DNA of 64,000 bases from an uncultured Actinomycetes bacterium. GTDB taxonomy: Bacteria > Actinomycetota > UBA4738 > HRBIN12. This document shows positions 1 to 64,000 of this stretch, piece after piece (within the stretch, counting starts at the first letter, position 1; every line of letters starts with the position of its first letter). The notes under the pieces are model-generated. The model searched no databases, had not been told where the DNA came from, and worked only from the letters and a program-made list of their open reading frames with translations. The stretch spans positions 475,709 to 539,708 of the forward strand of contig CAWCXU010000013.1 of the NCBI GenBank assembly GCA_963799625.1, written 5' to 3'. The translations under genes and the position numbers were made by a program.

Positions 1-110
1 AGATCGACCGTGCGGTGCGAACGGCGGCGTCCCAATCGGCGAGCCGGGCCGCCTGTGACCCGAGTGACCAGTCGAGCTCGACGGCGGGATCTGAGCCCAC
101 CGAGCGGCGC

Positions 111-788
111 CTAGCCTTCGGCTTTCTTGCGCGCGGCGATCATCGCGGTCCGCTTGGCCTTGCCCTCGGCGATGCGCCGGTCGGTGCCGCTCGCGAGCAG
201 CTCTTGCAGCGTCTGCTCGTAGACCTCCTGGTCCAACGACACCTCGGGGCGCTCGGCCGGCGGCGCGGGAGCCGCGGGAGCTGCCGGGGCAGGGGCTGCG
301 GGCGCTGCGGCCTCCGGGGCGGGCGCCGGAGCGGCGGGCGCTGGGGCGGGCGCCGCAGCAGCAGGTGCGGCGGGGGAAGCAGGAGCTGCGGCGGCCGCAG
401 CAGGAGCCGGGGCGGCCGCTACGGGAGCGGGAGCTGCCGCGACGACCGCCGGCGGTTGCGCCACGACCGGCACCGCCTGGGTCACGTCGACCAGCCGCCG
501 CGGGGTCTCGCGGCCCGGCAACACACGATCGGCGCGGACCACTTTGGCCTGGTCCTCGTCCTTGGAGAACCTCGGCGCGAACCGCATGTACGCGGCGATC
601 AGGAACAACAGGAGGAGCAGACCGAGACCGAGGCTGAGGAACGCGAGCCAGTAGATCCATCCGCCGTCGGTTCGCACCGGCGTGACGGTTGGGACGATGT
701 GGGTCTGGGCGAACGCCGCGGTCCCCGAGCCGCCGGCCATGGCCACGGCTCCTGCCGCAACGGCGAGGGCTCGACGGGTCGCCTTCAT
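111..788 (-). CDS. Hypothetical secreted/membrane protein: N-terminal signal peptide, one TM segment, Pro/Ala-rich low-complexity region, charged C-terminus
   Basis: ORF 111..893(-) trimmed to the internal ATG at 788 (MKATRRALAVAAGAVAMAGG signal-like N-terminus), because the upstream part of the ORF overlaps the tRNA. Hydrophobic stretch WIYWLAFLSLGLGLLLLLFLIAAY, then a long (AP)n/AAPA tract. No recognisable catalytic motif. Confidence 0.45.
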   Translation of the reverse strand: MKATRRALAVAAGAVAMAGGSGTAAFAQTHIVPTVTPVRTDGGWIYWLAFLSLGLGLLLLLFLIAAYMRFAPRFSKDEDQAKVVRADRVLPGRETPRRLVDVTQAVPVVAQPPAVVAAAPAPVAAAPAPAAAAAAPASPAAPAAAAPAPAPAAPAPAPEAAAPAAPAPAAPAAPAPPAERPEVSLDQEVYEQTLQELLASGTDRRIAEGKAKRTAMIAARKKAEG

Positions 789-858
789 GTGGCGGGATTC
801 TCGCAAGCTGGGCTGGGTGGCGGCAACCGCGCAGTGCAACGACGATCGCGGCCGGAAG

Positions 859-930
859 AGCCGGAGGGGGGATTCGAACCCCCGACCTACCACTTACGAG
901 GCGGTTGCTCTACCCCTGAGCTACTCCGGC
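859..930 (-). tRNA. tRNA-Thr (anticodon CGT)
   Basis: Reverse complement reads GCCGGAG-TA-GCTCAGGGGTAGAGC-A-ACCGC-CTCGTAA-GTGGT-AGGTC-GGGGGTTCGAATCCCCC-CTCCGGC-T. This gives a 7-bp acceptor stem, D and T arms with the TTCGAAT loop, and an anticodon loop CU-CGU-AA. Coordinates are +/-2. Confidence 0.8.
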
Positions 931-992
931 GGGGCCGTCAGGATACCGGACGCCCCGAGCGCCCTTCTCAGCACCTGTGGAATGATGCGCCG

Positions 993-2744
993 ATGCCCCT
1001 GGCGACATCGCGTCGCGCCGACGGCGCACGCTTCGCCGCAGCGTCCCTCACCGCGGCGGCACTGCTCGCGGCGTTGCCCGTGGTGGTCGCGCTCGTGCGT
1101 CACGACGGAGCCCCGATCGGTGCGGACACGCCCGTGTACGTGTGGTGGGCTCGCCTGGTCGGCAGTGCCGGCGCCTCCGCGGTCGCGATGCGCCCGGGAG
1201 TGCCGGATGTCACCGAGACCGTCGCGCGGGCTGTGGGTCTGTCGGAGCTCGCGACCGTCGCGGGCCTCGGGTGCGCGCTCGTCGCGATGGTCGGACTCGC
1301 CGGAGGCGCGGCCCTGCGATCTGCCGGACGGACCGGTCCGACGCCGCTCCTCGGGCTCATCCTCACCGGGTTGTTCGGTACCTACCTCGCCGCCGGACAC
1401 CTCTCGAACGCCGCGTTCGCGGCCCTGTTCTTGATCTCGATCGCCTTCCTCGTGGACGGTCGCCCCGCCTCGGTGATCGCGGCCGCCCTCGCCCTGGGAG
1501 CCGCCGGCATCGCGCATCCGGACTTCATGTGGCTCTCGCTCGCGATCCTGTTCGGCGCGGCGGCGCTCGCGTTGGTCGCGCGGCGGCGCCCCGAAGCCGT
1601 CATGACCGCCGTGGTGGGGGTCGTCGGGGCCGGCGTGACGGGCGTCGGCCTGCTCGCCGCGTCGACGGGGGGCGTCGCCTTCGACGTCCCCACGTCGCTC
1701 GACGTCTTCTTGCTGCAGACCCGGCAGCTCGCGCGGCTGCACGAGCTGTTCCTCGAGCGCTTCCCCAAGGTGGCGGGCTACGCGCTGTGGGCCTGGCTGC
1801 CGCTCGCCGCCCTCGCGTACGGACGCCTGCGCGGGCACCTCGGCCGTCTGCTCGTGGCGTGGTCTGCCGTGACCGTCGCCGGCGTGGTCGCCGGGCTCGT
1901 CTGGCAGCCGTTCCCCCCGCATCGGATCGTCGCGTTCGCGTTCTGCCTGCCCCTGCTGGCGGCGATCGGCCTCGCAGAGATCCGCGCGAAGATCCCGCGA
2001 TGGGCGACGCCGATCAGCGTGGTCGTCGTCGCGGTGATCGCCGCCGGCGCGGTATGGCTGTGGGTGCAGGCGCCCAGGCCGTACACCGACCCCTCGGCGA
2101 CGCCCCTCGCGGCGGTCGCGCCCGCGGTCGCAGCGACCGCCGGCCCGGTCGTCGTCGATCTGCCCCTGGACGGTCGCGCGACCGCGGTCCAGGTGATCCG
2201 GGCGATCAACCTCCTGCGCGCGGCGGTGCCGGGTGACCGGGTTCGCGACGTGCTGGTGCGGTACCCGGCGCCGGCCGACGGCAACGCCGACGCGATCAGC
2301 TTGTGGCAGACGAACCAAACACAGCTCGCGGCGGCAGGGCCGGCGCCCGAGATGGTGGCTCCGCTCGAGGCCCCCGCGCAGCCGGCCCCCGCTGCCGAGC
2401 TCCTCGTCGCCACGCTGGCATGGCTCGCCGTCTGCGGCGTGGCGGGGGCCGGGTGGTGCGTCGCCCTCGGTCAGCGCGGCGTCCGCCTGGTGGAACGATC
2501 CATCGGGATCGGCCTCGCCGGCCTGATCCTGGCGAGCTCGATCGCCGATCGAGCCGGACTCCGGCTGGGCGATCGGGCCGCGGCGGTGGGCGTCGTGGTG
2601 GCGGTGACGGCGGCCGGAGGGGTCGCCGCGATCGTCGTCGCCTTCCGTGCTCGACGGCGCGGCGCGGAGCCGCCCCGGGGTGCCACCACCACACGGAGCG
2701 CTCACGGAGCCCTCCCTTCCCTGGATCGGTCGGGCACGGCATGA
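993..2744 (+). CDS. Polytopic integral membrane protein (>10 predicted TM helices), function unknown, possibly a membrane glycosyltransferase-like protein
   Basis: In-frame ATG at 993 within ORF 15..2744(+). Many hydrophobic helices (e.g. LFLISIAFLVDG, LAILFGAAALALVARR, FAFCLPLLAAIGLAEIR) and GC3-rich codon usage. The upstream part of the ORF is low-complexity and overlaps the tRNA. Confidence 0.5.
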   Translation: MPLATSRRADGARFAAASLTAAALLAALPVVVALVRHDGAPIGADTPVYVWWARLVGSAGASAVAMRPGVPDVTETVARAVGLSELATVAGLGCALVAMVGLAGGAALRSAGRTGPTPLLGLILTGLFGTYLAAGHLSNAAFAALFLISIAFLVDGRPASVIAAALALGAAGIAHPDFMWLSLAILFGAAALALVARRRPEAVMTAVVGVVGAGVTGVGLLAASTGGVAFDVPTSLDVFLLQTRQLARLHELFLERFPKVAGYALWAWLPLAALAYGRLRGHLGRLLVAWSAVTVAGVVAGLVWQPFPPHRIVAFAFCLPLLAAIGLAEIRAKIPRWATPISVVVVAVIAAGAVWLWVQAPRPYTDPSATPLAAVAPAVAATAGPVVVDLPLDGRATAVQVIRAINLLRAAVPGDRVRDVLVRYPAPADGNADAISLWQTNQTQLAAAGPAPEMVAPLEAPAQPAPAAELLVATLAWLAVCGVAGAGWCVALGQRGVRLVERSIGIGLAGLILASSIADRAGLRLGDRAAAVGVVVAVTAAGGVAAIVVAFRARRRGAEPPRGATTTRSAHGALPSLDRSGTA

Positions 2745-2751
2745 TGCGCCC

Positions 2752-4869
2752 GTGAGCGCAACGCCCGGCATCGACGGCTCCATCCAGCGCGTGATGGTCG
2801 GCACGGACCTCTCGCAGACCGCCTCGCGGGCCGTGGGCTGGGCGAACGACTTCGCCCAGCGGTTCGGGGCCGAGCTCCATCTGGTGCAGGTGATCGTGCC
2901 CGGCAATCCGTCGGACACCGAGTTCGGCGCGGCCGAGCGCACACAGGCGGCGGCGGCCGGGGAGGCCCTCGCGGCGGAAGCCGAGCGCCTCGCCGGCACG
3001 CGCGGCCGCGCGCACGTCGTCGTAGACGAGGACCCCGCGATGGCGATCGTCGGCGCCGCCGACGACGCGCGGATCGACGTGCTCGTGGTGGGCAACGCCG
3101 GGATGGCCGGGCGCAAGGAGTTCCTGCTCGGCAACGTGCCGAACCGGATCAGCCACAACGCCCGCTGCACCGTGATCATCGTCAACACGACCGACGGGGT
3201 CACGACGGCGATGCCGGGGGCGTCCCCGGGCGGCGTCGCGCTGCGCGCCGGAGCCTCGATCCCCGAGACCCAACCGCACCTGATCGCGCGGGGCTCGAAG
3301 ATCGCGACGGTCTTCGCGAAGCACGGCCTGAAGGAGTTGTTCGGCCGGCCCGACGAGGAGGGCACCGCCGGGCGCGCCCGCAGCGCCAAGCGCCTCCGCG
3401 AGGCGCTCGAGGAACTCGGACCGACGTTCTGCAAGCTCGGGCAGATCCTGTCGACCCGTCCGGATCTGCTTCCGCCGGAGTTCATCACCGAGCTCGCGCA
3501 GCTCCAAGAGCACGTGCCGCCGCTGTCCGAGGAGCAGGTCGTCCAGGTGATGGAGCAGGAGCTGGGCGTGCCGTGGGAGGACGTGTTCGACCACGTCGAG
3601 CCCGGGCCGCTCGCCGCCGGCACGATCGCCCAGGTTCACCGGGCGGTGATGGCCGACGGCGCGAAGGTCGTGATCAAGGTGCAGCGGCCCGACGCGCGCG
3701 AGCTGATCGAGCAAGATCTCGCGCTCTTGGAGGTGTTCGCGGACAAGGCCGGCGACCGGCCGGGTCTCAAGCAGGTGATCGACCTGCGGGCCGTGTTCGA
3801 GCACCTGTCGACGTCGTTGCACCGCGAGCTCGACTTCCGCAACGAGGCGCGCAACATGGAGCGGATGCGCGAGGTGATCGCGCCGTTCGATCGGCTCGCC
3901 GTGCCGTCGATCCACTCGGAGTACTCGACGGGTCGCCAGCTGGTGATGGGCGACGTCGGCGGTGGTCCGATCACGATCGCGCCGGAGGGCCCGATCCGGC
4001 AGGCGGCCGCCAAGCAGCTCCTCGAGTCCTTCTACAAACAGGTGATGGTCGACGGGTTCTTCCACGCCGACCCGCACCCCGGCAACCTGATGTGGCAGCC
4101 CGAGGAGGACAAGCTCTACTTCCTCGACCTCGGGATGGCCGGCGAGGTCGGCTCGGAGCTCCGCGAGTCGATGATGTTGCTGCTGATGGCGTTCTGGCAG
4201 GACGACGTCGGCTTCCTCACCGACGTCACGCTGATGATGGCCGGGGCGATCGACCGCAGCGATCTCGACGTGGAGGCCTTCCAGAGCGAGATCGGCACCC
4301 TCGTCACGAGATACCACGGCGCCTCGATCCAGGACATCCAGCTCGGGCCGGTGCTGCAGGAGATGACGGAGATCTCGCTGCGCTACGGCGTGCCGCTGCC
4401 CGCGTCGCTGACGCTGACCGCGAAGGCGCTCGCGCAGATGCAGCTCGCCGCCTCGCAACTCGATCCGACCGTCGACCCGTTCGAAGTCGCGGGCAAGTTC
4501 CTGATGCGAAGCGTCATGACCGGGATGGGCTCGAAGCTCGACCCGAAGGCGATCTTCTATCAGGTGCAGCGGCTGCGGGTCCGCGCGATGCGCGTGATCG
4601 AGGCGGTCGAACGGCTGATCGGCGCACGCCCCGGACAGAAGCTCGAGGTCAACTTCCGCGCCGCCTCGCTCGAACGCACGGTACGCCGCGCCGGCCGCCG
4701 GTTGGCGATCGGTCTGGTCGCGGCCGCGGCGCTGCTCGGCACCGCGATCACTGCGACGTCGACCCGGGTGGACACGTGGGTCCCGCTCACCCTCGGTGCG
4801 GTCGGGCTGCTCTTCGTGGTCGCGCTCGTGGTGGACCTGGTGCGCGACCGGCGCGACCGGATCCTCTAG
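2752..4869 (+). CDS. Fusion protein: N-terminal universal stress protein (UspA) domain + ABC1/UbiB-family atypical kinase domain + two C-terminal TM helices
   Basis: Usp motifs (VMVGTDLSQTASRAV...GNAGMAGRKEFLLGNVPNRISHNARCTVIIV) followed by UbiB/ABC1 kinase hallmarks (KLGQILSTRPDLLPPEFITELAQLQ, FHADPHPGNLMW, YFLDLGMAGEV). C-terminal hydrophobic segments. GTG start assumed at 2752, immediately after the upstream stop. Confidence 0.8.
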   Translation: MSATPGIDGSIQRVMVGTDLSQTASRAVGWANDFAQRFGAELHLVQVIVPGNPSDTEFGAAERTQAAAAGEALAAEAERLAGTRGRAHVVVDEDPAMAIVGAADDARIDVLVVGNAGMAGRKEFLLGNVPNRISHNARCTVIIVNTTDGVTTAMPGASPGGVALRAGASIPETQPHLIARGSKIATVFAKHGLKELFGRPDEEGTAGRARSAKRLREALEELGPTFCKLGQILSTRPDLLPPEFITELAQLQEHVPPLSEEQVVQVMEQELGVPWEDVFDHVEPGPLAAGTIAQVHRAVMADGAKVVIKVQRPDARELIEQDLALLEVFADKAGDRPGLKQVIDLRAVFEHLSTSLHRELDFRNEARNMERMREVIAPFDRLAVPSIHSEYSTGRQLVMGDVGGGPITIAPEGPIRQAAAKQLLESFYKQVMVDGFFHADPHPGNLMWQPEEDKLYFLDLGMAGEVGSELRESMMLLLMAFWQDDVGFLTDVTLMMAGAIDRSDLDVEAFQSEIGTLVTRYHGASIQDIQLGPVLQEMTEISLRYGVPLPASLTLTAKALAQMQLAASQLDPTVDPFEVAGKFLMRSVMTGMGSKLDPKAIFYQVQRLRVRAMRVIEAVERLIGARPGQKLEVNFRAASLERTVRRAGRRLAIGLVAAAALLGTAITATSTRVDTWVPLTLGAVGLLFVVALVVDLVRDRRDRIL

Positions 4870-5146
4870 TCGGTTCTACCCCCCGAGGAGTTCGTCGAGG
4901 TCGACCTCGCCGCCCTTGGAGGTGAGCGTCGTCGGAGCCGTTTCCGTCTCCGGGTGCTTCTTCTTGACCGACCGCAGCACGATCTTCTCGAGCGCGAAGG
5001 CGACGATCCCCATCATCACGCCGACGAACCAACGCTCGAGACGGCGGATGCCCTTCGCAGGGCGGGGAGCAGGTCTGGTGCTCACGCGAGCACCCGCCCG
5101 CGCGAGACGGTCGGTGCGGTCTGCGTCTGCGATCGATCCTCTCTCG

Positions 5147-7235
5147 TCACGGTCGTGTCGCTCCCGTCGGCGCTGTCGGGACTGCGTGCGGCGTCGCGTC
5201 GTCGGCCACCTTCGCATCGGCGGCGCGCGCGGGCAAGGATCCGGTGATCGCGGTTCCGCGTCCCGGCATCGAGGCGACGGCGAGCGTGCCGCCGAGCGCC
5301 GCGAGCCGGTCGGCCATCCCCTGCAGCCCCGTGCCGTAGGAGGTCGCGCCGGCGTCGAACCCGACGCCGTCGTCGCTGATCCGGAACTCGAGCCTGCCCG
5401 GCGCCTCGCGCAACGCAACCGTGGCGGCGGTCGCACCCGCGTACTTCGCGACGTTCTGCAGGGCCTCGAGACACGAGAAGTAGACCGCCGCCTCAACCTC
5501 GGGCGGGTACCGGCCCACGCCGTCGGACTCGACCGTCACCGGGACCGGCGACCTGCGCGCCTGCGCGTCGAGCGCGGCGCCGAGCCCCTGGTCGGCGAGC
5601 AGGGGCGGGTAGATCCCGCGCGCGAGGTCGCGGAGGTCCTCGAGCGCCTGCTGCGTCTCGGACGCCAGCTCGTCGAGCATCGCGTCGACGCGCGCCGGGT
5701 CCTTCTCGAGCACCGATCGTGCCAGCCGCAGCTTCACCGCGAGCGCGACCAGCTGCTGCTGCGACCCGTCGTGGATGTTGCGCTCGAGCTTGCGCCGCTC
5801 CAGGTCCTGCGCGGCGACCAGGCGCCGGCGCGACTCGCGGAGATCCTCGAGCAGGCCGACGTTGCTGAGCACCAATCCTGCTTGCGCCGCGAGGCCGCCG
5901 ACGAGCTCGGCGCGCGGCGCGTCGATCGGATCGTTCGGCGGCATCGTCACCGAGAGCGCGCCCAGCACCTCTCCCTGGTGGCGCACCGGCTCGACGAGAT
6001 CGTCGTCGCCGAGCTCGGGAGCCTCTCGCCGGCCAGGCCGCGACGACGCGGCGGGTGCCGTCGGCGCCGAGCCAGACGCGCGCGCGCTCGGCGCCGACGC
6101 CTTCGCCGAGCACCCGCGCGAGTCGCGCCAAGACGTCGTCGGCGCCGTAGGTCTCGGCGAGGTTCTCGCCGAACTCGGTCAGCACCTCGTAGGGCGTGGC
6201 GCGCTTGCCGTAGACGATGCGGTCGGCCGTCCGCTGCGCCCACCGTCGGACCGGCTGGATCGCGAGCGCGACGACGGCTGCGGCGATCGCGGACGCCACC
6301 GTGCTCGACAGACTCCCGACGACCACGCTGATCCCGGCGACGATCGCGACGTAGACCACCGCGATGAACCCCGCGAGCACCGTGAACACGACCGTCTTGC
6401 GGATCACGACGTCGATGTCGTAGAGGCGGTAGCGCAGGATCGCCATCCCGATCGTGACCGGGATCAAGATGAACGAACCGATCGCGATCTTGGAGACCCA
6501 GTCGTTCCAGTTCGATGTGTCGGTGCCGAACAGCAGCTCGGGGATGAAGGCGAACACGTACGACGCGGCGATGATCCCCGCCGCCCAGGCAAGCCACTTC
6601 AGCTGCTGACGCTCGATCGGATCGGTGGCGCGCCGCAGGCGCCGGATGATCGCGACCGCTCCCCCGACGACGACCAGCGGCGCGAAGATCGTCACGATGT
6701 AGATCCAGCCGCCGAGCGCATCGAGTGCATGCAGCCCCAAGGGGTTCTCGATCTCGGGATGCCCGATGTCGCCGAAGGTGCCCGGGCCGAACAGGACGGC
6801 GAGCGACAACACCACGAGGCCCACGGCGCAGGTCCAGGCGAACCAGCGCCACCGCGGCGAGGGCAGGTGCCCGTCGGGGAACAACAGCAGGAGGAAGCCC
6901 GAGATGCCGATGAACGGCACCCAGGTCGGCTCCGAGAGTGCGAGCCCGACCCCCGCCCCGGGGAGCCCCTTCGCGAGGGCGTACTCGGCGTAGTCCTGGA
7001 ACGGGAGCGTCACCACGAACCCCATCCCGAGCATCAGCCAGGCGAGCGTGGTGCGCGGCCGCTTGTGCAGCACGACGATGGCCGTGACCGGGAACGCCAG
7101 GAGGATCACGGCGAACCCCCAGTCGGTATGGAAGCCGCTGGCCTGGTCGAGGGAGATGCTCACGGCGCCGCTAAGCACCATGAGCCCGAAGATCGACCAG
7201 GCGAGGCGGCGCAAACCTCCGTCGGAGATGGTCAT
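5147..7235 (-). pseudogene. Sensor histidine kinase paralogue A (multi-TM sensor + GAF-like + HisKA_3 + HATPase_c), interrupted by a +1/-2 frameshift near 6025. It may be a genuine pseudogene or an assembly indel.
   Basis: N-terminal part (MTISDGG...RYRLYDIDVVIRKT...ARVWLGADGTRRVVAAWPA) is in the frame of ORF 5493..7580(-). The C-terminal part (EAPELGDDDLVEPVRHQGEVLGAL...IHDGSQQQLVAL H-box, HATPase G-boxes) is in the frame of ORF 5147..5986(-). Alignment to intact paralogues HK-B/C/D shows equal length across the junction, so a single extra base (…ccggcgAgaggctccc…) is the likely cause. ATG at 7235 overlaps the stop of the upstream RR gene (ATGA). Confidence 0.7.
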
Positions 7236-8512
7236 CGGCCCGCGACGAGGATCCGATAGACCTCGACCGGCTCCTCGCGACCCTTCACCGGCCGAGCCCC
7301 GATCGGCTCCGCGTCCTCGATCGACGCGGCGGCCACGGTGCTCGCGGAGGCGACGATCTCCCCGCCCGCTGCCTCGGACTGCAGCCGTTGCGCGATGTTC
7401 ACCGCGTCGCCGATCACGGTGTACTCCAGGCGGCCGCCGCCGCCGATCGCGCCCGCCATCACGACACCCGTGTTCAACCCGATCCCGACATCGAGGCGCT
7501 CGACGTCGTCGATCCCCCACCCCTCGGCGTTCAGCTCTCGTTGCCTGGCCTGCATCTCGAGCGCGCACGCGACGGCGCACCGCGCGTGATCGTCCCTCGG
7601 GACCGGCGCCCCGAACACGGCCATCACGGCGTCGCCCTGGAACTTGTCGATCGTGCCGCCGTGCGAGGCGACGACCTCGGCCATCGCCTGGAGGTGCCGC
7701 CCGATGACCTCCGCGATCTCGCGCGCGGCGAGCCGCTCCGACAGGGTCGAGAACCCGCGGATGTCGCTGAACAGCACCGTGACCTCGACCTCCCGCTGCT
7801 CCGCGATGCTCGCGTCCTCCTCGAGCCCGGCCACGACCTGCTGGGGCACGTAGGAGCGGAGGGTCTCCATGCGGGCGGAGCTCTGCACCACCGCGGCGTG
7901 CAGCCGCTTCAGGTCGTCGACGTTGCCGCTCTCCCCGCCGCCGGCCATCCGCCGGAACAGGTCGGTGATGCGACGGTCGACCGCCTCCTGCGTCGTGCCG
8001 AGCGCGGCCGCCATCTCCTGGTAGCCGAGGCCCTGGGCCATCATGTCGAGGACCTTGCGATCCTGCTCGTCGGCGTGCTGGCTGCCGGTCAGCCGCTCCG
8101 CGATCGTCGGGTCGACCACGCTGCCCCCCTCGTGCACCTGATGGATCGCACGCACGAGCTCGTCGCCCTGCGCGATCCGATCCTTCAGGAGGTAGGCGAG
8201 ACCACTGTGGCCCTCCCCGAGCAGCGCGATGGCGTACTCGGCGTCGTCGTGCGCGGAGAGGACCACCACGCCGGTATCGGGGTGCTGCTCCCGGATCGCG
8301 TGCGCGCAGTCGATCCCCTCGAGCTGGAACGACGGCGGCATCTTGATGTCGGTGACGACGACGTCGGGCACGTGTTCGCCGGCCGCCAACATGAGCGTCG
8401 GCGCGTCCGAGGCGACGCCCACCACCTCGATGTCATCGTAGGAGTCGAGCAGCGCGCGAACACCCTCGCGCACCAGCACGTTGTCCTCGCCGAGCACCAC
8501 CCGGATCGTCAT
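7232..8512 (-). CDS. Response regulator with REC + LuxR-type HTH + class III adenylate/guanylate cyclase (CYCc) domains
   Basis: REC motifs (VVLGEDNVLVREG, VVTDIKMPP, phospho-accepting Asp context). Degenerate LuxR HTH (DRKVLDMMAQGLGYQEMAAALGTTQEAVDRRITDLFRRM). Cyclase core (VTVLFSDIRGFSTLSE...GDAVMAVFGAP...GLNTGVVMAGAIGG...YTVIGDAVNIAQRLQSEA). ATG at 8512. Stop overlaps the HK-A start. Confidence 0.8.
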   Translation of the reverse strand: MTIRVVLGEDNVLVREGVRALLDSYDDIEVVGVASDAPTLMLAAGEHVPDVVVTDIKMPPSFQLEGIDCAHAIREQHPDTGVVVLSAHDDAEYAIALLGEGHSGLAYLLKDRIAQGDELVRAIHQVHEGGSVVDPTIAERLTGSQHADEQDRKVLDMMAQGLGYQEMAAALGTTQEAVDRRITDLFRRMAGGGESGNVDDLKRLHAAVVQSSARMETLRSYVPQQVVAGLEEDASIAEQREVEVTVLFSDIRGFSTLSERLAAREIAEVIGRHLQAMAEVVASHGGTIDKFQGDAVMAVFGAPVPRDDHARCAVACALEMQARQRELNAEGWGIDDVERLDVGIGLNTGVVMAGAIGGGGRLEYTVIGDAVNIAQRLQSEAAGGEIVASASTVAAASIEDAEPIGARPVKGREEPVEVYRILVAGR

Positions 8513-8529
8513 GTCGCCGCTCGCTCCCC

Positions 8530-9213
8530 ATGTACGATGCGGCCGTGCTGCGCATCGTGTTCGCCGAGGATAACTACCTGGTGCGCGAGGGCACCGCGGC
8601 ACTGCTGCACGAGGCCGGCGACGTCGAGATCGTCGGGACCGCTGCGTCCTACGACGAGCTCCTTGCGGCCGTCGCCGATCAGGCGCCCGACGCCGTGCTG
8701 ACCGACATCCGGATGCCGCCGACCGGCACCGACGAAGGCATCCGCGCCGCCCGCCAGATCCGCGCCGCCCACCCCGACACCGGTGTGGTCGTGCTCTCCC
8801 AGTACGCGGACGAGGCCTACGTCTACGACCTGCTGAAGGACGGCGCCGCCGGGCTCGGGTACTTGCTGAAGGAACGGGTCGCCGACCTCGACGAGGTCGT
8901 CCGCGCGCTGCACGAGGTCTCCCGCGGGGGCAGCGTCCTGGATCCCAAGGTCGTCGAGTCGCTCGTCGCGGCGAAGGACCGTCTCGCGCACTCGCCGCTC
9001 GCCCAGCTCACCGACCGCGAACGCGAGGTGCTCTCGTTGATGGCCCAGGGGATGAACAACGCCTCGATCGCGAAGGCGCTGTTCCTCACCGACCGCGCCG
9101 TCGAGAAGCACATCAACTCGATGTTCCACAAGCTCGGTCTCACCGAGGAACCCGACGTGCACCGCCGCGTCATGGCCGTGCTCGCGTTCCTGCGGGAGAC
9201 CGAGCTCGCCTGA
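8530..9213 (+). CDS. NarL/LuxR-family response regulator (REC + HTH_LuxR)
   Basis: IVFAEDNYLVREG...VLTDIRMPPTGTDEGI...GYLLKE; C-terminal LTDREREVLSLMAQGMNNASIAKALFLTDRAVEKHINSMFHKLGL. Divergent from the RR-cyclase gene with only about 17 bp between starts, so the true start may be the internal GTG at about 8545. Confidence 0.85.
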   Translation: MYDAAVLRIVFAEDNYLVREGTAALLHEAGDVEIVGTAASYDELLAAVADQAPDAVLTDIRMPPTGTDEGIRAARQIRAAHPDTGVVVLSQYADEAYVYDLLKDGAAGLGYLLKERVADLDEVVRALHEVSRGGSVLDPKVVESLVAAKDRLAHSPLAQLTDREREVLSLMAQGMNNASIAKALFLTDRAVEKHINSMFHKLGLTEEPDVHRRVMAVLAFLRETELA

Positions 9214-9215
9214 CC

Positions 9216-9623
9216 TCATTGAGCGCGCCTCGTGTCGACGATGTAGACGCTGCACGGCGCGTGGCGAAGCACCAGGTTCGGGACGCTGTCCTTCACCTTC
9301 CACCACGAACCCTTCGTGCCCCGGTTGCCCACCACGATGGTCTCGGCTCTAAGCTCTCCGGCGACCTCACAGATCCGCTCGGCCGCGTCGCCGCGCTCCA
9401 CCCGGGACGTGACGGACACGTCGGGGAAGCGTTGCGCGAGCTCCGCGAGATGCCGCTCGGGGTCCGCGGCCCGGCCGGGATCCACGACCGCGCGGAGATC
9501 GCCCTCGGGCCTGACGAGGAGCACCACCAGCTCCGCGCCGTTGGCCCGGGCGAGCCGCCCGGCCTCGTTCACCGCCAGGTCCGCCGCCGCCGAGGTGTCG
9601 GTCCCAACCACGATCGTCGCCAT
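9216..9623 (-). CDS. Universal stress protein (UspA family)
   Basis: MATIVVGTDTSAAADLAVNEA...ETIVVGNRGTKGSWWKVKDSVPNLVLRHAPCSVYIV. ATG at 9623 preceded by AGGAGG. Convergent with the NarL RR. Confidence 0.85.
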   Translation of the reverse strand: MATIVVGTDTSAAADLAVNEAGRLARANGAELVVLLVRPEGDLRAVVDPGRAADPERHLAELAQRFPDVSVTSRVERGDAAERICEVAGELRAETIVVGNRGTKGSWWKVKDSVPNLVLRHAPCSVYIVDTRRAQ

Positions 9624-9778
9624 CTCTGATCGCCTCCTGTCTCTGGGGCCACCGTAGGACCGCCGACCTGCGAGAACGACCGGGCGGACACCACGGTTCG
9701 CGGGTGGTGCCAGCACGCGCGGAAGGGTGGCAACCTCCTCCTTGGAGGTGCGTCCCGGCGCTGCCACCATCAGCCCGT

Positions 9779-11902
9779 ATGCAGCCCCAGGTAGCGACCC
9801 CGATGCCGGACACGATCCGGCCGGCTCCCTCCAGGCGTGCCCTGGCCTGGGCGCTGTGGTCGTGCGCCGCGTTCGTGTTCGTCGCGTCCCTCGCCTTCGG
9901 GTTCGCCAAGGGGCTTCCGACACCGCTGTCGACGTTCTCGGAGGGCGGCGCCTTCATCGCCTACGGTCTGGTCGGACTGGTGATCGCCCGACGGGAACCG
10001 CGGAACCCGATCGGTTGGATCTTGCTCGCGGTGTGGGCCAGCGTGTCGTTCGTCTTCGCGTTCGTCGGGACCTATTCGCAGTGGGCATCGCTCCACGATC
10101 CCAGCGCGCCGGGCGCGGTATTCGCGAACTGGCTCGGCAACTGGGCGTGGGTTCCCATCTTCGTCCTGCTCCTCACCTACCCGCTCCTGTTGTTCCCGGA
10201 CGGGAAGCTCCCCAGCCCGCGATGGCGGCCCGTGGGGTGGGCGGTCGCGATCCTCACGGTCGCCTGGTCGATGGCATTCGCCTTCGAGCAGAACGACTAC
10301 ACCAACGGGCTCGACCAGCCCGCCACCAACCCGTACGTGTCCCAGCGATTCGCGCCCGTGTTCGACGCCGCACGCATCTGGATCAGTTTCTTCGTGATCG
10401 CCGCGTTCGGCGCGTGCGTGGCCGCCCTCGTGGTGCGGTACCGGCGATCGCGCGGTGTGGAGCGGGAGCAGATCCGGTGGTTGATGTTCGCCGGGGTGCT
10501 GACGGTGGCATGGTTCATGCTGCCGCTCGATCACGGCAACGGTGGCGTCGCGGACTTCATCCAGGGGTTCGTCCTGATGTTGATCCCGATCTCGATCGGG
10601 ATCGCGATCCTCCAGTACCGCCTGTACGACATCGACGTCGTGATCCGCAAGACCTTGGTCGTCGGCGTGCTCGCGGTCTTCATCGGTGCGGTCTACGTCG
10701 CGGTCGTGGTCGGGCTCGGATCGTTCGCCGACTCACCGGCCTTACGGATCGCCGCCACCGCACTCGTCGCCGTCGCGTTCCAGCCGGTGCGCGACCGCGC
10801 GAACCGTTGGGCGAACCGGCTCGTCTACGGGGCGCGCGCGACGCCGTACGAGGTCCTCGCCCGGTTCGGTGATCGCGTCGGCGAGACCTACGCGAGCGAC
10901 GACGTCTTGCCCCGGGTCGCCCGCGTGATCGCCGAGGGGACGGCGGCGGCGAGCGCCGAGGTGTGGCTCCGTCTCGGCGACGAGCTGCGGCTCACCGCCG
11001 CGTGGCCGGTCGCCGGCGAACATACGGCGCTCGAGATCGCCGACGGCGCGCTCCCGATCGAGGCCGACCGGGTCGCGGCGGTCCGCCACCACGGCGAGCT
11101 GCTCGGTGCGATCGCCGTGCACAAGCGGGTGAGCGAACCGCTCACCCACGGCGAGGCCGAGCTGGTCGACCGCCTGGCCGATCAGGCGGGCCTGATCTTG
11201 GCGAACGCTCGGCTGACCGCCGACCTGGAGGCTCGGCTGGACCAGATCGCGGTCCAGGCCGCCGAGCTCCGCGCCTCGCGCCAGCGGATCGTCACCGCCC
11301 AGGACGAGGAGCGCCGCCGCCTCGAGCGCAACATCCACGACGGCGCCCAGCAGCACCTGGTCGCCCTGGCCGTCAAGCTCCGCCTGGCGAAGACCGCGGT
11401 CGCCGCCGACCCGGCGCGGGGCCGCACGATGCTCGACGAACTCGGCGGGGAGATCGACGACGCGCTCGATACCTTGCGCGCGCTCGCGCTCGGGATCTAC
11501 CCGCCGCTGCTCGAAGAGCAGGGCATCGCGCCGGCGCTCGCTGCGCAGTACGTGCGCTCGGGTCTGCCGGTCCGGATGGACGCCGACGCCACGGGGCGCT
11601 ACCCGATCGAGATCGAAGCGGCCGTCTACTTCGCCGCGCTCGAGGCGCTCCAGAACGCCGCCAAGTACGCGGAGGCGGGAGAGATCGCGATCGCGATCCA
11701 GCCGGCCGACGGCGAGCTTCGGTTCTCGGTACGCGACGACGGCGTCGGGTTCGACCCCGCGCGGACCGGTCACGGCAGCGGTCTGGCGGGTATCCGCGAC
11801 CGCCTGGCGGTCTTCGGTGGCGACGCAACCGTGGAGTCCTCACCGGGTAAGGGGACCGTCGTGCGCGGTCGCGTCCCGGTTTCGGGGGTGCGGACACGAT
11901 GA
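9779..11902 (+). CDS. Sensor histidine kinase paralogue B (6-7 TM sensor domain + GAF-like + HisKA_3 + HATPase_c)
   Basis: Within ORF 9704..11902(+). Likely ATG at MQPQVATPMPD (about 9779). Conserved paralogue motifs PRNPIGWILLA, LLFPDGKLPSPRWRP, LQYRLYDIDVVIRKT; H-box RQRIVTAQDEERRRLERNIHDGAQQHLVAL; HATPase (YFAALEALQNAAKYA, DDGVGFDP, GSGLAGIRDRL). Stop overlaps the HK-C start (ATGA). Confidence 0.8.
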   Translation: MQPQVATPMPDTIRPAPSRRALAWALWSCAAFVFVASLAFGFAKGLPTPLSTFSEGGAFIAYGLVGLVIARREPRNPIGWILLAVWASVSFVFAFVGTYSQWASLHDPSAPGAVFANWLGNWAWVPIFVLLLTYPLLLFPDGKLPSPRWRPVGWAVAILTVAWSMAFAFEQNDYTNGLDQPATNPYVSQRFAPVFDAARIWISFFVIAAFGACVAALVVRYRRSRGVEREQIRWLMFAGVLTVAWFMLPLDHGNGGVADFIQGFVLMLIPISIGIAILQYRLYDIDVVIRKTLVVGVLAVFIGAVYVAVVVGLGSFADSPALRIAATALVAVAFQPVRDRANRWANRLVYGARATPYEVLARFGDRVGETYASDDVLPRVARVIAEGTAAASAEVWLRLGDELRLTAAWPVAGEHTALEIADGALPIEADRVAAVRHHGELLGAIAVHKRVSEPLTHGEAELVDRLADQAGLILANARLTADLEARLDQIAVQAAELRASRQRIVTAQDEERRRLERNIHDGAQQHLVALAVKLRLAKTAVAADPARGRTMLDELGGEIDDALDTLRALALGIYPPLLEEQGIAPALAAQYVRSGLPVRMDADATGRYPIEIEAAVYFAALEALQNAAKYAEAGEIAIAIQPADGELRFSVRDDGVGFDPARTGHGSGLAGIRDRLAVFGGDATVESSPGKGTVVRGRVPVSGVRTR

Positions 11903-13884
11903 GGCGAACGCTCGCCATCGCGATCCCGATCGCCTCGGTCGCCCTGCTGCTCGCCGGCGGGACCCTCGAGCGCTCGCCCGGTGACCTGATGTGGGTGCCG
12001 CTCGTTGCCGCGTCGACCGGTGTCGGCGCGCTGCTGTGGTACCGGCGAGCCGGACGGGCGCTCGGCCCGTTGTTCGCGTTCGTCGGCGCATCGGTCGCGC
12101 TCGACGTCGCGCTCTCGGGATACGTGCACGAGGCGGCGATCGACGACCTCCCCGGAGCGAACTGGGTTGCGTGGGTCTTCCAGTCGGCGATCGGGCTGGC
12201 CGGCGCGATCTACTTGATCCTGCAGCTGTTCCCGACGGGGCGCCCGCTCACGCCACGATGGCGGGCGCTCGTGTGGCTCACGCTGGCCGCGATCGCGGTG
12301 TCGATCGTCGGTCCCGCGCTGGGCGTCACCGCCAACTTCACGCAGAACTTCCCGCAGATCACCCACCCGCTGCAGGTGGTCTCCCCGTCGCTGGCCGAGT
12401 CGCTGGTGTCGATCGGCGGCCTCGCGGGTGTGGTGGTGCTCCTGGCGTCGGCCGTCGAGATCGTGCTCCGTTACCGGCGCTCCACGGGGGTCGAACGCGC
12501 GCAGATGAAGTGGTTCACCGCGGCGAGCGCGGTGACGGCGGTCGGGGTCGCCCTCGGCGCGTTCCTCGTGCCGCAACCCGACGTGCCCTTCGCGCTGCTG
12601 ACGCCGTTGATCCCGATCGCCGCGGGGATCGCGATCTTGCGCTACCGGCTGTACGACATCGATCTCGTGCTGTCGAAGACGCTCGTGTTCGCCCTGCTCG
12701 CGGCGTTCATCACGGTGGTGTACGTCCTGGTCGTTGCGGCCATCGGATCGATCACCGGGGCCGGTTCGCTCCTCGCAACGGTGATCGTCGCGGTGCTGTT
12801 CCAGCCCGCGCGTGTGTGGGCGCGACGCTTGGCGAACCGCCTCGTCTTCGGCGAGCGCGCGACGCCCTACGAGGTGATGGCGGGATTCTCCGAACGGGTG
12901 GCCGATGCCGTGTCGACCGAGGAGGTCCTGCCGCAGATGGCCGAGGCCGCCGGCGCCGGTGTTGGCGCGGCCGAGGTCACGATCCGCGTCACGCTCCCCG
13001 ACGGCGGCGAGCGCGTCGAGCGGTGGCAGGGACCGGCCGCCGGGGGCCGTATCGCCGAGCCCTGGGTGACGACGATCGTTCACCAGGGCGAACCCGTCGC
13101 GACCCTCACGGTCACGAAGCCGGCGAACGACCCGCTCACGCCGGCCGAGCGCGGATTGTTGGAAGACCTCGGTGCCCAGGCCGGGCTCGCGGTGCACAAC
13201 GTCCGCCTCACCGAGGAGCTCGCGATCCGGCTGCGGGAGCTCGACGTGCAGGCGGCGGACCTGCGGGTCTCGCGTGAGCGGTTGGTGACCGCCCGCGACG
13301 CGCAGCGTCGCGGGCTCCAGCGCGACATCCAGGAGGGGCCGGAGCGCCAGCTGCTCGACATCGGCCGCGCGCTGGAGACGGTCACCGAGCCCACACAGCT
13401 CGACCCGCTGATCGAGCGCGCGAACGACACCCTCGACGGTCTCCGCGACCTCGCGCGCGGCGTCTTCCCGCCTCTGCTCGCCGACCAGGGGATCGTCCCG
13501 GCGCTCGAAGCACACATCCGCAAGGTCGGCGCGCACGCGACGGTCGACGCACCGGCGCTGGCGGGCCGCCGGTTCGACGCGGACGTCGAGGCGTGCGCGT
13601 ACTTCTGCTGTTTGCAAGCGATCCAGAACGTGCTGCGGCACGCGGGGAACGCACCGAGCCGCGTGCGGCTCGGTCTCGACGGTGAGGAACTGACCTTCGA
13701 GATCGCCGACGAAGGGCCGGGCTTCGACGTGGCACGCACATCGCGCGGCATGGGCCTGCAGATCATCCAGGACCGGGTCGACGCGCTCGAGGGCTCGCTC
13801 GAGGTCCGAAGCGACGCGTCGGGGACCACGGTCATGGGCCGCATCCCGACGGCGGCCCATGATCAGGTACGGGCGGCACGGTGA
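11899..13884 (+). CDS. Sensor histidine kinase paralogue C (same architecture)
   Basis: MRRTLAIAIPIASVALLLAGG...LRYRLYDIDLVLSKT...H-box-like ARDAQRRGLQRDIQEG (degenerate; an E sits where the phospho-His is expected, so it may be a pseudo-kinase)...HATPase FCCLQAIQNVLRHAG, DEGPGFD. Start and stop both overlap neighbours by ATGA. Confidence 0.8.
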   Translation: MRRTLAIAIPIASVALLLAGGTLERSPGDLMWVPLVAASTGVGALLWYRRAGRALGPLFAFVGASVALDVALSGYVHEAAIDDLPGANWVAWVFQSAIGLAGAIYLILQLFPTGRPLTPRWRALVWLTLAAIAVSIVGPALGVTANFTQNFPQITHPLQVVSPSLAESLVSIGGLAGVVVLLASAVEIVLRYRRSTGVERAQMKWFTAASAVTAVGVALGAFLVPQPDVPFALLTPLIPIAAGIAILRYRLYDIDLVLSKTLVFALLAAFITVVYVLVVAAIGSITGAGSLLATVIVAVLFQPARVWARRLANRLVFGERATPYEVMAGFSERVADAVSTEEVLPQMAEAAGAGVGAAEVTIRVTLPDGGERVERWQGPAAGGRIAEPWVTTIVHQGEPVATLTVTKPANDPLTPAERGLLEDLGAQAGLAVHNVRLTEELAIRLRELDVQAADLRVSRERLVTARDAQRRGLQRDIQEGPERQLLDIGRALETVTEPTQLDPLIERANDTLDGLRDLARGVFPPLLADQGIVPALEAHIRKVGAHATVDAPALAGRRFDADVEACAYFCCLQAIQNVLRHAGNAPSRVRLGLDGEELTFEIADEGPGFDVARTSRGMGLQIIQDRVDALEGSLEVRSDASGTTVMGRIPTAAHDQVRAAR

Positions 13885-16016
13885 CCGCGCGACGGATCGC
13901 GATCGGTGTGATCTCGGTCACGGTCGTGCTGTTCGTCGCGCGTTACGTGCTCGCCGTGTCCACCGGCAGCCTCTCGGATCAGTCCGGCCTCGCGTTCAAC
14001 CTGATCTACGGCGTCGGCGTGGTGCTCTTCTGCGCACTGTTCGTGTTCGTCGGGTGGTCGATCGTCACCCGGCGGCCGCGGAACGCGATCGGCTGGATCC
14101 TGTTGGCGATCCCGCTGATCGGTGGGCTGGCGCTGTTCTGCGGCGACTACGCGACGCAGGCGCTGAAGGTCGACCCCGGATCGCTACCGTTCGGCACCGC
14201 CGCCGCCTGGGTGGATCGCTGGCTGATCGTGGTGGTCCTGTGCAGCTTCATCCCGCTGTTCCTGTTGTTCCCGGACGGGCGGTTGCCCTCACGTCGCTGG
14301 CGACCGGTGCTCTGGGTCTCGATCGGGGCACCGATCGTCACGCTGATCGCGTTCGCGCTAACCCCCGGACCGATGACCGGCGCGTTCGCCGATCTCACCG
14401 GCGTCACCGTGATGAACCCGCTCGGCATCGACGCGCTCGAGGGTCCGCTCCAGACGATCACCCTGATCGGCGGGTTCGCGACCTTCCTGATGGTGTTCCC
14501 GGCGTGCGCCGCGATCGTCGTGCGCTACCGCGGGGCGACGGGCGAGGTGCGCCAGCAGATCAGGTGGCTCGCCTTCGTCGGCGTCGTGTTCACGGTCGAG
14601 CTCGTCGTCGGCATCATCGTCACCGCGCTCGTCGGGGACAGCACCCCGTTGGGCGATCTCGTGGGGTCGATCTTCTTCGCCGTGTGGTTCTTGACCCTCC
14701 TCGCCGGCATCCCGATCGCGTGCGGGGTGGCGATCTTGAAGTACCACCTCTACGACCTCGACGTCGTGGTGCGCAAGACCGTGGTGTTCGGCCTGCTCGC
14801 CGTGTTCATCACGGTCGTGTACGCGGCGGTCGTCAGCGGCGTCGGGGCGCTGATCGGCGGCCATGATGCGACCCTCTCGTTCGTCGCCGCCGCCGTCCTC
14901 GCACTGGCGTTCCAGCCCGCGCGGGAACGCGCGCGCCGGGTCGCCGATCGTGTCGTGTACGGACAGCGCGCCACGCCCTACGAGGTCCTGGCGGCCTTCT
15001 CCAGCCGTGTCGGTGAGGCCTACGACGCCGGTGACGTCCTCCCTCGGATGGCGCAGGTGCTGGCCAGCGGCACCGGCGCGACCTCGGCGACCGTCTGGCT
15101 TCGGGTCGGGGCCGACCTGCACCCGATCGCGACGTTCCCCGAGGGAGCCGAGCCAACCCGCGACCACGTGGTCGAGGTCGTGCACCAGGGCACACCGCTC
15201 GGGGAGCTCTCCGTGTCGATGCCGCCGTCCGACCCGTTCGGTCCCGCCAAGGAGAAGCTCATCCAGGACCTCGCGGCCCAGGCCGGGCTCGTCTTGCGGA
15301 ACGTTCGGCTGATCGAGGAGCTGCGGGCGTCGCGGCAGCGGCTGGTCGCCGCGCAGGACGAGGAGCGACGCCGGATCGAACGGAACCTCCACGACGGCGT
15401 CCAGCAACAGCTCGTCGCGCTCAACGTGCAGCTCGGCCTGCTCGGCAAGATCGCCGATCGCGATCCGAGGAAGGTGCCCGCGATGGCCGAACAGCTCCAG
15501 GGCCGCGCCGTCGAGGCGCTGGAGGATCTCCGCGACCTCGCTCGCGGGATCTACCCGCCCCTGCTCGCCGACAAGGGGCTGGCCGCCGCGCTGCAGGCGC
15601 AGGCCCGCAAGGCAGCGGTGCCGACGACGGTGGCGTTCGACGGGATCGGCCGCTACGACCGCGCCGTCGAGGCCGCCGTCTACTTCTGCTCGCTCGAGGC
15701 GCTCAACAACGTGGCGAAGTACGCCGGGGCGAGCGCCGCGACGATCGAACTCACGCAGCAGGACGGCCGGCTTCGCTTCACGGTCCGCGACGACGGCGCC
15801 GGCTTCGACCCGGGCGCCACCGCGTACGGCACCGGCCTGCAAGGCATGGCCGACCGCCTCGACGCGATCGGCGGGTCGCTCCACGTGGCGTCGTCGGTCG
15901 GAGAGGGCACGACGGTGACAGGAAGCGTGCCGGTCGGAAGCGCCGAGGCTCAGACGCTCGCGGCATCCCAGGCCGCCTCGAGCCTGTCCGGCCCGAACGA
16001 CGACTTGGGGATGTAG
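13881..16016 (+). CDS. Sensor histidine kinase paralogue D (same architecture)
   Basis: PRNAIGWILLAIPLIGG, LLFPDGRLPSRRWRP, LKYHLYDLDVVVRKT; H-box RQRLVAAQDEERRRIERNLHDGVQQQLVAL; HATPase motifs. The 3' end overlaps the convergent REC-only RR gene by about 67 bp. Confidence 0.85.
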   Translation: MTARRIAIGVISVTVVLFVARYVLAVSTGSLSDQSGLAFNLIYGVGVVLFCALFVFVGWSIVTRRPRNAIGWILLAIPLIGGLALFCGDYATQALKVDPGSLPFGTAAAWVDRWLIVVVLCSFIPLFLLFPDGRLPSRRWRPVLWVSIGAPIVTLIAFALTPGPMTGAFADLTGVTVMNPLGIDALEGPLQTITLIGGFATFLMVFPACAAIVVRYRGATGEVRQQIRWLAFVGVVFTVELVVGIIVTALVGDSTPLGDLVGSIFFAVWFLTLLAGIPIACGVAILKYHLYDLDVVVRKTVVFGLLAVFITVVYAAVVSGVGALIGGHDATLSFVAAAVLALAFQPARERARRVADRVVYGQRATPYEVLAAFSSRVGEAYDAGDVLPRMAQVLASGTGATSATVWLRVGADLHPIATFPEGAEPTRDHVVEVVHQGTPLGELSVSMPPSDPFGPAKEKLIQDLAAQAGLVLRNVRLIEELRASRQRLVAAQDEERRRIERNLHDGVQQQLVALNVQLGLLGKIADRDPRKVPAMAEQLQGRAVEALEDLRDLARGIYPPLLADKGLAAALQAQARKAAVPTTVAFDGIGRYDRAVEAAVYFCSLEALNNVAKYAGASAATIELTQQDGRLRFTVRDDGAGFDPGATAYGTGLQGMADRLDAIGGSLHVASSVGEGTTVTGSVPVGSAEAQTLAASQAASSLSGPNDDLGM

Positions 16017-16318
16017 GCCGCCGCGCCGCATTCCGCTGCTCGCGGCGCGTATTCGGCCTCCTCGTAGGTGGACAGGAGCAGGACGACCACCGTGTCGGAC
16101 GCGCCGAGGATCTGACGGGTCGCGTCGAGGCCGTTGATCCCCGGGAGGTTCACGTCCATCAGCACGAGGTCGGGCTGCAGGTCCGTCGCCATCGCGACCG
16201 AGTCTTCACCGGTCTCGGCTTCGCCCACCACCTCGAAGCCGTCGGTCAGCTCCACCACCATGCGGGCAGCCTGCCGGAACGGCTCCTGGTCATCGACGAT
16301 CAAGACACGAACGGTCAT
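15950..16318 (-). CDS. Stand-alone receiver-domain response regulator (REC only, CheY-like)
   Basis: MTVRVLIVDDQEPFRQAARMVVE...DLVLMDVNLPGINGLDATRQI...VLLLSTYEEAEY...PKSS. 122 aa with no output domain. ATG at 16318. Confidence 0.8.
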   Translation of the reverse strand: MTVRVLIVDDQEPFRQAARMVVELTDGFEVVGEAETGEDSVAMATDLQPDLVLMDVNLPGINGLDATRQILGASDTVVVLLLSTYEEAEYAPRAAECGAAAYIPKSSFGPDRLEAAWDAASV

Positions 16319-16377
16319 CGTGGTACCCCTGCGACCCAGGCTGGCAGACGCGATGCGAGACGACAGTGGTGCCAGCA

Positions 16378-17598
16378 CTACTGTTCGGATGAACCGTCCT
16401 GCAACGCTTCTCGCTCTTCCTTGCGCTCGCGGGACCCGGGCTTCTTGAGCGCGGCGGTGCGCGCGAGCCGTGCGCGGAGGTCGCGCGGATCGTCGAGCGG
16501 CGCCGGCGACTCCGCTTCGGGCACGAGCCGGTCCAAGACGTCGGTCGCGTCGTCGGGTCCGGCGACCGACTTGGCCGCGACGGGGGCCGGAGCCGGTGCG
16601 GGGACCACGACGACCTCGGGCCGGGCTTCGGGGTCGCGTCCCGCGGGGGGCGGCGGCTTCGAGGTCACGGTCACATCGTCGGCGACGACCGTGACCGGGT
16701 CCGACCGCGGCTTGGGGGTTGGAGCCGGCGTCTCGGCGGGCTCGTCGGCACGGGATCGACGCGGCGTGGGCGTCCGCTCGGCGGCGGGCTTCGCCGTGCT
16801 GCGCTTGGACGTCCGTTTCTTCGGAGCGTGATTCGAGCTGGTCGACGCGACCGCTGGCGCAGCAGCAGCGGCAGCGGCCGGAGCGACGGCGGGCGTGACG
16901 GCCGGTGGGGTCGCGGCGGCGGGCGGGGAGGCGGCGGGCTTGCTCGCCGCGGGCTCCACAAGAGCCGGCTTCGCGCGAGGACCGGGGGTCGCGCGCGTCG
17001 GCAGGGCGGTCGACGAAGGCGGTTCCGGCGGCAGGCCGGGCACGTTTCGCCCGCCGGTCCCGAGCGTGGTGAGCGCCTGTTGCAGACGCGCCTCGGCCTT
17101 CAGCCGCAGACGCTCGCTCTCGTCGAGACGTTGCTGCAAGCTGTCGACCCGCTGACGGACGTGATCGTCCTGGTGCTCGATCACGACGGCCCGCTCGGCG
17201 TCGACGATCGCGAGGTTCGGCGGCAGCGTCGCGGGATAGAACGGCACCCCGACGCCGATGTCGGCGACCGGCTCGCGCATCGACAACAACGCGAGGCCGA
17301 ACAGCAGGAGGAACGCGGCGGCCGCGACGATCCGGTACCCGTTCCAATCGTGGTGCACCTGCGCGAGAAGTGCCGCGTCGCTGACTTCGAACTCGGTCAC
17401 TTCAGGGCTACCGGTCGGACCGTCGATCTTCGTGTAGGCGTGCACCGTGGTCGGTCCCGGATCGCCGGTCGGCAGCCGATCGGTCACCACGAGCCGCGAG
17501 CCGCTCGAGAGCGCGCCCGCGATGTCGTCGTCGTTGAGGGCGGTGCCGAGCCGCAAGGGATCGGGCTGGAGCGAGGACGCGATCAGCAACCGGCTCAC
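16378..17598 (-). CDS. Hypothetical membrane-associated protein with a long Pro/Ala/Lys-rich low-complexity C-terminus. Possibly the 3' part of a frameshifted gene that continues from ORF 17408..17929(-).
   Basis: ORF 16378..17598(-) contains a TM segment (YRIVAAAAFLLLFGLALLSM), a coiled-coil-like stretch, then a PA-rich tail. The overlapping ORF 17408..17929(-) in another frame carries a second plausible TM segment (IWWPLAMVALVALVLTV). The gene model is uncertain. Confidence 0.3.
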   Translation of the reverse strand: MSRLLIASSLQPDPLRLGTALNDDDIAGALSSGSRLVVTDRLPTGDPGPTTVHAYTKIDGPTGSPEVTEFEVSDAALLAQVHHDWNGYRIVAAAAFLLLFGLALLSMREPVADIGVGVPFYPATLPPNLAIVDAERAVVIEHQDDHVRQRVDSLQQRLDESERLRLKAEARLQQALTTLGTGGRNVPGLPPEPPSSTALPTRATPGPRAKPALVEPAASKPAASPPAAATPPAVTPAVAPAAAAAAAPAVASTSSNHAPKKRTSKRSTAKPAAERTPTPRRSRADEPAETPAPTPKPRSDPVTVVADDVTVTSKPPPPAGRDPEARPEVVVVPAPAPAPVAAKSVAGPDDATDVLDRLVPEAESPAPLDDPRDLRARLARTAALKKPGSRERKEEREALQDGSSEQ

Positions 17599-18029
17599 TG
17601 CTCCACAGGCGGATCGCGTCGTACCCGGGGTTCGCCGCCTGGATCCGCGACAGCGCCGCCGAGATGTCAGCCACGGTCGTGCCGTTGGTCGTCAGCGGCT
17701 CGATCTGGGAGGTGCTCAGCACGATCGCGCGCGCGGCGCTCTCGCGGCGGGCGCGGTCGGCGGCATGGTTCGCTGCCGGCACGGTCAGCACCAGCGCGAC
17801 CAGCGCGACCATCGCGAGCGGCCACCAGATCTTGGCGCTCACTTCGTCGAGCGTGAACCTATCCAACACGGAAATGTGCGCCCCCCCGATACACGGACGC
17901 CGCCAACGATACCGCCGCGTTCGGCTCATGCGAACAGCCGAAGGGCCTCGCCGAAAGGCCTACCCCGCCCCGGCGCTCGCCACGACCAACAGGGCCTGCT
18001 CGACCACGAGCTTCGCGTTGCGGTTCACG

Positions 18030-19076
18030 TCATCTGCGAGCTCGGCGCGGGCGCCCTCCAGCGCCGCCAATGACGCGACCAGGCCGCCGACATCGGCCGC
18101 CGGGAGCAGGCTCCCGGTCGAGGTTGAGCCGCACGCCGGGCGGCGCCTGCACCGTGGCCGCGATCCGATCCCGCACGATCGCCGAGGCAGCCAGCAGGAT
18201 CCGGTCGACCTGATCGCGCTCGGCCCGACGCTCCCGGCGCGCGAACCGGGTCTCGATCCGCCGGATCGCCCCCCGGTAGGCCTCCTCCGGCCTGCCCTTC
18301 GCGTCCAGGAACGGGGCGAGTTCCTCGTCCAGCTCGGCGCGCAACCCCTTCTTGTAGGCCGCCGCGGCGTCCAGGATGTCGGCCGCCGCCGCCAGCGCCT
18401 CGCCCGCACCCCGGGTGGCCCGGTCCAGGGCGCTCGCCGCGACGTCGCGGAACGCCAACCCCTCGGGGTCGGTCGCCATCCGGCGCGCGCGGCCCAGGTT
18501 GCCGCCCGACAGACGAGCCACCAGCTGCGCGCGGGTCCGGTCGATCCCCTCTCCCTCGAGCTCCCGCACGACGAACGACTCGGGGAGCGCCGCGAAGACG
18601 ACGACGTGGCAGCGGCTGAGGACCGTGTCGGGCAGCTCCTGGGCCCGGGCCGACAGGAGCAGGAACACGGTGTCGAGCGGCGGCTCCTCGAGCACCTTGA
18701 GCAGGGTGTCCGCGGCGGGGGCGACAGCCGGTCGGCCTCGCGGATCGACGAAGACCTTGCGGCCGGGCTCGGGCGCCGTGCGGTAGGCGTGGTGCCAGAC
18801 CTCGTCGCGGATCGTGTCGATGTGGATGTCGCGCCCCTCGGGCTCGACGACGAACTCGTTCGGGTGATGTTCGCGGAGCGCCAGGGTGCAGTCCCGGCAC
18901 GTGCCGCAGCCGCCGTCGTGGCACAGGAGCGACGCCACGAACGCGCGGGCGACGAGCGACTTGCCCGACCCCTCGGGCCCGGCCAGGACGTAGGCGTGGT
19001 GCGGACGCTCCGCCGCGCGCCGCAGGAACGAGACGGCGGCCTCCTGGCCCGAGACGCGATCGAGGACTGCTCCCAT
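18030..19076 (-). CDS. holB: DNA polymerase III subunit delta' (HolB)
   Basis: AAA+ clamp-loader motifs HAYVLAGPEGSGKS, the zinc-module LLCHDGGCGTCRDC, and SRCHVVVF (SRC motif). Conserved position downstream of tmk. Confidence 0.8.
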   Translation of the reverse strand: MGAVLDRVSGQEAAVSFLRRAAERPHHAYVLAGPEGSGKSLVARAFVASLLCHDGGCGTCRDCTLALREHHPNEFVVEPEGRDIHIDTIRDEVWHHAYRTAPEPGRKVFVDPRGRPAVAPAADTLLKVLEEPPLDTVFLLLSARAQELPDTVLSRCHVVVFAALPESFVVRELEGEGIDRTRAQLVARLSGGNLGRARRMATDPEGLAFRDVAASALDRATRGAGEALAAAADILDAAAAYKKGLRAELDEELAPFLDAKGRPEEAYRGAIRRIETRFARRERRAERDQVDRILLAASAIVRDRIAATVQAPPGVRLNLDREPAPGGRCRRPGRVIGGAGGRPRRARR

Positions 19077-19107
19077 CGCGGGCAGGGTAGCGCGCGGCGC
19101 CGACCCG

Positions 19108-21147
19108 TCAGCCGTGCTCGTGGTCGTGGCGCTCGTTCAGGGCCTTGTCGATCGCGGCCCGCACGTCGTCGAACACGGCCTCCGGCTCCCGCGAAGCGTC
19201 GATCACGACGAACCGCTCCGGGTGCTCCTCCGCGATCCGCAGGTACGCGTTGGCGACGGTCGCGAGGAACGCGCCGCCCTCCCGCTCCATCCGGTCCGGG
19301 GCGCCGGACGATCGAGACAGGCCGAGCTCGGGCTCGATGTGCAACAAGATCACGAGGTCGGGGAACAAGCCCTGCGTCGCCCACACGTTCAACGACAACA
19401 CGTCTGCTTCGCCGAGCCCCCGTCCCGACCCCTGGTAGGCGAGCGAAGAGTCGACGTAGCGGTCGCAGACGACGACCTTGCCCTCCGCGAGCGCCGGCCG
19501 GATCACCGATGCGACCGTCTGCGCGCGGGCGGCGGCGAACAGCATCGCCTCGGCGCGCGCGTCGATGGAGCCGGTCGCCGGGTCGAGCAGCAGATCGCGG
19601 ATCCGCTCCCCCGTGGCCGTCCCGCCGGGCTCGCGCGTCACGAGGACGGGGATGTCCTCCTCGCGCAGGTGCTGCTCGAGCAGCGCGATCTGGGTGCCCT
19701 TGCCCGCGCCTTCAACCCCTTCGAAGGCGATGAACGCTCCGGTGGCGGGTGGTCGTTTGAGTTTCGGCACGAGGGCGAGGGAGACGGGACGCGACAGACG
19801 GTACCGCGTGAGCAACCGCCGCGTGTTGAGCGCGGCGACGATGATCAGACCACCGGCGGTCCACAACGAGAGCCGCGTGCCCGACAGATCGATCCGCTGG
19901 CCGCCGATGTAGAAGTCCCCGCCTCCCAGCGCCTGCGCGATCCACGCGAACACCTGCGCGAGCAGCGGGAACAGGGCCAACGACAGGAACAGCACCATCC
20001 GAGACAACGTCGTGAGCGCCGCGAACGTGCGGCCGCGGTACTCGTCGACGACGTTCTCCTGCAGCAGCGTGTAGCCGCTCACCCACGCGAGCCCGCAGAA
20101 CGCACCGAGCCATACCGTGAACACGACGGTCCACGACAGGTTCGGCATCGCGGCCATCACGATCAGCGCGCCGGCCGCCGCGAGGAGCGACGACACGAAG
20201 ACGCGGTCCCGCTCGAGGATGCGGGCGGCGGGGTTCGCGCTCGCCATCCCGAGCGCCATCCCGACGCCGAAGGCCGTCACCACCAAGCCCCAGCCGGGCT
20301 TGCCGCCGTGGACCGTCGTCGCCACGAAGTCCACACCGACCGCGAGCACGGCCCCCACGGCACCGAAGGCGATCGCGATCCCGCCGGTCATCGCCGCCGC
20401 GATCGTGTCCTCGCGCAGGAACCGGACCCCGTCGCGCGTGTCCCGCCAGACCCTGGACAGGTCCATGCGCTCGTGCTCGGCCGGACGAACCGTGCGGATC
20501 GCGATGCCCGCGACCATCGCCGCCGAGAACAGGAACGTCCCGGCGTCGAACACGAGCGCGAGCGACTCGGGATGGCTCGCGAACAGCGGCACACGCGCGC
20601 TCATGCTCTGCGCGACCCCGTACAGCACCGCGAACGCGGCGCCGCCGACCGGCAGCGTCGCGTACGCGCTCACGAGCACGAGCGAGTTGGCGTTCGCGAG
20701 CTGGCGCCTCGGGACCATGTTCGGCAGCGACGCGTCGCGCGCCGGCCCCCAGAGCAACGACAGGCACTCGATCACGAACGACAGCAGGTAGATCGCCCAC
20801 AGCTTCCCGATGAAGGCCATCGACAGGTACAGGGTCGCTCGGCCGAGGTCGGCCACGATCATGATCTTCTTGCGGTCGAGCCGGTCGATCAGCGAGCCCG
20901 CGATCGGGCCGAACAGGAACGCGGGGAGCGTGCGGGCGAGCATCACGCCCGAGATCGCGAGCGACGCCGACGCGCCGCCGATGCCCTGCACGATCGCGGT
21001 GACCGCGACGAACCCCACCCAGTCGCCGAACGACGACACCGACATCGCCGCGAGCAGTCGCGCGAACGGGCCGTGGGTCAGCAGGTCGCGAAGCGTCGCC
21101 GGGCGGGTCCCGCGGAGGGCGGCGACCTCGTCGGTGATCGACGACAC
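19108..21147 (-). CDS. tmk: Bifunctional MFS transporter / thymidylate kinase (dTMP kinase) fusion
   Basis: N-terminal ~450 aa with 12 predicted TM helices of MFS type. C-terminal Tmk: FIAFEGVEGAGKGTQ (P-loop), REPGGT, DRYVDSSLAYQG. Sits between topA and holB. Confidence 0.85.
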   Translation of the reverse strand: MSSITDEVAALRGTRPATLRDLLTHGPFARLLAAMSVSSFGDWVGFVAVTAIVQGIGGASASLAISGVMLARTLPAFLFGPIAGSLIDRLDRKKIMIVADLGRATLYLSMAFIGKLWAIYLLSFVIECLSLLWGPARDASLPNMVPRRQLANANSLVLVSAYATLPVGGAAFAVLYGVAQSMSARVPLFASHPESLALVFDAGTFLFSAAMVAGIAIRTVRPAEHERMDLSRVWRDTRDGVRFLREDTIAAAMTGGIAIAFGAVGAVLAVGVDFVATTVHGGKPGWGLVVTAFGVGMALGMASANPAARILERDRVFVSSLLAAAGALIVMAAMPNLSWTVVFTVWLGAFCGLAWVSGYTLLQENVVDEYRGRTFAALTTLSRMVLFLSLALFPLLAQVFAWIAQALGGGDFYIGGQRIDLSGTRLSLWTAGGLIIVAALNTRRLLTRYRLSRPVSLALVPKLKRPPATGAFIAFEGVEGAGKGTQIALLEQHLREEDIPVLVTREPGGTATGERIRDLLLDPATGSIDARAEAMLFAAARAQTVASVIRPALAEGKVVVCDRYVDSSLAYQGSGRGLGEADVLSLNVWATQGLFPDLVILLHIEPELGLSRSSGAPDRMEREGGAFLATVANAYLRIAEEHPERFVVIDASREPEAVFDDVRAAIDKALNERHDHEHG

Positions 21148-21156
21148 CCGGCCGCC

Positions 21157-23682
21157 TTAGGGTTCGTCGCTCGAGGACGTCGAGGCGACCGAGGCCGGCT
21201 CGGCGGCAGGCGCGCTCGGCGTCTCCTTCGTCGCGCGCTTCTTCGTTGCGGCGGGCTTCTTCTTGGCAGCGGGCTTCTTCTTCGCAGCCGTCTTCTTCTT
21301 CTTGGCGGCGGGCTTCTTCTTGGCGGCCTTCGCGGCGGCGCGGGCTGCGCGCGCGGCCGACTTGGCAGCGCGGGACTCGGCCTCGGCCTCGGGGTCGCCC
21401 TCTTTGGTCTGGACCATGTCGAGGTCGAACTCAGCGCCGCACCCCCAGCACCGGATCGACTTCGGGCGCTGGACGAGCAGCGAACCGTCGACCGGGCAGC
21501 GCGGCTCCTTCAGCGGCTCGTTGTTCACCGCGAAGTCGCACTCGGGATAGCGGTCACAGCCGTAGAACACGCCGAAGCGCGTCCGCTTCTCGACGATCTC
21601 GCCCTGGTTGCACTGCGGGCACGTGATCTCGAGCGAGCGGGGCGGGTCCTTCTTGATGTAGCGGCAGTCGGGGTAGCCGCTGCACCCGACGAACGGCCCG
21701 AACCGGCCGACCCGGCGCTGGAGCTGCTTCCCGCACTCCGGGCAGCGTTCGTCGAGCAGTTCGGGCTCGGCGCGCTCGGTGCCGTCCATGTTGCGGATGT
21801 AGCGGCACTCGGGGTAGTTCGGGCAGCCGATGAACTTGCCGTAGCGCCCGAGCTTCACCTGGAGCTTGCCCGGCTCGCGGCCCTCGGTCGGGCACAGCGG
21901 GCACAGCTCGTCGAGGTCCTCTTGGTAGCGCTCGAAGGAGTCCTCGGCCTTCTCGAGCGCCCGCTCGAACGGCCCGTTGAACTCGTGGAGCATCTGGACC
22001 TTGCCGATCTGGCCCTCGGCGATGTCGTCGAGCTCCTTCTCCATGTAGCGGGTGAAGTTGACGTCGACGACGTCGGGGAAGTGCTCGATCAGCTTGTCGG
22101 TGACGACGTAGCCGACGTCTTCGGGCTTGAACCGGCGGTCCTCGAGCCGCACGTACCCGCGGTCCTGGACCGTCGAGATGATCGACGCGTAGGTCGACGG
22201 CCGGCCGATGCCCTCCTCCTCGAGCTTCTTGACGAGGGAGGCCTCGGAGTAACGGGGCGGCGGCTGGGTGAAGTGCTGTTCGGGCAGCACCTCGAGCATC
22301 CGCAGCGCCTGCTCGGCCGTGAGCTCGGGCAGGTTCGCCTCGGCGTCCTCGTCCACCTTCTCGTCGTCGCGACCTTCGCGGTAGAGCTTGAGGAATCCGT
22401 CGAACACGAGCGTCTGCCCGGTGGCGCGCAACCCGTACCGCATGTCCCCGTTGACCGCCTCGACGTCGACGCCCACCTGGTCGAAGCGCGCCTCGGCCAT
22501 CTGCGTCGCGACGGTGCGCTGCCAGATCAGCGTGTAGAGCCGGAGCTGGTCGCGGTCGAGCACGCTCGCGAGGCGCGGCGGCGTGCGCATCGCGCTCGTC
22601 GGCCGGATCGCCTCGTGCGCCTCCTGGGCGTTGCGGCTGCGCGTCTTGTACCGGCGCGCCTCCGCGATCGTGTACGCCTCGCCGTATTCGGACTTCACGA
22701 GTCCCGCGATCTCACGCAGCGCCGTGTCGGCGATCGTCACCGAGTCGGTCCGCATGTAGGTGATCAGACCGACCGAGCCCTCGCCGGGAAGGTCGATGCC
22801 CTCGTAGAGGCGCTGCGCGGTCTGCATCGTGCGCCGCGCCCCGAACCCAAGCTTGCGCGCGGCCTCCTGCTGCAGGGTCGAGGTCGTGAACGGGGGGGAC
22901 GGGGAGCGCTTGCGCTGCTTCTTCTCGACCGCGGTCACGCGGTACGTGGCCCCCTGGAGGGCCTCGGCGTGCGTCGCCGCCTCGCCCTCGGCCCCGAGCA
23001 CGAGTCCCTTCTTGTCGGGGTTCGCGGCGAGCTTGCCGTCGGGCACCTGGACCAGCCGTGCGACGAACGGCTGCTCCGGCTCGTCGGGGGTGAGGCGAAC
23101 GTCGATGCTCCAGTACTCGACGGGGTTGAACGCGTCGATCTCGCGCTCGCGCTCGACGATCAGCCGCACGGCGACCGACTGCACCCGGCCGGCCGACAGG
23201 CCCGGCTGCACGCGCTTCCACAACAGGGGCGAGATCTTGTAGCCGACCAGCCGGTCCAAGATCCGGCGGGCCTCCTGGGCGTCGACCAGGTGGCGGTCGA
23301 TCTGGCGCGGGTGCGCGAAGGCATCGAGGATCGCGTCGCGGGTGATCTCGGTGAAGGTCACGCGGTCGGCGCGCTGGGTGTCCTCACCGAGCAACGCGGC
23401 GACGTGCATCGCGATCGCCTCGCCCTCGCGGTCGAAGTCCGTGGCGAGCACGAGCCCGTCGGCGGACTTCATCGCCCGCTTGAGGACGGCCACGTGCTCC
23501 TTCGAGCGCTCGGGCACCTCGTACTCGACCTGGAAGTCCAGCGCCGGGTCGACCCCGAGCTTGGACTTGGGCAGGTCACGGACGTGGCCGTACGAGGCCC
23601 GGACCATGTAGTCCGAGCCCAGGTAGCGCTCGATCGTCTTCGCCTTCGCGGGCGACTCGACCACGACCAACGTCTTCGTCAT
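21157..23682 (-). CDS. topA: DNA topoisomerase I with four C-terminal zinc-ribbon motifs and a Lys-rich tail
   Basis: TOPRIM N-terminus MTKTLVVVESPAKAKTIERYLG...GHVRDLP, catalytic Tyr region, four CxxC...CxxC ribbons (CPLCPTEG...CPNYPEC etc.), and a tail AKKKPAAKKKKTAAKKKPAAKKKPAATKK. ATG at 23682. Confidence 0.9.
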   Translation of the reverse strand: MTKTLVVVESPAKAKTIERYLGSDYMVRASYGHVRDLPKSKLGVDPALDFQVEYEVPERSKEHVAVLKRAMKSADGLVLATDFDREGEAIAMHVAALLGEDTQRADRVTFTEITRDAILDAFAHPRQIDRHLVDAQEARRILDRLVGYKISPLLWKRVQPGLSAGRVQSVAVRLIVEREREIDAFNPVEYWSIDVRLTPDEPEQPFVARLVQVPDGKLAANPDKKGLVLGAEGEAATHAEALQGATYRVTAVEKKQRKRSPSPPFTTSTLQQEAARKLGFGARRTMQTAQRLYEGIDLPGEGSVGLITYMRTDSVTIADTALREIAGLVKSEYGEAYTIAEARRYKTRSRNAQEAHEAIRPTSAMRTPPRLASVLDRDQLRLYTLIWQRTVATQMAEARFDQVGVDVEAVNGDMRYGLRATGQTLVFDGFLKLYREGRDDEKVDEDAEANLPELTAEQALRMLEVLPEQHFTQPPPRYSEASLVKKLEEEGIGRPSTYASIISTVQDRGYVRLEDRRFKPEDVGYVVTDKLIEHFPDVVDVNFTRYMEKELDDIAEGQIGKVQMLHEFNGPFERALEKAEDSFERYQEDLDELCPLCPTEGREPGKLQVKLGRYGKFIGCPNYPECRYIRNMDGTERAEPELLDERCPECGKQLQRRVGRFGPFVGCSGYPDCRYIKKDPPRSLEITCPQCNQGEIVEKRTRFGVFYGCDRYPECDFAVNNEPLKEPRCPVDGSLLVQRPKSIRCWGCGAEFDLDMVQTKEGDPEAEAESRAAKSAARAARAAAKAAKKKPAAKKKKTAAKKKPAAKKKPAATKKRATKETPSAPAAEPASVASTSSSDEP

Positions 23683-23806
23683 GCCTTCTACGTTCCTCTT
23701 TATAGAAACCCTCGGCCCTCGGGGCCTGCCTCCGGGGCCGGACCGTACCACCGCCTCAACACAGAACCGCGACGATTCCATCCATCTCGGTTGGTACGCT
23801 CCCGGC

Positions 23807-24517
23807 GTTCCCGCTGGTCACGAGGGAGGTTTCCCCCTGCTCGCCGTCTTCACCGACACGGTCCAACGGCTGGTCGCCGACAACGGCTACCTGGCGGTGT
23901 TCCTGTTGATGCTGCTCGGCTCGATCTGCATCCCCATCCCTTCCGAGGTGGTGATGGCCTTCGCGGGCGCCCTGTGCGCTCCGGCTTTCGCCGCAAGCAT
24001 CCTCGGCACCCCCGACGCCGCCCTCTCGGTCGGCTGGGTGATCGGCTGGGGCATCGCCGGGAGCATGGTCGGCTCCTGGCTGGCCTATGCCCTGGGGGCC
24101 TGGGGCGGCCGCCCGGCGATCGACCGGTGGGGCCGATACCTCTTGTTGCGCCCCCACGAGGTGGACCGGGCGCACGGATGGTTCGAACGCCGGGGCGAGG
24201 CCGTCGTATTCCTCGGCCGCCTCGTCCCCCTCATCCGAGCCTTCGTCAGCCTCCCCGCCGGCGTCGCCCGCATGGACCTGAAGCGCTTCACCCTGTTCAC
24301 GCTGTTCGGCGTGATCCCCTGGTGCCTCGGCCTCGCCCTCGCCGGCAAAGCCCTAGGCGCCCAATGGCAAACCCTCGAGAACTACTTCGCCCCCGCCGCG
24401 ATCCTGGCCGCCATCGCCCTCATAGGAGCGATCGCCTGGTGGATCTGGAAACGCCGCAGACTGGCAGCGGCCTTGGCAAGCGGAGACGGGCACGGACCGA
24501 GCGACCGTCTGGACTGA
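23807..24517 (+). CDS. DedA/SNARE-associated (TVP38/TMEM64) family membrane protein
   Basis: YLAVFLLMLLGSICIPIPSEVVMAFAG...FLGRLVPLIRAFVSLPAGVARM (DedA signature). The ORF extends to 23681, but the N-terminal 40 aa overlap the divergent topA start. The true, probably non-ATG, start is uncertain. Confidence 0.65.
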   Translation, partial: VPAGHEGGFPLLAVFTDTVQRLVADNGYLAVFLLMLLGSICIPIPSEVVMAFAGALCAPAFAASILGTPDAALSVGWVIGWGIAGSMVGSWLAYALGAWGGRPAIDRWGRYLLLRPHEVDRAHGWFERRGEAVVFLGRLVPLIRAFVSLPAGVARMDLKRFTLFTLFGVIPWCLGLALAGKALGAQWQTLENYFAPAAILAAIALIGAIAWWIWKRRRLAAALASGDGHGPSDRLD

Positions 24518-24573
24518 GCGAGCGAAGCGAAGCGAGGGAAGCAGGGAGCGAGGGCCATGCCCGTCTCCGCGAC

Positions 24574-25062
24574 CTACAGATTCGCCACCATCGTCCAGTG
24601 ATCCCCACCATCACCAGACTCCGCGACCTTCTCGAACCCCGCCTTCTGGTACATCATCCGCGACCGGTTGTGGACCGCGACCGACAGCGACAAGGCCTGG
24701 AACCCTTCCTCGCGTGCCTGGACCATGCACGAGCGCAGGACCGCCTCACCGATCCCCTTGCGCCGGTGCAGCGGCACCACCGCGATCGACAACTCCGGGG
24801 TCTTCTCGTCGACGAAGCCGTAGCCGGGCTTGTCCTCCTCGAAGAGCCGGTACCAGGCCGCGCCGACCGGCTCCCCGTCGATCTCGGCGACGACCCCGCC
24901 GTCGCCACGCCGGCCCCACCCCTGGTGGTAGCGCAGCATGATCGGATCGGCGAGCACCTCTTCGATCGGCTCGCGAGGCCAGTCGGGGTTCCACCGGGCG
25001 GCCTCGTACATCATCTTCCGCAGGAAGGGCAGGTCCTCCGGCATCACGGGGCGGATGTTCAT
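24574..25062 (-). CDS. GNAT-family N-acetyltransferase
   Basis: Acetyl-CoA binding motif A-like VVPLHRRKGIGEAVL, and motif B ...YQKAGFEKV. Confidence 0.8.
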   Translation of the reverse strand: MNIRPVMPEDLPFLRKMMYEAARWNPDWPREPIEEVLADPIMLRYHQGWGRRGDGGVVAEIDGEPVGAAWYRLFEEDKPGYGFVDEKTPELSIAVVPLHRRKGIGEAVLRSCMVQAREEGFQALSLSVAVHNRSRMMYQKAGFEKVAESGDGGDHWTMVANL

Positions 25063-25088
25063 GGCTCGATGCTAGCGCAGCCCATCGC

Positions 25089-27425
25089 TCAGACGGTCTC
25101 GGTCTCGCTGGTCGGCGTGCCCGACACCAGCATCGGCACCGAGGACAGCACCACGCGGTCCTCGTAGAGGAACAGCCGCTTGATGAACAGCGCGTTCTGG
25201 TTGTGCAACGGCAGCTGCCACCAATGGTTCACGATCACCTCGGGCACGATCACGTTGACCACGCTGCCCGGGTCCGACGAGTAGCGCCGCACCTCCTCGA
25301 GCATCGGCCCGGTCAGGTCGCGGAACGGCGCCTCCACGATGTCCAGCGGCACCCCGAGCCCGGCGTCGAACCACGCGGTCTCGAGCTTGTGCGCCGCCTC
25401 GGGATCGAGGTCGAAGTAGATCGCCCGCGTGACGCTCGCGTCCAGGGACCGCGCGTAGTTCACCGCACGGATCGTGAGGTCGTTCACGCTGGACAGGAAC
25501 ACCAGCGCGACCGTGCGGTGCGGGATCAGGGGCTTCCCGTCGACCCCGCGCACACCCTCGTGCGTGACGACGACGGGCACGTCGGTCACCACCACGTGCG
25601 GGATCCGAAGGAGCGACGCCTTGAGCCGCAGGAGATCCGACCGACGCAGCACGTAGGCGGGCAGACCCGATCCGACGAGCTCGGGCACGATCAGGTTCAC
25701 GACGTCGTGCGGGCCGAGATCCATCGACGCGATGGATCGTCGGACGCTCGCCGTCAGGCTCCCGGACCCGGCCGCCACGAGCGGCGGGGCACCGGCGCCG
25801 TACAGGGCCGTCCACTGCTCGGCGAGCTCAGCCGGCACCGAGGCGCGCGGGGTGAGCGCCCGCAGCGAGCGCGGGTGGAACGACCGGACGTAGCCGAGCG
25901 CCTCGGCGACCGCGGCATCGACGTCGCGGACCAGCAACACCACGTGGGTCTGCCCCGTCACACCCACCCGCTCGGTCCCGCGATGCACCGCCGAGCGGAC
26001 CCACGTGTAGTGGCGGTGGATCGCGTAGAACAGCGGCACGAGCAGCGCCATGATCAAGATCGAGAGCCAGGCGCCGTCCTTGAACTTCGACAGGATGACG
26101 ACGATCAGCACCACGAAGGTGGTGATCGCGCCGATGATGTTGATGACGATCGAGCGGCGCCACCCCTTCGCCGCGCCCTCGCCTTTGCGGCCCTCGGCGA
26201 GCCAGTGCCGCACCATCCCGCTCTGCGACAGCGTGAACGACGTGAACACGCCGACGACGTAGAAGTGGATCAGCGTGTTCAGGTCGGCGTCGAAGATGTA
26301 GATCATCAGCGACGACAGCAGCCCGAGCGCGACGACGCCGTTGGAGAACACGAGCCGGTCGCCCCGGTTCACGAACTGGCTCGGCATGAACCGGTCGCGT
26401 CCGAGGATCGAGGCGAGCCGTGGGAAGTCCTGGTACGCGGTGTTCGCCGCGAGGATCAAGATCGCGGCCGTGAACGCCTGCACCACGTAGAACCCGAGCG
26501 AGTTGTTGCCGAAGATCGCGACCGAGATCTGGGCGACGGCGGATCGCTCCTCGCTCGCGACGACCCCGTGCACGTGGGTCGCCAGGTAGGAGATCCCGAG
26601 GAACATCGTGACGGCGATCGTCCCCATGATCGCGAGCGTCGTCGCCGCGTTCCGGGCCTGGGGCCGTTTGAACGCCGGCACGCCGTTCGAGATCGCCTCG
26701 ACCCCGGTGAGAGCGGTCGCACCCTGGGAGAACGCCTTGAGCAGCGCGAAGACCGTGATCCCCGCGACCGCCGCCGGCGCCGCGATCTGCTCGGACGCCG
26801 GCACGACCGCCGGGCACCCGCCGAGGCACCGCACGGCCCCCACCCCGATGAGGACCAGGATCGACACGACGAACCCGTAGGTGGGGACCGCGAACAACGT
26901 GCCGGACTCGCGCGCGCCGCGGAGGTTCGCGATCGTCACGAGGGCGACGAACATGATCGACAGGACGACCTTGTGCTGGTTCGCCCACGGGAACGCCGAC
27001 CCGATCGCGAACACGCCGGCCACGATCGAGACGATCACCGTCATCATGTAGTCGAACAGCAATGCGGCAGCCGCGACGAGCCCCGCGAACGTGCCGAGGT
27101 TCTCCTTGCTCACGATGTAGGCCCCGCCGCCGCTGGGGTAGGCGCGGACGGTCTGCCGATACGAGCTCACGACGATCGCCATCAGCGCCGCGATCGCGAA
27201 CGAGATCGGCATCACGTACTTCGTGGGCGACGTCGTCGCGATCGTCAGGGCGATCAAGATCTCCCCGGTCGCGTAGGCAACCGACGACAACGCGTCGGAG
27301 GCGAAGACCGGGAGCGCGAGGATCTTCGGCAACAGCGTGTGCTCGAGGTGTTGGCTCGAGAACGCGCGGCCCACGAGGAACCGCTTCGCGAGCGATCCGG
27401 TCGAGGACTTGGCTTGGGCGTTCAT
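25089..27425 (-). CDS. KimA-family K+ transporter homologue (APC superfamily, usually annotated 'amino acid permease') with an enlarged, apparently duplicated C-terminal cytoplasmic domain (778 aa)
   Basis: TM core shares KimA/YdaO signature blocks: SDALSSVAYATGEIL, SYRQTVRAYPSGGGAYIVSKENLG, DYMMTVIVSIVAG, LTGVEAISNGVPAFKRPQARNAATTLA, LAANTAY, GVFTSFTLSQSGM, and C-terminal ...LHNQNALFIKRLFLYEDRVV. The cytoplasmic domain region occurs twice. Last gene of the HK1-RR1 operon (40-bp gap). Confidence 0.75.
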   Translation of the reverse strand: MNAQAKSSTGSLAKRFLVGRAFSSQHLEHTLLPKILALPVFASDALSSVAYATGEILIALTIATTSPTKYVMPISFAIAALMAIVVSSYRQTVRAYPSGGGAYIVSKENLGTFAGLVAAAALLFDYMMTVIVSIVAGVFAIGSAFPWANQHKVVLSIMFVALVTIANLRGARESGTLFAVPTYGFVVSILVLIGVGAVRCLGGCPAVVPASEQIAAPAAVAGITVFALLKAFSQGATALTGVEAISNGVPAFKRPQARNAATTLAIMGTIAVTMFLGISYLATHVHGVVASEERSAVAQISVAIFGNNSLGFYVVQAFTAAILILAANTAYQDFPRLASILGRDRFMPSQFVNRGDRLVFSNGVVALGLLSSLMIYIFDADLNTLIHFYVVGVFTSFTLSQSGMVRHWLAEGRKGEGAAKGWRRSIVINIIGAITTFVVLIVVILSKFKDGAWLSILIMALLVPLFYAIHRHYTWVRSAVHRGTERVGVTGQTHVVLLVRDVDAAVAEALGYVRSFHPRSLRALTPRASVPAELAEQWTALYGAGAPPLVAAGSGSLTASVRRSIASMDLGPHDVVNLIVPELVGSGLPAYVLRRSDLLRLKASLLRIPHVVVTDVPVVVTHEGVRGVDGKPLIPHRTVALVFLSSVNDLTIRAVNYARSLDASVTRAIYFDLDPEAAHKLETAWFDAGLGVPLDIVEAPFRDLTGPMLEEVRRYSSDPGSVVNVIVPEVIVNHWWQLPLHNQNALFIKRLFLYEDRVVLSSVPMLVSGTPTSETETV

Positions 27426-27465
27426 CGGCCCACGATGCTACGGCCCCGCCGGGCCGGTCCGGTCG

Positions 27466-28149
27466 TCACGACGCGTCGGCAACCCATCGGTACCCAACGC
27501 CCGGCTCGGTGACGATCAACGCCGGGGCCGAGGCGTCGTCGCCGAGCTTGCGCCGGAGCGCGCGGACGTAGGTGCGCAGGTACGTGGTCTCGGTGCCGTA
27601 CCCCTGCCCCCAGACGCGTCGCAGCAGCCACTGGTGGGTGAGCAGCTTGCCCGGGTTCGTCACCAGGACTTCGAGCAGGCCGTACTCGGTCGGCGTCAGG
27701 TGGACCTGCTCCCCGTCGATCGTCACGAGCTGCTTGGCGAGGTCCACCTGAAGCGCCCCGAAGACGAGGAGTGGGGCGTCGGGCTCACCCGAACCCTTGC
27801 GCCGCAGGGCTGCGCGTGAACGGGCGAGGAGCTCTTCCATCCCGAACGGCTTGGTGACGTAGTCGTCGGCGCCGGCGTCGAGCGCGGCGACCTTGTCGCT
27901 CTGCCCCTCGCGGACCGACAGGACGATGATCGGGACCTCGGAGAAGGCGCGCACCCGGGTGATCACCTCGGTGCCGTCCATGTCGGGCAGGCCGAGGTCG
28001 AGCAGGATCAGCTCGGGGTGCTGGCTCGCGGCGGCGACCACGCCCTCGTCGCCGGTCCCCACGGTCTCGACGACGTAGCCGTGCGCCTCCAGGCTCGTGC
28101 GGAGCGCGCGGCGGATCTGCGGCTCGTCGTCGACCACCAGCACCTTCAC
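27466..28149 (-). CDS. OmpR/KdpE-family response regulator (RR1)
   Basis: VKVLVVDDEPQIRRAL...LILLDLGLPDMDG...DAGADDYVTKPF; winged-helix C-terminus (LTPTEYGLLEVL...GVGYRW). GTG start overlaps the HK1 stop (GTGA). Confidence 0.85.
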   Translation of the reverse strand: MKVLVVDDEPQIRRALRTSLEAHGYVVETVGTGDEGVVAAASQHPELILLDLGLPDMDGTEVITRVRAFSEVPIIVLSVREGQSDKVAALDAGADDYVTKPFGMEELLARSRAALRRKGSGEPDAPLLVFGALQVDLAKQLVTIDGEQVHLTPTEYGLLEVLVTNPGKLLTHQWLLRRVWGQGYGTETTYLRTYVRALRRKLGDDASAPALIVTEPGVGYRWVADAS

Positions 28150-29627
28150 GCAGCCTCCTCCTCGATCGGCAGGTCCAGGACCAGGGCGGTCCCGCCGCCG
28201 GCGGTCTCCTCCACCCAGATCCGGCCGCCGTGCGCGGTCACGACGGCCCGCGCGATCGACAGTCCGAGCCCGCTGCCGGGCCGTTCGGGCTCCTCGCGGC
28301 CACGATAGAAGGGTTCGAACACCTTCTCGCGTTGCGCGAGAGGGATGCCCGGGCCTTCGTCGGCGACCCGCACGCGCACGGACGCGCCCTCGCGCGACAG
28401 GTGGATCCGGACGGTCCCGTTCGGCGGCGAGTGGCGCGCGGCGTTCTCCACGAGGTTGGTGAGCACCTGATCGAGCTGCATCGGGTCGGCCGCGATCTCC
28501 GGGAGCTCGTCGGGCACCTGCAGCTCCACCCGCACGCGCTCGAGCTGGGGCCGCATCCGCGCCACCACCGCGCCGGCGACCTCCTCGACGTCGGTCGGCA
28601 CGCGACGCGGGATCAACGCGCCGGCGCGGATCCGGGCGAGATCCAGGATGTTGCCCACCAGCCGGTTCAGGCGATCGGTCTCCTCGAGGATCGTCGTGAG
28701 GAGCTCGCGCTGCTGCGTCGCGTCGTGCACGGTCGAGGCGTCGAGCAGGCTCGTGACGCCGGCCTTGATGGACGCGAGCGGCGTGCGCAGGTCGTGTGTG
28801 ACCGAGGAGAACATCGCCGCGCGCAGCTGGTTGGTCTCGGCGTCGAGCTGGGCGAGCCGCGCGCGCGCGTCGAGGCGGGCACGGTCCAGCGCCACCGCCG
28901 CCTGGCGCGTCGCCGCCTCCAGGAGCTCGCGCTCGCGCCGCGTGAACGAACGCGCGCGCGCGGGCCGCTCGGTCGTCAGCGTCCCCAAGGGGACCGTCGC
29001 GATCACGACCGGCACGATCTCGGTCGGGCCGCCCAGCTCGGCGCCCTCGCGCCGCGCGATCGCGCTCATCTCCTGCCCGTCGAGCACCACTTGGACGCTG
29101 CAGATCGCCAGCCCGAACGGATCCAGCAACAGCGCGACGAACTCGTCGAGCACCCGATCGGGGACGTCGCCGGACAAGAGCTTGCTCGACAGGAGCGCGA
29201 GCAACCGGGCCTCGCGCTCGCGCTCGGTGGCCCGGCGCCGCTCCGCCGCGGCGTTCCCGACCACCAGACCCACCACAGCGGCGATCGCGAGGAACACCAC
29301 CGAGGCGATCACGTCGCGGAGTTGCTCGAACTGGAACCCGTTCGCGGGCTGCTCGATCCACGGCAGGGCCACCGATGACAGCAGCGCCGTCACGATCCCC
29401 GCCCAGATGCCGCCGCTGACCGCCGCGATCGTGACGGCGAGCATGAAGATCGCGACCCCCGCCCCGGGCCCGAGATCCCTGGTCAGGGCCACCAAAACGG
29501 CGCCGCACAGGGCCGCGCCGACCCCGATCGCGAGGGCGCGCGCCGAGATCTGGTCCACCCGCGGTTCCCTGCGATCCATCGCCACGACGGACACGCTACC
29601 GCCTCTATCTGCGCGATCCGGGCGCAT
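28146..29627 (-). CDS. KdpD-type sensor kinase lacking the N-terminal KdpD/Usp domains (DUF4118-like 4-TM + GAF + HisKA + HATPase_c), HK1
   Basis: Four TM helices then ...SSVTHDLRTPLASIKAG (H-box), N-box NLVENAARHSP, and DEGPGIP, GSGLGLSIARAVVTAHGG. Confidence 0.85.
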   Translation of the reverse strand: MRPDRADRGGSVSVVAMDRREPRVDQISARALAIGVGAALCGAVLVALTRDLGPGAGVAIFMLAVTIAAVSGGIWAGIVTALLSSVALPWIEQPANGFQFEQLRDVIASVVFLAIAAVVGLVVGNAAAERRRATEREREARLLALLSSKLLSGDVPDRVLDEFVALLLDPFGLAICSVQVVLDGQEMSAIARREGAELGGPTEIVPVVIATVPLGTLTTERPARARSFTRRERELLEAATRQAAVALDRARLDARARLAQLDAETNQLRAAMFSSVTHDLRTPLASIKAGVTSLLDASTVHDATQQRELLTTILEETDRLNRLVGNILDLARIRAGALIPRRVPTDVEEVAGAVVARMRPQLERVRVELQVPDELPEIAADPMQLDQVLTNLVENAARHSPPNGTVRIHLSREGASVRVRVADEGPGIPLAQREKVFEPFYRGREEPERPGSGLGLSIARAVVTAHGGRIWVEETAGGGTALVLDLPIEEEAA

Positions 29628-29654
29628 CCGGGGCGGGCCGGAGGGGAGAGGTCG

Positions 29655-29703
29655 TTCACGTTTTCTTCACGCGCCCTCGGGCATCCTTCACGCCCCGCTC
29701 ACG
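29655..29703. promoter_or_regulatory. Phased hexamer direct repeats TTCACG (x3) + CTCACG at 29655, 29666, 29687, 29698 (spacings 11/21/11 bp). Candidate OmpR/KdpE-type response-regulator box in the HK1/trkA divergent intergenic region.
   Basis: Read directly: cgTTCACGttttcTTCACGcgccctcgggcatccTTCACGccccgCTCACGct. The helical-turn phasing is typical of winged-helix RR tandem sites. Lies 28-76 bp upstream of the HK1 ORF start. Confidence 0.35.
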
Positions 29704-29917
29704 CTCATGCGACGACGCTTAGCGGCGGAAAGAGGGTCTCGTTGACCCCGGTGTCGGACCGTCACCCCCGGCACCGGTCGATGCGAGACGGAACACGAAC
29801 GAACCCACTTTCCTCCGAGCCCGTCTGCGGGGCCGGCAGCTCCCTCCAGCTGTCGGCCCGCAGGCATATCTGGGGCCGATCACGCCAAGGTCACGAGGCG
29901 GCGCACGCTGTCAGGCG

Positions 29918-30604
29918 GTGCACACGCGGGTACGCTTCCCGGCCATGCGGGTCCTGATCATGGGATGCGGTCGGGTCGGTTCCGAGCTCTCCCACGCGCT
30001 CGGCGACGCCGGTCACGAGGTCACGGTGATCGACAAACGCGCCGAGGCGTTCGATCGCTATCCCCCCGGCGAGCACGCGCGCACGATCGTCGGTCTCGGG
30101 TTCGACCGCGACGTGCTCGAGGAGGCCGGGATCCGCGAGGCCGATGCGTTCATCGCGGTCTCGAGCGGCGACAACTCCAACATCGTGTCGGCGCGCGTCG
30201 CGCTCGAGCACTACCACGTGCCCAAGGTGATCGCGCGGATCTTCGACCCGCGGCGCGCCGAGATCTACGAGCGGCTCAACATCCCGACGGTCGCGACGAC
30301 CACGTGGGGCGTGAAGCAGTTCCAGCTGATGCTGCTGCACACCGGCAAGGAGGTGCGCGAGAGCCTCGGCGGCGGCGAACTCCTGCGGGTGCGCGTCCCG
30401 GTGCCGAGCCACCTGGTCGGCAAGCCGGTGTCGACGTTGAACGTCGACGGGCACATCCTCGTCGCCGGCGTGTCGCGCGGCGGCAAGGGGTTCATCCCGT
30501 CGATCGACAGCACGCTGCAGGAGGGCGACTTCCTGATCGTCACGATGGGCAAGGACTACATGGACGAACTCGACACATTGCTCGAGCCGACGGAGCACCG
30601 CTGA
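29918..30604 (+). CDS. trkA: TrkA/CeoB-like K+ uptake regulatory protein (RCK/KTN NAD-binding N domain + TrkA_C)
   Basis: MRVLIMGCGRVGSELSHAL (GxGxxG Rossmann) ...C-terminal TrkA_C (LLRVRVPVPSHLVGKPVSTLNVDGHILVAGVSRGG). Stop overlaps the next trkA start (TGATG). Confidence 0.85.
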   Translation: MHTRVRFPAMRVLIMGCGRVGSELSHALGDAGHEVTVIDKRAEAFDRYPPGEHARTIVGLGFDRDVLEEAGIREADAFIAVSSGDNSNIVSARVALEHYHVPKVIARIFDPRRAEIYERLNIPTVATTTWGVKQFQLMLLHTGKEVRESLGGGELLRVRVPVPSHLVGKPVSTLNVDGHILVAGVSRGGKGFIPSIDSTLQEGDFLIVTMGKDYMDELDTLLEPTEHR

Positions 30605-31269
30605 TGCGGGTCGTGGTGACCGGGGGCGGCGCGATCGGACGCCACGTCGCAGGCGACCTCAGCACGCGCGGCCACGACGTCACGCTGATCGAGCAGGACA
30701 AGCAGACCGTCGAGGACCTCCGCGAGGAGATCCCCGAGGTGACGATCATGCTCGGCGACGCGTGCGAGCCGTGGGTGCTCGACGACGCGGAGCTCGCCCG
30801 CGCCGACGTGGTGGTCGCCGCTACCGGCGATGACGAGGACAACCTGGTCACGTCGCTGCTCGCCAAGCAGGAGTTCGCCGTGCCGAGGGTGCTCGCGCGC
30901 GTCAACCACCCGAAGAACGAGTGGCTCTTCACCGATCAGTGGGGTGTCGACACCGCCGTCTCGCCGCCCCACATGCTGACGTCGATGGTGGAGGAGGCCG
31001 TCACGACGGGCGACCTGGTGCAGCTCCTGCGGCTCGAGGGCGGCCAGATCTCGATCGTCGAGATGAAGCTCGCCGCCGACTCGCCGGCCGTCGGCAGGCC
31101 GATCTACGAGCTCCGCCTGCCCAACGACGCCGCGATCGTCGCGATCGTGCGCGACGCGCACGTCGTGATCCCGCAGCCCGAGACCGTGCTCGGCGGCGGC
31201 GACGAGCTGGTGGCGCTCGCCGCGATCGGGACCGAGCAGGCGCTTCGGGCCGCGATCGTCGGCGACTGA
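30604..31269 (+). CDS. trkA: Second TrkA/CeoC-like K+ uptake regulatory protein
   Basis: MRVVVTGGGAIGRHVAGDL...TrkA_C (ISIVEMKLAADSPAVGRPIYELRLPNDAAIVAIVRD). Confidence 0.85.
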   Translation: MRVVVTGGGAIGRHVAGDLSTRGHDVTLIEQDKQTVEDLREEIPEVTIMLGDACEPWVLDDAELARADVVVAATGDDEDNLVTSLLAKQEFAVPRVLARVNHPKNEWLFTDQWGVDTAVSPPHMLTSMVEEAVTTGDLVQLLRLEGGQISIVEMKLAADSPAVGRPIYELRLPNDAAIVAIVRDAHVVIPQPETVLGGGDELVALAAIGTEQALRAAIVGD

Positions 31270-31282
31270 GGCGGTCCGCCGC

Positions 31283-31975
31283 TCAGCCGCTCGGCTCGAC
31301 CTGCCAGCGATACCCGATCCGTGACTCGGTCACGATCGCGCGTGGGTGCCGCGGGTCGGGTTCGATCTTGCGCCGGAGCTGACTGACGAAGACCCGGAGC
31401 GCCTCGACGTCGGGGGCGCCGTCGGCGTCCCACACCTCGGCCAGCAGCCAGTCGTGCGTGCGGAGCACGCCCGGCGCGGTGGCGAGCGCCTCCAGCAGGC
31501 GCCACTCGGTCGGCGTCAGGTGGACCTGGTCCTCGCCGCGCCGCACGGATCGCGCGCCCAGGTCGATCCGGATGTCGTCGACCTCGAACCGGGTGCCGCT
31601 CGGCTCGGGCGCCGCCCGCCGCAGGAGCGCCCGTACCCGGGCCAGGAGCTCGGCAGCGCCGAACGGCTTCGTCAGGTAGTCGTCGGCGCCGAGGTCGAGC
31701 GCGGCGACCTTGTCCTGCTCGGCGTCGCGCACCGACAGCACGAGGATCGGCACCGAGCTGAACCGCCGGATCTCCCGGCAGGCGGTGAGCCCGTCGACGT
31801 GCGGCAGGTTGAGATCGAGCACGACCAGGTCGGGCTCGCGGTCGCGGACCGCGCCGACCGCGGCGCGCCCGTCGGTCGCCGTCGCGACGCGGAAGTCGCG
31901 GGCGAGCAGCGTCCGCTCCACCGCGCGGAGGATCTGGGGCTCGTCGTCGACGACGAGGATCAACGGGTCGCTCAT
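31283..31975 (-). CDS. OmpR/KdpE-family response regulator (RR2)
   Basis: MSDPLILVVDDEPQILRAV...LVVLDLNLPHVDG...winged helix LTPTEWRLLEAL...IGYRW. ATG overlaps the HK2 stop (ATGA). Confidence 0.85.
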   Translation of the reverse strand: MSDPLILVVDDEPQILRAVERTLLARDFRVATATDGRAAVGAVRDREPDLVVLDLNLPHVDGLTACREIRRFSSVPILVLSVRDAEQDKVAALDLGADDYLTKPFGAAELLARVRALLRRAAPEPSGTRFEVDDIRIDLGARSVRRGEDQVHLTPTEWRLLEALATAPGVLRTHDWLLAEVWDADGAPDVEALRVFVSQLRRKIEPDPRHPRAIVTESRIGYRWQVEPSG

Positions 31976-33360
31976 GCCGCCGGGAGCCGGAACCCCATCG
32001 TCGTTCCCCCGCCCGGGGTGTCGGTCGCCCAGATCTCGCCGCCCATCGCGGTGACGAAGCCCTTGCAGATCGCGAGACCGAGCCCGGCACTCAGGCGCGG
32101 CGACCCTTCCTGCAGCTTGTAGAACGGTGTGAAGAGCAGCTGCTGGTCGCCGAACGCGAGGCCGGGCCCGTGGTCGACCACCTGCACGACGACCACGCCG
32201 TCCGCCCGCTCCGCGGCGAGCTCGATCCGCCGGTCGGCGGCGCCCCGCACGGCGCGCGCCGCGTTCTCCACGAGGTTGGTGACGACCCGCTCCACGAACA
32301 GCTCGTCGCCCCGGACGCGGACGGCGTCGTCGGCGACCCGCACGTCGATCTCGACGCCCGGCCAGCGCTCGCGCACGCCGTCGACCGCCGGACCGACGAG
32401 ATCGTCCAGATCGACGAGGTCGGCGTGGGCCACGAGCGTGCCCGACTCGATCCGGGACATGTCGAGCAGGTTCGTGATCAGCTGCGCGAGCCGCCCGGCC
32501 GACGCGCGAACGTCCTCGAGCACGACCCGGGCGCTCTCGGGGTCGAACGTCTCGCGGTCGAGGATGTCGGTGACCGACGCGGTGATGGCGGCGATCGGGC
32601 TCTTCAGCTCGTGCGAGGCGGCCGCCAGCAACGATCGCCGCATGTCCTCGGTCCGCTTGTACAGCTCGGCCTCGCGGAGCTCCTGCTCCAGCCGCTCGGC
32701 CTGCACCACCAGCGCGACCTCGTCGGCGAACGTGCGGACGACACGGGTCTCGGCGGCCGTCAACGCCGGGCGATCCCCGACGAAGACCAACGAACCGACC
32801 CGCGCCGGGCCGACCCGCAGCGGGAACGCGGTCGCCGAGGAGGCGGCCGGATCGTCCTCGTCGCGGACCGAGGCCAGGACGAACCCGAGGCGTTCGGCCG
32901 CGCGACCGAGCGCCGGGGTAAGGCCCTCCGCCCGCTCGGACACCAGCACGTGGCTCAGATCGAACAGCAGCCGGACCTCCGCCTCGCGGTCCTCGGCCGC
33001 GGTCGCGCGCTCGTGCGCGACGCCCACCAGCCACGAGATCAACAGCGACATCGCGATGAACGCGAAGAACGCGACGACGTACTCGGTCCGCTCGAGGTCG
33101 AAGGTGCCGTAGGGGGGGAGGAACCCGACGTTGTACAGCGCCGACCCGACGATCGCGGCGACGATGCCGGGGACCACCCCACCGAGCCACGACGCCACCA
33201 CCACCGGCACGAGGAACGCGAACGCCGTCAGGGTGTGCGACAGCTGCACCCGGAAGGGCTCCATCACGGCGGCGATCGCGAGGGGGCCGAGCGTGGCGAC
33301 GAGGTAGGCGGCGCCGAGCAGCCACGAGGGCCTGCGGACGCCCAGCACACGCGTCGACAC
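31972..33360 (-). CDS. KdpD-type transmitter-only sensor kinase HK2 (4-TM + GAF + HisKA + HATPase_c)
   Basis: TM block ...NVGFLPPYGTFDLERTEYVVAFFAFIAMSLLIS (DUF4118-like FLPPY motif), H-box AAASHELKSPIAAITAS, HATPase motifs. GTG start at 33360 preferred. An alternative ATG at 33465 would overlap the divergent permease gene. Confidence 0.8.
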   Translation of the reverse strand: MSTRVLGVRRPSWLLGAAYLVATLGPLAIAAVMEPFRVQLSHTLTAFAFLVPVVVASWLGGVVPGIVAAIVGSALYNVGFLPPYGTFDLERTEYVVAFFAFIAMSLLISWLVGVAHERATAAEDREAEVRLLFDLSHVLVSERAEGLTPALGRAAERLGFVLASVRDEDDPAASSATAFPLRVGPARVGSLVFVGDRPALTAAETRVVRTFADEVALVVQAERLEQELREAELYKRTEDMRRSLLAAASHELKSPIAAITASVTDILDRETFDPESARVVLEDVRASAGRLAQLITNLLDMSRIESGTLVAHADLVDLDDLVGPAVDGVRERWPGVEIDVRVADDAVRVRGDELFVERVVTNLVENAARAVRGAADRRIELAAERADGVVVVQVVDHGPGLAFGDQQLLFTPFYKLQEGSPRLSAGLGLAICKGFVTAMGGEIWATDTPGGGTTMGFRLPAA

Positions 33361-33398
33361 GGCCGCGGTCCGATCCACGCTCGCAACGATAGTCGCCC

Positions 33399-33418
33399 TT
33401 ACGGAACCCTTATCCCGC
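33399..33418. promoter_or_regulatory. 20-mer TTACGGAACCCTTATCCCGC: two half-sites (TTACGG / TTATCC) 11 bp apart, in the HK2 / kimA-like-2 divergent intergenic region. 17/20 identical to a motif upstream of kdpF.
   Basis: Direct sequence comparison with 38151..38170 (TTACGGATCCCGTATGCCGC). Confidence 0.35.
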
Positions 33419-33437
33419 GCTTCTAGCGTGGACCGTG

Positions 33438-35891
33438 ATGCAGACCGACGACGCACCTCCCGCAACGTCCGCGGCGCCCGAGGCCGCGAGCCCTCCCTCC
33501 CGGCCGGCCGCGCGCCCGCCCTTGCCCCGGAGCTCGAGCTACGGGGTCAAGCGGGCGTTCCTCGGACCGGCGCTCCCGACCGCTCACCTGGTGCACGAGC
33601 GGCTCGGCAAGATCGCCGCGCTCGCGATCTTCAGCTCGGACGCGCTCTCCTCGGTCGCCTACGCCACCGAGGAGATGCTGAAGACCCTGGTGATCGCCGG
33701 GGTCGGCGTGCTCGCGTTCTCGCTGATCGTGCCGTTGTCGGGGGCGATCGTGGCCGTCCTCGCGATCCTCGTCTTCAGCTATCGGCAGACGATCAAGGCC
33801 TACCCGTCGGCGGGCGGCGCCTACATCGTCACGAAGGACAACTTCGGACTGATCCCAGCCCAGGTGGCCGGCGTCGCGCTGCTGACGGATTACGTGCTGA
33901 CCGTCGCGGTGTCGGTGTCCGCCGGCGTCGCGGCGATCATCGCGCTCGTGCCGGTGACCGCGCCGTTCCGCGTCGAGATGGCCGTCGCGTCGATCGCCCT
34001 GATCGCCTACGGCAACCTCCGGGGCGTCCGGGAGTCCGGGAAGATCTTCGCGGCGCCGACCTACGTGTTCATCGGGTGCATCATGTCGCTGCTCATCGTC
34101 GGGGTCGTGCGCGCGGCGACCGGGTCGCTCGCCGTGCCGCCGCCGGTCACGACAGGCGGCGCGCTGTCGGCCTTCGCGCTCGTCCCCGCGTTCGTCGCGT
34201 TGCACGCGCTGGCATCGGGCAGCACGGCGATGACGGGCGTGGAGGCGATCTCGAACGGCGTGCCGGCCTTCAAGCCCGTCGAATGGAAGCACGCGAGGCA
34301 GACGCTCGTCGCGCTCGGGCTGCTTCTGGCCACGATGTTCATGGGGATCTCGTGGCTCGCCGCGAAGCTCCAGGTCGCGCCGGACTTCACCGGGCGCTCG
34401 ACGGTGGTCGCCGACATCGGCAAGGCGGTCTACGGCACGAGCCCGCTCGGGCACGCCGCCTTCGCCCTGCTGCAGATCGCGACGGCGCTGATCCTCGTGC
34501 TCGCGGCCAACACGGCCTACGCCGACTTCCCACGTCTGGCGAACTTCCACGCCGGGGACGACTTCTTGCCGCGGCAGTTCACGACGCGCGGGCACCGGCT
34601 CGTGTTCTCGAACGGGATCTTGGCGCTGTCGGCGGCCGCGATGCTGCTGGTCGTCCTGTTCCGCGCCGACGTGACGCGGCTGATCCCGTTCTACGCGATC
34701 GGGGTGTTCACCTCGTTCACGCTGTCGCAGGCGGGGATGGCCAAGCGGCACCTCAGGCTTCGCGAGGAAGGGTGGCGGGTCGGCCTCGCGATCAACGGGG
34801 TCGGCGCCGTCGCGACGGGGGTCGTGCTCGCGATCGTGGCCCGGACGAAGTTCGCCGAGGGCGCCTGGGTGATCTTGATCCTCGTGCCGGTGATGGTTGT
34901 CCTGCTGGTGCGGATGAACCACCAGTACGAGCGCGAGAAGAGGGAGCTCGAACGGGACCTGAAGGCGTTCACGCCGCCGACCAGCCGGCCCCCGATCACG
35001 ATCTTGCTCGTCGAGGACCTCGACCCCAAGACCGTGCACGCGTTGCAGTACGCCCGGACGATCCGCTCCGAGCGGACGATCGCCGTGCACGTCGAGGAGG
35101 ACCGCGCGCGCACGCAGGCGCTCGAGGCCGCGTGGCAGACCGCCGGACTCGACGCGATCCCGCTGCGGATCGTGCGCGGCCGCGGCGACGAGGCGGCGCG
35201 CCTCGCCGGCTTCCTCGCGGCCTACGAGCGTGAGGACCGGGACGCGATCGTGATCGTGCCCGTCCCTCACGAACGGACGTTGCGCGAGCACGTCGCCGAC
35301 CGGCGCGCAGGCGCGCGGCTGCACCGCGCGCTCCTGTCCTACGGTCATGTGCGGGTCACCATGGTCCGCGACCACCCCGACGGCGTGCACCCCTTGCAGC
35401 GTGACGAGGACGGGCGACCGGTCGTGCGCCTCACCGCCCGGCAGACGCACGACGTCGTCGTGTTGGTCGACAAGCTCGACCGAGCGACGCTGCAGGCCGT
35501 CGCGTACGCGCTCGGGCTCGGCACGCGGTCGGTCCGCGCGGTCCACGCCGCCGTCGACCCCGATCGGGCAACCCGCCTCGCGGAGCGGTGGTCGGAGCTG
35601 CGTGCACCCGTCCCTCTCGACGTGATCGAGTGCTGGGACCGGGACGTGCCCCGCGCGGTCGAGCGCTACGTCGTCGGCATGGCGTCGGAGGGCACCGAGG
35701 TGACGGTCGTCATGCCCCGGCGCGACTACCCGCGCCTGCGCCAGCGGCTCCTGCACGACCGCACGAGCCGGAAGATCGAGCGGGCGCTCGGGCGCTACGC
35801 GCACATCGACGTCGCGGACATCCCGTACTACGTCCGGGGCGTGCCCGAGCCGATCGACGCGCGGGCCGAGGACGTCCTCGAGCCCGTCTGA
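33438..35891 (+). CDS. KimA-family K+ transporter homologue 2 (818 aa) with extended C-terminal cytoplasmic domain
   Basis: Same signature blocks as the paralogue (SSDALSSVAYATEEML, SYRQTIKAYPSAGGAYIVTKDNFG, MTGVEAISNGVPAFKP, LAANTAYADFPRLA, GVFTSFTLSQAGM) plus C-terminal ITILLVEDLDPKTVHALQYARTIRSERTIAVHVEED. Stop abuts the stop of the convergent kdpE-like gene. Confidence 0.75.
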   Translation: MQTDDAPPATSAAPEAASPPSRPAARPPLPRSSSYGVKRAFLGPALPTAHLVHERLGKIAALAIFSSDALSSVAYATEEMLKTLVIAGVGVLAFSLIVPLSGAIVAVLAILVFSYRQTIKAYPSAGGAYIVTKDNFGLIPAQVAGVALLTDYVLTVAVSVSAGVAAIIALVPVTAPFRVEMAVASIALIAYGNLRGVRESGKIFAAPTYVFIGCIMSLLIVGVVRAATGSLAVPPPVTTGGALSAFALVPAFVALHALASGSTAMTGVEAISNGVPAFKPVEWKHARQTLVALGLLLATMFMGISWLAAKLQVAPDFTGRSTVVADIGKAVYGTSPLGHAAFALLQIATALILVLAANTAYADFPRLANFHAGDDFLPRQFTTRGHRLVFSNGILALSAAAMLLVVLFRADVTRLIPFYAIGVFTSFTLSQAGMAKRHLRLREEGWRVGLAINGVGAVATGVVLAIVARTKFAEGAWVILILVPVMVVLLVRMNHQYEREKRELERDLKAFTPPTSRPPITILLVEDLDPKTVHALQYARTIRSERTIAVHVEEDRARTQALEAAWQTAGLDAIPLRIVRGRGDEAARLAGFLAAYEREDRDAIVIVPVPHERTLREHVADRRAGARLHRALLSYGHVRVTMVRDHPDGVHPLQRDEDGRPVVRLTARQTHDVVVLVDKLDRATLQAVAYALGLGTRSVRAVHAAVDPDRATRLAERWSELRAPVPLDVIECWDRDVPRAVERYVVGMASEGTEVTVVMPRRDYPRLRQRLLHDRTSRKIERALGRYAHIDVADIPYYVRGVPEPIDARAEDVLEPV

Positions 35892-36591
35892 TCACGCGTC
35901 GCCGGCCGGATCCTCGCTCCAGCGGTACCCGATCCCCGGCTCGGTGACGATCGCCCGCGGGCGCCGCGGATCGGGCTCGATCTTGCGCCGGAGCTGGCTG
36001 ACGAACACGCGAAGCACCTCGACGTCCTCGCCGTACGGGTCCCCCCAAACGCGTTCGAGCAGCCACCGGTGGGTGAGCAGCTTCCCGGGGTGGGCCGTGA
36101 GCGCCTCCAGCAGCGCCCACTCCGTCTTGGTGAGATGCACGTCGCCGTCACCCCGCGTGACGCGGTGCGCCTGCATGTCGATCGACACGCCGTCGAGCCG
36201 GTACCGCGCCGTCCCGTCGGCGGGGGCCCCCTCGCCCCGGCGCAGCAGCGCGCGGACGCGCGCGAGCAGCTCCCCCGTGCCGAACGGCTTCGTCAGGTAG
36301 TCGTCGGCCCCGAGGTCCAGCGCGGCGATCTTGTCGGGCTCCTCGTCGCGCACCGACAGCACGATGATCGGCACGCTGCTCCACGCGCGGATCCGCCGGC
36401 AGAACTCGAGCCCGTCGAGCACCGGCATGTTGAGATCGAGGACCACGAGATCAGGTGGCGACGCCGCCGCGAGGTCGAGTGCCAACAGCGCCGTCGGGGG
36501 CGAGCTCGACCGCATAGTCTCGCGCGACGAGCGATCGTTCGATCGCCTCGCGGATCTGCGGCTCGTCGTCGACCACGAGGATCTTCGTCAC
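35892..36591 (-). pseudogene. kdpE: KdpE-like OmpR-family response regulator (RR3) with a frameshift near 36503. Possible pseudogene or assembly indel.
   Basis: N-terminus VTKILVVDDEPQIREAIERSLVARDYAVELAPDG in one frame. The remainder (ALLALDLAAASPPDLVVLDLNMP...winged helix...GIGYRW) is in the frame of ORF 35892..36515(-). A 2-nt loss in a gcgc context fits. GTG start overlaps the kdpD3 stop (GTGA). Confidence 0.7.
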
Positions 36592-38087
36592 GAGGCCTCC
36601 TGCAACGAGAAGGCGAAGGTCGCGCCCCCGCCAGGGGTGTCCTCGAGCCAGATCTCCCCGCCCATCAGATCGACGAACCCCCGCGCGATCGCGAGCCCGA
36701 GGCCGGAGCCGAGTTTCGTCGTCCGCTCGTCGAGCCGGGCGAAGGGCAGGAACAGCTGGGTGCGCTCCCGCGTGGTGAGTCCCGCCCCGTGGTCGACGAC
36801 CTTGACCGCCACCTGGGCGCGCCGTTGCCCGTGGTCGGTCGGACCGATCTCGATCTCCACCGACGGGCTGCCGGCGGCCACGGCCGACCGCGCCGCGTTG
36901 TCCAGGAGGTTCGACACCACCCGGGGGAAGAAGACCGGGTCGGCGACCGCGACCTCGTGCCCGTCGTCGATCGCCATGGCGATGTGCACGTCGGGCCAGC
37001 GCAGCGCCGCCGCGTCGACCTCGGCCGTGACGGTCTCCGCGAGATCGACGTGCTCGAGGTGCGCCTGCACGACGCCGGCCTCGATCCGCGACAGGTCCAG
37101 GAGGTTCGCGACGAGCGCGTCGAGCCGGTCGGCCTCGCTGTCGACCACGTGCAGGACGGCCGCACGCTCCGCCGTCGAGCGCTCCACCTCGGGATCGAGC
37201 AGATCGGTGACCGACGCCTTGATCGCCGCCAGGGGGCTCCGGAGGTCGTGCGAGACCGCGGCGAGCATCGTTCGGCGCGCCGTCTCGGTCTGCCGGAGGA
37301 TCTCGGCGTCGGTCGCGGTGCGCAGCAGCCGGTCGCGCTCGAGCACCAGCGCGAGCTGGTCACAGACCGCACGCAGCACCCGCACCTCCGCGGGGTCCAG
37401 CGCGGGCCGCGACCCGGTGAGCACGATCAGGCCCAGCGTTCGGTTGCCGACCGACAACGGCAGCCGTTGCGGCGCGCGTCCCGGGTCGGCCGGGTTCCAC
37501 GACGGGCTGATCGACCCGGCCGGAGCGCCGACGACCACCCGCTCGTCGAGCCCACCCTCGGCGCCGCTCACGAACAGGGCGCCCGCGTCGAATCCGAACC
37601 GCGTGACGACGTCGCCGAGCAGCGCGCCGTACATCTCCTCTCCCGGACCCCGCACCACGAGGTCGCGGCTCAGCTCCTGCAGCGTCTGCAGCTCGCGCTC
37701 CTTCGCCTCGGCGACCTCCGCCCGCTCCACCGCACGGGAGTAGAGCGAGGAGATCAGCACCGACAACGCGAGGAACACGACGAGCGCGACCACGTGCTCG
37801 CCCCGTGCGATCACGAACGAGTCGTACGGCGGCAGGAAGAAGAAGTTGAACGTCAGGAACGACACGACCGCCGCGAGCAACCCCGGTCCCAGCCGCCCGA
37901 CGATCGCCGCGGCGACCACGACGACCAGGAAGGTGAAACCGATCGTGAGCGGCTGCAAGGTGTCGCGGAACGGGAGGAACACGAGCACGACAGCCGCCGG
38001 ACCGGCGACCGCGATGAGGTACCCGATCGCGCGAAGACGTCCTCTCGGCGCCGCGCGGAGCAGCGCGAGGGTGCGTGCGGTGCGCAT
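36588..38087 (-). CDS. kdpD: KdpD-type transmitter-only sensor kinase HK3, divergent from kdpFABC
   Basis: FLTFNFFFLPPYDSFVIARGEHVVALVVFLALSV (DUF4118 signature), GAF-like middle, H-box AAVSHDLRSPLAAIKAS, HATPase (LLDNAARSAV, DHGAGL, GSGLGLAIARGFVDLMGG). Confidence 0.85.
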   Translation of the reverse strand: MRTARTLALLRAAPRGRLRAIGYLIAVAGPAAVVLVFLPFRDTLQPLTIGFTFLVVVVAAAIVGRLGPGLLAAVVSFLTFNFFFLPPYDSFVIARGEHVVALVVFLALSVLISSLYSRAVERAEVAEAKERELQTLQELSRDLVVRGPGEEMYGALLGDVVTRFGFDAGALFVSGAEGGLDERVVVGAPAGSISPSWNPADPGRAPQRLPLSVGNRTLGLIVLTGSRPALDPAEVRVLRAVCDQLALVLERDRLLRTATDAEILRQTETARRTMLAAVSHDLRSPLAAIKASVTDLLDPEVERSTAERAAVLHVVDSEADRLDALVANLLDLSRIEAGVVQAHLEHVDLAETVTAEVDAAALRWPDVHIAMAIDDGHEVAVADPVFFPRVVSNLLDNAARSAVAAGSPSVEIEIGPTDHGQRRAQVAVKVVDHGAGLTTRERTQLFLPFARLDERTTKLGSGLGLAIARGFVDLMGGEIWLEDTPGGGATFAFSLQEAS

Positions 38088-38150
38088 GGTCGAAGGATAG
38101 CCAGCGCGGCAACGACGCTCGACCGTCCGGACCGCCCGCGGACGAGACCT

Positions 38151-38170
38151 TTACGGATCCCGTATGCCGC
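38151..38170. promoter_or_regulatory. 20-mer TTACGGATCCCGTATGCCGC in the kdpD3 / kdpF divergent intergenic region. Conserved with 33399..33418. A further TCACGG hexamer lies about 25 bp downstream.
   Basis: Read directly; 17/20 identity to the HK2-permease2 intergenic motif. Confidence 0.35.
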
Positions 38171-38234
38171 ACGCGTCGTTCCTCACGGTTGCCTGATGTC
38201 CGCTGACTACGGTCGGGGCCAGGAGGTGAGGACC

Positions 38235-38318
38235 GTGTGGGATCTCTGGGTCGGCGTCATCACCGCGGTGTTCTTCGTGGTGGCCTTCGCCCTCGTCCGC
38301 TGGTTCGACGCGATATGA
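38235..38318 (+). CDS. Small hydrophobic leader peptide (27 aa, single TM) preceding kdpF/kdpA
   Basis: AGGAGG then GTG..., VWDLWVGVITAVFFVVAFALVRWFDAI*. Stop overlaps the next small ORF (ATGA). Confidence 0.4.
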   Translation: MWDLWVGVITAVFFVVAFALVRWFDAI

Positions 38319-38403
38319 ACATCGCCGATGCGCTCGAGCTCGCGCTCGCGCTCGCGCTGCTCGTCTATCTCGTGTACGTGTTGATCCGCCCGGAGCGATT
38401 CTG
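38314..38403 (+). CDS. kdpF: KdpF-like K+-transporting ATPase small subunit (29 aa)
   Basis: MNIADALELALALALLVYLVYVLIRPERF*. The LVYLVYVLI core resembles KdpF (…LGYLVYALI…). Its TGA overlaps the kdpA ATG. Confidence 0.55.
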
Positions 38404-40073
38404 ATGGGCACGATCGTCGTCTACACGCTCCTGTTGATCGTGCTGACGCCGCCGCTGGGCGCCTACCTGTACCGCGTCTACACGAGCGAGCGCACCGGCC
38501 GGATCGAGGGCGTCTTCTATCGGGTGCTCGGCGTGAACCCCGACGCCGAGCAATCGTGGCGCCGGTACGCGACGGCGGTCCTGTGGTTCAGCGTGATCAG
38601 CATGGTGTTCGTCTACCTCGTGCTGCGGTGGCAACAGCATCTACCGCTGAACCCCGAAGGCTTCGCGGGCGTGAACCCGTACCTGTCGTTCAACACCGCC
38701 GCGAGCTTCATGACCAACACGAACTGGCAGTCCTACGGCGGCGAGACGACGATGAGCTACCTCTCCCAGATGCTCGCGCTGACGTTCCAGAACTTCGTGT
38801 CGGCCGCGGTGGGCATCGCGGTCGTGATCGCGATGATCCGCGGGTTCACGCGCGCCGGCACCGACAACGTCGGGAACTTCTGGCGCGACCTCGTGCGCGG
38901 CGTCGTCTACGTCCTGTTGCCGATGTCCGTGCTGGTCGCGATCGTCCTCATGAGCCAGGGTGTCGTGCAGACCCTCAGCCCCTCCGCGTCGGTCACCGGG
39001 ATCCAGGGGTTCGCGCAGGTGATCGCGCGCGGTCCGGTCGCGAGCCAGATCGCGATCAAGCAGCTCGGCACGAACGGCGGCGGGTTCTTCAACGTGAACT
39101 CGGCGCACCCGTTCGAGAACGCGACGCCGATCTCGAACTTCGTCGAGGCGTTCGCGATCCTGTGGATCGCCGCGGCGCTGACCTACACGTTCGGCAAGAT
39201 GGTCGGCAACGTCCGCCAGGGCTGGGTGCTGTTCGGCGTGATGTGGATCCTGCTGGTCGCCGGTCTGGCGCTCACCGTCCCCGGCGAGCGGACCGCCACC
39301 CCCGCGATGCAAGCGGCGGGCGTCGCCGGCAGACCGCGCCCAACCTCGAGGGCAAGGAGGTGCGCTTCGGACCCGACGCGTCGTCGCTGTGGTCGGTCGC
39401 CACCACCGACGCCTCGAACGGGAGCGTCAACTCGATGCTCGACTCGTACCAGCCGCTCGGCGGGCTCGCGCCGATGTTCAACATCGCGATCGGCGAGGTG
39501 ATCTTCGGCGGGGTCGGCAGCGGGCTGTACGGGATGATCTTCTACGTCGTGATCGCCGTGTTCATCGGCGGGCTGATGGTCGGCCGCACCCCCGAGTACC
39601 TCGGCAAGAAGATCGGCGCGCGCCAGGTCAAGATCGTCGTGATCGCCGTGCTCGTGCCGTTCCTGGTGGCGCTCGCGTTCACGGCGTTGGCGGTGGTGAC
39701 ACCGTCGGGCCTGGCCGGGCCGCTCAACACCGGCCCTCACGGGTTCAGCGAGATCTTCTACGCGTACCTGTCGCAGGGGAACAACAACGGTTCGGCGTTC
39801 GCGGGGCTCACCGCGAGCTCGCCGTACTACACGATCACCGGCGGCATCGCGATGCTCGTCGCCCGCTTCGTGCCGCTGATCGCGGCGCTCGCGCTCGGCG
39901 CGAGCGTGGGCAGGGAGCGCACCGTGCCGTTCACGGCGGGGACGCTGCGGACCGACACGGGACTGTTCGCCGGCCTGCTGACCGGCGTGATCGTGATCAT
40001 CGGCGCCTTGACGTTCCTGCCCGGGCTCGCCCTCGGTCCGATCGTCGAGCACCTGCAGAAGGGGCTGAGCTGA
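38404..40073 (+). pseudogene. kdpA: KdpA (K+-transporting ATPase subunit A) with a -1 frameshift near 39330. Possible pseudogene or assembly indel.
   Basis: N-terminal 300 aa (MGTIVVYTLLLIVLTPPLGAYLYRVY...) are in ORF 38404..39501. The remainder (NLEGKEVRFGPDASSLWSVATTDASNGSVNSMLDSYQPLGG...EVIFGGVGSGLYGM...) is in the frame of ORF 38556..40073. The junction …AGVAG|QTAPNLEGKE aligns with KdpA if one c is restored in gccggc(c)agacc. Confidence 0.8.
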
Positions 40074-40074
40074 G

Positions 40075-42142
40075 ATGTCGGTGACCGCCCCGCCGCAGAC
40101 AGCGCCCACCACGCAGACGACGATCCGCTCGCGTCCCTTGTTCGACGGACCGATCGTGCGTCAGGCGATCGTCGACAGCTTCACGAAGCTGAACCCGCGC
40201 ACGCTCCTGCGCAACCCGGTGATCTTCGTCGTCGAGGTCGTGTCCATGGTGGTCACGATCCGGATCGTCGCCGACGCCGTCAACGGCGGTGCGGTCGCGT
40301 TCGACACCGCGATCGGACTCGGGCTGTGGTTCACGGTGCTGTTCGCGAACTTCGCCGAGGCGATGGCGGAAGGGCGCGGCAAGGCGCAGGCCGAGACCCT
40401 GCGGCGCACCCGCGCCGACCTCGTGGCCCGGCGGCTCACCGCCGACGGCACCGAGGAGACCGTGCAGGCGTCCGACCTGCGCGCCGGCGACGTCGTGATG
40501 GTGTCGGCCGGCGAGCTGATCCCGGGCGACGGCGAGATCGTCGAAGGGATCGCGTCGGTCGACGAGTCGGCGATCACCGGCGAGTCGGCCCCCGTGATCC
40601 GGGAGTCCGGCGGCGACCGCTCGGCCGTGACCGGCGGCACCAAGGTGCTCTCGGACTGGATCAAGGTCCGGATCACGGCCGAGCCCGGCGAGGGCTTCAT
40701 CGACCGGATGATCCGGCTCGTCGAAGGCGCCGAGCGCCAGAAGACGCCGAACGAGATCGCGCTGTCGCTCCTGCTCGTGAAGTTCACGATCATCTTCCTG
40801 ATGGTGATCGTGGCCCTCCAGCCGTTCGCCATCTACGCGGGCAACCGCGTGAGCGACGCCGTGCTGATCGCCCTGTTCGTGTGCCTGATCCCGACCACGA
40901 TCGGGGGCCTGCTGTCCGCGATCGGGATCGCCGGGATGGACCGGCTCGTCCAGCGCAACGTGCTCGCGATGAGCGGCCGCGCGGTCGAGGCCGCCGGCGA
41001 CGTGTCCGCGCTGCTGCTCGACAAGACCGGCACGATCACCCTCGGGAACCGGCAGGCGGTGGCGTTCCTCCCGGCGCCCGGCGTCGACGAGCGGCGAGCT
41101 CGCCGAGGTCGCGCAGATGGCCTCGCTCGCCGACGAGACCCCCGAGGGTCGCTCGATCGTCGTGCTCGCGAAGGAGCGCTTCAACCTGCGCGAGCACGAC
41201 TTCATGGAGGCCCACGCCGAGTTCGTCCCGTTCACCGCGCAGACGCGGATGAGCGGCGTGAACCTCAACGGCAGCGAGATCCGCAAGGGCGCCGTCGACG
41301 CGATCCGCGGCTGGTCCGGGCGGGACCTGCCGCCCGAGCTCGACGAGGCGGTCGAGCGCATCTCGCGCGCGGGCGGCACACCGCTCGCGGTCGCGAAGGA
41401 CCACGTCCCGATGGGGGTCGTCGAGCTCAAGGACATCATCAAGGACGGACTGGTCGAGCGGTTCGACCAGCTGCGGCGGATGGGGATCCGCACGGTGATG
41501 ATCACCGGCGACAACCCGCTGACCGCGGCCGCGATCGCGCAGGAGTCCGGTGTCGACGATTTCCTCGCCGAGGCGACGCCCGAGACCAAGATGGCGCTGA
41601 TCCGCAAGGAGCAGGAGGGCGGCGTGCTCGTCGCGATGACCGGCGACGGCACGAACGACGCCCCCGCGCTCGCGCAGGCGGACGTCGGGGTCGCGATGAA
41701 CACCGGCACGTCGGCGGCGAAGGAGGCCGGCAACATGGTCGACCTCGACTCGAACCCCACGAAGCTGATGGACATCGTCGAGATCGGCAAGCAGCTGCTG
41801 ATCACCCGTGGCGCGCTCACAACCTTCTCGATCGCGAACGACGTCGCGAAGTACTTCGCGATCATCCCGGCGATGTTCGTGACGACGTATCCGGCCCTCG
41901 ATCGGTTGAACGTGATGCACCTGACCTCGCCGCAGTCCGCGATCTTGTCGGCGGTGATCTTCAACGCGCTGATCATCGTGGCGCTCGTGCCGCTCGCGCT
42001 CCGCGGCGTGCGCTACCGGCCGGTCGGCGCCGAGGGTCTGCTGCGCCGCAACCTGCTGATCTACGGTCTCGGCGGGATCATCGTGCCCTTCATCGGCATC
42101 AAGCTGATCGACATGTTCCTCGGGCTGGTGCATTTCCCGTGA
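40075..42142 (+). pseudogene. kdpB: KdpB (P-type ATPase catalytic subunit) with a frameshift near 41092. Possible pseudogene or assembly indel.
   Basis: N-terminus through [24 protein letters not shown] is in the frame of ORF 40075... The C-terminus ([29 protein letters not shown]...[22 protein letters not shown]...[25 protein letters not shown]...) is in ORF 41117..42142. The 4-nt stretch cggc between the frames indicates a +1/-2 indel. Confidence 0.8.
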
Positions 42143-42726
42143 TCCGCACGATCGTCCGCGCGCTGCTCGCCACGCTCGTGCTCGCGGCCCTGACGGGGAT
42201 CGCGTACCCGCTGGTGATGACCGGGATCGGCCAGGTTGCGTTCGCCCACGACGTGAACGGCTCGCTCGTCGACGTCAACGGTCAACCGGTCGGCAGCTCG
42301 CTCATCGGACAGACCTGGAACGGCCCGGAGTGGTTCTACGGGCGACCGTCGGCGGTCGGCGACGACGCGTCGACGTCGTCGGGCTCGAACCTCGGGCCTC
42401 GGTCCCAACAGCTCGCCGACGACATCGAGACGCAGGCGCGCCAGATCCTCAAGATCGAGTCGCCCTACACACCCGGCCTCACGACGGCCAGCATCCCGGT
42501 CGACCTGGTGACCTCCTCGGGCAGCGGCCTCGACCCCGATATCTCGGTCGCCGCCGCCCGGTTCCAAGCGCCGCGGATCGCGGCCGTTCGCGGGCTCCCG
42601 CTCGACCAGGTGCTGAGCCTGATCGACGCGCACACCGCCCACGAGACCCTCGGGTTCCTCGGAGAGCCGCGGGTGAACGTCCTGGAGCTCAACCTCGCGC
42701 TGCAGGGGGTGGCGCCACGAGCGTGA
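42139..42726 (+). CDS. kdpC: KdpC (K+-transporting ATPase subunit C)
   Basis: [35 protein letters not shown]...[25 protein letters not shown] (KdpC signature). GTG overlaps the kdpB stop (GTGA). Confidence 0.8.
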
Positions 42727-43038
42727 CCACCGCCCTGCAGCGCACCGTCCTCGTGATGGGACGCCACGTCACGGAGCCACCACGGCTCTACCCGGGCGAC
42801 GTCGCCGGGTCGATGGCCGTCGTCGTGATCACGGTCGGGTGGCCGGTCACGTCGGCCCAGTCGATGGCGGTCGAACAAGCGCTCGAACTCGCGCGCGAGC
42901 GTCGCGTCGCGTTCGACGCGTTCCTGGTCGGCTCGATCACCGAGGGACTCGAGGTGGTCGACACCCGTGACCGGGTGCTGTTCGCCGGCGACCGACGCGA
43001 GGGGAAACGGATCGTGCGCGGCCTCGGCCCGCGCGGGA

Positions 43039-44226
43039 TCACCGCGCGCGCTGCGCGATGACGTGGATGTCGACGTTCGCGGCCTGCCTGATCAGCTCGG
43101 TGACGAACGATCCCCGCAGGATCTCCTTCCACCGCGAGCGGCGTGATTCCCCGACCACGAGCTGCGTGACGTACTGGGTGTAGGCGACGTTCAGCACGCC
43201 CGCGACCGGGTCCTCGTCGTCGATCACGAGGAGCTCTCCGCCGAGGTCGGCCACCAGTTGCTTGAGCTCGACGAGCCACGCGGTCGCCTCGGGCTCGTGC
43301 CGCTCGCGCGCGTGGACCACGAGGAAGTCGCCTCGGGCCCGCTGGGCGATCCGCGCGCCGCGCCGCACGAGGTCGTCGGCGGAGTCCGGCTCGCCGACGC
43401 AGACCAGGACGCGTTCGCGGGTCTCGGGCGTGCGCCCCTTCGACCATCGCGACAGGAGCGTCTCGTCGACCTGGTTCGCGACCCGCATCAGCGCCAGTTC
43501 GCGGAGCGCCGTCAGGTTGTCGGTCGTGAAGTAGCGCTGCAGCGCGAGCTCCGCTTTCGCGGGATCGGGGTAGACGTTGCCGTGCAGCATCCGACGTCGC
43601 AGGGCGTGCGGCGACATGTCGACGAGCTCGATCTGGTCGGCCAGCTCGACCACCCAATCGGGAACCGTCTCGCGCTGCTGCACCCCGGTCACGTCGGCGA
43701 CGACGTCGTTCAGGCTCTCGAGATGCTGGATGTTGACCGTGGTGATGACCTCGATCCGTGCCGCCAGCAGGTCGATCACGTCCTCCCAGCGCTTGCCGCG
43801 CCGGGCGCCCGGGACGTTCGTATGCGCGAGCTCGTCGACGAGCGCGATCTCGGGCTGGCGCTGTACCACCGCGTCGGTGTCCATCTCGTCGAAGATGGCG
43901 CCGCGGTACTCGATCGTGCGCTCGGCGACGGTCTCGAGGCCTTGGAGCATCTCGAGCGTGCGTGGCCGGCCGTAGGTCTCGACGCACGCGACGACGACCC
44001 GGCTTCCGCGCTCGGCGCGACGACGCCCCTCCGACAGCATCGCGTAGGTCTTGCCGACACCGGGCGCGGCGCCGAGGTAGATCCGAAGCGGCGCCGACTT
44101 GGCCGCGCGCGCCTCGCTCCGGTTCCACTGCGGCGGCGCCGACGGCTCCGCGACGACCGTATGCCCGATCAGGGCCTCGACCGACTCCACTCCCCGCTCT
44201 GGCCCGCGCTCGGCGCTCGTCGCCAT
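43039..44226 (-). CDS. Stand-alone KdpD N-terminal sensor domain protein (KdpD_N P-loop domain + Usp domain), no TM or transmitter domains
   Basis: RIYLGAAPGVGKTYAMLSEGRRRAERG (KdpD Walker A) ...VITTVNIQHLESLNDVV..., then Usp-like ERVLVCVGEPDSADDLVRRGARIAQ...LLVIDDEDPVAGVLNVAYTQYVTQLVVG. Convergent with kdpC. The overlapping ORF 42788..44128(-) is an R/G-rich artefact. Confidence 0.85.
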   Translation of the reverse strand: MATSAERGPERGVESVEALIGHTVVAEPSAPPQWNRSEARAAKSAPLRIYLGAAPGVGKTYAMLSEGRRRAERGSRVVVACVETYGRPRTLEMLQGLETVAERTIEYRGAIFDEMDTDAVVQRQPEIALVDELAHTNVPGARRGKRWEDVIDLLAARIEVITTVNIQHLESLNDVVADVTGVQQRETVPDWVVELADQIELVDMSPHALRRRMLHGNVYPDPAKAELALQRYFTTDNLTALRELALMRVANQVDETLLSRWSKGRTPETRERVLVCVGEPDSADDLVRRGARIAQRARGDFLVVHARERHEPEATAWLVELKQLVADLGGELLVIDDEDPVAGVLNVAYTQYVTQLVVGESRRSRWKEILRGSFVTELIRQAANVDIHVIAQRAR

Positions 44227-44255
44227 GGCCGAAGCGTACGCCCGCGCCGGTCGGT

Positions 44256-44615
44256 TCAGACGGTGAGCTCGAGGCGCGGGTTCATCATCAGCACCCGGCC
44301 GTGCTGCTCGCCGATCACGCCCTCGACCACCACGCGCGTACCCAGCGTGAGCCCGCGGATCGCCCGGCGTCCCATGAACTGGATCGAGACCTCGCCGGTC
44401 CCGTCGGAGATCACGACCTCGAGCGACTCGTTGTCCTGCATCGGCAGCACCGTGAGCCGCCGGATCACCCCGGCGATCTTCACACGCTCGCGCGCGTGCG
44501 CATCGCCGATCCGCACCGAACCCGGCACGGCCTCGGCCCAGTCCCGGATCTCCGCATCTAGGCGCGCCTCATCGGACTCGGTGAGCCGGGCGAGCCAGCG
44601 GCGGAGCGGTCCCAT
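44256..44615 (-). CDS. OB-fold nucleic-acid-binding domain protein (tRNA_anti-like)
   Basis: LEVVISDGTGEVSIQFMGRRAIRGLTLGTRVVVEGVIGEQHGRVLMMNP, typical of the small OB-fold family. Confidence 0.55.
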   Translation of the reverse strand: MGPLRRWLARLTESDEARLDAEIRDWAEAVPGSVRIGDAHARERVKIAGVIRRLTVLPMQDNESLEVVISDGTGEVSIQFMGRRAIRGLTLGTRVVVEGVIGEQHGRVLMMNPRLELTV

Positions 44616-44618
44616 CGA

Positions 44619-46895
44619 CTAGGCCGAGGTGGTGGTGGCCTTCGCCCGCTCGACGTCGCCCTCGAGCCCCGACTCGCGGCTCTTCGACACCCAGATCATC
44701 GCGCCGAGCACGACCGAGCCGACGATCACGATCCCAGCGCGCAGCGCCGTGTCGTCGATGTGGGTGACCACGAGCGGCGCGATCAGCAGCGCGACCAGGT
44801 TCATCACCTTGATCAGCGGGTTGAGCGCCGGACCGGCCGTGTCCTTGAACGGGTCGCCGACCGTGTCGCCGATCACGGCGGCCTTGTGGCTCTCCGAACC
44901 CTTCCCGCCGTAGTGGCCCTCCTCGATGAACTTCTTGCCGTTGTCCCAGGCGCCGCCGGCGTTGGACAGCATCACCGCGAGCAGCTGTCCCGTGAGGATC
45001 GCGCCGGCCAGGAACGCGCCCAGCGCCTCGGGCCCGAGGAAGAAGCCCGCGATGAGCGGGGCGAGCACGGCGAGCAGCCCCGGCGTCATCAACTCCCGCA
45101 ACGACGTGCGCGTGCAGATGTCGACGACCGCGCCGTAGTCCGGCTTCTCGGTGTAGTCCATGATCCCCGGGTGCTCGCGGAACTGGTTCCGCACTTCGAC
45201 CACGACCTGCGCCGCCGCCCGACCGACCGCGCGGATCGCGAGCGAGCTGAACAGGAAGGCGACGCACCCGCCGATCAGGAGCCCGACCAGCACGTTCGGT
45301 TGATCGACCCGGATCGGGAACTCGCCGTTGATCGCGAGCGACGCGTCGGCCTTGATCACCGCTTCGGCGAACGAGCCGAACAGCGCCGTCGCCGCGATCA
45401 CCGCGGTGGCGATCGCCACGCCCTTCGTGATCGCCTTCGTCGAGTTCCCGATCGCGTCGAGGCCGCCGAGGACCTCGGCCGGCCGGCCCTCGAACTCGCC
45501 CGACATCTCCGCGATGCCCTGCGCGTTGTCCGAGATCGGGCCGAAGGTGTCCATCGAGACGATCACCCCGACGGTCGTGAGCATCCCCATGCCGGTGAGC
45601 GAGATGAAGTACAACGACTCCCGCGTCGTGTCACCGAGGAAGTACGACCCGATCATCGCGGCGCCGACCACGAGGGCCGACCAGACGGTCGACTCGAGGC
45701 CGATCGAGAACCCCGACAGGATCGTGGTCGCCGGCCCGGTCACGGTGGAGGCCGCGATCTCCTGCACCGGCTTGTACTTCGTGTCGGTGAAGTACTGCGT
45801 CATCTTCTGGATCACCGAGGCGAGCACCAGGCCGATCAACACGGCGACGCCCGGCTTGTACGTGTCCATGTAGACCCCGGAGATCACCAACGCGGCCGCC
45901 GCGGAGATCGCCGCCGAGACGAAGAACCCACGGTTGATCGCGCGCATGCCGTGCTCCTCCTCGGAGCGCGGGGCGACCGCGACGATCCCGATCATCGACG
46001 TCACGACGCCGACCGCGCGCACGAACAGCGGGAACATGACGCCGATGATCGCGCCCTTCGGCGAGCCGGCGAACGCGGCCGCGCCGAGGATCAGCGACGC
46101 GATCAGCGTGATCTCGGAGGACTCGAACAGGTCGGCCGCCATGCCGGCGCAGTCCCCGACGTTGTCGCCCACGTTGTCGGCGATCGTCGCGGCGTTGCGC
46201 GGGTCGTCCTCGGGGATCCCCTGCTCCACCTTGCCGACGAGGTCGGCGCCGACGTCGGCCGCCTTCGTGAAGATGCCGCCGCCGACCCGCATGAACATCG
46301 CGAGCAGGGCGCCGCCGAACCCGAAACCGACCAGCACGGCCGTCGCGTCGCCTTGGTAGATGATCAAGATCGCCACGGCGCCGAGCAGCCCGAGCCCGAC
46401 CGTGAACATCCCGGCGACGCCCCCGGCGCGGAACGCGATCCGCATGGCCTTGCGCAGCCCGCCCTCCCGCGCGGCGTTCGCGGTGCGCACGTTGGCGCGC
46501 ACGGCGAGCCACATCCCGACGTACCCGGTGAGCGCCGAGAAGCTCGCCCCCAGGATGAACGCGATCGAGCGCCCGAACTTGATCGAGAACGCGGAATGCT
46601 CGGCGTTGGCCGGTGCCGGCAGCACGAAGAACAGTGCGACGGCGAGCACGGCGAGGAACACGGCGACCGTGCGGAACTGGCGCGACAGGTAAGCCTTCGC
46701 GCCCTCCTGGATCGCCAGGGCGATCTCGCGCATCTTGGGGGTGCCCTCGGGGGCCGACAGGACCTCCCGCACCAGGTACCACGCGAAGAGCAAGGCGACG
46801 ATCGAGATCCCGAGGATGACCCACAACGCGGTCTTCTCGGAGCTGCCGAACACGGCCTCGATCGTCCCGCCCTCCTGGGCAAGCCAACCGACCAT
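44619..46895 (-). CDS. hppA: Membrane-bound proton-translocating pyrophosphatase (H+-PPase)
   Basis: GGKGSESHKAAVIGDTVGDPFKDTAGPALNPLIKVMNLVALLIAPL, DNVGDNVGDCAGMAADLFES, EKTALWVILGISIVALLFAWYL. ATG at MVGWLAQEG (46895). Confidence 0.9.
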   Translation of the reverse strand: MVGWLAQEGGTIEAVFGSSEKTALWVILGISIVALLFAWYLVREVLSAPEGTPKMREIALAIQEGAKAYLSRQFRTVAVFLAVLAVALFFVLPAPANAEHSAFSIKFGRSIAFILGASFSALTGYVGMWLAVRANVRTANAAREGGLRKAMRIAFRAGGVAGMFTVGLGLLGAVAILIIYQGDATAVLVGFGFGGALLAMFMRVGGGIFTKAADVGADLVGKVEQGIPEDDPRNAATIADNVGDNVGDCAGMAADLFESSEITLIASLILGAAAFAGSPKGAIIGVMFPLFVRAVGVVTSMIGIVAVAPRSEEEHGMRAINRGFFVSAAISAAAALVISGVYMDTYKPGVAVLIGLVLASVIQKMTQYFTDTKYKPVQEIAASTVTGPATTILSGFSIGLESTVWSALVVGAAMIGSYFLGDTTRESLYFISLTGMGMLTTVGVIVSMDTFGPISDNAQGIAEMSGEFEGRPAEVLGGLDAIGNSTKAITKGVAIATAVIAATALFGSFAEAVIKADASLAINGEFPIRVDQPNVLVGLLIGGCVAFLFSSLAIRAVGRAAAQVVVEVRNQFREHPGIMDYTEKPDYGAVVDICTRTSLRELMTPGLLAVLAPLIAGFFLGPEALGAFLAGAILTGQLLAVMLSNAGGAWDNGKKFIEEGHYGGKGSESHKAAVIGDTVGDPFKDTAGPALNPLIKVMNLVALLIAPLVVTHIDDTALRAGIVIVGSVVLGAMIWVSKSRESGLEGDVERAKATTTSA

Positions 46896-47032
46896 CGAAC
46901 CTCCCACAGGGATACGAGCTCCCCGGGCTTTGAGCCGCGGGGTCAAGGACCGGAGAAGGATACCGGACCTCGTGGTACGTGACCTGCGGAAGAAGGTCTC
47001 CCGGGGGCCCGGCTGCCGCTACGATGCAGCGC

Positions 47033-47407
47033 ATGCGGACGGTCCTGGCGGTCGCGCTCGCCGGCGCTCTGGGGGCGCTCGCACGCTGGGGCATCGGCTC
47101 GTGGTTCGGCCACCGCTTCCCGTCGTTCCCGTGGGGCACCCTCGTCATCAACGTGAGCGGCTCGTTCATCCTCGGCGTGCTGTTCGCGGTGCTCGTCCAA
47201 CGGAACGCCGGCTCACCCACGATGCGCGTCGCGCTGATGACCGGGCTTCTGGGCGCCTACACGACGTTCTCGACGTTCTCGCTCGAGACGTTCCGGCTCT
47301 TCGAGGACGGCGCGACCGGCTCGGCGCTCGCGAACATCGGGCTCAGCGTGTGCTTGGGGTTGCTCGGCGTGTGGCTCGGCATCACGGCCGGGAGGGCCTT
47401 CGCCTGA
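47033..47407 (+). CDS. crcB: Fluoride ion channel CrcB/Fluc
   Basis: MRTVLAVALAGALGALARWGIGSW...FPWGTLVINVSGSFILGVL...GLLGAYTTFSTFSLE (CrcB signature). No fluoride riboswitch recognised upstream. Confidence 0.8.
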   Translation: MRTVLAVALAGALGALARWGIGSWFGHRFPSFPWGTLVINVSGSFILGVLFAVLVQRNAGSPTMRVALMTGLLGAYTTFSTFSLETFRLFEDGATGSALANIGLSVCLGLLGVWLGITAGRAFA

Positions 47408-48783
47408 CGCCCTCGTGACGGCCGAGTAGCCGGAACGTCAACCAGCTGGCGGCGCCGGCGAGCATCGCCGCGACGATGATGCCGACCTTAGCCGCATCCA
47501 GCAGCAACGGCTGGTCGGCGAACGCCAGATCGGCGATGAACAGCGCGACCGTGAACCCGATCCCCGCGGTGACGCCGAGGCCGAGGACCGCGCCGTTGTC
47601 GACGTCGGCCGGGAGCGTGCCGGCGCGTGTGCGCACGGCGAGCCGGGTCGCCGCGACCACCCCGATCGGCTTGCCGAGCACGCGGGCCACCACGATCGCC
47701 CCGGCGACGGTGATCCCGGTGACGGTGAACAGCGACGACGGCGTCAGGTGCACGCCCGCGTTCGCCAACGCGAACAACGGCACGAACACGAACGACGTCC
47801 ACAGGAGCAGCGCGTGCTCCACCCGCGCGATCGGCGAGACGGCCTCGCGCGACAGGTCGGCGAGCTCGAGCCACAGCGGCGCGTCGGCGTCGGGCGGCTC
47901 GGGGTCATCGACCGTCGCCTCCGCGATCCGGCGTGCCTCCGCGCTCACCGCGCGCGGCCGCTGGAACGGCGCGGCCGGAGCAAGCACGCCCATCACCACC
48001 CCGGCGATGGCCGGCTCCACGCCGGCGCGCCACAGCGCGAACCACAGGAGCGCGCCGAGCCCCACGTACACGACGATGCTGCGGACGTGCGCGCGATCGG
48101 CGACGAGCACGGCGGCGACCGCCGCGGCCGCCCAGACGAGGCCCACCAGGTCGCCGCGGTGGCCGTACGCGAACGTCACCACCACGATCGCCCCGATGTC
48201 GTCGACGATCGCGAGGGTCAAGCAGCAGCGGCTTCAACCCGGTGGGCACGAACGGGGCGGCCAGCGCGAGGGCGCCCAGCGCGAGCGCGATGTCGGTCGC
48301 CATCGGGATCGCCCATCCGTGGGCGCCCGCGCCGCGCCCGGCGATCGCGACGTAGAGCAACGCCGGCACGACCATGCCGCCGACCGCCGCGATCGCCGGC
48401 AGCGCAACGGCCCGCGGGCTGCGGAGCTCCCCGCTCGTGACCTCACGCTTGATCTCCAGCCCGACCAGTAGGAAGAAGAAGGTCATCAGGCCGCTGCCGA
48501 CCCAGAACCGCAGGTCGGTGCCGATCGACAGCTGCCCGACGCGCACCACGAGCGGCGTGCGCCACAGGCGTTCGTACGCAGCCGGCCACACGTTCGCCCA
48601 CACGAGCGCGATCGCGACCGCCGCGAGCAAGACGTAGCCGGACGACGTCGAGGCGGCGAGGAACCGCTGCAGCGGTCGAACGACCGTTCGTGGGATGCGC
48701 CGTTCCGACCGGGACCACGGCGCTCGGAGGTCTGGGTGCTCGGGCACGGATAAGATCCTTCCGCCGACCAGTCTTCCCGGCAC
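47382..48783 (-). pseudogene. nhaA: Na+/H+ antiporter NhaA with a +1 frameshift near 48219. Possible pseudogene or assembly indel.
   Basis: N-terminal half (...MTFFFLLVGLEIKREVTSGELRSP...IPMATDIALALGALALAAPFVPTGLKPLLL) is in the frame of ORF 47905..48783. The C-terminal half (TLAIVDDIGAIVVVTFAY...) is in the frame of ORF 47382..48221. The junction KPLLL|TLAIVDD matches E. coli NhaA KIFLM|ALAIIDD in length, with one extra base in ctgctgctt-g-accctc. Confidence 0.75.
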
Positions 48784-48906
48784 ACCTTCGGAACCAGCGC
48801 AAGGCTACTCGTTGCCGGGTACGGCGCGCGGGATGCGCAAGCGTTACAGCTTCGTCACGAGTCGCCTACCGATTTCCCAGGGGGCGGCTGGTAGCCTCGA
48901 CCCGCT

Positions 48907-49648
48907 TTGGCCAACGAGAAGACCCCCCTGCGGGATACCGCCCCGACGACGCCCGAGCGAGTCCAGAAGAACGTGGATCGTTCGACGGTTGCTCGCCGCC
49001 GCGTGATCGCCGGCGTCGTCGTCGCGCTCGTCGTGATCGGCGGCCTGTGGTTCCTGTTCGGCCGCGGCAAGGACAGCCCCCTCGCGGACATCATCGGCTC
49101 GACGCCCGCCCGTCCCCACGTTCTCGTTCAAGACCGTCGTGCCGAAGTACGAGGCCCTCGCAACCAACCTCGACAAGAAGAAGCTCGAGAAGGCAGCGAA
49201 GCACGCCGCGCCGACGATCCAGCACGTCACCACGCAGTTCCTGCAGGCCGGTTACGTGGACCCCGACGGCTGGGGCGACGCCGGCTCGATCAACGACTTC
49301 TTCACCGACGACGCGAAACAACAGGTCGACGCCAACATCGACACCCTCACGCTCGGCAAGAACGCCTCCGACACGGTCGACACGTTCACGCCGGCGAAGA
49401 AGGGCAACGTCATCAAGGTGACGTCGCTCATCGACGGCAACCTGAACGTCATCCGCGCCAACGCCGAGTTCACGTTCAAGGGCACGACCGCCAACACCGA
49501 CGGAACCACCTCGAAGGTCACCGTCACCGGCACGCTGTTCCTCGTGCCCGACGGCAACGATTGGAAGATCGAAGCCTTCCACATCAACCGGGAAGAGAAA
49601 CCCCACAAGGCACCGGCCTCCGCGTCGGCGTCGGGAGCCACGTCATGA
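48907..49648 (+). pseudogene. Membrane-anchored hypothetical protein (N-terminal TM + secreted domain) with a 1-nt frameshift in a C4 homopolymer near 49115
   Basis: MANEKTPLRD...VVVALVVIGGLWFLFG...STPARP in the frame of ORF 48907, continuing as TFSFKTVVPKYEALATNLDKKKLEKAAKH...VTGTLFLVPDGNDWKIEAFHI in the frame of ORF 49139..49648. The two frames diverge exactly at cgtCCCCacg. Confidence 0.5.
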
Positions 49649-50589
49649 CCAAGAAACTGCTGGCGGTCGTCCTCGGGCTGTCCGCATGGATCGGCGGCAC
49701 GGTCGCCGCGACGATCGGCAACGGCACCGCCGCGCAGGCCTCGCCGCTGTTCGTGCTCCAACAGGCGCATGCCGACTACACCCCGTCGCTCGACGGCAAC
49801 ACGCCGCTCTTCATCCTGCTGTTGGGCTCGGACTCCCGGCCCGGCGTCACGCCGATGAACCGTGGGCGTTCCGACTCGATCCACATCCTCGGTATCAACC
49901 CCGCCGCGCACCGCGCGACCGTGTTCGGGATCCCGCGCGACTCCTACGTGCCCCTGTCGACCGGCGGAACCGACAAGATCAACGCGGCGATGCCGATCGG
50001 CGGCCCCGAGGCCGAGGTGCAGACGGTCGAGAACGTCACCGGCATCAAGTTCGCCTACTACGTGCTGACCGGGTTCCAACAGGTCACGCAGGCCGTGAAC
50101 CAGATCGGCGGCCTCGAGGTCAACGTGCCGTACTCGGTCGTCGGATACCAGCAGACGTTCCCGTCCGGCCTGCACCGCATGACGGGCCAGGAGGTCCTCG
50201 GCTATTCGCGCACCCGGCATTCGCTGCCGCTCGGCGACTTCGACCGCTCGCTCAACCAGGGCGTCGTGCTGACGAGCGCCCTGACCCAGTTCCGCAACGA
50301 GTACGCGAAGGATCCGACGCGGCTCTATGACTGGCTCGGCGCAGGCCTCCGCACCGTCGAGACGACGGTGCCACTCGACGAGCTGATCAAGCTCGCCGGC
50401 CTCGCCCAGTCGATCCCGGCGAGCCGCGTGACGAACCTCGTCGCCCTCGGGACCAGCGCGATGCAGGGTACGCAGAGCATCGTGAACCTTTCCCCCGAGA
50501 ACCAGGCGCTCTGGCAGGACATGAACCAGGACGGGTACATCCTCTCGAAGGACATCCCGAAGGAAGCCACGCCCGCGCCGCTCCCGTAG
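49645..50589 (+). CDS. LytR-CpsA-Psr (LCP) family cell-envelope phosphotransferase
   Basis: N-terminal TM/signal, then LFILLLGSDSRPG...RSDSIHILGINP...IPRDSYVPLSTGGTDKINAA...GLEVNVPY (LCP signature). ATG overlaps the upstream stop (ATGA). Confidence 0.8.
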   Translation: MTKKLLAVVLGLSAWIGGTVAATIGNGTAAQASPLFVLQQAHADYTPSLDGNTPLFILLLGSDSRPGVTPMNRGRSDSIHILGINPAAHRATVFGIPRDSYVPLSTGGTDKINAAMPIGGPEAEVQTVENVTGIKFAYYVLTGFQQVTQAVNQIGGLEVNVPYSVVGYQQTFPSGLHRMTGQEVLGYSRTRHSLPLGDFDRSLNQGVVLTSALTQFRNEYAKDPTRLYDWLGAGLRTVETTVPLDELIKLAGLAQSIPASRVTNLVALGTSAMQGTQSIVNLSPENQALWQDMNQDGYILSKDIPKEATPAPLP

Positions 50590-50595
50590 CTCGGA

Positions 50596-51665
50596 TCAGA
50601 GCTTCGTCAGCACGTACCCCACGTAGCCGACGTAGAACACGCCCTGGATCAGCAACAGCGGCGCGGACAGCCCGCCGCGGATCCGAAGCGTCAGGTACAT
50701 CACCGACCCGGCGAGCAGCGCGACGAGCGCGGCGACCAGCGCCTCGTGGCTCAGCTCCCACGGCGTGAACAGCAGCCCCACCGTCACCGGGAACGACGAC
50801 TGGAACACCATCGCCCCGGTCATGTTCCCCATCGCGAGGGTGTCCTTGCGCCGCCGCACCCAGAGCACGCTGTTGAACTTCTCGGGGAGCTCGGTCGCGA
50901 GCGGCGCGACGAGCAGCGAGAACGCGAGCGTCGGGATCCCGGCAGCCTTCCCGATGTCGCCGACCGAGCCGACGAAGATCTCGGCGCCGAGGACGATCAA
51001 CCCGAGCGCGAGCGCGACCTGCACGAACGGCGCCGCGGTCGGACCGTCCTTCGTCCATGCCGGCAGGCTCGACCGGAGCTTCCGCAGCCAATCCCACACG
51101 TAGAGCGCCCGGATCTCGTCGGACTCCTCGCGTCCTCCTCGCCGTCGCCCTGGAAGTGCCGGCGCACGTAGTAGACGTAGCCCACCATCAGCACGATCAC
51201 GAGGGCGTAGTCGAACGGCTTGCTGTGCAGCAGCCCGGCCACCACGGCCAGCGAGTACATCACGAGGAAGTAGCCGAGGTCCTGGCGGATCACGCGGTGG
51301 TCGATGTCGAGCTCGAGCGGGCGGCGTCCCCCGCGCGCGAAGATGAACACCGCGACCGCGACGACCACCATCGCGAGCGTCGTCAGCATGAACGGCGCGC
51401 CGAGGATCGCGCCGACCCCGATGTCCTCGCCGGCAGCGTGTCCCGACGCGATCGCGATGATCGGCAGGAGCGTCTCGGGGAGCGCCGTGCCGACCGCGGC
51501 GAGCACCGAGCCGACCGCGCCCTCCGACAGACCGAAGCCCTCGCCGACCCATTCGACGCCGTTCGTGAACAGCTCGGCGCCGGCCAAGATCACCAACAGG
51601 GAGATGACGAGCAGCACCCAGTCCATCTGGCTGGGGATGCTCCCAGGTCCTGTTAGGGTCGCCAC
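50596..51665 (-). pseudogene. CaCA-family cation/Ca2+ exchanger (YrbG/ChaA-like) with a -1 frameshift near 51130-51138
   Basis: Alpha-1 repeat GAELFTNGVEWVGEGFGLSEGAVGSVLAAVGTALPE in the frame of ORF 50997..51665. The alpha-2 half (GSVGDIGKAAGIPTLAFSLLVAPLATELPEKFNSV) is in the frame of ORF 50596..52107. The junction ...GDGEEDA|EESDEIRALY lies in a gaggag repeat. Confidence 0.7.
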
Positions 51666-51670
51666 AAGCG

Positions 51671-52996
<1,326 letters not shown>

Positions 52997-53007
52997 CCTG
53001 AGCCTCG

Positions 53008-55278
53008 ATGCAGGCACAGGCGTTCCTCGACTCGCTCACCGCCGATCCGGCCGAGGCGGACAACCTCGTCCACGTCGAGGACCTGCCGGCGCGCGATCCC
53101 AAGCCGCTGCCCTTCCCCGATGACCTTCCCGAGGTGCTGGTCTCGCGCCTGTCGCTGCTCGGCGTGGAGGGTTTGTTCGAGCACCAGCGCCAGGGGCTCG
53201 AGGTCCTGCGCTCCGGGCGCAACGTGATGCTCGCGACCGGGACGGCGAGCGGGAAGTCGCTCGTGTACCAGATCGCTGCCGCCGAGTCGGCGCTCGTGAC
53301 GCCGAAGGCGACCGCGCTGTTCCTGTTCCCGACGAAGGCGCTCGCGCGCGACCAGCTACGCGCGATCCGCGGGTTCAAGCTGCCGCAGGTCCGAGCCGCT
53401 GTGTACGACGGCGACACGCCGCAGGCCGAACGGCCGCTGATCCGGCGCAACGCGAACCTCGTCCTGACGAACCCGGACATGCTGCACCTGGCGTTGCTCG
53501 CGGACCATGCGCGCTGGGCGGACTTCATGCTGCGCCTGGCCGTCGTCGTGGTCGACGAGGCGCACGTGCTGCGCGGCGTGTTCGGGTCGCACGTCGCGAT
53601 GGTGCTGCGGCGGCTGCGACGGCTGATCGCGCTGCACGGCGGCGACCCGCGCTGGTGCCTGTCCAGTGCCACGATCGGGAACCCTGGCGAGCTCGCCGAA
53701 CGACTGACCGGGCTCGACATCGAGGTGATCGAAGCCGACGCGGCGCCGCGCGGCCGCAAGCTCTTCGCGATGTGGAACCCGCCGATCGTCGACGACGAGA
53801 CGGGCGCACGACGGAGCGCCCTCGCCGAAGCGGCGACGGTGATGACACAGCTAGTCGACGACGGCGCGCGCACGATCGGGTTCACGCGGTCGCGTCGCGC
53901 GGCCGAGCTGCTCGCGGAGTTCACACGGCGCGGGGTCTCGGACGCCCAGTCACGCGACCGGATCCGCGCCTACCGAGCGGGCTACCTGGCCGAGGACCGA
54001 CGCAAGATCGAGCAGGAGCTCGCCGACGGCGACCTCGTGGCGGTTGCCGCCACGAACGCGCTCGAGCTCGGGATCGACATCGGCTCGCTCGACGCGGCGG
54101 TGCTGACCGGCTACCCGGGGACTCGCGCCTCGATGTGGCAGCAGGCCGGGAGGGCGGGCCGCCGCAGCGACGAGTCGCTCGCCGTGCTCGTGGCGCAGGA
54201 CGACCCGCTCGACCAGTATTTGGTGCAGCACCCCGACGAGCTGTTCGAGCGGCCGTCCGAGGCCGCCGTGATCGACCCGACGAACCCGTACGTGCTCGAG
54301 CCGCACCTGCGGTGCGCAGCTCGCGAGTACCCGCTGACCGACGAGGAGGCGGCGGCGTTCTTCGGTCCGGAGGCCATCGACGCGCTCGGGCGGCTCGCCG
54401 AGCAAGAGCTGGTGAAGCACCGCAAGGAACGCTGGCATGACATCGGCGCCACCCCCCCGCACCGCGACCTCGACATCCGTGCGGGCGGTGGCCACGTCTA
54501 CCGGATCGTGCAGGAGGACACCGGTCAGGTGATCGGGACCGCCGATGAGCACCGCGCGTACGGGACCCTGCACCCGGGCGCGATCTACCTGCATCAAGGC
54601 GAACAGTTCCTGGTCAGAAGGCTCGACCACGTGCACCGGGTCGCCCTGGTCGAAGAGGCGGATCCGGATTACTACACGCAAGCCCGCGACATCACGGATA
54701 TCGTGATAGTCAACTTGATTGACCATCGGGCGCTGGGCGATGCCGAACTCTGCTTCGGTGACGTCGAGGTCACGAACCAGGTCGTCGGGTTCGTCCAGAA
54801 GCTCGTCTCGTCGAACGAGATCGTCGGCGAGCAGCAGCTCGCGCTGCCGCCGGTGACCCTGCGGACCCGCGCGGTCTGGTGGACGCTCCCCGGGCGGTTG
54901 ATCGATGCGGCCGGCGTCGGCACGAAGGAGCTCGCGGGCGGGATCCACGGCGCCGAGCACTGCGCGATCGGGTTGCTGCCCTTGGTCGCGACCTGCGACC
55001 GCTGGGATATCGGCGGCGTCTCCACGCCGCTGCACCCGGACACCGGGCTCACCACGATCTTCGTCTACGACGGGTACCCCGGCGGCGCGGGGATCGCGGA
55101 ACGCGGCTACCACGCCGCGGAGCGCTGGCTCCGAGCGACGGCCGACCGACTGCGCGACTGCCCGTGTCGCGACGGCTGCCCGTCCTGCGTGGTCTCCCCC
55201 AAATGCGGCAACGGCAACGAGCCATTGGACAAGGCCGCCGCGGAGTCGCTCACCCGAACGATGCTCGATGGGCGATGA
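53008..55278 (+). CDS. DEAD/DEAH-box helicase with C-terminal DUF1998 zinc-binding domain (MrfA/YprA-like DNA repair helicase)
   Basis: Motif I ATGTASGKS, II VVVDEAHV (DEAH), III SAT, VI QQAGRAGRR. C-terminal four-Cys cluster CPCRDGCPSCVVSPKCGNGNEPLDK. Confidence 0.85.
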   Translation: MQAQAFLDSLTADPAEADNLVHVEDLPARDPKPLPFPDDLPEVLVSRLSLLGVEGLFEHQRQGLEVLRSGRNVMLATGTASGKSLVYQIAAAESALVTPKATALFLFPTKALARDQLRAIRGFKLPQVRAAVYDGDTPQAERPLIRRNANLVLTNPDMLHLALLADHARWADFMLRLAVVVVDEAHVLRGVFGSHVAMVLRRLRRLIALHGGDPRWCLSSATIGNPGELAERLTGLDIEVIEADAAPRGRKLFAMWNPPIVDDETGARRSALAEAATVMTQLVDDGARTIGFTRSRRAAELLAEFTRRGVSDAQSRDRIRAYRAGYLAEDRRKIEQELADGDLVAVAATNALELGIDIGSLDAAVLTGYPGTRASMWQQAGRAGRRSDESLAVLVAQDDPLDQYLVQHPDELFERPSEAAVIDPTNPYVLEPHLRCAAREYPLTDEEAAAFFGPEAIDALGRLAEQELVKHRKERWHDIGATPPHRDLDIRAGGGHVYRIVQEDTGQVIGTADEHRAYGTLHPGAIYLHQGEQFLVRRLDHVHRVALVEEADPDYYTQARDITDIVIVNLIDHRALGDAELCFGDVEVTNQVVGFVQKLVSSNEIVGEQQLALPPVTLRTRAVWWTLPGRLIDAAGVGTKELAGGIHGAEHCAIGLLPLVATCDRWDIGGVSTPLHPDTGLTTIFVYDGYPGGAGIAERGYHAAERWLRATADRLRDCPCRDGCPSCVVSPKCGNGNEPLDKAAAESLTRTMLDGR

Positions 55279-55928
55279 TGCGGCCCGGATGAAGGAGCGG
55301 GCGCTCATCGTCGGCGGGTTCGGCTGCGTCGCGGCAGCCGTCGCCACCTTGGTCCTGGGCAGCGCGTCCGCCGCGATCCTCACGTTCGTCTTCCTCGCGC
55401 TCGGTGCGGGTCTCCTGCTCTTCGGTCTCGTCCGCATGCGGAAGACGGAACAGATGGAGAAGCCCGAGGGATCCGCCGCGCGTCCCGGAAGCGGTGACCG
55501 CCTCGTCTGGATCGTCGCCGCGGTCCTCGCCGGGTTCGCCGTCATCGCTGGCGCTGTCGCGGCAACGGTCGCGGTCGGCGAGGCTATCGGCCACGCGACC
55601 GCCCATCTCGTTACCGGACTCGCGTGCCTCGCGATCTACGTCGGGCTCGCCGCCCTCTGGCACCCGCAACCGGGGTCGGGCAAAGCGTCGTTACGGGGCA
55701 TGGCGCTGCTCGTCCTGGCGATCGGCGCGCTCGGGTCGTTCATCGAGTCCCTCGGCGGCGCGGGCTATGACGCCGCGAACCTCGAGCCCCGGATCCCCAC
55801 CCTCGCGTCGCTCCACGACATCGGCATCCTCTTCGCGCCGGTCGCGCTTGCTCGCCGTCCCGATCGGTCTCGCGACCATCGTCGTGATCGGCGTCGTCGG
55901 CCTCGCGCGTCGGATCAAGCCTGCGTGA
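55268..55928 (+). pseudogene. Hypothetical multi-TM membrane protein with a frameshift near its 3' end (about 55848)
   Basis: MGDDAARMKERALIVGGFGCVAAAVATLVLG... five or six hydrophobic helices. The last helix (LLAVPIGLATIVVIGVVGLARRIKPA*) is in the frame of ORF 55404..55928. Confidence 0.45.
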
Positions 55929-55933
55929 CAGCC

Positions 55934-56773
55934 TTACCCCAACGCGTACCGGCGCTCGGTCCTGCGGCGGCCGATCTCGGCGGCAACAACCATGATCACG
56001 GATGCGAGCAGGATGATCGACGACACCGCGACGAGCTCCGGCAGCTGGCTCGGCACACGGAGCTGTGTGAACAGGAACACCGGCCACGTGGGCGACGACC
56101 CCGCCAGGAACGAGGCGATCGCGTACTCGTCGAACGACAACGTCAGCGCGATCAGGAACGCCGAGATCAGCGCCGGATAGAGCAGGGGGAACGTCACACG
56201 CCAGAACGTGCCCCAGGGGCTCGCGCCCAGATCGTGCGCGGCTTCCTCCAGCGAGATGCTCAACCGTTCTAACAACGGTGTGACCACCAGGATCGTATAC
56301 GGCAGGGCCACCACTACGTGGCCGATCGTCACCGCGTGCAGACCGAGTCCGATGTAGGTCCCCATCGTCACGGTTAGCAACTTGTCGAACGCGCTGAACA
56401 ACACGAGCAACGAGATCCCGAACACCAGGTACGGGATCACCAGCGGCGCGAACACCAGCCCCGAGAAGGCTGGCTTGCCCCAGAACCCCCGACGGACCAG
56501 CGCATACGAGGCGAGTACGCCGAGCACGACGGTGATCAGGCTCGAGGCGATCGCCACGAACGCGCTCCGTTCCAGCGACGTCAGCAGCGCCGGATTCGAC
56601 GCCGCCCGCGAGTACCACTGCGTCGTGAAGTGCTGCAACGGGAAGGTCACGTCGCCGCTGTTGAACGAGAAGACCACGAGCACCACCAGCGGGAAGTAGA
56701 GGAACGCAACCAGCGCCACGAAGAACACGCGCAGGCCCCACTGCGCGCGAGGAGACGCCGCGAGCTCGCTCAT
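55934..56773 (-). CDS. ABC transporter permease (PotC-like, polyamine-type)
   Basis: MSELAASPRAQWGLRVFFVALVAFLYFPLVVLVVFSF... EAA-loop region LEEAAHDLGASPWGTFWRVTFPLL. ATG at 56773 overlaps the potB-like stop. Confidence 0.8.
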   Translation of the reverse strand: MSELAASPRAQWGLRVFFVALVAFLYFPLVVLVVFSFNSGDVTFPLQHFTTQWYSRAASNPALLTSLERSAFVAIASSLITVVLGVLASYALVRRGFWGKPAFSGLVFAPLVIPYLVFGISLLVLFSAFDKLLTVTMGTYIGLGLHAVTIGHVVVALPYTILVVTPLLERLSISLEEAAHDLGASPWGTFWRVTFPLLYPALISAFLIALTLSFDEYAIASFLAGSSPTWPVFLFTQLRVPSQLPELVAVSSIILLASVIMVVAAEIGRRRTERRYALG

Positions 56774-57645
56774 CGCTGCACCGTCCTGAGCTGGAGGAAC
56801 CGCCCGAACACGGCCATGATCGCCGCCACCACGAACAGCAGGAAGAACGCGTGCACCGACCCGGTCTGCCAGTCCAGCGCGTGCGTGAACTGGTCCTGGA
56901 TCGCGTTGCCGAACAGGGTGCTGCTCGGACCGCCGACCAGCTGCGGGGTGACGAACTCCCCGATCGTCGGCACGAACACGAAGATGAACGCGGCGATCAC
57001 GCCGGGGAACGACACCGGCAGCGTGACACGCAGGAACGTTCGCCACCGGTTCGCGCCGAGGTCCCCCGCCGCCTCGAGCAGCGAGAGATCCATCGTGTCG
57101 AGGCTGACGAAGATCGGCAGCGCGACGAACGGGATCCAGATGTAGGCGAGCACGAGCATCACGGCGAACTGGCTGTAGATCAGCCACGACACCGGGTCGT
57201 CCGGGCTCCGCAGATGCAGCGAGTACAGGGCGCTGTTGATCACCCCGCGGTTGCCCAAGATCACCTTCCAGGCCAGCACCCGGAGCAGGTAGCTCGTCAG
57301 GAACGGCGCGATGATCACCAGCAGCAGCACGTACTTGCGCTTCTTCACGCAGAGCGCGAGGAAGTAGCCCACCGGATAGGCGAGCAGCACGACCACCACC
57401 GAGACGATCAGCGAGACCCTGATCGACTTCCAGAACAGCCCGAGGTAGATCGAGTTACCGGTGAGGAACCGGTGCCACGCGTCGAACGACACCGCTGTCG
57501 GATCGGTCGGCAGGATATGGATCGCACCGATGCTGTACGCGGCGATGAACCCGACCGGGATGACGAAGAACACGAAGAGCCACAGCAGCGGCGCTGCGAG
57601 TAGACCGGCCGTGACGTGCCAGGTGCGAGGCTCCGCCGACGCCAC
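56770..57645 (-). CDS. ABC transporter permease (PotB-like)
   Basis: EAA loop LLEAAGDLGANRWRTFLRVTLPVSFPGVIAAF, six TM helices. Confidence 0.8.
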   Translation of the reverse strand: MASAEPRTWHVTAGLLAAPLLWLFVFFVIPVGFIAAYSIGAIHILPTDPTAVSFDAWHRFLTGNSIYLGLFWKSIRVSLIVSVVVVLLAYPVGYFLALCVKKRKYVLLLVIIAPFLTSYLLRVLAWKVILGNRGVINSALYSLHLRSPDDPVSWLIYSQFAVMLVLAYIWIPFVALPIFVSLDTMDLSLLEAAGDLGANRWRTFLRVTLPVSFPGVIAAFIFVFVPTIGEFVTPQLVGGPSSTLFGNAIQDQFTHALDWQTGSVHAFFLLFVVAAIMAVFGRFLQLRTVQR

Positions 57646-57648
57646 GGC

Positions 57649-58812
57649 TCAGGCGGATTTCACCTGTTCCCACGCGTCGGCGTAGACCGAACGGCGTGGG
57701 ATCCAGGTCTCCACCTGGGAGTTGGGCGGCTCAAGGATCGACAGGTCGTCCAGGCTCAGCGCCTTGACGATGTCGGGCGACACGTTCGACAGATCCACGT
57801 CCGTGTTCGCGTGGCCGTAGAAATAGGTCCCGATGAGGAACTCGGCCGCCTTCGAACTCGACCACGAGTCCACGTACGCGTGCGCGTGATGGTAGTTCGG
57901 CGAGTCGTTGAACAGCCCCATCCCGCACGACCAGGTGATCCGCCCCTGCTTCGGGTTCATGTAGATCACGTCGAGCCCTGCGCCCTTGGCGTATGCGTAG
58001 GCGTCGGGCCACGCGTAGCCGATGTAGACGTCCTCACGCTTGAAGGCCTGGAACAGCTCGTAGGACTGCTGCCAGAAGAACCGCACGAGGCCCTTCTTCG
58101 AGATCAGGAAGTCGCGCATCTGGTTGAGCTCGTCGTCGCTCATGTCCCACGGGTTGTCGACGCCCTGCAGGTAGCCGGCGATCACCAGCATCTCGAGGGT
58201 GTCGATCCACGCGATCTTCCCGGAGTACCGGTCGTCGAACAGCAGCGACCACGAATCCTCCTGCGGCTGCACCTTGTCGGCTCGGTACAGCGGCGCGATG
58301 AACCCCCAGTCCTCGACGATGAAGTACTGCTGGCCGTTGACCTGCCCGAACTTCTCGAGGGTGGGGTTCAGCTTCGAGAAGTTCGGGATCTGGGAGGTGT
58401 CCCACGGCTGCATCACGCCGAGCTGCACGTAGTCGGGGAACCGGTACGCGCACGGGTGAACGATGTCGAAATGGGTGCCCGAGGCCACTTTGGAGAAGCC
58501 CTGGTCGTCGTCGGGGAACAGTGTGAACTTCGGGGTGTCGCCGGTCGCGTCCTGGTATTGCTGCCACAACGCGGCCTGTTCCTTCGTCGGGTAGTAGCTG
58601 CCGTCGCCGTATCCCGCCCAGTCGAAGACCGACAGGTGACCGGGCTCCTGATCCATCGCGGGGCGCGATGCCCCCGAGGGCAATGCGCCGGTGGAGGAGG
58701 CTTGCTTGCAGGCCGCGAGGACGGCGCTGACGCCGACCCCCATGCCGGTGTACCGGAGCAGGTCGCGACGACCCATCGTGCTCCGGAACAGATGTCCAAG
58801 TTCGTCCGGCAT
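57649..58812 (-). CDS. ABC transporter substrate-binding lipoprotein (PotD/PotF-like), Tat signal + lipobox
   Basis: MGRRDLLRYTGMGVGVSAVLAACKQ (RR motif, LAAC lipobox). Periplasmic binding-protein fold residues (SVFDWAGYGD..., WIDTLEMLVIAGYL). Confidence 0.75.
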   Translation of the reverse strand: MPDELGHLFRSTMGRRDLLRYTGMGVGVSAVLAACKQASSTGALPSGASRPAMDQEPGHLSVFDWAGYGDGSYYPTKEQAALWQQYQDATGDTPKFTLFPDDDQGFSKVASGTHFDIVHPCAYRFPDYVQLGVMQPWDTSQIPNFSKLNPTLEKFGQVNGQQYFIVEDWGFIAPLYRADKVQPQEDSWSLLFDDRYSGKIAWIDTLEMLVIAGYLQGVDNPWDMSDDELNQMRDFLISKKGLVRFFWQQSYELFQAFKREDVYIGYAWPDAYAYAKGAGLDVIYMNPKQGRITWSCGMGLFNDSPNYHHAHAYVDSWSSSKAAEFLIGTYFYGHANTDVDLSNVSPDIVKALSLDDLSILEPPNSQVETWIPRRSVYADAWEQVKSA

Positions 58813-58903
58813 CTTCCCCCCTCGTTCACGGCGCCTGTCGGCGCGACCCACCCCGTGGGTCGGGCCGTATCATCCGCTGATGGGGCAGGGGGTGCAACAC
58901 AGG

Positions 58904-59458
58904 ATGCTGCGCACGAGTTTCGCCCTCATGGTGCTCCTCGCGCTGACCGCGTGCGCCTCTCCGAGCACGCCGAGCGCCTCCTCCGACGTGTCGATGACCG
59001 CGTCCATCCCCGACCTCGGCCTCGGGCACATGCACACGACCGAGAGCACAGACACAGGCGAGCAGGCGTCGCTCGACGCGACCGATCCCCAAGCGATGCA
59101 GGCGATCTTGAACGATGCCGGATTGGTCGGTGTCCGCGAACGCGTCTACACCGGCGGCCGAGGCTCGTATTCGAGGGTGGTCGTCCGCGCGTGGGAGTTC
59201 ACATCGGCCGACGGCGCCGGCACGTTCCACGACTGGCTCGTGACGAACGCGACGCACAGCGTGATCGGCGAAGCCAGGCCCGTGGGTGGAACCGGCCTGT
59301 TCGTGCACGAGCCGAGCGGGTGCTGCCACGAAGAGACGCCGGTCTACCTGTCGGCCTGGCAGAAGGGCGACGTGGTGTGGACGGTAGTGGCGAGCGGGCC
59401 TCGGATCCAAACCCCGCCCGTCATGCAGCTGGTCAAGCAGATCGAGCAGGAGGTCTAG
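58904..59458 (+). CDS. Hypothetical lipoprotein
   Basis: MLRTSFALMVLLALTACASPSTP (lipobox LTAC) with AGGA 6 nt upstream. No family assignment. Confidence 0.55.
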   Translation: MLRTSFALMVLLALTACASPSTPSASSDVSMTASIPDLGLGHMHTTESTDTGEQASLDATDPQAMQAILNDAGLVGVRERVYTGGRGSYSRVVVRAWEFTSADGAGTFHDWLVTNATHSVIGEARPVGGTGLFVHEPSGCCHEETPVYLSAWQKGDVVWTVVASGPRIQTPPVMQLVKQIEQEV

Positions 59459-60286
59459 GTGGAGTTCGAGACGTTCGCGGAGGGGCTCGACCATCCGGAA
59501 GGCGCCGCCGTGGGGCCGGACGGGACGGTGTACGCCGGCGGCGAGGCCGGCCAGATCTACCGGATCGGGAGCGACGGCACGCCGGAGGCGTACGCCGACA
59601 CCGGCGGGTTCCTCTATGGGGTGACGGTCGACGGCGGCGGCAACGTCTACGGCTGCGACATGGGCCGGGCAGAGGTCGTGCGGGTCGATCCGGCCGGAAC
59701 GGTCACGACGTACTCCCGCGGGACCCAAGAGCGTCCGCTCCGGGTGCCGAACTTCTCGGCGTTCGACGAGGTCGGCAACCTCTACGTGACCGACTCCGGC
59801 GAGTGGGGCGCCGACGACGGGTTCGTGTTCCGGGTCGCGCCGGGCGGAGAGACGACGATGTGGAGCGACGCGGTGACCGCGTTCCCGAACGGGTGTTGCC
59901 TGACCGCCGCGGGCGACGCGCTGCTCGTGGTCGAGTCGCATACCCGCCGCGTCGTGCGGGTGCCGATCATGGACGACGGGAGCGCGGGCGTCCCGGAGCT
60001 CGTCGCCGATCTCATCGGGAGCCAGCCCGACGGGATCGCGCTCGCCGCCGACGGCACGTTGTTCGTCGGCTGCTACCGGCCCGACAGGGTGTGGCGGATC
60101 CCACCGGATGGTGCCCCGGAGATCTGGTTCGAGGATCCCGACGGCGTGGTGCTGAACCAACCGGCGAACCCGGTGTTCGTCGGTGACGGGCTCGGTCGGT
60201 TGCTGCTCTCGAGCCTCGGCGGCTGGAGTCTCGTGACGACCGACCCCGGCGTCGCCGGCCTGCCGCTGCGCTACCCGGTGTTCTGA
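59459..60286 (+). CDS. SMP-30/gluconolactonase/LRE-like beta-propeller protein
   Basis: Repeated blade motifs (PEGAAVGPDGTVYAG, GNVYGCDMG, GNLYVTDSG, PNGCCLTAAGDALLVVES, PDGIALAADGTLFVG). GTG overlaps the upstream stop. Confidence 0.75.
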   Translation: MEFETFAEGLDHPEGAAVGPDGTVYAGGEAGQIYRIGSDGTPEAYADTGGFLYGVTVDGGGNVYGCDMGRAEVVRVDPAGTVTTYSRGTQERPLRVPNFSAFDEVGNLYVTDSGEWGADDGFVFRVAPGGETTMWSDAVTAFPNGCCLTAAGDALLVVESHTRRVVRVPIMDDGSAGVPELVADLIGSQPDGIALAADGTLFVGCYRPDRVWRIPPDGAPEIWFEDPDGVVLNQPANPVFVGDGLGRLLLSSLGGWSLVTTDPGVAGLPLRYPVF

Positions 60287-61419
60287 GTCGCCGGCAGCCG
60301 CACCTCGGCGCGGAGACCGCCGAGCGGGCTGTCGGCGAGGGTGACCTCGCCGCCGTGGGCCCGCGCCACCTCGCGCGCGATCGCCAAGCCGAGGCCGCTG
60401 CCCCCTTCGCCGCGATCGCGGCCCTCGTCGAGGCGGACGAACCGCTCGAACACCCGGTCGCGGTCCGCCGCGGGGATGCCGGGGCCGTCGTCATCGACGA
60501 TGAGCGACACGTGCCCGTCGCTCGCGGCGAGCGACAGGTCGACGCGACCCGCGGCGTGGTGCGCTGCGTTGTCGCCGAGGTTGCGCACCAGTCGATCGAG
60601 GTACCGCGGGTCGCCGAGCACGCGCGCCGCGTGCACTTGGGTCGTGCCGACGGTCGCGTGCGCGCTCGCCCGCAGCCGGTCTGCCTCCGCGAGCACGACG
60701 TCGTCGAGATCCACCTCGTCGCGCGCGATCGGCGACGCGCCCTCGTCGAGCCGGGCGAGCAGCAGCAGGTCGTCGACGAGCGCCTGCAGGCGGACGCCCT
60801 CGGCGCCGACCGTCGTCGCGAGCTCCTGCACGTCGGTGGTCGACGGATGCGCGCTCGCGACCTCGGCGTGTTGCCGGATCGAGGCGACCGGCGAGCGCAG
60901 CTCGTGCGCCGCGTCTGCGACGAAGCGCCGCTGCCGTTCGTTCGCCGCACGCACCGGGCGCAGCGTCACGCCGGCGATCGCCCACGTCACGACGCCGACC
61001 AGGACCAGCAGCACGGGGATCGCGATCCACAGCGCGTGCGCGACCGCTCGCTGCGCGTCCTGCACGTCGTCGATCCCGCGCGAGACCACGATCGTGCGAT
61101 GCGCGCCCGACGGCAGCACGAGATCGGTCGACTCGGTCACGTAGTCCCCCTCGATCGTGACCGGCCCGAGGGACTCACCCGGCCCGAGCAGCTGCACGGT
61201 CTCTTCCTGTGGGTCGGCGGGAACCGGCGTGCCGTCGCCGGCCAAGATCCGGTCGGCGACCTGCGCGGTCCGAGCCTGGGCGGCCTCCCGCACCGAGTTC
61301 GTCATCGACCGGCCCACCCAGCTCACGGTCGCGATGGCCGCGACCACCAGGGCGACGCCCACCACCAGCACCGCGGTCGCGGTCAGGCGGATCCGGAGCC
61401 GGCGCAGCCCGTCAGCCAC
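60271..61419 (-). CDS. Sensor histidine kinase (OmpR-partner type: 2 TM, HAMP, HisKA, HATPase_c)
   Basis: H-box ADAAHELRSPVASIRQHAE, N-box LVRNLGDNAAHHA, DDGPGIP, GSGLGLAIAREVARAHGG. Start at GTG 61419 or ATG 61449. Confidence 0.85.
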   Translation of the reverse strand: MADGLRRLRIRLTATAVLVVGVALVVAAIATVSWVGRSMTNSVREAAQARTAQVADRILAGDGTPVPADPQEETVQLLGPGESLGPVTIEGDYVTESTDLVLPSGAHRTIVVSRGIDDVQDAQRAVAHALWIAIPVLLVLVGVVTWAIAGVTLRPVRAANERQRRFVADAAHELRSPVASIRQHAEVASAHPSTTDVQELATTVGAEGVRLQALVDDLLLLARLDEGASPIARDEVDLDDVVLAEADRLRASAHATVGTTQVHAARVLGDPRYLDRLVRNLGDNAAHHAAGRVDLSLAASDGHVSLIVDDDGPGIPAADRDRVFERFVRLDEGRDRGEGGSGLGLAIAREVARAHGGEVTLADSPLGGLRAEVRLPATQNTG

Positions 61420-62089
61420 CGTCGGCCGCCAATCGGTAGCCGGCGCCACGGACGGTCTCGATCGCCGTGCGTCCGAAGGGCCGGTCGATCTTGCTCCGCA
61501 GGTGCCCGATGTAGACCTCCACGATGTTGAGATCGCCGTCGAAGCTCCCGTCCCACACGTGGTCGACGATGTCGGTCTTCGAACAGACCGAGCCGCCGCG
61601 CCGCAGGAGGAACTCCAACAGCGACAGCTCGCGCGCGGTCAGCGACAGCTCGACGTCGCCCCGCCACGCGCGGCGCTCGGCCGGGTCCAGCCGGAGGTCG
61701 CCCGCCTCGAGCACCGCCGGGCGCTCCTGCGCGCCGCGCCGGATCAGCGCACGCAACCGCGCGACCAACGCGACGTAGGAGAACGGCTTCGTGACGTAGT
61801 CGTCGGCGCCGGTGTCGAGCGCCTCGGCCTCGTCGAGCTCGCCGTCCTTGGCGGTGAGCATCAGGATCGGGGTCCACACGCCCGCGGCGCGGAGTTCCGC
61901 GCACACCTTGTAGCCGTTCATGCCGGGCAACAGGATGTCGAGCACGATCGCGTCGTAGGGGTGCTCGGTCGCCATCCACAGACCGTCGACGCCGTTGCGC
62001 GCGACATCGGTCGCGAACCCCTCCGCCTCCAGTCCGCGACGCACGCCCTCGGCGAGGGCGGCTTCGTCTTCGACCACGAGCACCCGCAT
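61412..62089 (-). CDS. OmpR-family response regulator
   Basis: MRVLVVEDEAALAEGV...IVLDILLPGMNG...DTGADDYVTKPF; winged helix LTARELSLLEFL...GAGYRL. Confidence 0.85.
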   Translation of the reverse strand: MRVLVVEDEAALAEGVRRGLEAEGFATDVARNGVDGLWMATEHPYDAIVLDILLPGMNGYKVCAELRAAGVWTPILMLTAKDGELDEAEALDTGADDYVTKPFSYVALVARLRALIRRGAQERPAVLEAGDLRLDPAERRAWRGDVELSLTARELSLLEFLLRRGGSVCSKTDIVDHVWDGSFDGDLNIVEVYIGHLRSKIDRPFGRTAIETVRGAGYRLAADGG

Positions 62090-62226
62090 GTGCGTTCCTT
62101 CGCATCATCGTGCATCGCTCCCCTGAAGAGGTGCTGAACGTGTGGCGCCGGTTCAGCGCGACTTCAGGAGCGCCCCGCGAGGGTAGGCAGGTCAAGAGGA
62201 AGGCCACGAGAGGAAGGGAGGACCCG

Positions 62227-62931
62227 ATGCGCGTCAAGGCGCTCATCATCACGGTCGCCGCGCTGACCGCCGGCGGCCTGTTCGCGATCCCCGATGCACC
62301 CGCGAGCGCGGGGATCAACCCGGCCGACTTCAGCAGTCCGGTCGCGAACCCGTACTTCCCGCTGAAACCCGGGACGGTGTTCGTGTACCGAGGGTCGGAG
62401 GGACGCCAACAGCTCGTCGAACACCTCCGGGTCACGCACGACACGAAGACGATCCAAGGCGTGCAGACGATCGTGATCAGCGACGTGCTCCACTCCAACG
62501 GGCGCCTCGCCGAGGCGACCCACGACTACTACGCCGACGACAACGGCGGCACCACGTGGTACTTCGGCGAGCAGACCGCGACCTACGACAAGCACGGGCA
62601 CGTGAAGAGCCGTGAGGGCTCGTGGCTCGCCGGCCGCAACGGTGGGGTGGCGGGGATCATCATGCCCGCCCATCCCAAGCCGACCGACGCCTACCGGCAG
62701 GAGTTCCTGTTGAACCACGCCGAGGACCAGGCGTGGATCGTGCGGAACAACGGACGGGTGCGGGTGCCCTACGGGCGGCTCGACCACGTCGTGCGGTCCT
62801 ACGAGTGGACGCGGCTGGAGCCCAACGTCGTCTCGCTGAAGCTCTACGCGCCGCACCTCGGGATCGTGATGGAGAAGGACGTCGCGGGCGGCAGCGAGTT
62901 CATGCAGCTGGTCGCGGTGCATCACCACTGA
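62227..62931 (+). CDS. Hypothetical secreted protein
   Basis: AGGAAGGGAGGA RBS then MRVKALIITVAALTAGGLFAIPDAPASA signal peptide. No family assignment. Confidence 0.55.
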   Translation: MRVKALIITVAALTAGGLFAIPDAPASAGINPADFSSPVANPYFPLKPGTVFVYRGSEGRQQLVEHLRVTHDTKTIQGVQTIVISDVLHSNGRLAEATHDYYADDNGGTTWYFGEQTATYDKHGHVKSREGSWLAGRNGGVAGIIMPAHPKPTDAYRQEFLLNHAEDQAWIVRNNGRVRVPYGRLDHVVRSYEWTRLEPNVVSLKLYAPHLGIVMEKDVAGGSEFMQLVAVHHH

Positions 62932-62967
62932 GGCCCGCGGTCATCCGGGCTGCGATACTCGGCGGCG

Positions 62968-63450
62968 ATGGCCTCGCCGTACATCGCCGTGATCGGCGCG
63001 AGTAACGCGACCGACTGGGAGCTCGCCACGGCGGAGGCGCTCGGACGCGCCCTCGCCGAGGCCGGATGCGTCCTCGTGTGCGGCGGGCTCGGCGGCGTGA
63101 TGAACGCCGCGGCCCGCGGCGCCGAGGGCGTCGGCGGCGTCTCGATCGGGATCTTGCCCGGCGACGACCGCGACAACGCCTCGCGGCACCTGACGGTCGC
63201 GATCGCCACCGGCTTCGGCGAGGCCCGCAACGCGATCGTCGCCCGCAGCGCCGACGCCGTCGTCGCGGTCGGAGGCGAGTTCGGGACGCTGTCCGAGATC
63301 GCGCTCGCCCTCAAGATGGGCACCCCCGTGATCGGGATCGGCACCTGGGAACTCGGGCGCGACGACCTCGATCGCGATCCGATCGTGCGGGTGAACGACG
63401 TGGCGGAGGCCGTCGCCTCCCTCCGCGGGCTCCTGCCGCAGATGCGGTAG
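62968..63450 (+). CDS. TIGR00725/LOG-like Rossmann-fold protein (SLOG superfamily)
   Basis: VCGGLGGVMNAAARGA and AVGGEFGTLSEIALAL resemble the LOG GGGxGxMG / PGGxGTxxE motifs. Confidence 0.65.
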   Translation: MASPYIAVIGASNATDWELATAEALGRALAEAGCVLVCGGLGGVMNAAARGAEGVGGVSIGILPGDDRDNASRHLTVAIATGFGEARNAIVARSADAVVAVGGEFGTLSEIALALKMGTPVIGIGTWELGRDDLDRDPIVRVNDVAEAVASLRGLLPQMR

Positions 63451-63520
63451 GCGTCTCGGCGGTTGACCGAAGGTCTCGGCCGCCTCACCATCCAGCGCAC
63501 ATGTTGTCCCTCCCCATCGT

Positions 63521-63940
63521 GTGTGCCTCTGTGTGGTGCGCCGTCTCGATCGAGATGGTGTGGGAGAGCGCGCGTGCTGCAGGGGCGTGGGTTGGTGCGT
63601 GTTCGGCCACGTCGTGGCGACGCCACCGGTCGACGCCACGATCGTGATCTTGTGTGCGGTGTCGGCCGCCGCAGCGCTCGCCATGGCGATCGCGGTCGCG
63701 TGTGCCCGCGGACGCCGGCTCGAGCGCCGGATGGCCGCGGAGCTCGACGCACGCTGGGCGGAGCTCGCCCAGCGTGACGCCGGTGACACAGCTCGTCGGG
63801 AGCTGCTCAACTGGCGGCTCGCCGAGCTCCAAACGTTGGTGGATCGCTTGCTCATGGACCGGCGGTTGGCCGTCGAGGCGCGGCAACGGCACCTCGTCGT
63901 CGTGCCGGACCTGCAGACCTCGGCGCCGCCGCGACGCTAG
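63521..63940 (+). CDS. Hypothetical small membrane protein
   Basis: ORF with one hydrophobic segment (IVILCAVSAAAALAMAIAVA) and a charged helical C-terminus. Weak evidence only. Confidence 0.25.
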   Translation: MCLCVVRRLDRDGVGERACCRGVGWCVFGHVVATPPVDATIVILCAVSAAAALAMAIAVACARGRRLERRMAAELDARWAELAQRDAGDTARRELLNWRLAELQTLVDRLLMDRRLAVEARQRHLVVVPDLQTSAPPRR

Positions 63941-64000
63941 TCCTCGGACGATCGCGCGGCGGCCCGCGGCAGCGAGAACGAGAACGACCCGCCGGAGCCC

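Follow-up and report, generated by a model that had tools for sequence, protein, structure and literature searches.

A probable potassium-homeostasis locus with separately encoded KdpD parts in an uncultured soil actinobacterium

In an uncultured soil actinobacterium, the pieces of KdpD are encoded separately, as one soluble N-terminal protein and three membrane kinase/regulator pairs, and a K+ importer lies beside each pair: kdpFABC beside HK3/RR3, a KimA homologue beside HK2/RR2, and trkA genes together with a second KimA homologue beside HK1/RR1 (Table 1). We consider it reasonably probable that the locus as a whole is best explained as a potassium-homeostasis gene cluster in which two KdpD activities have come to reside on separate genes and several copies of the kinase half have arisen. 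The directly observed part of this picture consists of the domain content, the motifs, and the gene order with its conservation. The organism's own genome was viewed through a 64-kb stretch of DNA (the window), and relatives were compared through 10-kb flanks around homologues (loci L001 onward).

Table 1. Features of the cluster, with positions numbered within the window
Feature	Position	Strand	Basis and remarks
KimA-like K+ transporter 1 (KimA1), 778 aa	25089..27425	-	40 nt downstream of RR1, same strand
RR1, KdpE-like regulator	27466..28149	-	Pfam, NCBIfam
HK1, KdpD C-half-type kinase	28146..29627	-	Pfam, NCBIfam
Four TTCACG-type hexamers, putative RR1 operator	29655..29703	+	offsets 0, 11, 32, 43 nt; between HK1 and trkA
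Two tandem TrkA-type genes (TrkA_N + TrkA_C)	29945..31269	+	Pfam; 29945-30604 and 30601-31269
RR2, OmpR-family regulator	31283..31975	-	Pfam, NCBIfam
HK2, KdpD C-half-type kinase, 468 aa from GTG 33378	31972..33378	-	Pfam, NCBIfam; start from L082
Copy of the kdp-promoter 15-mer, TTACGGAACCCTTAT	33399..33413	+	in the 56-nt HK2-kimA2 gap; conserved in L082
KimA-like K+ transporter 2 (KimA2), APC superfamily, ~817 aa	33438..35891	+	Pfam AA_permease_2; L082 orthologue from 33438
RR3, KdpE-like OmpR-family regulator	35892..36591	-	Pfam, sibling comparison; extra base at 36481 shifts frame
HK3, KdpD C-half-type kinase (DUF4118/GAF-like/HisKA/HATPase_c)	36588..38087	-	Pfam, NCBIfam; divergent from kdpFABC
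Putative kdp promoter/operator	38151..38213	+	TTACGGATCCCGTAT 38151-38165; TCACGG 38183-38188; -10-like TACGGT 38208-38213
Small hydrophobic ORF, 27 aa	38235..38318	+	GTG start after AGGAGG; just upstream of kdpF, overlapping its start
kdpF, 29 aa	38315..38404	+	read from sequence; ...YLVYVLIRPERF
kdpA	38404..40073	+	sibling comparison; two extra bases (39327, 39331) shift frame
kdpB	40075..42142	+	sequence comparison; extra base at 41093 shifts frame; TGES with S162 equivalent intact
kdpC	42139..42726	+	Pfam KdpC E = 1.2e-66; L085 KdpC maps from 42139
Conserved 112-aa ORF	42723..43061	+	directly behind kdpC; start overlaps kdpC stop
Stand-alone KdpD_N + Usp protein, 395 aa, proposed atypical serine kinase for KdpB	43039..44226	-	Pfam, NCBIfam, motifs

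The N-terminal part carries a KdpD_N domain (PF02702, E = 1.6e-86) and a Usp domain (32.5 bits against a Pfam cut-off of 24). Its Walker A motif (GAAPGVGKTYAML, of the G-X5-GKT type) and Walker B motif (VDELAH, with the DE motif) match the solved KdpD N-domain 2r8r (PDB) letter for letter, bearing out the sequence-only reading that one such protein with an intact Walker A is encoded here; no second KdpD_N was found elsewhere in the window. The best NCBIfam match is NF038185 (KdpD_non_kinase), at 368.9 bits and under the 550-bit cut-off, and the KdpD_N portion is ~50% identical to actinobacterial full-length KdpD. All 120 of the best 120 database homologues (64-92% identity) have a KdpD_N-only architecture, mostly with Usp, and most are ~370-410 aa long, the remainder being a few shorter fragments or proteins of 555-572 aa. 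Judging from these homologues, the stand-alone form is thus real and not a truncation.

Published work provides a likely explanation for what such a protein does. A survey of 5495 species found the most common two-polypeptide KdpD combination to be a KdpD/Usp protein with a separate TM/GAF/DHpCA kinase, and the isolated KdpD N-domain (residues 1-230) alone phosphorylates KdpB S162 as an atypical serine kinase that switches off KdpB; a natural KdpD/Usp-only protein likewise phosphorylates KdpB (Silberberg et al. 2024, Nat Commun, PMC11018627). We suspect that the 395-aa protein would similarly act as an atypical serine kinase on the TGES serine of KdpB, that, once K+ suffices, this phosphorylation would close down the KdpFABC pump at the post-translational level, and that the Usp domain may take some input to the serine kinase. 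The residues needed for this action are present in both proteins, and an alignment of KdpB with E. coli KdpB (6hra) contains an identical 20-residue stretch that includes ITGES, although the replacement by tyrosine of the adenine-stacking tryptophan W39 of E. coli KdpD counts against the serine-kinase reading. Because an N-domain that is a serine kinase on KdpB does not need a histidine-kinase partner, the earlier view that the N-protein must serve the kinases loses its footing. Nor is there support for the supposition that the arrangement is unusual: the split of a KdpD/Usp protein from a TM/GAF/DHpCA kinase is a common published version of KdpD (PMC11018627), an NCBI family (NF038185) exists, and the present cluster adds a tidy variant to what is known, not something surprising.

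By family match and tree position, HK1, HK2 and HK3 all resemble the C-terminal half of KdpD most closely. Pfam places DUF4118 at residues 36-136 of HK1, 54-159 of HK2 (scanned as 31972-33465) and 23-127 of HK3, in each case with HisKA and HATPase_c and, in HK1, with a sub-threshold GAF match, and detects neither PF02702 nor a Usp domain in any of them. There is also no room for a lost N-domain 5' of the kinases, whose upstream gaps of ~56 to 320 nt are followed by divergent genes. The Pfam results and these short gaps confirm that the kinases start at DUF4118, and the separate N-half, the family matches and the tree position uphold the view that KdpD is split here. The description of the kinases as transmitter-only does not hold, since all three keep the membrane (DUF4118) and GAF-like parts (GAF weak) in addition to an H-box and a full HATPase_c, and it is in the TM/GAF region that the proposed K+-sensing sites have been placed (PMC11018627). 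By their domain content the kinases look autonomous. The HK2 start proposed earlier (33360) gives way to GTG 33378, which aligns with the ATG of the L082 relative (89% identity) and is the most likely start; the HK1 start in public gene calls is 29594, giving 482 aa. An identical HK1 protein occurs in five sibling assemblies, and HK3 orthologues occupy the same position in five loci (L001, L002, L081, L082 and L085).

According to our favoured reading, HK3/RR3 would be the equivalent of KdpD-C/KdpE and turn on kdp transcription, and HK2/RR2 and HK1/RR1 would be paralogous sensors, presumed to sense K+ via their TM/GAF parts, that control the adjoining KimA-type and TrkA-type uptake genes. We infer these and all other activities and regulator-target assignments by combining gene order with the literature on KdpD of E. 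coli and Deinococcus. Alternatively, HK1 and HK2 may be generic DUF4118 kinases that sense a signal other than K+ and lie beside transporter genes incidentally, so that the split KdpD would consist of HK3 and the KdpD_N protein only. Some of the relationships are indeed distant: HK2 and HK3 are 45% identical, HK1 is just 32-34% identical to either, and in a rough neighbour-joining tree with a single outgroup the three kinases fall beside the C-halves of full-length KdpD with HK1 branching outside the KdpD C-half clade. With 164-197 bits, all three lie far under the 1123-bit KdpD equivalog cut-off, and the NCBIfam scores of RR2 for KdpE and MtrA are almost equal. Nevertheless, KdpD (PRK10490) is the best NCBIfam match of every one of the kinases, with 116-158 bits for the next family, and the best family of RR1 is clearly KdpE (242.6 bits, cut-off 325, against 192.7 for the next). 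Given that the pairing with KimA/TrkA genes is also kept across relatives (67-99% identity), even where the locus is rearranged as in L002, and that operator-like repeats are conserved in the shared intergenic regions, we regard an incidental association as unlikely.

These repeats suggest a pattern of regulation. The blocks of the kdp promoter, in which a second TCACGG half-site lies 32 nt downstream of the first, are conserved in six orthologous promoters. With up to 2 mismatches, the 15-mer matches in the window only at the kdp promoter and at 33399, the two sites from which the pattern was derived. The recognition-helix stretch LRVFVSQLRRKIEPDPR is identical between RR2 and RR3 and differs in RR1; RR2 and RR3 thus probably act at a common operator, TTACGGAnCCCnTAT, present at both the kimA2 and the kdp promoter, and RR1 probably uses a different one, the 11-bp-phased TTCACG repeats. 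The 0/11/32/43 arrangement of the latter is found again upstream of a kimA-trkA operon in L002. Across the window, the TTCACG pattern shows no enrichment, with 8 matches where 4.8 are expected. Conservation in relatives is what marks both the 15-mer and the TTCACG repeats as putative operators.

The whole order, with HK3-RR3 at kdp, HK2-RR2 at kimA2, and HK1-RR1-kimA1 at the two trkA genes (219 and 221 aa in sibling-assembly calls), is retained in four of five sibling assemblies, and the HK/RR-transporter order recurs in part in relatives at 67-89% identity. HK1-RR1-KimA1 is seen again in L002 and the sibling assemblies, the HK1-type pair of L002 lying between the kimA-trkA operon and a second kimA. 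KimA1 matches KimA in the PDB (6s3k, E = 2.9e-124, residues 13-477), and KimA2 is 43% identical to KimA1. In Streptomyces and Kitasatospora, full-length KdpD-KdpE lies beside OB-fold, two TrkA and KimA-like genes, and the cluster is an old actinobacterial theme. Because several Streptomyces loci have full-length KdpD adjoining trkA/kimA-like genes while kdpFABC is absent for 10 kb around, the N-domain may do more than phosphorylate KdpB.

In another reading, the one KdpD_N/Usp protein would be an input or scaffold module common to the three N-terminally truncated kinases: it would bind each of them in trans and shift the balance between kinase and phosphatase activity, a single sensor thereby serving three transmitters. 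The window does hold three KdpD C-half-like kinases without an N-domain of their own and one KdpD_N, and L086 has an HK-RR-KdpD_N operon opposite kdp. Moreover, the KdpD that adjoins trkA/kimA-like genes in Streptomyces is full length; HK1 and HK2 may therefore descend from kinases with an N-domain that was later lost, its role perhaps now being filled in trans, and in older E. coli work a separately expressed N-domain reportedly complements N-terminally truncated KdpD. However, among the relatives examined KdpD_N is always tied to kdp (tail-to-tail with kdpC in L001-L003, L081-L085 and L087, co-directional behind it in L005 and L053) or to an HK/RR pair adjoining kdp; in none of them is it linked with genes of the HK1 or HK2 type. 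Three Acidimicrobiia loci (L010, L050 and L053) combine short DUF4118 kinases with full-length KdpD, L053 also having a stand-alone KdpD_N, and the short kinases therefore appear independent of a one-to-one split partner. With the published biochemical role of the N-domain requiring no histidine kinase (PMC11018627), docking on all three kinases seems to us decidedly unlikely. The gene order, in which KdpD_N goes with kdp only and every kinase/regulator pair with a K+ uptake system of its own, likewise counts against the interpretation given in the sequence-only reading.

That reading made the KdpD_N gene convergent with kdpC. The gene does lie tail-to-tail with the kdp operon, but its direct convergent partner is the conserved 112-aa ORF behind kdpC, whose last 23 nt overlap the KdpD_N 3' end on the opposite strand. 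The ORF is called in L081-L085 and has 38 protein clusters at 64-93% identity. In its AlphaFold2 model (pLDDT 90) the fold is alpha/beta and Rossmann-like; the model gave no significant match in the PDB, and the protein has no Pfam or NCBIfam match. At the other end of the operon, the small hydrophobic ORF is conserved in L082, L081 and L085, with a 40-aa gene call in sibling assemblies, and at the kdpF position L081, L085 and L088 each have a called PF09604 gene of 29 aa.

Frameshifts in kdpA, kdpB and the RR3 gene had been overlooked. Three disrupted frames within ~5 kb could mean that these are real pseudogenes and that the Kdp branch is decaying, leaving an orphan KdpD_N and two working paralogous systems. 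Yet nhaA (48222) and a CaCA exchanger gene (51133) in the window are likewise broken by single-base indels of this kind, and same-species assemblies (98-99.6% identity) without the window's extra bases have KdpA (555 aa) and RR3 (232 aa) intact and carry different indels of their own elsewhere. Both extra kdpA bases are missing in siblings L088 and L092, and the extra G of kdpB in L081, L082 and L087. The extra RR3 base, owing to which the Pfam receiver match begins only at profile position 29, is missing in L082, L087, L088, L090 and L092, and L091 instead lacks a base at 36487, six positions on. Third-position GC stays at ~0.95 after each shift, and removing the extra bases restores full-length proteins (KdpA 555 aa, KdpB 688 aa, and RR3 232 aa with the receiver DD...D...K intact). 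Decay of the Kdp branch is thus highly improbable; the indels being single-base and assembly-specific, long-read consensus errors are the most likely cause.

Compared with the split KdpD of Silberberg et al., the present cluster, known from sequence alone, has the same two-polypeptide architecture, intact Walker A and B motifs, a kinase half and KdpE-like regulator adjoining kdpFABC, and the TGES serine in KdpB. It differs in having two more KdpD-C-like kinase/regulator pairs without N-domains beside KimA- and TrkA-type genes, and in the tail-to-tail N-protein gene, which a lineage-specific 112-aa ORF separates from kdpC. The KdpD_N/Usp-only architecture is that of the NCBI-curated NF038185 family ("KdpD-like non-kinase potassium sensor"), although the score here falls below its cut-off, and of the short Deinococcus geothermalis KdpD/Usp protein. 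Short versions without a histidine kinase occur mostly in species lacking KdpE (PMC11018627), whereas KdpE-like regulators and kinases are present here. [quoted passage not shown] KimA1 matches the B. subtilis K+/H+ symporter KimA over the transmembrane core, but the two proteins here are longer (778 and ~817 aa against 607 aa), so that their C-terminal part exceeds that of KimA. No c-di-AMP riboswitch was found upstream of the KimA-like genes (Rfam), and an adjacent two-component system stands in its place. Finally, the locus contains the full set of domains of canonical KdpD/KdpE (E. coli; the Streptomyces and Mycobacterium loci among L004-L080), and its neighbourhood of OB-fold, two TrkA and KimA-like genes is that of Streptomyces/Kitasatospora; unlike in the canonical system, the N- and C-halves are separate genes flanking kdpFABC, and the C-half with its regulator occurs three times.

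The two halves of the K+ sensor KdpD lie on separate genes in this window. Genes were called by third-position GC bias and then translated, the GC content being about 70%, and the resulting gene order, which spans 25-47 kb, is listed below together with the other features discussed. All three DUF4118 histidine kinases that are paired with an OmpR-type regulator (HK1/RR1, HK2/RR2 and HK3/RR3) are composed of DUF4118, a weak GAF match that stays below threshold, HisKA and HATPase_c in Pfam searches, and Pfam returned no PF02702 or Usp domain for any of them. The sequence-only reading was thus right that the kinases lack the KdpD_N and Usp domains, but its term "transmitter-only" does not fit: judged by their domain content, they are complete TM/GAF/DHp/CA sensors rather than bare transmitters.

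Coordinates of genes and sequence features in the window
Feature	Position (nt)	Strand	Remark
tRNA-Thr(CGT)	858-930	minus	
HisKA_3 kinase	5147-7214		possible indel about 6030
KimA-like permease 1 (KimA1)	25089-27425	minus	
RR1	27466-28149	minus	
HK1	28146-29627	minus	
Two TrkA genes	29945-31269	plus	TrkA_N and TrkA_C domains
RR2	31283-31975	minus	
HK2	31972-33378	minus	
KimA-like permease 2 (KimA2)	33438-35891	plus	
RR3	35892-36591	minus	
HK3	36588-38087	minus	
27-aa hydrophobic ORF, kdpF, kdpA, kdpB, kdpC, 112-aa ORF	38235-43061	plus	27-aa ORF at 38235-38318, 112-aa ORF at 42723-43061
KdpD_N/Usp	43039-44226	minus	
OB-fold gene, H+-pyrophosphatase			beyond KdpD_N/Usp
Ion-homeostasis flank	44256-52996		
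Fourth HisKA kinase/OmpR-type regulator pair	60271-62104	minus	
Single-base indel in RR3	36481		
Single-base indels in kdpA	39327/39331		
Single-base indel in kdpB	41093		
Single-base indel in nhaA	48222		
Single-base indel in CaCA exchanger	51133		

KdpD is the top NCBIfam family for each of the three kinases, with the match confined to its C-terminal part. Against the KdpD equivalog NF007793, HK1, HK2 and HK3 score 196.7, 163.6 and 166.3 bits, each over its own half of the model only and below the cut-off of 1123. Pairwise identity is 32-45% among the kinases and 50-65% among the regulators. KdpE (NF007820) is the clear best match of RR1 at 242.6 bits, and RR2 reaches 197.0 bits with the same model, barely over the 192.9 bits for MtrA, both scores lying under the cut-off of 325 bits. 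In a neighbor-joining tree, which is rough, has a single outgroup and is indicative only, HK2 and HK3 fall together and, with the short kinases of Acidimicrobiia, adjoin a clade formed by the C-halves of full-length KdpD; just outside this grouping branches HK1 with its orthologues. HK1 is a member of a populous kinase family whose proteins are ~480 aa long. The fourth HisKA kinase/OmpR-type regulator pair of the window is less related, being ~35% identical to HK3/RR1.

The N-terminal half of KdpD is encoded as the single 395-aa protein with an intact Walker A motif that the sequence-only reading had described, and no second KdpD_N was found in the 64-kb window. It matches PF02702 with E = 1.6e-86 in Pfam, and its Walker A (GAAPGVGKT, G-X5-GKT) and Walker B (VDELAH) motifs are the same as in the solved KdpD N-domain 2r8r. 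A Usp domain follows (32.5 bits, cut-off 24), without TM/GAF/DHpCA on the same polypeptide. Its top NCBIfam match is NF038185, "KdpD-like non-kinase potassium sensor", at 368.9 bits, under the 550-bit cut-off, and NF007793 gives 290.6 bits over the protein's own half of the model only, short of 1123 bits. The best 120 homologues (64-92% identity), most of which come from Actinomycetota MAGs and are ~370-410 aa long, contain KdpD_N only, mostly with Usp. A frameshifted full-length kdpD might produce such a protein as an artefact; this possibility is ruled out by the location of the gene, which is encoded on the opposite strand and separated from HK3 by kdpFABC, and is countered as well by the retention of the N-domain-only form across these 120 homologues. 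The stand-alone KdpD_N protein is real and conserved. Among GTDB species representatives the closest KdpD_N is only 67% identical (L001-L003) and is stand-alone as well, the three MAGs concerned each appearing once among the best 80 of 594 KdpD_N-encoding loci, a weak indication as to a full-length kdpD elsewhere in the genome; most other loci (Streptomyces, Kitasatospora, Mycobacterium and others) encode a full-length KdpD of ~850 aa at ~50% identity.

The reading frame changes within kdpA, kdpB and RR3, which the sequence-only reading had missed, and also within nhaA and a CaCA exchanger gene, where Pfam profile coordinates abut across the change; single-base indels are responsible in all five, and the HisKA_3 kinase gene may also be split. 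We considered true pseudogenisation of kdpA, kdpB and RR3 and dropped it, as no other assembly shares these indels, the genes are intact in siblings and other genes of the window are likewise hit. The siblings are several assemblies of the same species within one ENA metagenome set (97.9-99.6% nucleotide identity). Where they overlap the window, they lack its extra bases at the sites checked, namely those in RR3, kdpA, kdpB, nhaA and the CaCA gene; KdpA (555 aa) and RR3 (232 aa) are unbroken in them, and other single-base indels, different in each assembly, occur elsewhere. These genes are all intact in a relative at 89% identity (L082), and taking the extra bases out of the window restores RR3 to 232 aa, KdpA to 555 aa and KdpB to 688 aa. 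Because the indels are assembly-specific and full-length proteins result from their repair, we take the frameshifts for consensus errors, most likely, and not for gene decay; the window looks like an unpolished long-read consensus.

The complete cluster order recurs in four of the five sibling assemblies, and parts of it are found in L082 (89% identity), L081 (81%), L085 (74%) and L001-L003 (67%). HK3/RR3 is divergent from kdpFABC, an arrangement kept in L001, L002, L081, L082 and L085, and HK1-type pairs keep their KimA/TrkA neighbours even after rearrangement, for example in L002. The ion-homeostasis theme is carried on in the flank beyond KdpD_N/Usp (OB-fold protein, H+-pyrophosphatase, NhaA, LytR-family protein and two CaCA exchangers), the order of which also occurs in L081, L085 and L087. 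In the relatives examined, KdpD_N is always linked to kdp or to a kdp-adjacent HK/RR pair. Here it converges with the kdp operon, a tail-to-tail placement that holds in close relatives too; in L005 and L053 it follows kdpC co-directionally, and in L086 (7996-11218, 67% identity) HK, RR and then KdpD_N form one operon opposite kdpFABC, so that the parts of KdpD come in a permuted order (C-half, KdpE, N-half). Acidimicrobiia loci (L010, L050 and L053) have short kinases as well as full-length KdpD. In L053, an Acidimicrobiaceae MAG, a single locus combines a short DUF4118 kinase and its regulator with a full-length KdpD, and a further, stand-alone KdpD_N comes after kdpC; it follows that the two KdpD halves vary in copy number independently of each other among Actinomycetota.

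In Streptomyces and Kitasatospora, full-length KdpD-KdpE lies beside OB-fold, two TrkA and KimA-like genes, whether or not kdpFABC is present within 10 kb; L012, L019, L026 and other loci of these genera have the neighbourhood without it. This K+ gene neighbourhood is consequently an old actinobacterial theme, and the present lineage is a variant of it in which KdpD is split and the kinase/regulator part exists in three copies. Judging by these loci, KdpDE together with its N-domain may regulate, or act on, K+ systems besides Kdp.

KimA1 matches the KimA structure 6s3k with E = 2.9e-124, its best stretch, over the transmembrane core, covering residues 13-477 and accompanied by a second stretch, and is thus a strong KimA homologue. 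KimA2 is 43% identical to KimA1, and both are putative K+ transporters of the KimA type. At 778 and about 817 aa they are longer than the 607-aa B. subtilis KimA, the extra region being C-terminal. A 2023 review of Streptomyces lists KimA-like genes and KdpDE without functional or regulation data, and the regulation of KimA-type transporters in Actinobacteria appears to be unstudied. Rfam, searched at the gathering threshold for a c-di-AMP riboswitch (ydaO/kimA type) in front of kdp, kimA or trkA, gave only the tRNA-Thr.

The kdp promoter region has blocks kept in six orthologues: TTACGGAnCCCnTA, a second TyACGG 32 nt downstream and a -10-like hexamer. The 15-mer TTACGGANCCCNTAT occurs in just one further place in the 64 kb, the 56-nt gap between HK2 and kimA2, where it is kept in L082; the pattern was derived from its two sites, so this count is no independent test. 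The recognition-helix stretch is identical in RR2 and RR3 and differs in RR1. RR2 and RR3 are predicted to bind TTACGGAnCCCnTAT, and on this sequence comparison they appear to have a putative operator in common. RR1 is predicted to bind TTCACG repeats: four TTCACG-type hexamers occupy the HK1-trkA gap at offsets of 0, 11, 32 and 43 nt, an arrangement also seen in L002, and window-wide enrichment of TTCACG-N5-TTCACG is not significant (8 matches versus 4.8 expected).

Within the kdp operon, KdpB has the TGES target serine (E161/S162) in a stretch that matches E. coli KdpB 6hra residue for residue. Silberberg et al. 2024 (PMC11018627) report that the N-domain of KdpD works as an atypical serine kinase: S162 of KdpB is phosphorylated and the pump inhibited, for which the isolated N-domain is enough. 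By analogy, KdpD_N/Usp would be the one serine-kinase brake for KdpB, and the kinase/regulator pairs would form three parallel KdpDE-like transcriptional circuits, each next to its own K+ importer. We consider this combination of brake and parallel circuits the most economical reading. The alternative put forward in the sequence-only reading, one KdpD_N sensor potentially serving three kinases, is improbable and gains no support from gene order. A broader version makes KdpD_N/Usp a hub that, besides KdpB, acts in trans on the three kinases or phosphorylates KimA/TrkA-type transporters, one nucleotide- or Usp-sensed signal coordinating all K+ uptake. Full-length KdpD near trkA/kimA-like genes in Streptomyces, with no kdpFABC within 10 kb, hints at N-domain targets beyond KdpB; we nevertheless regard such a hub as improbable.

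Two small ORFs border the kdp genes. The 112-aa ORF comes directly after kdpC and runs into the 3' end of the oppositely oriented KdpD_N gene; it has 38 database clusters at 64-93% identity, every one hypothetical. Its AlphaFold2 model (pLDDT 90) has a small Rossmann-like alpha/beta fold, for which a PDB fold search gave no match below E = 1e-3. A UspC-like partner was considered and not assigned, a Usp structure appearing only at rank 41 (E = 0.08); the protein is possibly an accessory or regulator of Kdp specific to this lineage. The 27-aa hydrophobic ORF has a good AGGAGG ribosome-binding site and lies immediately 5' of kdpF, overlapping its start. It is kept in L081, L082 and L085, the sibling assemblies call a 40-aa gene, and it may encode a second small Kdp subunit.

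If the model of one brake and three circuits is right, the cluster is a natural dissection of KdpD, with the post-translational brake and the transcriptional switch on separate genes and sister kinases coupled to KimA- and TrkA-type uptake systems. It would then be a convenient system for asking what the KdpD N-domain does untethered from the kinase, whether KimA-type transporters of Actinobacteria are under the control of KdpE-like regulators, and how paralogous K+-sensing two-component systems are kept insulated or cross-talk, RR2 and RR3 apparently having an operator in common. Such an arrangement builds on known biology rather than breaking with it. The sequence-only reading noted a split KdpD in cyanobacteria and held one sensor module potentially serving three transmitter paralogues to be unusual. 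The split architecture is published: in a survey of 5495 species the two KdpD activities are on separate polypeptides in some species, most commonly as KdpD/Usp plus a TM/GAF/DHpCA kinase (PMC11018627). A short KdpD/Usp protein of Deinococcus is stimulated by c-di-AMP (PMC11018627). In contrast, Usp region I of the window's protein (...GEPDSADDLVRRGARIAQRARGDFLVVHA...) lacks the S. aureus-type c-di-AMP motif SXS-X20-FTAXY and is like the E. coli-type region, fitting RXXXR-X8-WXAVY (as RRGAR-X8-FLVVH; motif definitions from PMC4686210). Compared with the published split KdpD (PMC11018627), the window has the same parts: a PF02702 domain with its Walker motifs, accompanied only by Usp, a separate kinase and KdpE-type regulator at kdp, and the KdpB serine.

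Follow-up and report, generated by a model that had tools for sequence, protein, structure and literature searches.

A conserved tetrad of TTCACG boxes as a candidate KdpE-type operator preceding a structured RNA in uncultured Actinomycetota

The intergenic region between a histidine kinase gene (HK1) and trkA in this genome carries four direct repeats of a TTCACG-type hexamer, which sequence comparison marks as a candidate KdpE-type operator of the OmpR family; its half-site is new, and its layout of two dimer sites is pho-box-like. In the reading that we favor, and to which we assign a probability of roughly 70%, boxes 1-2 and 3-4 would serve as two tandem dimer sites for the phosphorylated form of the neighboring response regulator RR1, and bound RR1 would replace the -35 element in the manner of PhoB at the pho box and switch on a rightward promoter on the plus strand. 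The product of this promoter would be a structured RNA of ~155 nt in this genome and, in three distant contigs that carry the same geometry, the transcript of a leaderless, apparently KimA-like K+ permease gene. The signal to the system would be K+ limitation.

The tetrad and its conservation

The window, by which we mean the whole 64-kb stretch of DNA that was analyzed, has a G+C content of 70.5%. The four boxes lie within it as follows, with their approximate positions relative to the predicted rightward transcription start in brackets:

29655..29660, plus strand: box 1, TTCACG, the distal half-site of the upstream dimer site (~-71 to -66)
29666..29671, plus strand: box 2, TTCACG, 11 bp past box 1 (~-60 to -55)
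29687..29692, plus strand: box 3, TTCACG, 21 bp past box 2 (~-39 to -34)
29698..29703, plus strand: box 4, CTCACG, 11 bp past box 3 (~-28 to -23)

The first-pass annotation had described four hexamers starting at 29655, 29666, 29687, and 29698 with spacings of 11, 21, and 11 bp, and these start-to-start distances were borne out when read from the window. The half-sites are direct, head-to-tail repeats on one strand, and the spacing of 11 bp inside each pair and 21 bp between the pairs puts all four boxes on one face of the helix. The pair formed by boxes 1 and 2 has the consensus TTCACGnGATCTTCACGC. Most orthologs have C, and some have T, at the first position of box 4. Box 3 covers the position expected for a -35 element.

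A single copy of TTCACG means little here, since the hexamer occurs 58 times in the window (30 copies on the plus strand and 28 on the minus strand) against the ~18 copies expected from base composition. This over-representation, together with the occurrence of exact tetrads within unrelated low-GC tandem repeats of metagenomes, is what could be said for regarding the tetrad as a chance or non-functional repeat, or as a fragment of a tandem-repeat array. When up to three mismatches were allowed, however, the tetrad pattern matched the window once and was absent from all 100 dinucleotide-preserving shuffles, and the register proved identical in 43 of 43 orthologous regions although their spacers diverge; we consider the chance explanation already refuted by these comparative data, with next to no probability left to it. 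Pairs at the 11-bp spacing, whether exact or with one mismatch, occur nowhere else in the window. An ATCACG/GTCACG pair at 29879-29895, near trkA, was dismissed as a chance occurrence, as it carries two mismatches and is missing from the closest relatives. A literature search for TTCACG direct repeats in connection with response regulators returned no match.

The comparative data derive from a query of the genome collection with HK1, which yielded 48 relevant loci, all in uncultured Actinomycetota MAGs, with HK1 identities of ~40-91% that fell mostly between 54 and 91%. The tetrad register (11 bp, a 15-nt gap, and 11 bp) is the same in all 42 loci that have a usable upstream region and in the window, the gap between the pairs being 15 nt in 43 of 43 sequences, and the TCACG cores of the best tetrad in each of these sequences differ by no more than two changes. 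The anchored consensus reads TTCACGnGATCTTCACGCc-N8-gaTCCTTCACGCnnCcCTCACG, with spacers that are free to vary. When a degenerate version of the pair was run against the window and 615 kb of loci, it matched essentially only the tetrad sites; the exceptions were an extra pair upstream of PERM2, a second KimA-like gene, in three loci (L013, L025, and L038), and one pair adjoining the HK3 ortholog in L014. The gene order, trkA2-trkA1 divergent from HK1-RR1-KimA-GNAT, is widely kept among the loci, and in six of them a second KimA-like gene lies between HK1 and trkA.

A scan of the metagenome collection for the exact tetrad returned more than 120 stretches, of which 80 loci were kept. In about 50 of the 80, the tetrad is flanked by an HK1 ortholog to its left, by trkA or a KimA-like gene to its right, or by both; ~13 are low-GC tandem repeats, and several contigs of high GC content have GTTTCACG arrays that lie in other contexts, both of these groups being unrelated to the HK1 locus. 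By this pattern of conservation the tetrad is a strong phylogenetic footprint and a predicted functional cis element.

A predicted rightward promoter and the divergent kinase gene

In the alignment, only one element keeps a fixed distance from the tetrad, a -10-like hexamer that points toward trkA and not toward HK1. The elements on the two sides of the tetrad that bear on its orientation are the following:

29714..29719, plus strand: GACGCT, predicted weak -10 hexamer of the box-dependent promoter, with conserved A and T and no -35 match
29593..29598, minus strand: TAGCGT, which lies 56 nt from box 1 and would be the -10 hexamer of the leftward HK1 promoter
28146..29585, minus strand: HK1 histidine kinase gene, with DUF4118, HisKA, and HATPase domains (Pfam), resembling the C-terminal half of KdpD
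27435-27440, minus strand: TAGCAT hexamer of kimA, which in most loci precedes the start codon by 7-10 nt
25089..27425, minus strand: gene for a KimA-type K+ transporter homolog (APC family, 778 aa; E = 2.9e-124 against Bacillus subtilis KimA, 6S3K)

On the right, a (G/C)AnnnT hexamer stands 10 nt past box 4 in all sequences of the anchored alignment. The columns of its A (+60) and T (+64) rank with the best conserved of that alignment, and the same two bases are kept in 48 of 62 high-GC metagenome tetrads. The A and T of TAnnnT define the actinobacterial -10 element. The hexamer found here begins with G or C, not T. At the appropriate distance from the hexamer at 29714-29719 there was no match to a -35 element, and, because the proximal pair ends 10 nt before a weak -10 hexamer that has no -35, RR1 would stand in for the latter. 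A scan of 29400-30100 for consensus promoters and terminators gave no hits; for the promoter this is the expected outcome, since it has no -35 element and the scan is blind to promoters of this kind.

Further layouts of the same type bear on the start of transcription. In L102 and L124, the tetrad is followed after 10 nt by TAACTC or TATCTC and, 6 nt later, by the GTG of a leaderless gene, so that transcription would start ~7 nt past the hexamer; the N-terminus of this gene looks KimA-like (41% identity to PERM1 by tblastn in L102), and the layout of L158 is similar. The PERM2 promoter of the window consists of CTTACG at 33398, N5, CTTATC at 33409, a 9-nt interval, TAGCGT at 33424, and a leaderless GTG at 33435, an arrangement that is kept in L002 and L011, and L020 has TTTACG-N5-CATACG followed after 10 nt by GATGCT. 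From these comparisons we infer a rightward, box-dependent promoter.

On the left, the match of HK1 to the NCBIfam KdpD model spans only positions 596-884 of the 895 in the model and scores 197 bits, where the cutoff is 1123, and the start of HK1 is most probably the GTG at 29585 or the ATG at 29579. With TAGCGT just ahead of either codon, the HK1 transcript would be leaderless or nearly so. An ATG at 29627 was rejected as the start codon, as it would put the conserved TAGCGT inside the gene. The earlier description of a divergent region between HK1 and trkA holds, but its proposed size of 290 bp does not, as the region measures ~360 bp with HK1 starting at 29585 or 29579. In the form ACGCTA(G/C)C, the TAGCGT element is widely kept to the left of the tetrad at a variable distance.

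The first-pass annotation had assigned the boxes primarily to an HK1-RR1-kimA operon, and it is conceivable that they are mainly an autoregulatory operator of the divergent HK1-RR1(-kimA) genes, through which phosphorylated RR1 would raise or limit its own synthesis. The boxes do lie between HK1 and trkA, and in many distant loci the TAGCGT of HK1 is only ~6 nt from box 1, which puts boxes 1-2 over its -35 region; an extra TTCACG is also found 18 nt from TAGCGT in L003, L004, L006, L009, L010, and L030. Two metagenome contigs carry the tetrad in the inverted, CGTGAA-first orientation, 28 nt before TACAAC in both cases, upstream of kdpF-kdpA in L145 and upstream of an ORF of ~250 aa that precedes kdpA in L093, so that orientation alone would be no bar to action on the leftward HK1 promoter. 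Positive autoregulation is, moreover, common among two-component systems. Against a primary role on this side stands the geometry: the tetrad and the HK1 hexamer are ~6 to 56 nt apart, depending on the lineage, with 56 nt in the clade of the window, whereas the interval to the -10 hexamer on the trkA side is a constant 10 nt. In the clade of the window, the sequence 17 nt upstream of TAGCGT is TTGGAT in L002 and L011 and CCGGAT in the window, far from the boxes in each case. The operon itself is doubtful, since kimA has its own conserved TAGCAT hexamer. We therefore consider it unlikely that autoregulation is the main function of the boxes; as an activity secondary to the rightward role, with a geometry that is not conserved, HK1 autoregulation is possible, as is an effect of the boxes on trkA.

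The candidate regulator and its relation to known operators

The presumed binder of the boxes is encoded beside HK1:

27466..28149, minus strand: RR1, an OmpR-family response regulator and KdpE-like paralog, with receiver and Trans_reg_C domains

Among solved structures, the top match of RR1 is Escherichia coli KdpE (4KNY, E = 1e-62), followed by MtrA (1e-43), and since its score of 243 bits against the NCBIfam KdpE model falls short of the cutoff of 325, RR1 is to be read as a KdpE-like paralog and not as an equivalog. Residues Y191, R193, R200, and T215 of KdpE are preserved in RR1, and the last three are essential in the E. coli protein (PMC3264566), which recognizes direct repeats of TTTA(T/C)A that are 5 bp apart and have an invariant TT at positions 1-2 (PMC3264566). 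TTCACG shares T1, T2, A4, and C5 with this consensus and has C at position 3 and G at position 6, with box 4 starting in C. The recognition helix, ETTYLRTY(V/I)RxLR(K/R)KL, is near-invariant in all RR1 orthologs, both those from the genome loci and those from the tetrad-bearing metagenome contigs, and in L158, which belongs to a distant lineage, the tetrad is paired with a regulator that keeps the signature YLRxxVRxLR. The corresponding helix differs in the paralogs RR2 and RR3, in which it reads DVE(A/V)LRVFVSQLRRKI, and both of these genes adjoin TTACG-type half-sites. On the combined strength of linkage, co-invariance, and family resemblance, the tetrad is most likely a docking site of RR1. 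The tandem binding by an OmpR/PhoB/KdpE-type regulator that had been proposed from the phasing is likewise supported, as 6-bp direct repeats in an 11-bp phase occur in every ortholog beside a KdpE-like RR1 with a near-invariant helix.

An OmpR-family regulator encoded elsewhere, for example of the PhoP, MtrA, or GlnR type, might bind the boxes instead. TCAC cores also occur in actinobacterial PhoP-, MtrA-, and GlnR-type sites, and the unit of the Streptomyces PHO box, GTTCACC in 11-nt direct repeats, resembles TTCACG; the placement of the boxes 10 nt before a -10 hexamer is also the geometry of a pho box. The tetrad is nonetheless linked to an RR1 ortholog wherever the flank is long enough, alongside the near-invariant helix, and it goes with a regulator bearing YLRxxVRxLR in L158 as well. 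Its neighbors are all concerned with K+ transport and none with phosphate, nitrogen, or the cell wall: no pst or pho genes and no PhoR/PhoP pair were found nearby, and the surrounding genes encode K+ transport proteins and KdpDE-like pairs. A regulator other than RR1 is accordingly very improbable in our estimation.

Two more kinase/regulator pairs lie within 10 kb, HK2/RR2 divergent from the second KimA-like gene and HK3/RR3 divergent from kdpF/kdpA. The kdpF/A genes are ~8.5 kb from the tetrad and beside HK3/RR3, and the tetrad is flanked by HK1 and trkA; it would be a KdpE-like operator and is not the kdp operator.

The E. coli KdpE operator at kdpFABC is TTTATA-N5-TTTACA, located at -72 to -50 (PMC3264566). 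The tetrad resembles it in having 6-bp direct repeats that begin with TT, a 5-bp spacer (11-bp phase), and a K+ uptake context, and its boxes 1-2, at about -71 to -55, occupy nearly the same place. It differs in its half-site, as TTCACG matches TTTACA at four of six positions, in having two dimer sites instead of one, with the proximal site overlapping the -35 position, and in a target that is not kdpFABC; HK1, unlike E. coli KdpD, is without the KdpD N-terminal and Usp domains.

In Mycobacterium smegmatis, a 22-bp KdpE site, CCGTAAAGAAACCATCAAGGCC, was defined by DNase footprinting and EMSA, and a SigF-type promoter with a 120-nt 5' UTR was reported (PMC5401905); the orientation of the site relative to the promoter is not given in the text of that paper (PMC5401905). 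In our own reading, the reverse complement of CCGTAAAGAAACCATCAAGGCC holds TTGATG-N5-TTTACG, which is, as in the tetrad, an 11-bp direct repeat of hexamers beginning with TT, and the M. smegmatis half-site TTTACG also occurs beside the RR3/kdp and RR2 paralogs in the window. The tetrad departs from the M. smegmatis site in having two dimer sites where the latter has a single one and in carrying C, not A, at position 3.

Makino and colleagues reportedly described the pho box of PhoB as tandem 11-bp units situated 10 bp upstream of the -10 element and replacing the -35. The tetrad likewise consists of 11-bp tandem units on one helical face, with the last half-site 10 nt before the -10 hexamer and no -35. 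It differs from the pho box in half-site sequence, regulator subfamily, and regulon (K+ versus phosphate), and also in that its pairs are split by an empty helical slot (21 bp), whereas the units of the pho box are contiguous.

The structured RNA and its possible roles

Past the predicted -10 hexamer lies a conserved RNA element with the following parts:

about 29727..29883, plus strand: conserved structured RNA of ~155 nt, with a predicted 5' end and an approximate 3' end
29727 and 29805, plus strand: P1 helix, in which GGAAAGAGG at 29727 pairs with CCACUUUCC at 29805
29812-29819, plus strand: motif CCUCCGAG, unchanged in 33 of 37 distinct sequences
29825-29863, plus strand: P2 hairpin, with the conserved loop UCCCUCCA at 29841-29848

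Across loci, the architecture comprises a 5' helix, then CCUCCGAG, and then a long hairpin whose loop, CCCUCCAG, is conserved. This element follows the hexamer in every locus except L037, L042, and L048, in which a KimA-like gene comes directly, and P1 starts 7-8 nt past the hexamer in both RNA size classes. The RNA of the window, taken as 29727-29884, folds with a minimum free energy of -82 kcal/mol (z = -4.6), and z-scores of the short-class RNAs range from -3.6 to -7.3. In an alignment of 25 sequences, P2 is 95% paired with compensatory changes in 10 of 12 pairs, values that none of 500 column shuffles matched, and in slid controls pairing drops to 26-52%. The pair-type tables of the hairpin contain 37 G-U cells compared with ~10 A-C cells, and the structure therefore belongs to the transcript of the plus strand. 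The plus strand is also the strand predicted by the promoter model.

A covariance model built from this alignment has a single match in the window (29790-29883, plus strand, 75.9 bits) and, in 42 of the 48 loci, one copy per locus on the strand opposite to HK1 and directly past the tetrad, with none elsewhere. A two-motif regular expression searched in 1.09 Mb gave 83 matches, 79 of which have a tetrad no more than 260 nt upstream; the remaining four sit in coding sequence and are likely due to chance. Searched against Rfam 15 at the gathering score, the whole window returned only a tRNA, and the region 29500-30050 returned nothing at E <= 10. Weak Rfam matches of the L017 element (Scr3202 at 20.8 bits and several miRNA precursors) were discarded as chance-level hits to a generic hairpin, and a small ORF in the RNA region was rejected, as no start codon or frame is conserved across the two size classes. 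By these comparative measures, the RNA is a conserved, previously undescribed element with covariation support that is absent from Rfam.

The relation of this RNA to the genes that follow it depends on the trkA side of the region:

29931..29936, plus strand: TACGCT, -10 hexamer of the trkA promoter, with the trkA ATG at 29945
29945-30604, plus strand: first of two tandem trkA-type genes, with TrkA_N and TrkA_C (Pfam, NCBIfam)
30604-31269, plus strand: second trkA-type gene, with the same two domains (Pfam, NCBIfam)

The box-dependent transcript could act in cis, as a 5' leader or attenuator that governs read-through into trkA (or into PERM2 elsewhere) and that might sense a ligand or an ion. 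K+ uptake genes always lie downstream of the RNA and on its strand, and the class represented by L012 has a second GC-rich hairpin with a U-rich tail past P2 that looks like a terminator. No canonical U-tract terminator was found between 29400 and 30100 of the window. A precedent also exists in Firmicutes, in which K+ transporter genes are governed by a c-di-AMP riboswitch leader (PMC6488665; 10.1101/2023.07.05.547876). However, each of the 72 distinct sequences has a TAnnnT hexamer 6-11 nt ahead of the start codon of trkA, and, with this hexamer just before the ATG, the trkA mRNA would be leaderless or nearly so and would be poorly translated from a read-through transcript. In L025 and L038, moreover, a second TTCACG pair and a separate -10 hexamer for the KimA-like PERM2 come after the RNA; in L032-L036 a convergent Crp/Fnr-like gene lies past the RNA; and no Rfam riboswitch was matched. 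The leader hypothesis is thus possible but, in our judgment, improbable, and trkA's own hexamer, the second boxes of PERM2, and the convergent gene would together favor an independent RNA gene.

If the RNA is such an independent gene, the main conserved output of this KdpE-like K+-sensing two-component system may be, in place of a transporter operon, a new sRNA family of 85-160 nt, characterized by the near-invariant CCUCCGAG and the loop CCCUCCAG, that acts in trans on ion homeostasis at the post-transcriptional level. We put this forward tentatively, at somewhat less than even odds. Acting in trans, the RNA might mask Shine-Dalgarno-like GGAGG sequences or bind a protein; when the window was searched for possible targets that could pair with the C-rich motifs CUCGGAGG and CUGGAGGG, no site near a start codon was found.

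Small RNAs under the control of two-component systems include OmrA/B (OmpR) and MgrR (PhoP), and sRNAs with C-rich loops include 6C RNA, RsaE/RoxS, and sX13. The element described here would resemble the former in the succession of a response-regulator-dependent promoter, as predicted here, and a short structured RNA, and it resembles the latter in the C-rich motifs (CCUCC) of its loop and linker, which are anti-Shine-Dalgarno-like. It is set apart from OmrA/B, MgrR, 6C, RsaE/RoxS, and sX13 by the lack of a sequence or structure match to any Rfam family, and we know of no KdpE-type regulator that has an sRNA as its main output.

These results provide a precise candidate operator for an uncharacterized KdpE-like branch, with a TTCACG half-site, two dimer sites, and a pho-box-like placement, and they move its likely target from the kinase operon to the divergent promoter. 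They also suggest that K+ two-component systems that are paralogs in the same genome have distinct half-sites and distinct recognition helices. The conserved structured RNA that the operator appears to drive most deserves further study. To our knowledge, no post-transcriptional layer of this kind has been described for KdpDE systems; a riboregulator dependent on a KdpE-type protein would, if the reading is true, add one to bacterial potassium homeostasis.

Potassium uptake genes, neighbouring regulators and the surrounding region

Three paralogous pairs, each of a KdpD-like kinase (DUF4118-HisKA-HATPase) and a KdpE-like response regulator, lie inside about 10 kb of the window (31283-38230), and each pair adjoins one K+ uptake gene, namely the KimA homolog, the second KimA-like gene (PERM2) or kdpF/A. 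One recognition helix is common to the regulators RR2 and RR3, and a different one is found in RR1. Ion-homeostasis genes are abundant in the wider region, including the following:

44619-47018, H+-pyrophosphatase gene
47382-48233, NhaA-type Na+/H+ antiporter, partial open reading frame

Several reading frames in this part of the window were incomplete. The RR3 frame (35892-36587) lacks a proper receiver N-terminus, the KdpA frame (within 38230-42142) spans just Pfam positions 2-306 of 548, and a HAD fragment, presumably kdpB, was all that was detected at 40973-42142. These defects look like frameshifts, marking either pseudogenes or assembly indels.

Related loci and repeat arrays

Among the related loci used for comparison, short tblastn matches to only the N-terminal ~250 residues of the kinase HK3 recurred beside trkA2, the second of the tandem trkA-type genes (L014, L018, L021, L022, L026, L039 and L045); no kinase core was detected with them at these seven loci, and the matches may represent stand-alone sensor-like membrane proteins. 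At L032 (4352-5110), and likewise at L034-L036, a Crp/Fnr-like regulator gene sits between trkA and the conserved structured RNA, convergent with the latter.

TTCACG tetrads that keep the 11/21/11 register of the predicted KdpE-like operator between HK1 and trkA, with their orientation reversed, were present in L093 (2530-2578) and L145 (847-895), each followed after 28 nt by a conserved TACAAC. The L145 tetrad is upstream of kdpF-kdpA and that of L093 is upstream of a ~250-aa open reading frame, its N-terminus without a Pfam match, which itself precedes kdpA. Arrays of GTTTCACG in 11-bp phase, with up to six or more units, were found in seven high-GC contigs (L082, L111, L157, L125, L130, L137 and L147) amid unrelated genes; the unit resembles half of a parS site. 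Within the window, an ATCACG-N5-GTCACG pair (29879-29895), ~50 nt before the trkA promoter, is missing from the closest relatives and probably reflects chance.

Predicted paralog operators and leaderless starts

The uptake genes beside the paralogous HK2/RR2 and HK3/RR3 pairs carry sites of their own:

33398-33440, PERM2 operator: CTTACG-N5-CTTATC, 9 nt, TAGCGT, then the PERM2 GTG
38150-38166, kdp site: TTTACG-N5-CGTATG, upstream of kdpF

The PERM2 layout is kept in the related loci L002 and L011, and PERM2 appears to be leaderless. The geometry in which the last box ends 10 nt before a -10-like hexamer is absent at the kdp site. TAnnnT hexamers were located as follows:

27435-27440, minus strand, kimA
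29593-29598, minus strand, HK1
29931-29936, plus strand, trkA
33424-33429, plus strand, PERM2

At these four genes of the window no Shine-Dalgarno sequence was found, and the start codon follows the hexamer by 5-13 nt. Leaderless mRNAs appear to be the rule at this locus and in its relatives.

Follow-up and report, generated by a model that had tools for sequence, protein, structure and literature searches.

Two intergenic spacers, one upstream of a KimA-like permease gene and one upstream of the kdp operon, carry the same conserved 20-nt element, a direct-repeat dyad with 11-bp phasing between ~6-bp half-sites. There are nevertheless two operator classes in the window (the whole 64-kb stretch of DNA analysed) and not a single element at three promoters, because the half-sites at a third locus, 29655, are different and the recognition helix of the regulator RR1 differs from those of RR2 and RR3. 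The KimA-like-2 and kdp promoters carry class B (CTTACG / nnTAnG, with CCC at the end of the spacer), and the HK1/trkA spacer carries class A (four TTCACG repeats). Judged from sequence, both 20-mers are probably operators for KdpE-family regulators, with RR3 acting at kdp, RR2 at the permease gene and RR1 at 29655.

The two 20-mers, TTACGGAACCCTTATCCCGC (33399-33418) and TTACGGATCCCGTATGCCGC (38151-38170), are identical at 17 of 20 positions, and both the coordinates and the identity given by the sequence-only reading were correct. When the two spacers (65 and 148 nt) were compared on both strands for ungapped 20-nt matches, no other pair scored higher. Shuffling the spacers 500 times gave a mean best match of 13.0 and a maximum of 16, below the observed 17. 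A degenerate consensus with up to three mismatches matched the 64 kb just twice, at the two 20-mers (0.03 expected). The proposed spacing of two half-sites 11 bp apart also held, with the comparative data shifting the register one base to the left, to CTTACG-N5-CTTATC (33398-33414) and TTTACG-N5-CGTATG (38150-38166). In the window the second half-site of each dyad is degenerate (CTTATC at the permease, CGTATG in the distal kdp dyad). Direct repeats phased by 11 bp are a signature of OmpR/PhoB-family regulators.

Phylogenetic footprinting found both sites conserved in orthologous promoters, using an alignment of 11 KimA-like-2 promoters (A3, 68-100% protein identity) and one of 12 kdp promoters (A4, KdpA identity down to 46%). 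The features concerned are:

27466-28140, minus strand: RR1, KdpE-like regulator with a differing recognition helix, TETTYLRTYVRALRRK
29655-29703, plus strand: class A operator in the HK1/trkA spacer
31283-31969, minus strand: RR2, KdpE-like OmpR-family regulator, recognition helix PDVEALRVFVSQLRRK
31972-33378, minus strand: HK2, resembling the C-terminal half of KdpD (DUF4118-HisKA-HATPase)
33386-33391, minus strand: putative -10 box TATCGT of the HK2-RR2 operon, read from sequence, 6 nt from the dyad
33398-33414, plus strand: class B dyad CTTACG-GAACC-CTTATC, sole operator dyad of the 56-bp HK2/KimA-like-2 bidirectional promoter
33425-33430, plus strand: putative -10 box TAGCGT of KimA-like-2, 9 nt past the dyad
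33435-35891, plus strand: KimA-like K+ transporter 2 (KimA-like-2), APC permease with a ~330-aa C-terminal extension (Pfam AA_permease_2)
35892-36591, minus strand: RR3, kdp-linked KdpE orthologue, helix EDVEVLRVFVSQLRRK, frameshifted once within a G5/C5 run near 36496-36500
36588-38087, minus strand: HK3, C-terminal half of a split KdpD (DUF4118-GAF-HisKA-HATPase)
38094-38099, minus strand: putative -10 box TATCCT of HK3-RR3; AGGATAG is conserved in relatives' kdp spacers
38150-38166, plus strand: class B distal dyad TTTACG-GATCC-CGTATG of the kdp operator, half-sites conserved in A4
38182-38198, plus strand: class B proximal dyad CTCACG-GTTGC-CTGATG of the kdp operator, in A4
38208-38213, plus strand: putative -10 box TACGGT of the kdp operon, TA...T invariant in A4
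38235-42726, plus strand: kdp operon, with a small conserved ORF (38235-38318), kdpF (38315-38404), then kdpA, kdpB and kdpC
38404-40073, plus strand: kdpA, frameshift at about 39300
40075 to about 42140, plus strand: kdpB, frameshift at about 41090
up to 42726, plus strand: kdpC, last gene of the operon

At the permease promoter, the columns CCTTA.G, CC..A and CTA..GT (the putative -10 box) are invariant in A3 and the spacers vary. The dyad is also present beyond A3, in three further loci (L152-L154), and in relatives whose protein identity is about 75-79% the repeat is perfect, CTTACG-GTTCC-CTTACG. One of the three, L153, has no RR3, HK3 or kdp in this locus, yet it retains the permease dyad; RR2 alone therefore appears sufficient to maintain it. 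Since the possible start codons of KimA-like-2 (GTG 33435 or ATG 33438) directly follow the putative -10 box, its mRNA is probably leaderless. On the other strand, the GTG start at 33378 comes 7 nt after the putative HK2-RR2 -10 box, a geometry kept in A3 as ACGATA or CCTTAG (plus strand).

The kdp operator consists of four half-sites, TTTACG, CGTATG, CTCACG and CTGATG, at offsets 0/11/32/43, and the putative -10 box follows 9 nt later. Each half-site has an invariant A in A4 (columns 13, 24, 45 and 56). If transcription starts 7 nt past the conserved TACGGT, the distal dyad would span about -70 to -54. In one subclade (L001, L083, L116) the proximal dyad has 12-bp rather than 11-bp phasing, and the regulator may not actually contact the fourth half-site there. 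With a simple TTNACG consensus the four-site arrangement scores just 14/20, no better than a coding-region match, so the case for four half-sites rests on the comparative alignment. The putative -10 box of HK3-RR3 is 6 nt before the ATG at 38087, as expected of a leaderless transcript. Across 29500-38400 we detected no sigma-70-type -35/-10 pair, which fits activator-dependent promoters.

Weight matrices were built solely from other genomes, with the window excluded, and used to scan both of its strands. They placed 38150 first (25.3 bits) and 33398 second (23.0 bits; shuffled-window maximum 20.9), with the proximal kdp dyad at 38182 as third-best match. Each promoter also predicted the other: a kdp-only matrix ranked the permease site second in the window (20.7, shuffled maximum 18.5), and a permease-only matrix ranked the kdp site second (20.5, shuffled maximum 16.9). 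In ~1.95 Mb of related loci, 26 of the 28 matches with at least 17 bits were upstream of a KimA-like permease gene or kdp, 24 of them in HK2-permease or HK3-kdp spacers.

The repeats at 29655 had been read as organised in the same way, and they do share the direct-repeat, 11-bp architecture: TTCACG at 29655, 29666 and 29687 and CTCACG at 29698, again at offsets 0/11/32/43. The operator is conserved in close relatives, and the class A architecture occurs upstream of KimA-like genes or trkA at 46 places in 80 genome loci. However, the matrices separate the two classes. The 33398 site scores 23.0 with the class B matrix and 2.2 with the class A matrix, whereas the 29655 dyads score 22.6 and 19.6 with class A versus 14.5 and 4.4 with class B. 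The earlier proposal of one element at three promoters thus stands for 33399 and 38151, where matrix cross-prediction and a shared helix agree, and fails at 29655; a single regulon of all three K+ promoters is not supported, given the same split and the different RR1 helix. Between the class A operator and trkA lies a conserved structured non-coding RNA of ~155 nt (29724-29878, plus strand), for which no Rfam match was found.

Operator class tracks the helix type of the adjoining regulator. RR2, RR3 and every kdp-linked RR3 orthologue have the helix core LRVFVSQLRRK in common; RR1 has LRTYVRALRRK, and RR1-type regulators, with LRTYVRALR(R/K)K, adjoin TTCACG operators. RR2 and RR3 are 68% identical, RR1 is 50-54% identical to either, and the kinases show 42% (HK2-HK3) and 31% (HK2-HK1) identity. 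KdpE was the top NCBIfam match for all three regulators at 197-239 bits, below the equivalog cut-off of 325. The best solved-structure match of RR3 was E. coli KdpE (4KNY, E 3e-54), and in alignment RR1, RR2 and RR3 all conserve the residues with which KdpE contacts DNA, R193, R200 and T215 (PMC3264566).

From these data we infer which proteins would bind, whether they activate or repress, where transcription would start and which regulators may cross-regulate. KdpE-family regulators (OmpR/PhoB-type, winged-helix) would bind as head-to-tail dimers on 6-bp repeats 11 bp apart. HK3, the kinase half of the split KdpD, would phosphorylate RR3, which probably occupies the kdp operator and activates kdpFABC under K+ scarcity. 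The permease dyad would take the -35 position, 9 nt upstream of the KimA-like-2 -10 box, in the geometry of a PhoB pho box, and RR2, the RR3 paralogue, probably binds there and recruits RNA polymerase. A dimer at this site would also cover, in the opposite orientation, part of the -35 region belonging to the divergent HK2-RR2 promoter and could cause autoregulation of either sign. The 29655 repeats would be the equivalent operator for the third paralogue, RR1, with its other helix and TTCACG half-site. RR2 and RR3 would select the same half-site because their recognition helices are essentially identical, and cross-binding is thus possible at the DNA level. Cross-regulation is plausible between RR2 and RR3 only, since the class split follows the proteins.

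Alternatively, the paralogues may be insulated, each dyad serving its own regulator and the likeness reflecting a fairly recent KdpDE-type duplication without shared regulon or cross-regulation. We regard this as a serious possibility, if not the favoured one. RR2-RR3 and HK2-HK3 are closer to each other than to RR1 and HK1, as a duplication would predict, and the architectures are unlike, with one dyad at the permease and four half-sites at kdp. L153 and the P0002 contig lack a kdp cassette in the locus and, as L153 retains the permease dyad, RR2 does not need RR3. However, the essentially identical helices and the reciprocal matrix predictions leave no DNA-level discrimination visible. In addition, L012 and L084 carry the variant second half-site CGAACG at both promoters, which suggests a common constraint more than drift at each promoter separately.

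Binding of the sites by an unlinked factor, for instance a global regulator responding to K+ or osmotic stress, in place of the neighbouring regulators is very unlikely. Our view of the genome covers 64 kb, but the sites always lie in the spacer adjoining a kinase-regulator operon, their 11-bp direct repeats bear the OmpR/PhoB signature, and the motif matches KdpE sites mapped experimentally elsewhere. About equally unlikely is that the conserved blocks are core promoter elements, for example a -35 region used by an alternative sigma factor. The dyad does overlap the -35 region of the permease promoter, and the M. smegmatis kdp promoter has been described with SigF-type -10 and -35 elements (PMC5401905). 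Yet the conserved positions recur at 11-bp phase two or four times, the distal kdp dyad is ~55-70 nt upstream of the putative start, too far for a -35 element, and half-site class follows the helix of the adjoining regulator. Chance likeness of two GC-rich spacers is practically inconceivable: the pair was chosen post hoc from a 64-kb window, but the shuffles, the conservation in orthologous promoters and the cross-prediction by window-free matrices refute it.

Binding of KdpE-family regulators, the reading we prefer, is in line with characterized systems. The E. coli kdpFABC operator is TTTATA-N5-TTTACA at -72 to -50 (PMC3264566, citing Sugiura 1992). It likewise has a pair of 6-bp direct repeats with 5 bp between them, and the distal kdp dyad of the window, also located ahead of kdpF, would be at a similar distance. 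The E. coli site falls in register with our matrices, albeit weakly (7-8 bits). Compared with it, the half-sites of the window are GC-richer (TTTACG, CGTATG), and a conserved second, promoter-proximal dyad brings them to four. Also unlike E. coli, KdpD is divided between two proteins, a kinase and a non-kinase sensor, and the kinase-regulator genes are divergent from kdpFABC, not downstream. For M. smegmatis KdpE, PMC5401905 reports a 22-bp site, CCGTAAAGAAACCATCAAGGCC, from DNase footprinting and gel shift. On the opposite strand this site reads GGCC-TTGATG-GTTTC-TTTACG-G; in this form it falls in register with our matrices at 14-16 bits and shares the repeat structure and a TTTACG(G) half-site with the window. 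The authors call the site A-rich and unlike other KdpE sites, report one dyad, and give the kdp transcript a 120-nt leader, in contrast to the putative starts in the window.

At pho boxes, PhoB acts by class II activation, the box taking the place of the -35 element some 10 bp before the -10; the repeats are usually 7 bp with a 4-bp spacer. Similarly, the permease and proximal kdp dyads end 9 nt before a putative TAnnnT -10 box, with no -35-like hexamer, and this gap is conserved at both promoters. Unlike a pho box, the single permease dyad would serve two divergent leaderless promoters whose putative -10 boxes are about 30 bp apart. In B. subtilis, kimA (ydaO) is controlled by a c-di-AMP riboswitch. 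KimA-like-2 is a homologue of this protein (6S3K, E 7e-105), but its 56-bp spacer holds no riboswitch and had no Rfam match. Unlike B. subtilis kimA, it appears to be controlled by a KdpDE-type two-component system; we found no such control of a KimA homologue in the literature searched.

As control elements the class B dyads are of an expected kind, met here in an uncultured lineage of actinobacteria. Should the frameshifts in RR3, kdpA and kdpB prove genuine, they would mean that the kdp module is in decay. A wider reading, which we offer tentatively and think rather unlikely, is a three-tier K+ uptake circuit, in which RR2 and RR3 can stand in for each other on DNA and the RR1 operator drives the undescribed RNA and not a transporter directly. 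If true, a KimA-like importer and a dispensable Kdp cassette would be co-controlled through one operator code, within a circuit run by three KdpDE-derived two-component systems. The RR1-driven RNA of ~155 nt, with C-rich loops, would stand before a leaderless trkA and might act as a new kind of riboregulator in K+ homeostasis, in cis as a leader or in trans as a 6C-like small RNA.

The two 20-mers proposed as a shared element of two K+ promoters, 20-mer 1 (33399-33418, between HK2 and KimA-like permease 2) and 20-mer 2 (38151-38170, between HK3 and the kdp genes), were found at exactly these positions with 17 of 20 nucleotides identical. Of all ungapped 20-nt alignments of one spacer with the other, this pair matches best. 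This similarity exceeds chance, as none of 500 shuffles reached 17 identities (mean 13.0, maximum 16). A degenerate consensus with up to three mismatches matched only these two positions in 64 kb, where 0.03 matches were expected. The locus encodes three KdpD-like kinases (HK1-3) and three KdpE-like response regulators (RR1-3).

Features of the K+ locus (G+C of the window, 70.5%). Real ORFs were picked by third-position GC and named by Pfam and NCBIfam.
25089-27425, minus strand, KimA-like permease 1
27466-28140, minus strand, RR1
28146-29585, minus strand, HK1, start at GTG 29585
between HK1 and the trkA genes, spacer with four TTCACG half-sites
29945-31269, plus strand, two trkA genes
31283-31969, minus strand, RR2
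31972-33378, minus strand, HK2
between HK2 and permease 2, 56-bp spacer with 20-mer 1
33435-35891, plus strand, KimA-like permease 2
35892-36591, minus strand, RR3
36588-38087, minus strand, HK3
between HK3 and the small ORF/kdp genes, 148-bp spacer with 20-mer 2
38235-42726, plus strand, small ORF, kdpF, kdpA, kdpB and kdpC
43039-44226, minus strand, KdpD N-terminal/Usp non-kinase sensor
44256-46946, minus strand, OB-fold gene and H+-pyrophosphatase

We fetched 154 related loci (80 from species-representative genomes, 71 from JGI metagenomes and 3 through exact-protein look-up); the closest relatives are uncultured Actinomycetota with genomes assembled from metagenomes. Matrices for the operator type of the 20-mers, here class B, were trained on other genomes only, with the window left out. 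Across both window strands their top match was 38150, at 25.3 bits, and the next was 33398, at 23.0 bits, against a shuffled-window maximum of 20.9; the proximal kdp dyad came third, a dyad being two half-sites in direct repeat with an 11-bp phase. A kdp-only matrix found the permease site (20.7 versus a shuffled maximum of 18.5), and a permease-only matrix found the kdp site (20.5 versus 16.9). In about 1.95 Mb of sequence from related loci, 28 matches scored at least 17 bits, and 26 of them precede kdp or the gene of a KimA-like permease; 24 of these 26 lie in HK2-permease or HK3-kdp spacers, some outside the training set. The class B consensus is CTTACGGnTCCC(G/T)TAnG, and the CCC ending the spacer is nearly invariant. 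The sequence-only reading is right in kind: the 20-mers are regulator operators common to two K+ promoters, a well-known kind of element. Conservation in orthologous promoters was likewise upheld, in 11 permease-2 and 12 kdp promoters.

The same reading had extended one element to a third promoter, at the TTCACG repeats near 29655. These repeats are real (offsets 0/11/32/43), and the four-site element at 29655 scores 19/20. The 80 genome loci contain this element at 46 places, mostly just upstream of a KimA-like gene; in close relatives it is found within the HK1-trkA spacer. A single element at three promoters is nevertheless wrong, since matrix scores and recognition helices separate two classes, A and B.

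Matrix scores of window sites for the two operator classes.
29655 dyad: class A 22.6, class B 14.5
29687 dyad: class A 19.6, class B 4.4
33398 site: class A 2.2, class B 23.0
38150 site: class A 7.6, class B 25.3

In the regulator alignment (A2), the recognition helices of RR1 (TETTYLRTYVRALRRK), RR2 (PDVEALRVFVSQLRRK) and RR3 (EDVEVLRVFVSQLRRK) divide as the operator classes do, and the division is the same across orthologues. RR2 and RR3 share 68% identity and HK2 and HK3 42%, versus 50-54% with RR1 and 31% with HK1. All three regulators keep the residues with which KdpE contacts DNA, R193, R200 and T215 (PMC3264566). The best NCBIfam match of each regulator was KdpE, below the equivalog cut-off; KdpE was also the best solved-structure match of RR3, the one regulator searched in this way. 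All three kinases contain DUF4118-HisKA-HATPase domains, and the best NCBIfam match of both HK2 and HK3 was the C-terminal half of KdpD. Operators were paired with regulators by operon order. Assignment to the nearest regulator was rejected: it mislabelled 29655 as an RR2 site, distance and orientation being confounding.

Permease 2 is a genuine homologue of KimA, matching the structure 6S3K at E 7e-105. In both KimA-like permeases (33435-35891 and 25089-27425), about 330 aa of conserved C-terminal sequence follow the KimA-homologous part, and Pfam gave no match for this extension. Most relatives (L005, L009, L011, L097 and many more) have the order divergent regulator-kinase pair, class A operator, KimA-like permease and trkA-trkA, the last two forming one operon. 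The window lineage is rearranged to HK1-RR1-permease 1 with a divergent trkA-trkA. The KimA-like/TrkA pairing suggests that those TrkA proteins may have the permease as their membrane partner. KdpD is split here: HK3 (36588-38087, minus strand) lacks the KdpD N-terminal domain, and a separate KdpD-N plus Usp gene (43039-44226), whose product best matched the KdpD-like non-kinase potassium sensor of NCBIfam (369 bits), comes after the H+-pyrophosphatase and OB-fold gene. A conserved hydrophobic ORF of 27 codons (VWDLWVGVITAVFFVVAFALVRWFDAI, 38235-38318) precedes kdpF, overlaps it by an ATGA stop/start and has equivalents before kdpF in L001, L012, L009, L016, L053 and L037; it may encode an extra small Kdp subunit. 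RR3 (about 36496-36500), kdpA (about 39298-39303) and kdpB (about 41085-41096) each contain one frameshift, those in RR3 and kdpA at G5/C5 homopolymer runs. Shifts also occur in the long-read assemblies L001 and L012, and the genes are intact in L152; sequencing or assembly error is a likelier explanation than pseudogenes.

We aligned 11 orthologous permease-2 promoters (A3; protein identity 68-100%). Invariant columns formed three blocks, CCTTA.G, CC..A 11 bp on, and CTA..GT, within a constant layout. A putative -10 box (ACGATA/CCTTAG, read on the plus strand) lies 7 nt before the kinase GTG and is followed after 6-8 nt by the dyad CTTACG-N5-CTTAYN; 9 nt further on, a putative permease -10 box, TA(C/G)(C/G)GT, precedes the start codon by 5-8 nt. 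The single dyad thus sits between two putative -10 boxes about 30 bp apart, and both the HK2 and permease-2 genes look leaderless. Relatives at about 75-79% identity have a perfect repeat, CTTACG-GTTCC-CTTACG, which makes the second half-site in the window a degenerate copy. No further dyad is present 32 nt upstream of 33398, where the coding region of HK2 begins.

The 12 aligned kdp promoters (A4; KdpA identity down to 46%) displayed four half-sites with an invariant A at columns 13, 24, 45 and 56, and an invariant TA...T 9-10 nt beyond the fourth.

Elements of the kdp promoter in the window, from A4.
38150, half-site 1, TTTACG
38161, half-site 2, CGTATG
38182, half-site 3, CTCACG
38193, half-site 4, CTGATG
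38208, putative -10 box, TACGGT

20-mer 2 is therefore the distal dyad; the proximal dyad has a 12-bp phase in one subclade. Comparative alignment and matrices were used in place of a TTNACG consensus score in the 0/11/32/43 arrangement, which gave kdp only 14/20, the same as a coding-region match. If transcription starts near 38220, the distal dyad would lie at roughly -70 to -54, compared with -72 to -50 for the E. coli KdpE site, TTTATA-N5-TTTACA (PMC3264566). The M. smegmatis KdpE site CCGTAAAGAAACCATCAAGGCC, obtained by DNase footprinting and gel shift, was described as dissimilar to other KdpE sites (PMC5401905). On its reverse complement (GGCC-TTGATG-GTTTC-TTTACG-G), it is the same direct repeat as the window sites, in register with our matrices at 14-16 bits. 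Literature searches turned up nothing relevant on KdpE control of kimA-like genes or on a KdpE regulon in Streptomyces.

In the best-supported reading, phosphorylated RR3 would bind the four-site kdp operator and activate kdpFABC, and phosphorylated RR2 would bind the single dyad and activate KimA-like permease 2. This dyad abuts its putative -10 box, as does the pho box of PhoB; relative to the divergent HK2-RR2 promoter, the bound RR2 dimer would have the opposite orientation. A promoter scan of 29500-38400 found no sigma-70-like -35/-10 pair, which fits activator dependence, and a terminator scan gave two terminator-like matches, both inside HK3. Predicted transcription starts lie near 33378 and 38087 (minus strand) and near 33435-33438, 38220, 29726 and 29945. 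With the helix that they share, RR2 and RR3 could plausibly bind each other's sites; cross-regulation between them is an inference. The variant second half-site CGAACG occurs in both promoters of L012 and of L084, which hints at a shared constraint. In L153, RR3, HK3, kdpFABC and the gene for the KdpD N-terminal part are all missing from the interval that separates permease 2 from the OB-fold gene, yet the permease-2 dyad is kept; RR2 alone thus seems enough to maintain it. The kdp module (35892-44226: RR3, HK3, small ORF, kdpFABC and KdpD N-terminal sensor) is absent in L153 (12427-12795) and in a further related contig, P0002, whose gene list contains no kdp cassette at the K+ locus. In relatives without it, permease 2 adjoins the OB-fold gene and H+-pyrophosphatase, and the module, about 8 kb long, behaves like a dispensable cassette.

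Directly after the class A operator and before trkA, a non-coding stretch of about 155 nt is conserved (29724-29878, plus strand). Indels break any reading frame, which rules out coding. We found 12 full-length copies and a 5'-truncated one in L084; those in relatives include L001:6292-6447, L012:6277-6429, L002:6194-6348, L015:5176-5328, L152:6312-6462, L153:6336-6489 and L154:6300-6452. The consensus structure has 46 pairs. In the 12-sequence alignment, which was fitted to the model and so favours the structure, 94.7% of cells were paired and 15 pairs had compensatory changes; none of 500 shuffles reached this, and slid controls gave 2-6 compensatory pairs. The single-sequence fold had a z-score of -3.4. 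Neither the unpaired C-rich stretches GUCACCCCC and CUUUCCUCC nor the loop CCCUCC varies. Rfam returned nothing for the trkA leader alone (E<=10) and a single spurious sRNA match, inside a coding region, for 24-48 kb (E<=1); a known riboswitch, c-di-AMP included, is thus not the explanation. The stretch is a candidate for a new RNA, either a leader or a small RNA, with a link to K+ uptake. trkA probably starts at ATG 29945, not GTG 29918. A conserved -10-like TACGCT (TAGATT, TAGGCT or TACCCT in relatives) 8 nt before this ATG suggests that trkA has its own promoter and a leaderless mRNA, distinct from the upstream RNA that the operator drives. Since trkA has this box, the operator-driven transcript may be a separate or regulatory RNA.

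An operator beside its own two-component system would, alone, be what a specialist expects. The sites described here yield a candidate operator code for regulators of the KdpE family in high-GC Actinomycetota, with CTTACGGnTCCC(G/T)TAnG for class B and four TTCACG half-sites for class A, and they show the only footprinted actinobacterial KdpE site, that of M. smegmatis, to be an ordinary direct repeat on the other strand. Our results suggest that the KimA-like and TrkA K+ systems of these bacteria are under two-component control and not under the c-di-AMP riboswitch control known from Firmicutes. With their common recognition helix, RR2 and RR3 form a natural system in which insulation can be compared with cross-talk after a two-component system has been duplicated.

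Follow-up and report, generated by a model that had tools for sequence, protein, structure and literature searches.

KimA is known from Firmicutes, where c-di-AMP controls it in two ways, via a riboswitch and by binding it directly. The cytosolic domain of the Bacillus subtilis protein (YdaO; structures 6S3K, 8B70 and 8B71) consists of four helices and a five-stranded sheet, and its c-di-AMP pocket comprises R337, H579, N580, Q581 and S582 (PMC10284832). In the transmembrane part, D36, Y43, T121, T230 and Y377 form the K+ site and gate, E233 serves proton coupling and D117 trans-inhibition (PMC6994465). Among actinobacteria, the KimA-like proteins Vnz_27465 and Vnz_15480 of Streptomyces venezuelae have been recognised at the annotation level (PMC10117811), and the half-size TrkA pair of the Mycobacterium tuberculosis 'Trk' system, CeoB/CeoC, adjoins the gene of a membrane protein, Rv2690c, with which it has phenotypes in common (PMC8358298, PMC12216072). 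All of these are uncharacterised. Neither the S. venezuelae nor the mycobacterial papers describe two-component control or a tandem cytosolic domain, and in the literature outside subscription journals we found no two-component control of kimA and no KimA with tandem domains. Here we describe a K+-homeostasis gene cluster in a 64,000-nucleotide stretch of DNA from an uncultured Actinomycetes bacterium (hereafter the window), in which two KimA-like permeases, perm1 and perm2, lie among three KdpDE-like pairs. The transporter type is already known; what appears to be new is its regulation, through a kdp-type promoter and a spare copy of the Kdp regulator.

The permease perm2 and its cytosolic domains

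The product of perm2 (33438..35891, plus strand) is predicted, from Pfam, PDB, AF2, Foldseek and residue conservation, to be a K+/H+ symporter of the KimA family (KUP-related, LeuT-fold). In a phmmer comparison, its residues 36-569 matched residues 3-522 of the KimA structure 6S3K with an E value of 7.3e-105. The AF2 model (pLDDT 76.8) placed its helices within residues 33-510, which approximately delimit the transmembrane domain, and the best Foldseek match of this model was KimA 8B70 (E 7.6e-33, TMt 0.77); Pfam, model and Foldseek together indicated a LeuT/APC fold with 12 transmembrane helices. The counterparts of KimA D36, Y43, T121, T230, Y377, E233 and D117 are D68, Y75, T155, T266, Y419, E269 and D151, respectively, and these seven residues were invariant in 37-38 of the 38 perm2-clade sequences and in 27-28 of the 28 perm1-clade sequences. 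Equivalents of KimA R337, Y118 and N237 are also present in perm2.

AA_permease_2 was the sole Pfam match of perm2 (E 1.7e-19), no NCBIfam model claims the protein, and public annotations read 'APC family permease' or 'amino acid transporter', all of which would suit an ordinary amino-acid/polyamine permease that sits among K+ genes by coincidence. KimA itself, however, is deposited as 'APC family permease'. Given also the similarity to KimA (E 7e-105), the invariant K+-coordinating and proton-coupling residues, the KimA-type cytosolic domain, and a linkage with trkA, kdp and KdpDE-like genes that is kept in dozens of genomes, we regard an amino-acid permease as very improbable.

The listing of open reading frames had called perm2 at 33435..35891 (plus strand) with a GTG start and 818 aa. 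We found that the ATG at 33438 is the start kept in relatives, 7-8 nt past a conserved TAGCGT/TACCGT, and that one related locus (L002) has CTG in place of the upstream GTG. With the ATG as the start, the product has 817 aa, so that the frame of the original prediction is real but its figure of 818 counts codons including the stop. The gene has a GC3 of 0.96. TTG 33522 was considered as another start and discarded, because ATG 33438 keeps a constant spacing to the -10 in relatives and GC3 is coding-like up to 33520.

The extended architecture that had been noticed in both permeases proved to consist of a further KimA cytosolic domain, in tandem with the first. In perm2, CD1 (aa 520-644, nt 34995-35369, plus strand) and CD2 (aa 670-798, nt 35445-35831, plus strand) shared 25% identity (E 6e-11), and each was modelled by AF2 with five strands and four helices. 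The same tandem arrangement occurs in perm1 (25089..27425, minus strand, 778 aa), the last gene of HK1-RR1-perm1, whose CD2 aligned with KimA residues 466-602 (E 2.9e-9). The two permeases are 39% identical and form deep clades, as expected of old paralogues, both of which were found in about 40 related MAG loci; perm2 is a genuine second KimA-like paralogue beside perm1. The c-di-AMP pocket is unevenly kept. R379, corresponding to KimA R337, was present in 36 of the 38 perm2 sequences, and the HNQS motif of KimA reads HDRT in CD2 and ADRR in CD1 of perm2, which makes a KimA-type regulation of perm2 by c-di-AMP uncertain, given the HDRT of CD2. In perm1, CD2 keeps HNQN, and the perm1 of this window has a serine at the R337 position. 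Rfam searches of the whole window at the gathering threshold, and of 29600-29960 at E<=10, returned no riboswitch, hence none of the ydaO/c-di-AMP type near either permease or trkA.

The promoter shared by perm2 and HK2

The start of perm2 faces that of a divergent kinase gene, HK2, across a spacer of 59 bp (33379..33437). The short divergent spacer had been anticipated correctly, but not its length: the 75 bp originally given assumed an HK2 start near 33360, while the conserved start is GTG 33378, located 7 nt past a conserved minus-strand TATCGT. From conservation solely, we infer candidate -10 hexamers and transcription starts for both genes: TAGCGT (33424..33429, plus strand) for perm2, with the ATG 8 nt on, and TATCGT (33386..33391, minus strand) for the HK2-RR2 operon. 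The combination of TAGCGT or TACCGT, 7-8 nt and ATG was kept in 9 of the 10 loci that have the gene order of this window, and ACGATAG and CCAC were invariant or nearly so in the spacer alignment. At these distances the perm2 mRNA would be leaderless, and so probably would that of HK2-RR2, with its GTG 7 nt past the -10. Scans of the spacer revealed no sigma-70 -35/-10 consensus pair, leaving the perm2 promoter without a -35 element, and no intrinsic terminator was found either there or at the convergent junction downstream of perm2; these empty scans are consistent with activator-dependent promoters.

Direct repeats with an 11-bp period are typical sites of OmpR-family regulators. One such repeat (CTTAC/CCTTA), the candidate response-regulator box CTTACGGAACCCTTAT, was located at 33398..33413 (plus strand), 10 nt 5' of the perm2 -10. 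Two boxes of the same type, 32 bp apart, make up the kdp promoter (38150..38197, plus strand), TTTACGGATCCCGTAT at 38150-38165 and CTCACGGTTGCCTGAT at 38182-38197, with TACGGT at 38209-38214, 3' of both; the spacing between box and -10 at perm2 equals that of the proximal kdp box. Within the window, the exact YTYACGGNNNCCKKAT direct repeat occurred only at 33398, 38150 and 38182, a result that is circular, since the pattern was built from these same three sites; with one mismatch allowed there were 5 matches against 0.75 expected.

The original prediction had pointed to a conserved 20-mer in the spacer. The sequence at 33399-33418 (TTACGGAACCCTTATCCCGC) and that at 38151-38170 (TTACGGATCCCGTATGCCGC) in the spacer between HK3 and kdpF, which the TTTACGGATCCCGTAT box overlaps, agree at 17 of 20 positions. 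This pairwise match is not significant by itself, as by our estimate about 3 matches at 17/20 are expected for a 77-bp query against 128 kb, and one further match with three mismatches lies inside a gene. What did prove conserved is the core CCTTACG..CC.TA, which does not vary among the corresponding spacers of 10 related loci. The other striking feature, the lack of any gap between the stop codons of perm2 and of the convergent kdpE-like gene RR3, was confirmed (gtc tga|tca cgc, 35889-35894), and in the 10 loci that share this gene order the distance between both stops ranged from -53 nt (an overlap) to +9 nt, so the absence of a perm2/RR3 spacer is itself a conserved feature. Taken in this genome only, the number of expected matches and the additional intragenic one could suggest that the 20-mer likeness and the abutting stops arose by chance in GC-rich DNA. 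However, the core stayed invariant across 10 orthologous spacers whose neighbouring coding regions are 69-89% identical, the partner of the 20-mer sits in the one other spacer between a two-component system and its target, where it is also conserved, and the stop distances stay within those narrow limits in 10/10 loci. The conservation of spacer and stops refutes the chance reading, to which we give practically no credence.

We consider it somewhat probable, from these sequence features, that perm2 is a KimA-type importer moved behind a kdp-type promoter and placed under K+-limitation control through HK2/RR2. Limitation of K+, the presumed signal, would lead HK2, a kinase corresponding to the C-terminal half of KdpD, to phosphorylate its partner regulator RR2; phosphorylated RR2, possibly also phosphorylated RR3, would then bind CTTACGGAACCCTTAT and presumably activate perm2, so that K+/H+ symport might be induced alongside, or in place of, the Kdp ATPase. 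The same box lies only 6 nt 5' of the candidate HK2 -10 and could serve autoregulation of HK2-RR2 instead of, or besides, perm2. Autoregulation is common among two-component operons. A box devoted only to the autoregulation of HK2-RR2 and HK3-RR3, with perm2 expressed constitutively from a promoter of its own, seems unlikely to us all the same: the box is oriented like the proximal kdp box and stands, like it, 10 nt from the -10, a geometry that points to the gene on the plus strand as target, a -35 element is lacking from the perm2 promoter, and at HK3 more than 60 nt separate the candidate -10 from the nearest box.

Three KdpDE-like pairs and the origin of the cluster

As predicted, perm2 has a KdpDE-like pair on either side, the one divergent from it and the other convergent with it. 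The divergent pair consists of HK2 (31972..33378, minus strand), with DUF4118, a short GAF-like linker, HisKA and HATPase_c, and of RR2 (31283..31975, minus strand, 230 aa), OmpR/KdpE-like according to Pfam and NCBIfam. The convergent pair comprises RR3 (35892..36591, minus strand), whose GTG start overlaps the HK3 stop (GTGA), and HK3 (36588..38087, minus strand), a kinase of the KdpD C-terminal-half type that is divergent from kdpFABC. The third pair, KdpD-like HK1 (28146-29627) and KdpE-like RR1 (27466-28149), both on the minus strand, adjoins perm1, and HK2/RR2 adjoins perm2, leaving HK3/RR3 as the only pair linked to kdpFABC. All three kinases (about 470-499 aa) carry DUF4118, GAF-like, HisKA and HATPase_c domains with no PF02702 or Usp fused to them. 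The missing half of KdpD is encoded by a stand-alone gene of 395 aa (43039..44226, minus strand; PF02702, E 1.6e-86, and Usp), which is kept in relatives. KdpD was the best NCBIfam model for the kinases (165-197 bits, HK2 165), under the PRK10490 cutoff of 1123, and KdpE the best for RR2 (197 bits) and RR1 (243 bits), under the cutoff of 325; the regulators have the receiver and winged helix of the OmpR family. The recognition helix LRVFVSQLRRKIEPDPR is identical in RR2 and RR3 and different in RR1.

Downstream of the kdp promoter, and on the plus strand, a small ORF of 28 aa (38235-38318) is followed by kdpF (38315-38404), kdpA (38404-40084), kdpB (40075-42142) and kdpC (42139-42726). A 2-nt insertion at about 39330 in kdpA, a 1-nt insertion at about 41095 in kdpB and another of 1 nt near 36487 in RR3 break the frames, and RR3 is not intact as sequenced. 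If these frameshifts were real, the Kdp branch would be dead in this genome; such decay seems unlikely, given that other genes of the window and long-read MAG loci are also split, and assembly error is the simpler reading. Elsewhere in the window, the coding sequence of a cation/Ca2+ antiporter near 51100 is spread over two frames, as may be that of a histidine kinase near 6050; split HSPs were seen in many related long-read MAG loci.

Two gene orders were distinguished among the related genomes, in which +/-10 kb around the locus were covered. Type A, the order of this window, was found in 10 loci, and type B in more distant relatives. In type B, perm2 heads perm2-trkA1-trkA2 and is divergent from HK1-RR1-perm1; in type A, and hence in this lineage, it stands apart from trkA1 (29945 or 29918 to 30604, plus strand) and trkA2 (30604-31269, plus strand), two half-size RCK proteins with TrkA_N and TrkA_C, and shares the 59-bp spacer with HK2-RR2. 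The type A perm2 clade was nested among type B sequences in the permease tree. HK2/RR2 were found only in the closest relatives and were missing from type B loci within +/-10 kb in each genome. Two TTCACG-N5-(C)TTCACG direct-repeat boxes, 32 bp apart (29655..29703, plus strand), are candidate RR1 sites, and in the more distant relatives the TTCACG boxes occur in the HK1|perm2 spacer. Altogether, KimA-like permeases adjoined KdpD-half/KdpE-like pairs in about 40 loci, among them Microthrixaceae loci in which a permease, KdpD-N, HK and RR follow one another in this order on one strand with no kdpABC nearby.

Neighbour-joining trees of kinases, regulators and permeases, built on tblastn-derived sequences, grouped HK2 with HK3 in 200/200 bootstraps and set HK1 in a separate clade, also in 200/200; the regulator tree was congruent, with RR2 sister to RR3. 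Pairwise identities followed the same pattern, 44% for HK2-HK3 against 31% for HK1-HK2, and 66% for RR2-RR3 against 50% for RR1-RR2. The phosphotransfer specificity residues of the DHp helices differ too little among HK1, HK2 and HK3 to judge insulation. These topologies bear on the idea, put forward in the original prediction, that whole modules (perm1 with HK1/RR1, perm2 with HK2/RR2) were duplicated together and then sub-functionalised, for example into high and low K+ affinity. Two permease paralogues of like architecture, three related HK/RR pairs inside 13 kb and one pair beside each permease make the idea attractive. Yet HK2/RR2 are sister to the kdp-linked HK3/RR3 (200/200) and not to HK1/RR1, type B loci lacking HK2/RR2 within +/-10 kb contain both permeases, and perm2 is there divergent from HK1, from which HK1/RR1 appears to be the ancestral partner of both permeases. 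Module duplication is thus contradicted, and we hold it to be quite unlikely. The permease and regulator trees, whose congruence co-duplication would call for, are not congruent, because HK2 groups with HK3 and the permeases are old and occur without HK2/RR2. This amounts in spirit to the unrelated origins named beforehand as evidence against co-duplication, although separate horizontal acquisitions are not indicated. Sequence evidence instead favours a kdp-regulator paralogue of local origin, together with a rearrangement of gene order. HK2 and RR2 branched outside every kdp-linked HK3/RR3, those of type B genomes included (174/200), so the duplication may predate the rearrangement, or HK2/RR2 may have come from elsewhere. 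A tandem duplication of [RR1-HK1|perm2-trkA] followed by reciprocal loss was also considered as the origin of HK2/RR2 and was ruled out by the trees.

Comparison with described systems

Neither the window nor the related loci contained a TrkH/KtrB-like gene between topA and the H+-PPase gene. As a tentative extension, which we think less likely than not, tandem-domain KimA permeases would be the RCK-gated membrane partners of actinobacterial orphan TrkA pairs of the CeoB/CeoC type, and the three split-KdpD kinases would share the one KdpD-N/Usp protein, dividing the K+-limitation signal among KimA1, KimA2/TrkA and Kdp; in the present lineage, KimA2 would have lost its coupling to TrkA and come under a Kdp-type promoter. 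Rv2690c is a putative KimA homologue. The locus offers a lead on the membrane partner of TrkH-less actinobacterial TrkA pairs, mycobacterial CeoBC included.

As in the KdpD/KdpE system of E. coli, the three kinases comprise the membrane, GAF and transmitter half of KdpD, and KdpE is the best match of RR1, RR2 and RR3. HK3/RR3 are here divergent from kdpFABC, and the promoter boxes are 11-bp direct repeats. In contrast to E. coli, the N-terminal KdpD/Usp module has a gene of its own, KdpD being naturally divided into a sensor gene and kinase genes; kinase and regulator occur as three paralogous pairs, of which two are linked with KimA-type permeases or trkA and not with kdp; and all fall far under the NCBIfam equivalog cut-offs. 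After KimA, the next structural matches of perm2 were SLC12 transporters (KCC, NKCC, NCC; E about 1e-13 to 1e-15 over about 950 aligned columns), which likewise join an APC-fold transmembrane domain to a large C-terminal cytosolic domain. The SLC12 C-terminal domain consists of two alpha/beta lobes. The likeness is distant, with 11-14% identity, an rmsd of about 25 A and a TM score of about 0.35.

KimA of B. subtilis remains the closest described relative, with 36% identity to perm2 over the transmembrane and first cytosolic domains, the same LeuT fold with 12 transmembrane helices, and the residues for K+ site, gate and proton coupling kept. They differ in that KimA (607 aa) has one cytosolic domain and perm2 (817 aa) two in tandem, in the c-di-AMP motif, HNQS in KimA, HDRT in perm2 and HNQN in perm1, and in that KimA has a ydaO-type c-di-AMP riboswitch, whereas none was found 5' of perm2, whose expression seems to rely on a two-component system. 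The locus suggests that soil Actinomycetota have reached another solution, coupling KimA-type importers whose cytosolic domain is duplicated to two-component systems derived from KdpDE. This wiring appears to have been altered in one lineage, where perm2 would now be controlled by a paralogous regulator and a box of the kdp type, and a 59-bp promoter with one box and two regulators of identical helices makes it a compact, testable case of regulon rewiring after the duplication of a two-component system.

A KimA-type permease in a potassium cluster

As the window has a GC content of ~71%, genes were called by GC3 and Pfam/NCBIfam matches. A K+-homeostasis cluster was found bounded by the topA (21157-23781, minus strand) and H+-pyrophosphatase (44619-46946, minus) genes. 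It comprises, in order, the first KimA-like paralogue perm1 (25089-27425, minus), the KdpDE-like regulator and kinase genes RR1 (27466-28149, minus) and HK1 (28146-29627, minus), trkA1 (29945-30604, plus) and trkA2 (30604-31269, plus), a second pair, RR2 (31283-31975, minus) and HK2 (31972-33378, minus), the permease gene under study, perm2 (33438-35891, plus), a third pair, RR3 (35892-36591, minus) and HK3 (36588-38087, minus), a 28-aa ORF followed by kdpF, kdpA, kdpB and kdpC (38235-42726, plus), and a stand-alone KdpD-N/Usp gene (43039-44226, minus). Adjoining topA, a 679-aa ORF (19108-21147, minus) fuses an MFS transporter to a thymidylate kinase (Pfam MFS_1, Thymidylate_kin).

The perm2 ORF is real (GC3 of 0.96). 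Pfam matched only AA_permease_2, and phmmer against the PDB gave a single match, Bacillus subtilis KimA (6S3K/8B70/8B71, E 7.3e-105), which was also the best structural match (8B70, E 7.6e-33, TMt 0.77, 36% identity) of an AF2 model built from an alignment of 43 homologues (pLDDT 76.8, pTM 0.74). In KimA, D36, Y43, T121, T230 and Y377 serve in K+ binding or gating, E233 in proton coupling and D117 in trans-inhibition (Tascon et al., PMC6994465), and the equivalents of all seven were invariant in essentially all the 38 perm2-clade and 28 perm1-clade sequences. The public label 'amino acid transporter' is therefore uninformative, and assignment of perm2 to the KimA family is, on sequence and modelled structure, solid.

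The 28-aa hydrophobic ORF (VWDLWVGVITAVFFVVAFALVRWFDAI, 38235-38318, plus) has a strong AGGAGG Shine-Dalgarno, lies directly upstream of kdpF (overlap ATGA), is kept in relatives as MWD(I/V)WV...RWFD and may encode either a leader peptide or one more small subunit of Kdp. Relative to the closest relative, L002, insertions were detected in RR3 (1 nt near 36487), kdpA (2 nt near 39330) and kdpB (1 nt near 41095), which could reflect real decay of Kdp into pseudogenes. However, a cation/Ca2+ antiporter gene (two Na_Ca_ex halves) is also split across two frames near 51100, as is possibly a histidine kinase near 6050, and split HSPs are numerous in related long-read MAGs, so that sequencing or assembly error is the more likely cause of these frameshifts.

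Gene orders and ancestry of the regulators

Scanning one genome per species gave 62 related loci, of which the best was 89% identical; all belong to MAGs of uncultured Actinomycetota. Among them, tblastn mapping distinguished two gene orders. Type A is the order of the window, L001-L006, L012, L014, L036 and L060. In type B (~30 loci, perm2 identity 57-70%), perm1, RR1 and HK1 diverge from perm2, trkA1 and trkA2, HK2/RR2 was not found within 10 kb, and RR3-HK3 diverging from kdpFABC is adjacent in L026, L027 and L052 and otherwise located elsewhere. Type A sequences were nested among type B ones in the perm2 tree, so type B is the older order.

The original prediction had the transporters and their regulators duplicated together, which called for congruent trees. 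In neighbour-joining trees with Kimura distances, HK2 and HK3 formed one clade (200/200 bootstraps) and HK1 a separate one (200/200), HK2 being the sister of all kdp-linked HK3 kinases (174/200); the regulator tree was congruent with that of the kinases. The permeases fell into two deep clades, perm1 and perm2, each including type A and type B sequences, a duplication that does not track the HK/RR pairs. Identities were 44% for HK2-HK3 versus 31% for HK1-HK2, 66% for RR2-RR3 versus 50% for RR1-RR2, and 39% for perm1-perm2. Therefore the permease duplication is old and independent of HK2/RR2, which is a paralogue of the kdp regulators, and co-duplication fails. As an evolutionary reading of these sequences, probable capture of a regulator paralogue together with rearrangement replaces it.

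'KdpDE-like' was a fair description of the flanking pairs, although none scored as a member of either family: the best NCBIfam model was KdpD for the three kinases (165-197 bits, cut-off 1123) and KdpE, below its cut-off, for the three OmpR-family regulators. HK1, HK2 and HK3 consist of DUF4118, GAF-like, HisKA and HATPase_c domains, the C-terminal half of KdpD; the missing half is the separate gene at 43039-44226 (395 aa; KdpD-N, PF02702, E 1.6e-86, plus Usp), which is kept in relatives and adjoins kdpC or the TCS in most related loci. As all three kinases lack KdpD-N, KdpD is split here, and one KdpD-N module may serve the three of them. In four Microthrixaceae/Acidimicrobiales MAGs (L043, 10001-15181; L048; L049; L050), a KimA-like permease with a single cytosolic domain, KdpD-N/Usp, a KdpD C-half kinase and a KdpE-like regulator share one strand, with kdpABC absent within 10 kb; judging by this neighbourhood, the KimA-type transporter there appears to have a split KdpDE of its own.

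Flanks and promoters of perm2

The first start in the perm2 ORF call is GTG 33435, but the originally proposed ATG 33438 is the one kept in relatives, always 7-8 nt 3' of a conserved TAGCGT/TACCGT, while the GTG is replaced by CTG in L002. The perm2 and RR3 stops abut exactly, as noted before (tga|tca, 35889-35894), and their distance ranged from -53 to +9 nt in 10/10 loci with the window gene order. Convergent perm2/RR3 genes with zero spacer or an overlap of up to 53 nt thus recur in type A loci. No intrinsic terminator was detectable at this junction, and the 3' ends of both transcripts must overlap, leaving room for antisense effects or for perm2 and the HK3-RR3 operon to interfere with each other's transcription. 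On the other side, the conserved HK2 start is GTG 33378, 7 nt 3' of TATCGT on the minus strand and kept in relatives, so the HK2-perm2 spacer measures 59 bp rather than the 75 bp first given. The 20-mer reported there (33399-33418) matches 38151-38170, in the HK3/kdpF spacer, at 17/20 positions; such a match alone is not significant window-wide (~3 expected by estimate), but its core is invariant in the orthologous spacer of 10 loci. The earlier observation was hence confirmed with small corrections.

In type A loci this spacer is conserved blockwise, reading on the plus strand ACGATAG (the TATCGT preceding the HK2 GTG by 7 nt), CCTTACGGnnCCCTTAYCC, 10 nt, TAGCGT, 7-8 nt and ATG. The kdp promoter contains two boxes, TTTACGGATCCCGTAT and CTCACGGTTGCCTGAT, 32 bp apart, the proximal one 11 nt from TACGGT/TAGCGT, after which come a Shine-Dalgarno and the small ORF; the perm2 box is nearly as far, 10 nt, from its candidate -10. 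Exact matches to the pattern YTYACGGNNNCCKKAT occurred only at the perm2 box and the two kdp boxes, a circular result as the pattern derives from these sites; with up to 1 mismatch, 5 matches were found in the window versus 0.75 expected. The recognition helix is identical in RR2 and RR3 (LRVFVSQLRRKIEPDPR) and differs in RR1. A promoter scan found no sigma-70 -35/-10 pair in the HK2-perm2 spacer, which fits an activator-dependent perm2 promoter. We infer the transcription starts, the leaderless mRNAs and the direction of regulation.

Unlike the perm2 and kdp boxes, two TTCACG-N5-(C)TTCACG direct repeats, 32 bp apart in a layout mirroring the two kdp boxes, occupy the spacer upstream of HK1 (29655-29703). 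They also occupy the HK1-perm2 spacer of type B loci, being kept across both orders, and are candidate RR1 sites. The simplest reading would be that perm2 moved from RR1-type control, in common with trkA1/trkA2, to RR2/RR3-type, kdp-like control.

The cluster has two half-size TrkA (RCK) genes (29945-31269) and no TrkH/KtrB gene, and in type B (~30 loci, e.g. L007 10001-13800) the trkA pair directly follows perm2 on the same strand, with gaps of 40-80 bp. This linkage suggests, by analogy with Mycobacterium tuberculosis Rv2690c-ceoB-ceoC, that the RCK pair and the KimA-type permease function together; Rv2690c, adjacent to ceoB, has a Tn-seq phenotype in common with it (PMC12216072). The region upstream of trkA1 includes a structured element (~160 nt; 29727-29885, plus; GGAAAGAGG...CCACUUUCCUCCGAGCCCGUCUGCGGGGCCGGCAGCUCCCUCCAGCUGUCGGCCCGCAGGCAUAUCUGGGG) that has no Rfam match and whose conservation exceeds that of the neighbouring genes in every type A locus. 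In it 94% of cells are paired, compensatory changes occur at 6 pairs and the G-U pairs speak for the plus strand; its covariance model found type A loci only, besides a partial match in the HK1-perm2 spacer of both L010 and L055. Lying downstream of the RR1 boxes, the element is a candidate for a new RNA, either cis-regulatory or small.

Tandem cytosolic domains

The extended architecture originally noted in both permeases corresponds to two homologous domains, in perm2 located C-terminal to TM12, CD1 (aa 520-644) and CD2 (aa 670-798), with CD1-CD2 identities of 25% in perm2 (E 6e-11) and 28% in perm1 (E 2e-9). In the AF2 model each is predicted to have five strands and four helices, as has been reported for the cytosolic domain of KimA (PMC10284832). 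CD2 of perm1 aligned with that entire domain (466-602, E 2.9e-9) and that of perm2 weakly (E 0.11); the KimA c-di-AMP contact motif HNQS reads HNQN in perm1 CD2, HDRT in perm2 CD2 and ADRR in CD1, and perm2 retains the equivalent of R337, which is replaced by S in the window's perm1. A CD1-CD2 phmmer scan of 1.84 billion representatives (E<=1e-3) matched 933 proteins, several full-length ones of 750-850 aa spanning both domains and others CD2 only; Microthrixaceae homologues of ~650 aa carry one CD2-like domain. Thus the tandem form is not unique to this genome and, judged from these matches, is a widespread, undescribed KimA subfamily. In the freely available literature searched, we found no report of tandem-domain KimA proteins or of two-component control of kimA. 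KimA-like genes have been noted, uncharacterised, in Streptomyces (PMC10117811). After KimA, the next structural matches of the perm2 model were the SLC12 cotransporters, in which, as in perm2, an APC-fold TM domain is followed by a large C-terminal domain in the cytosol.
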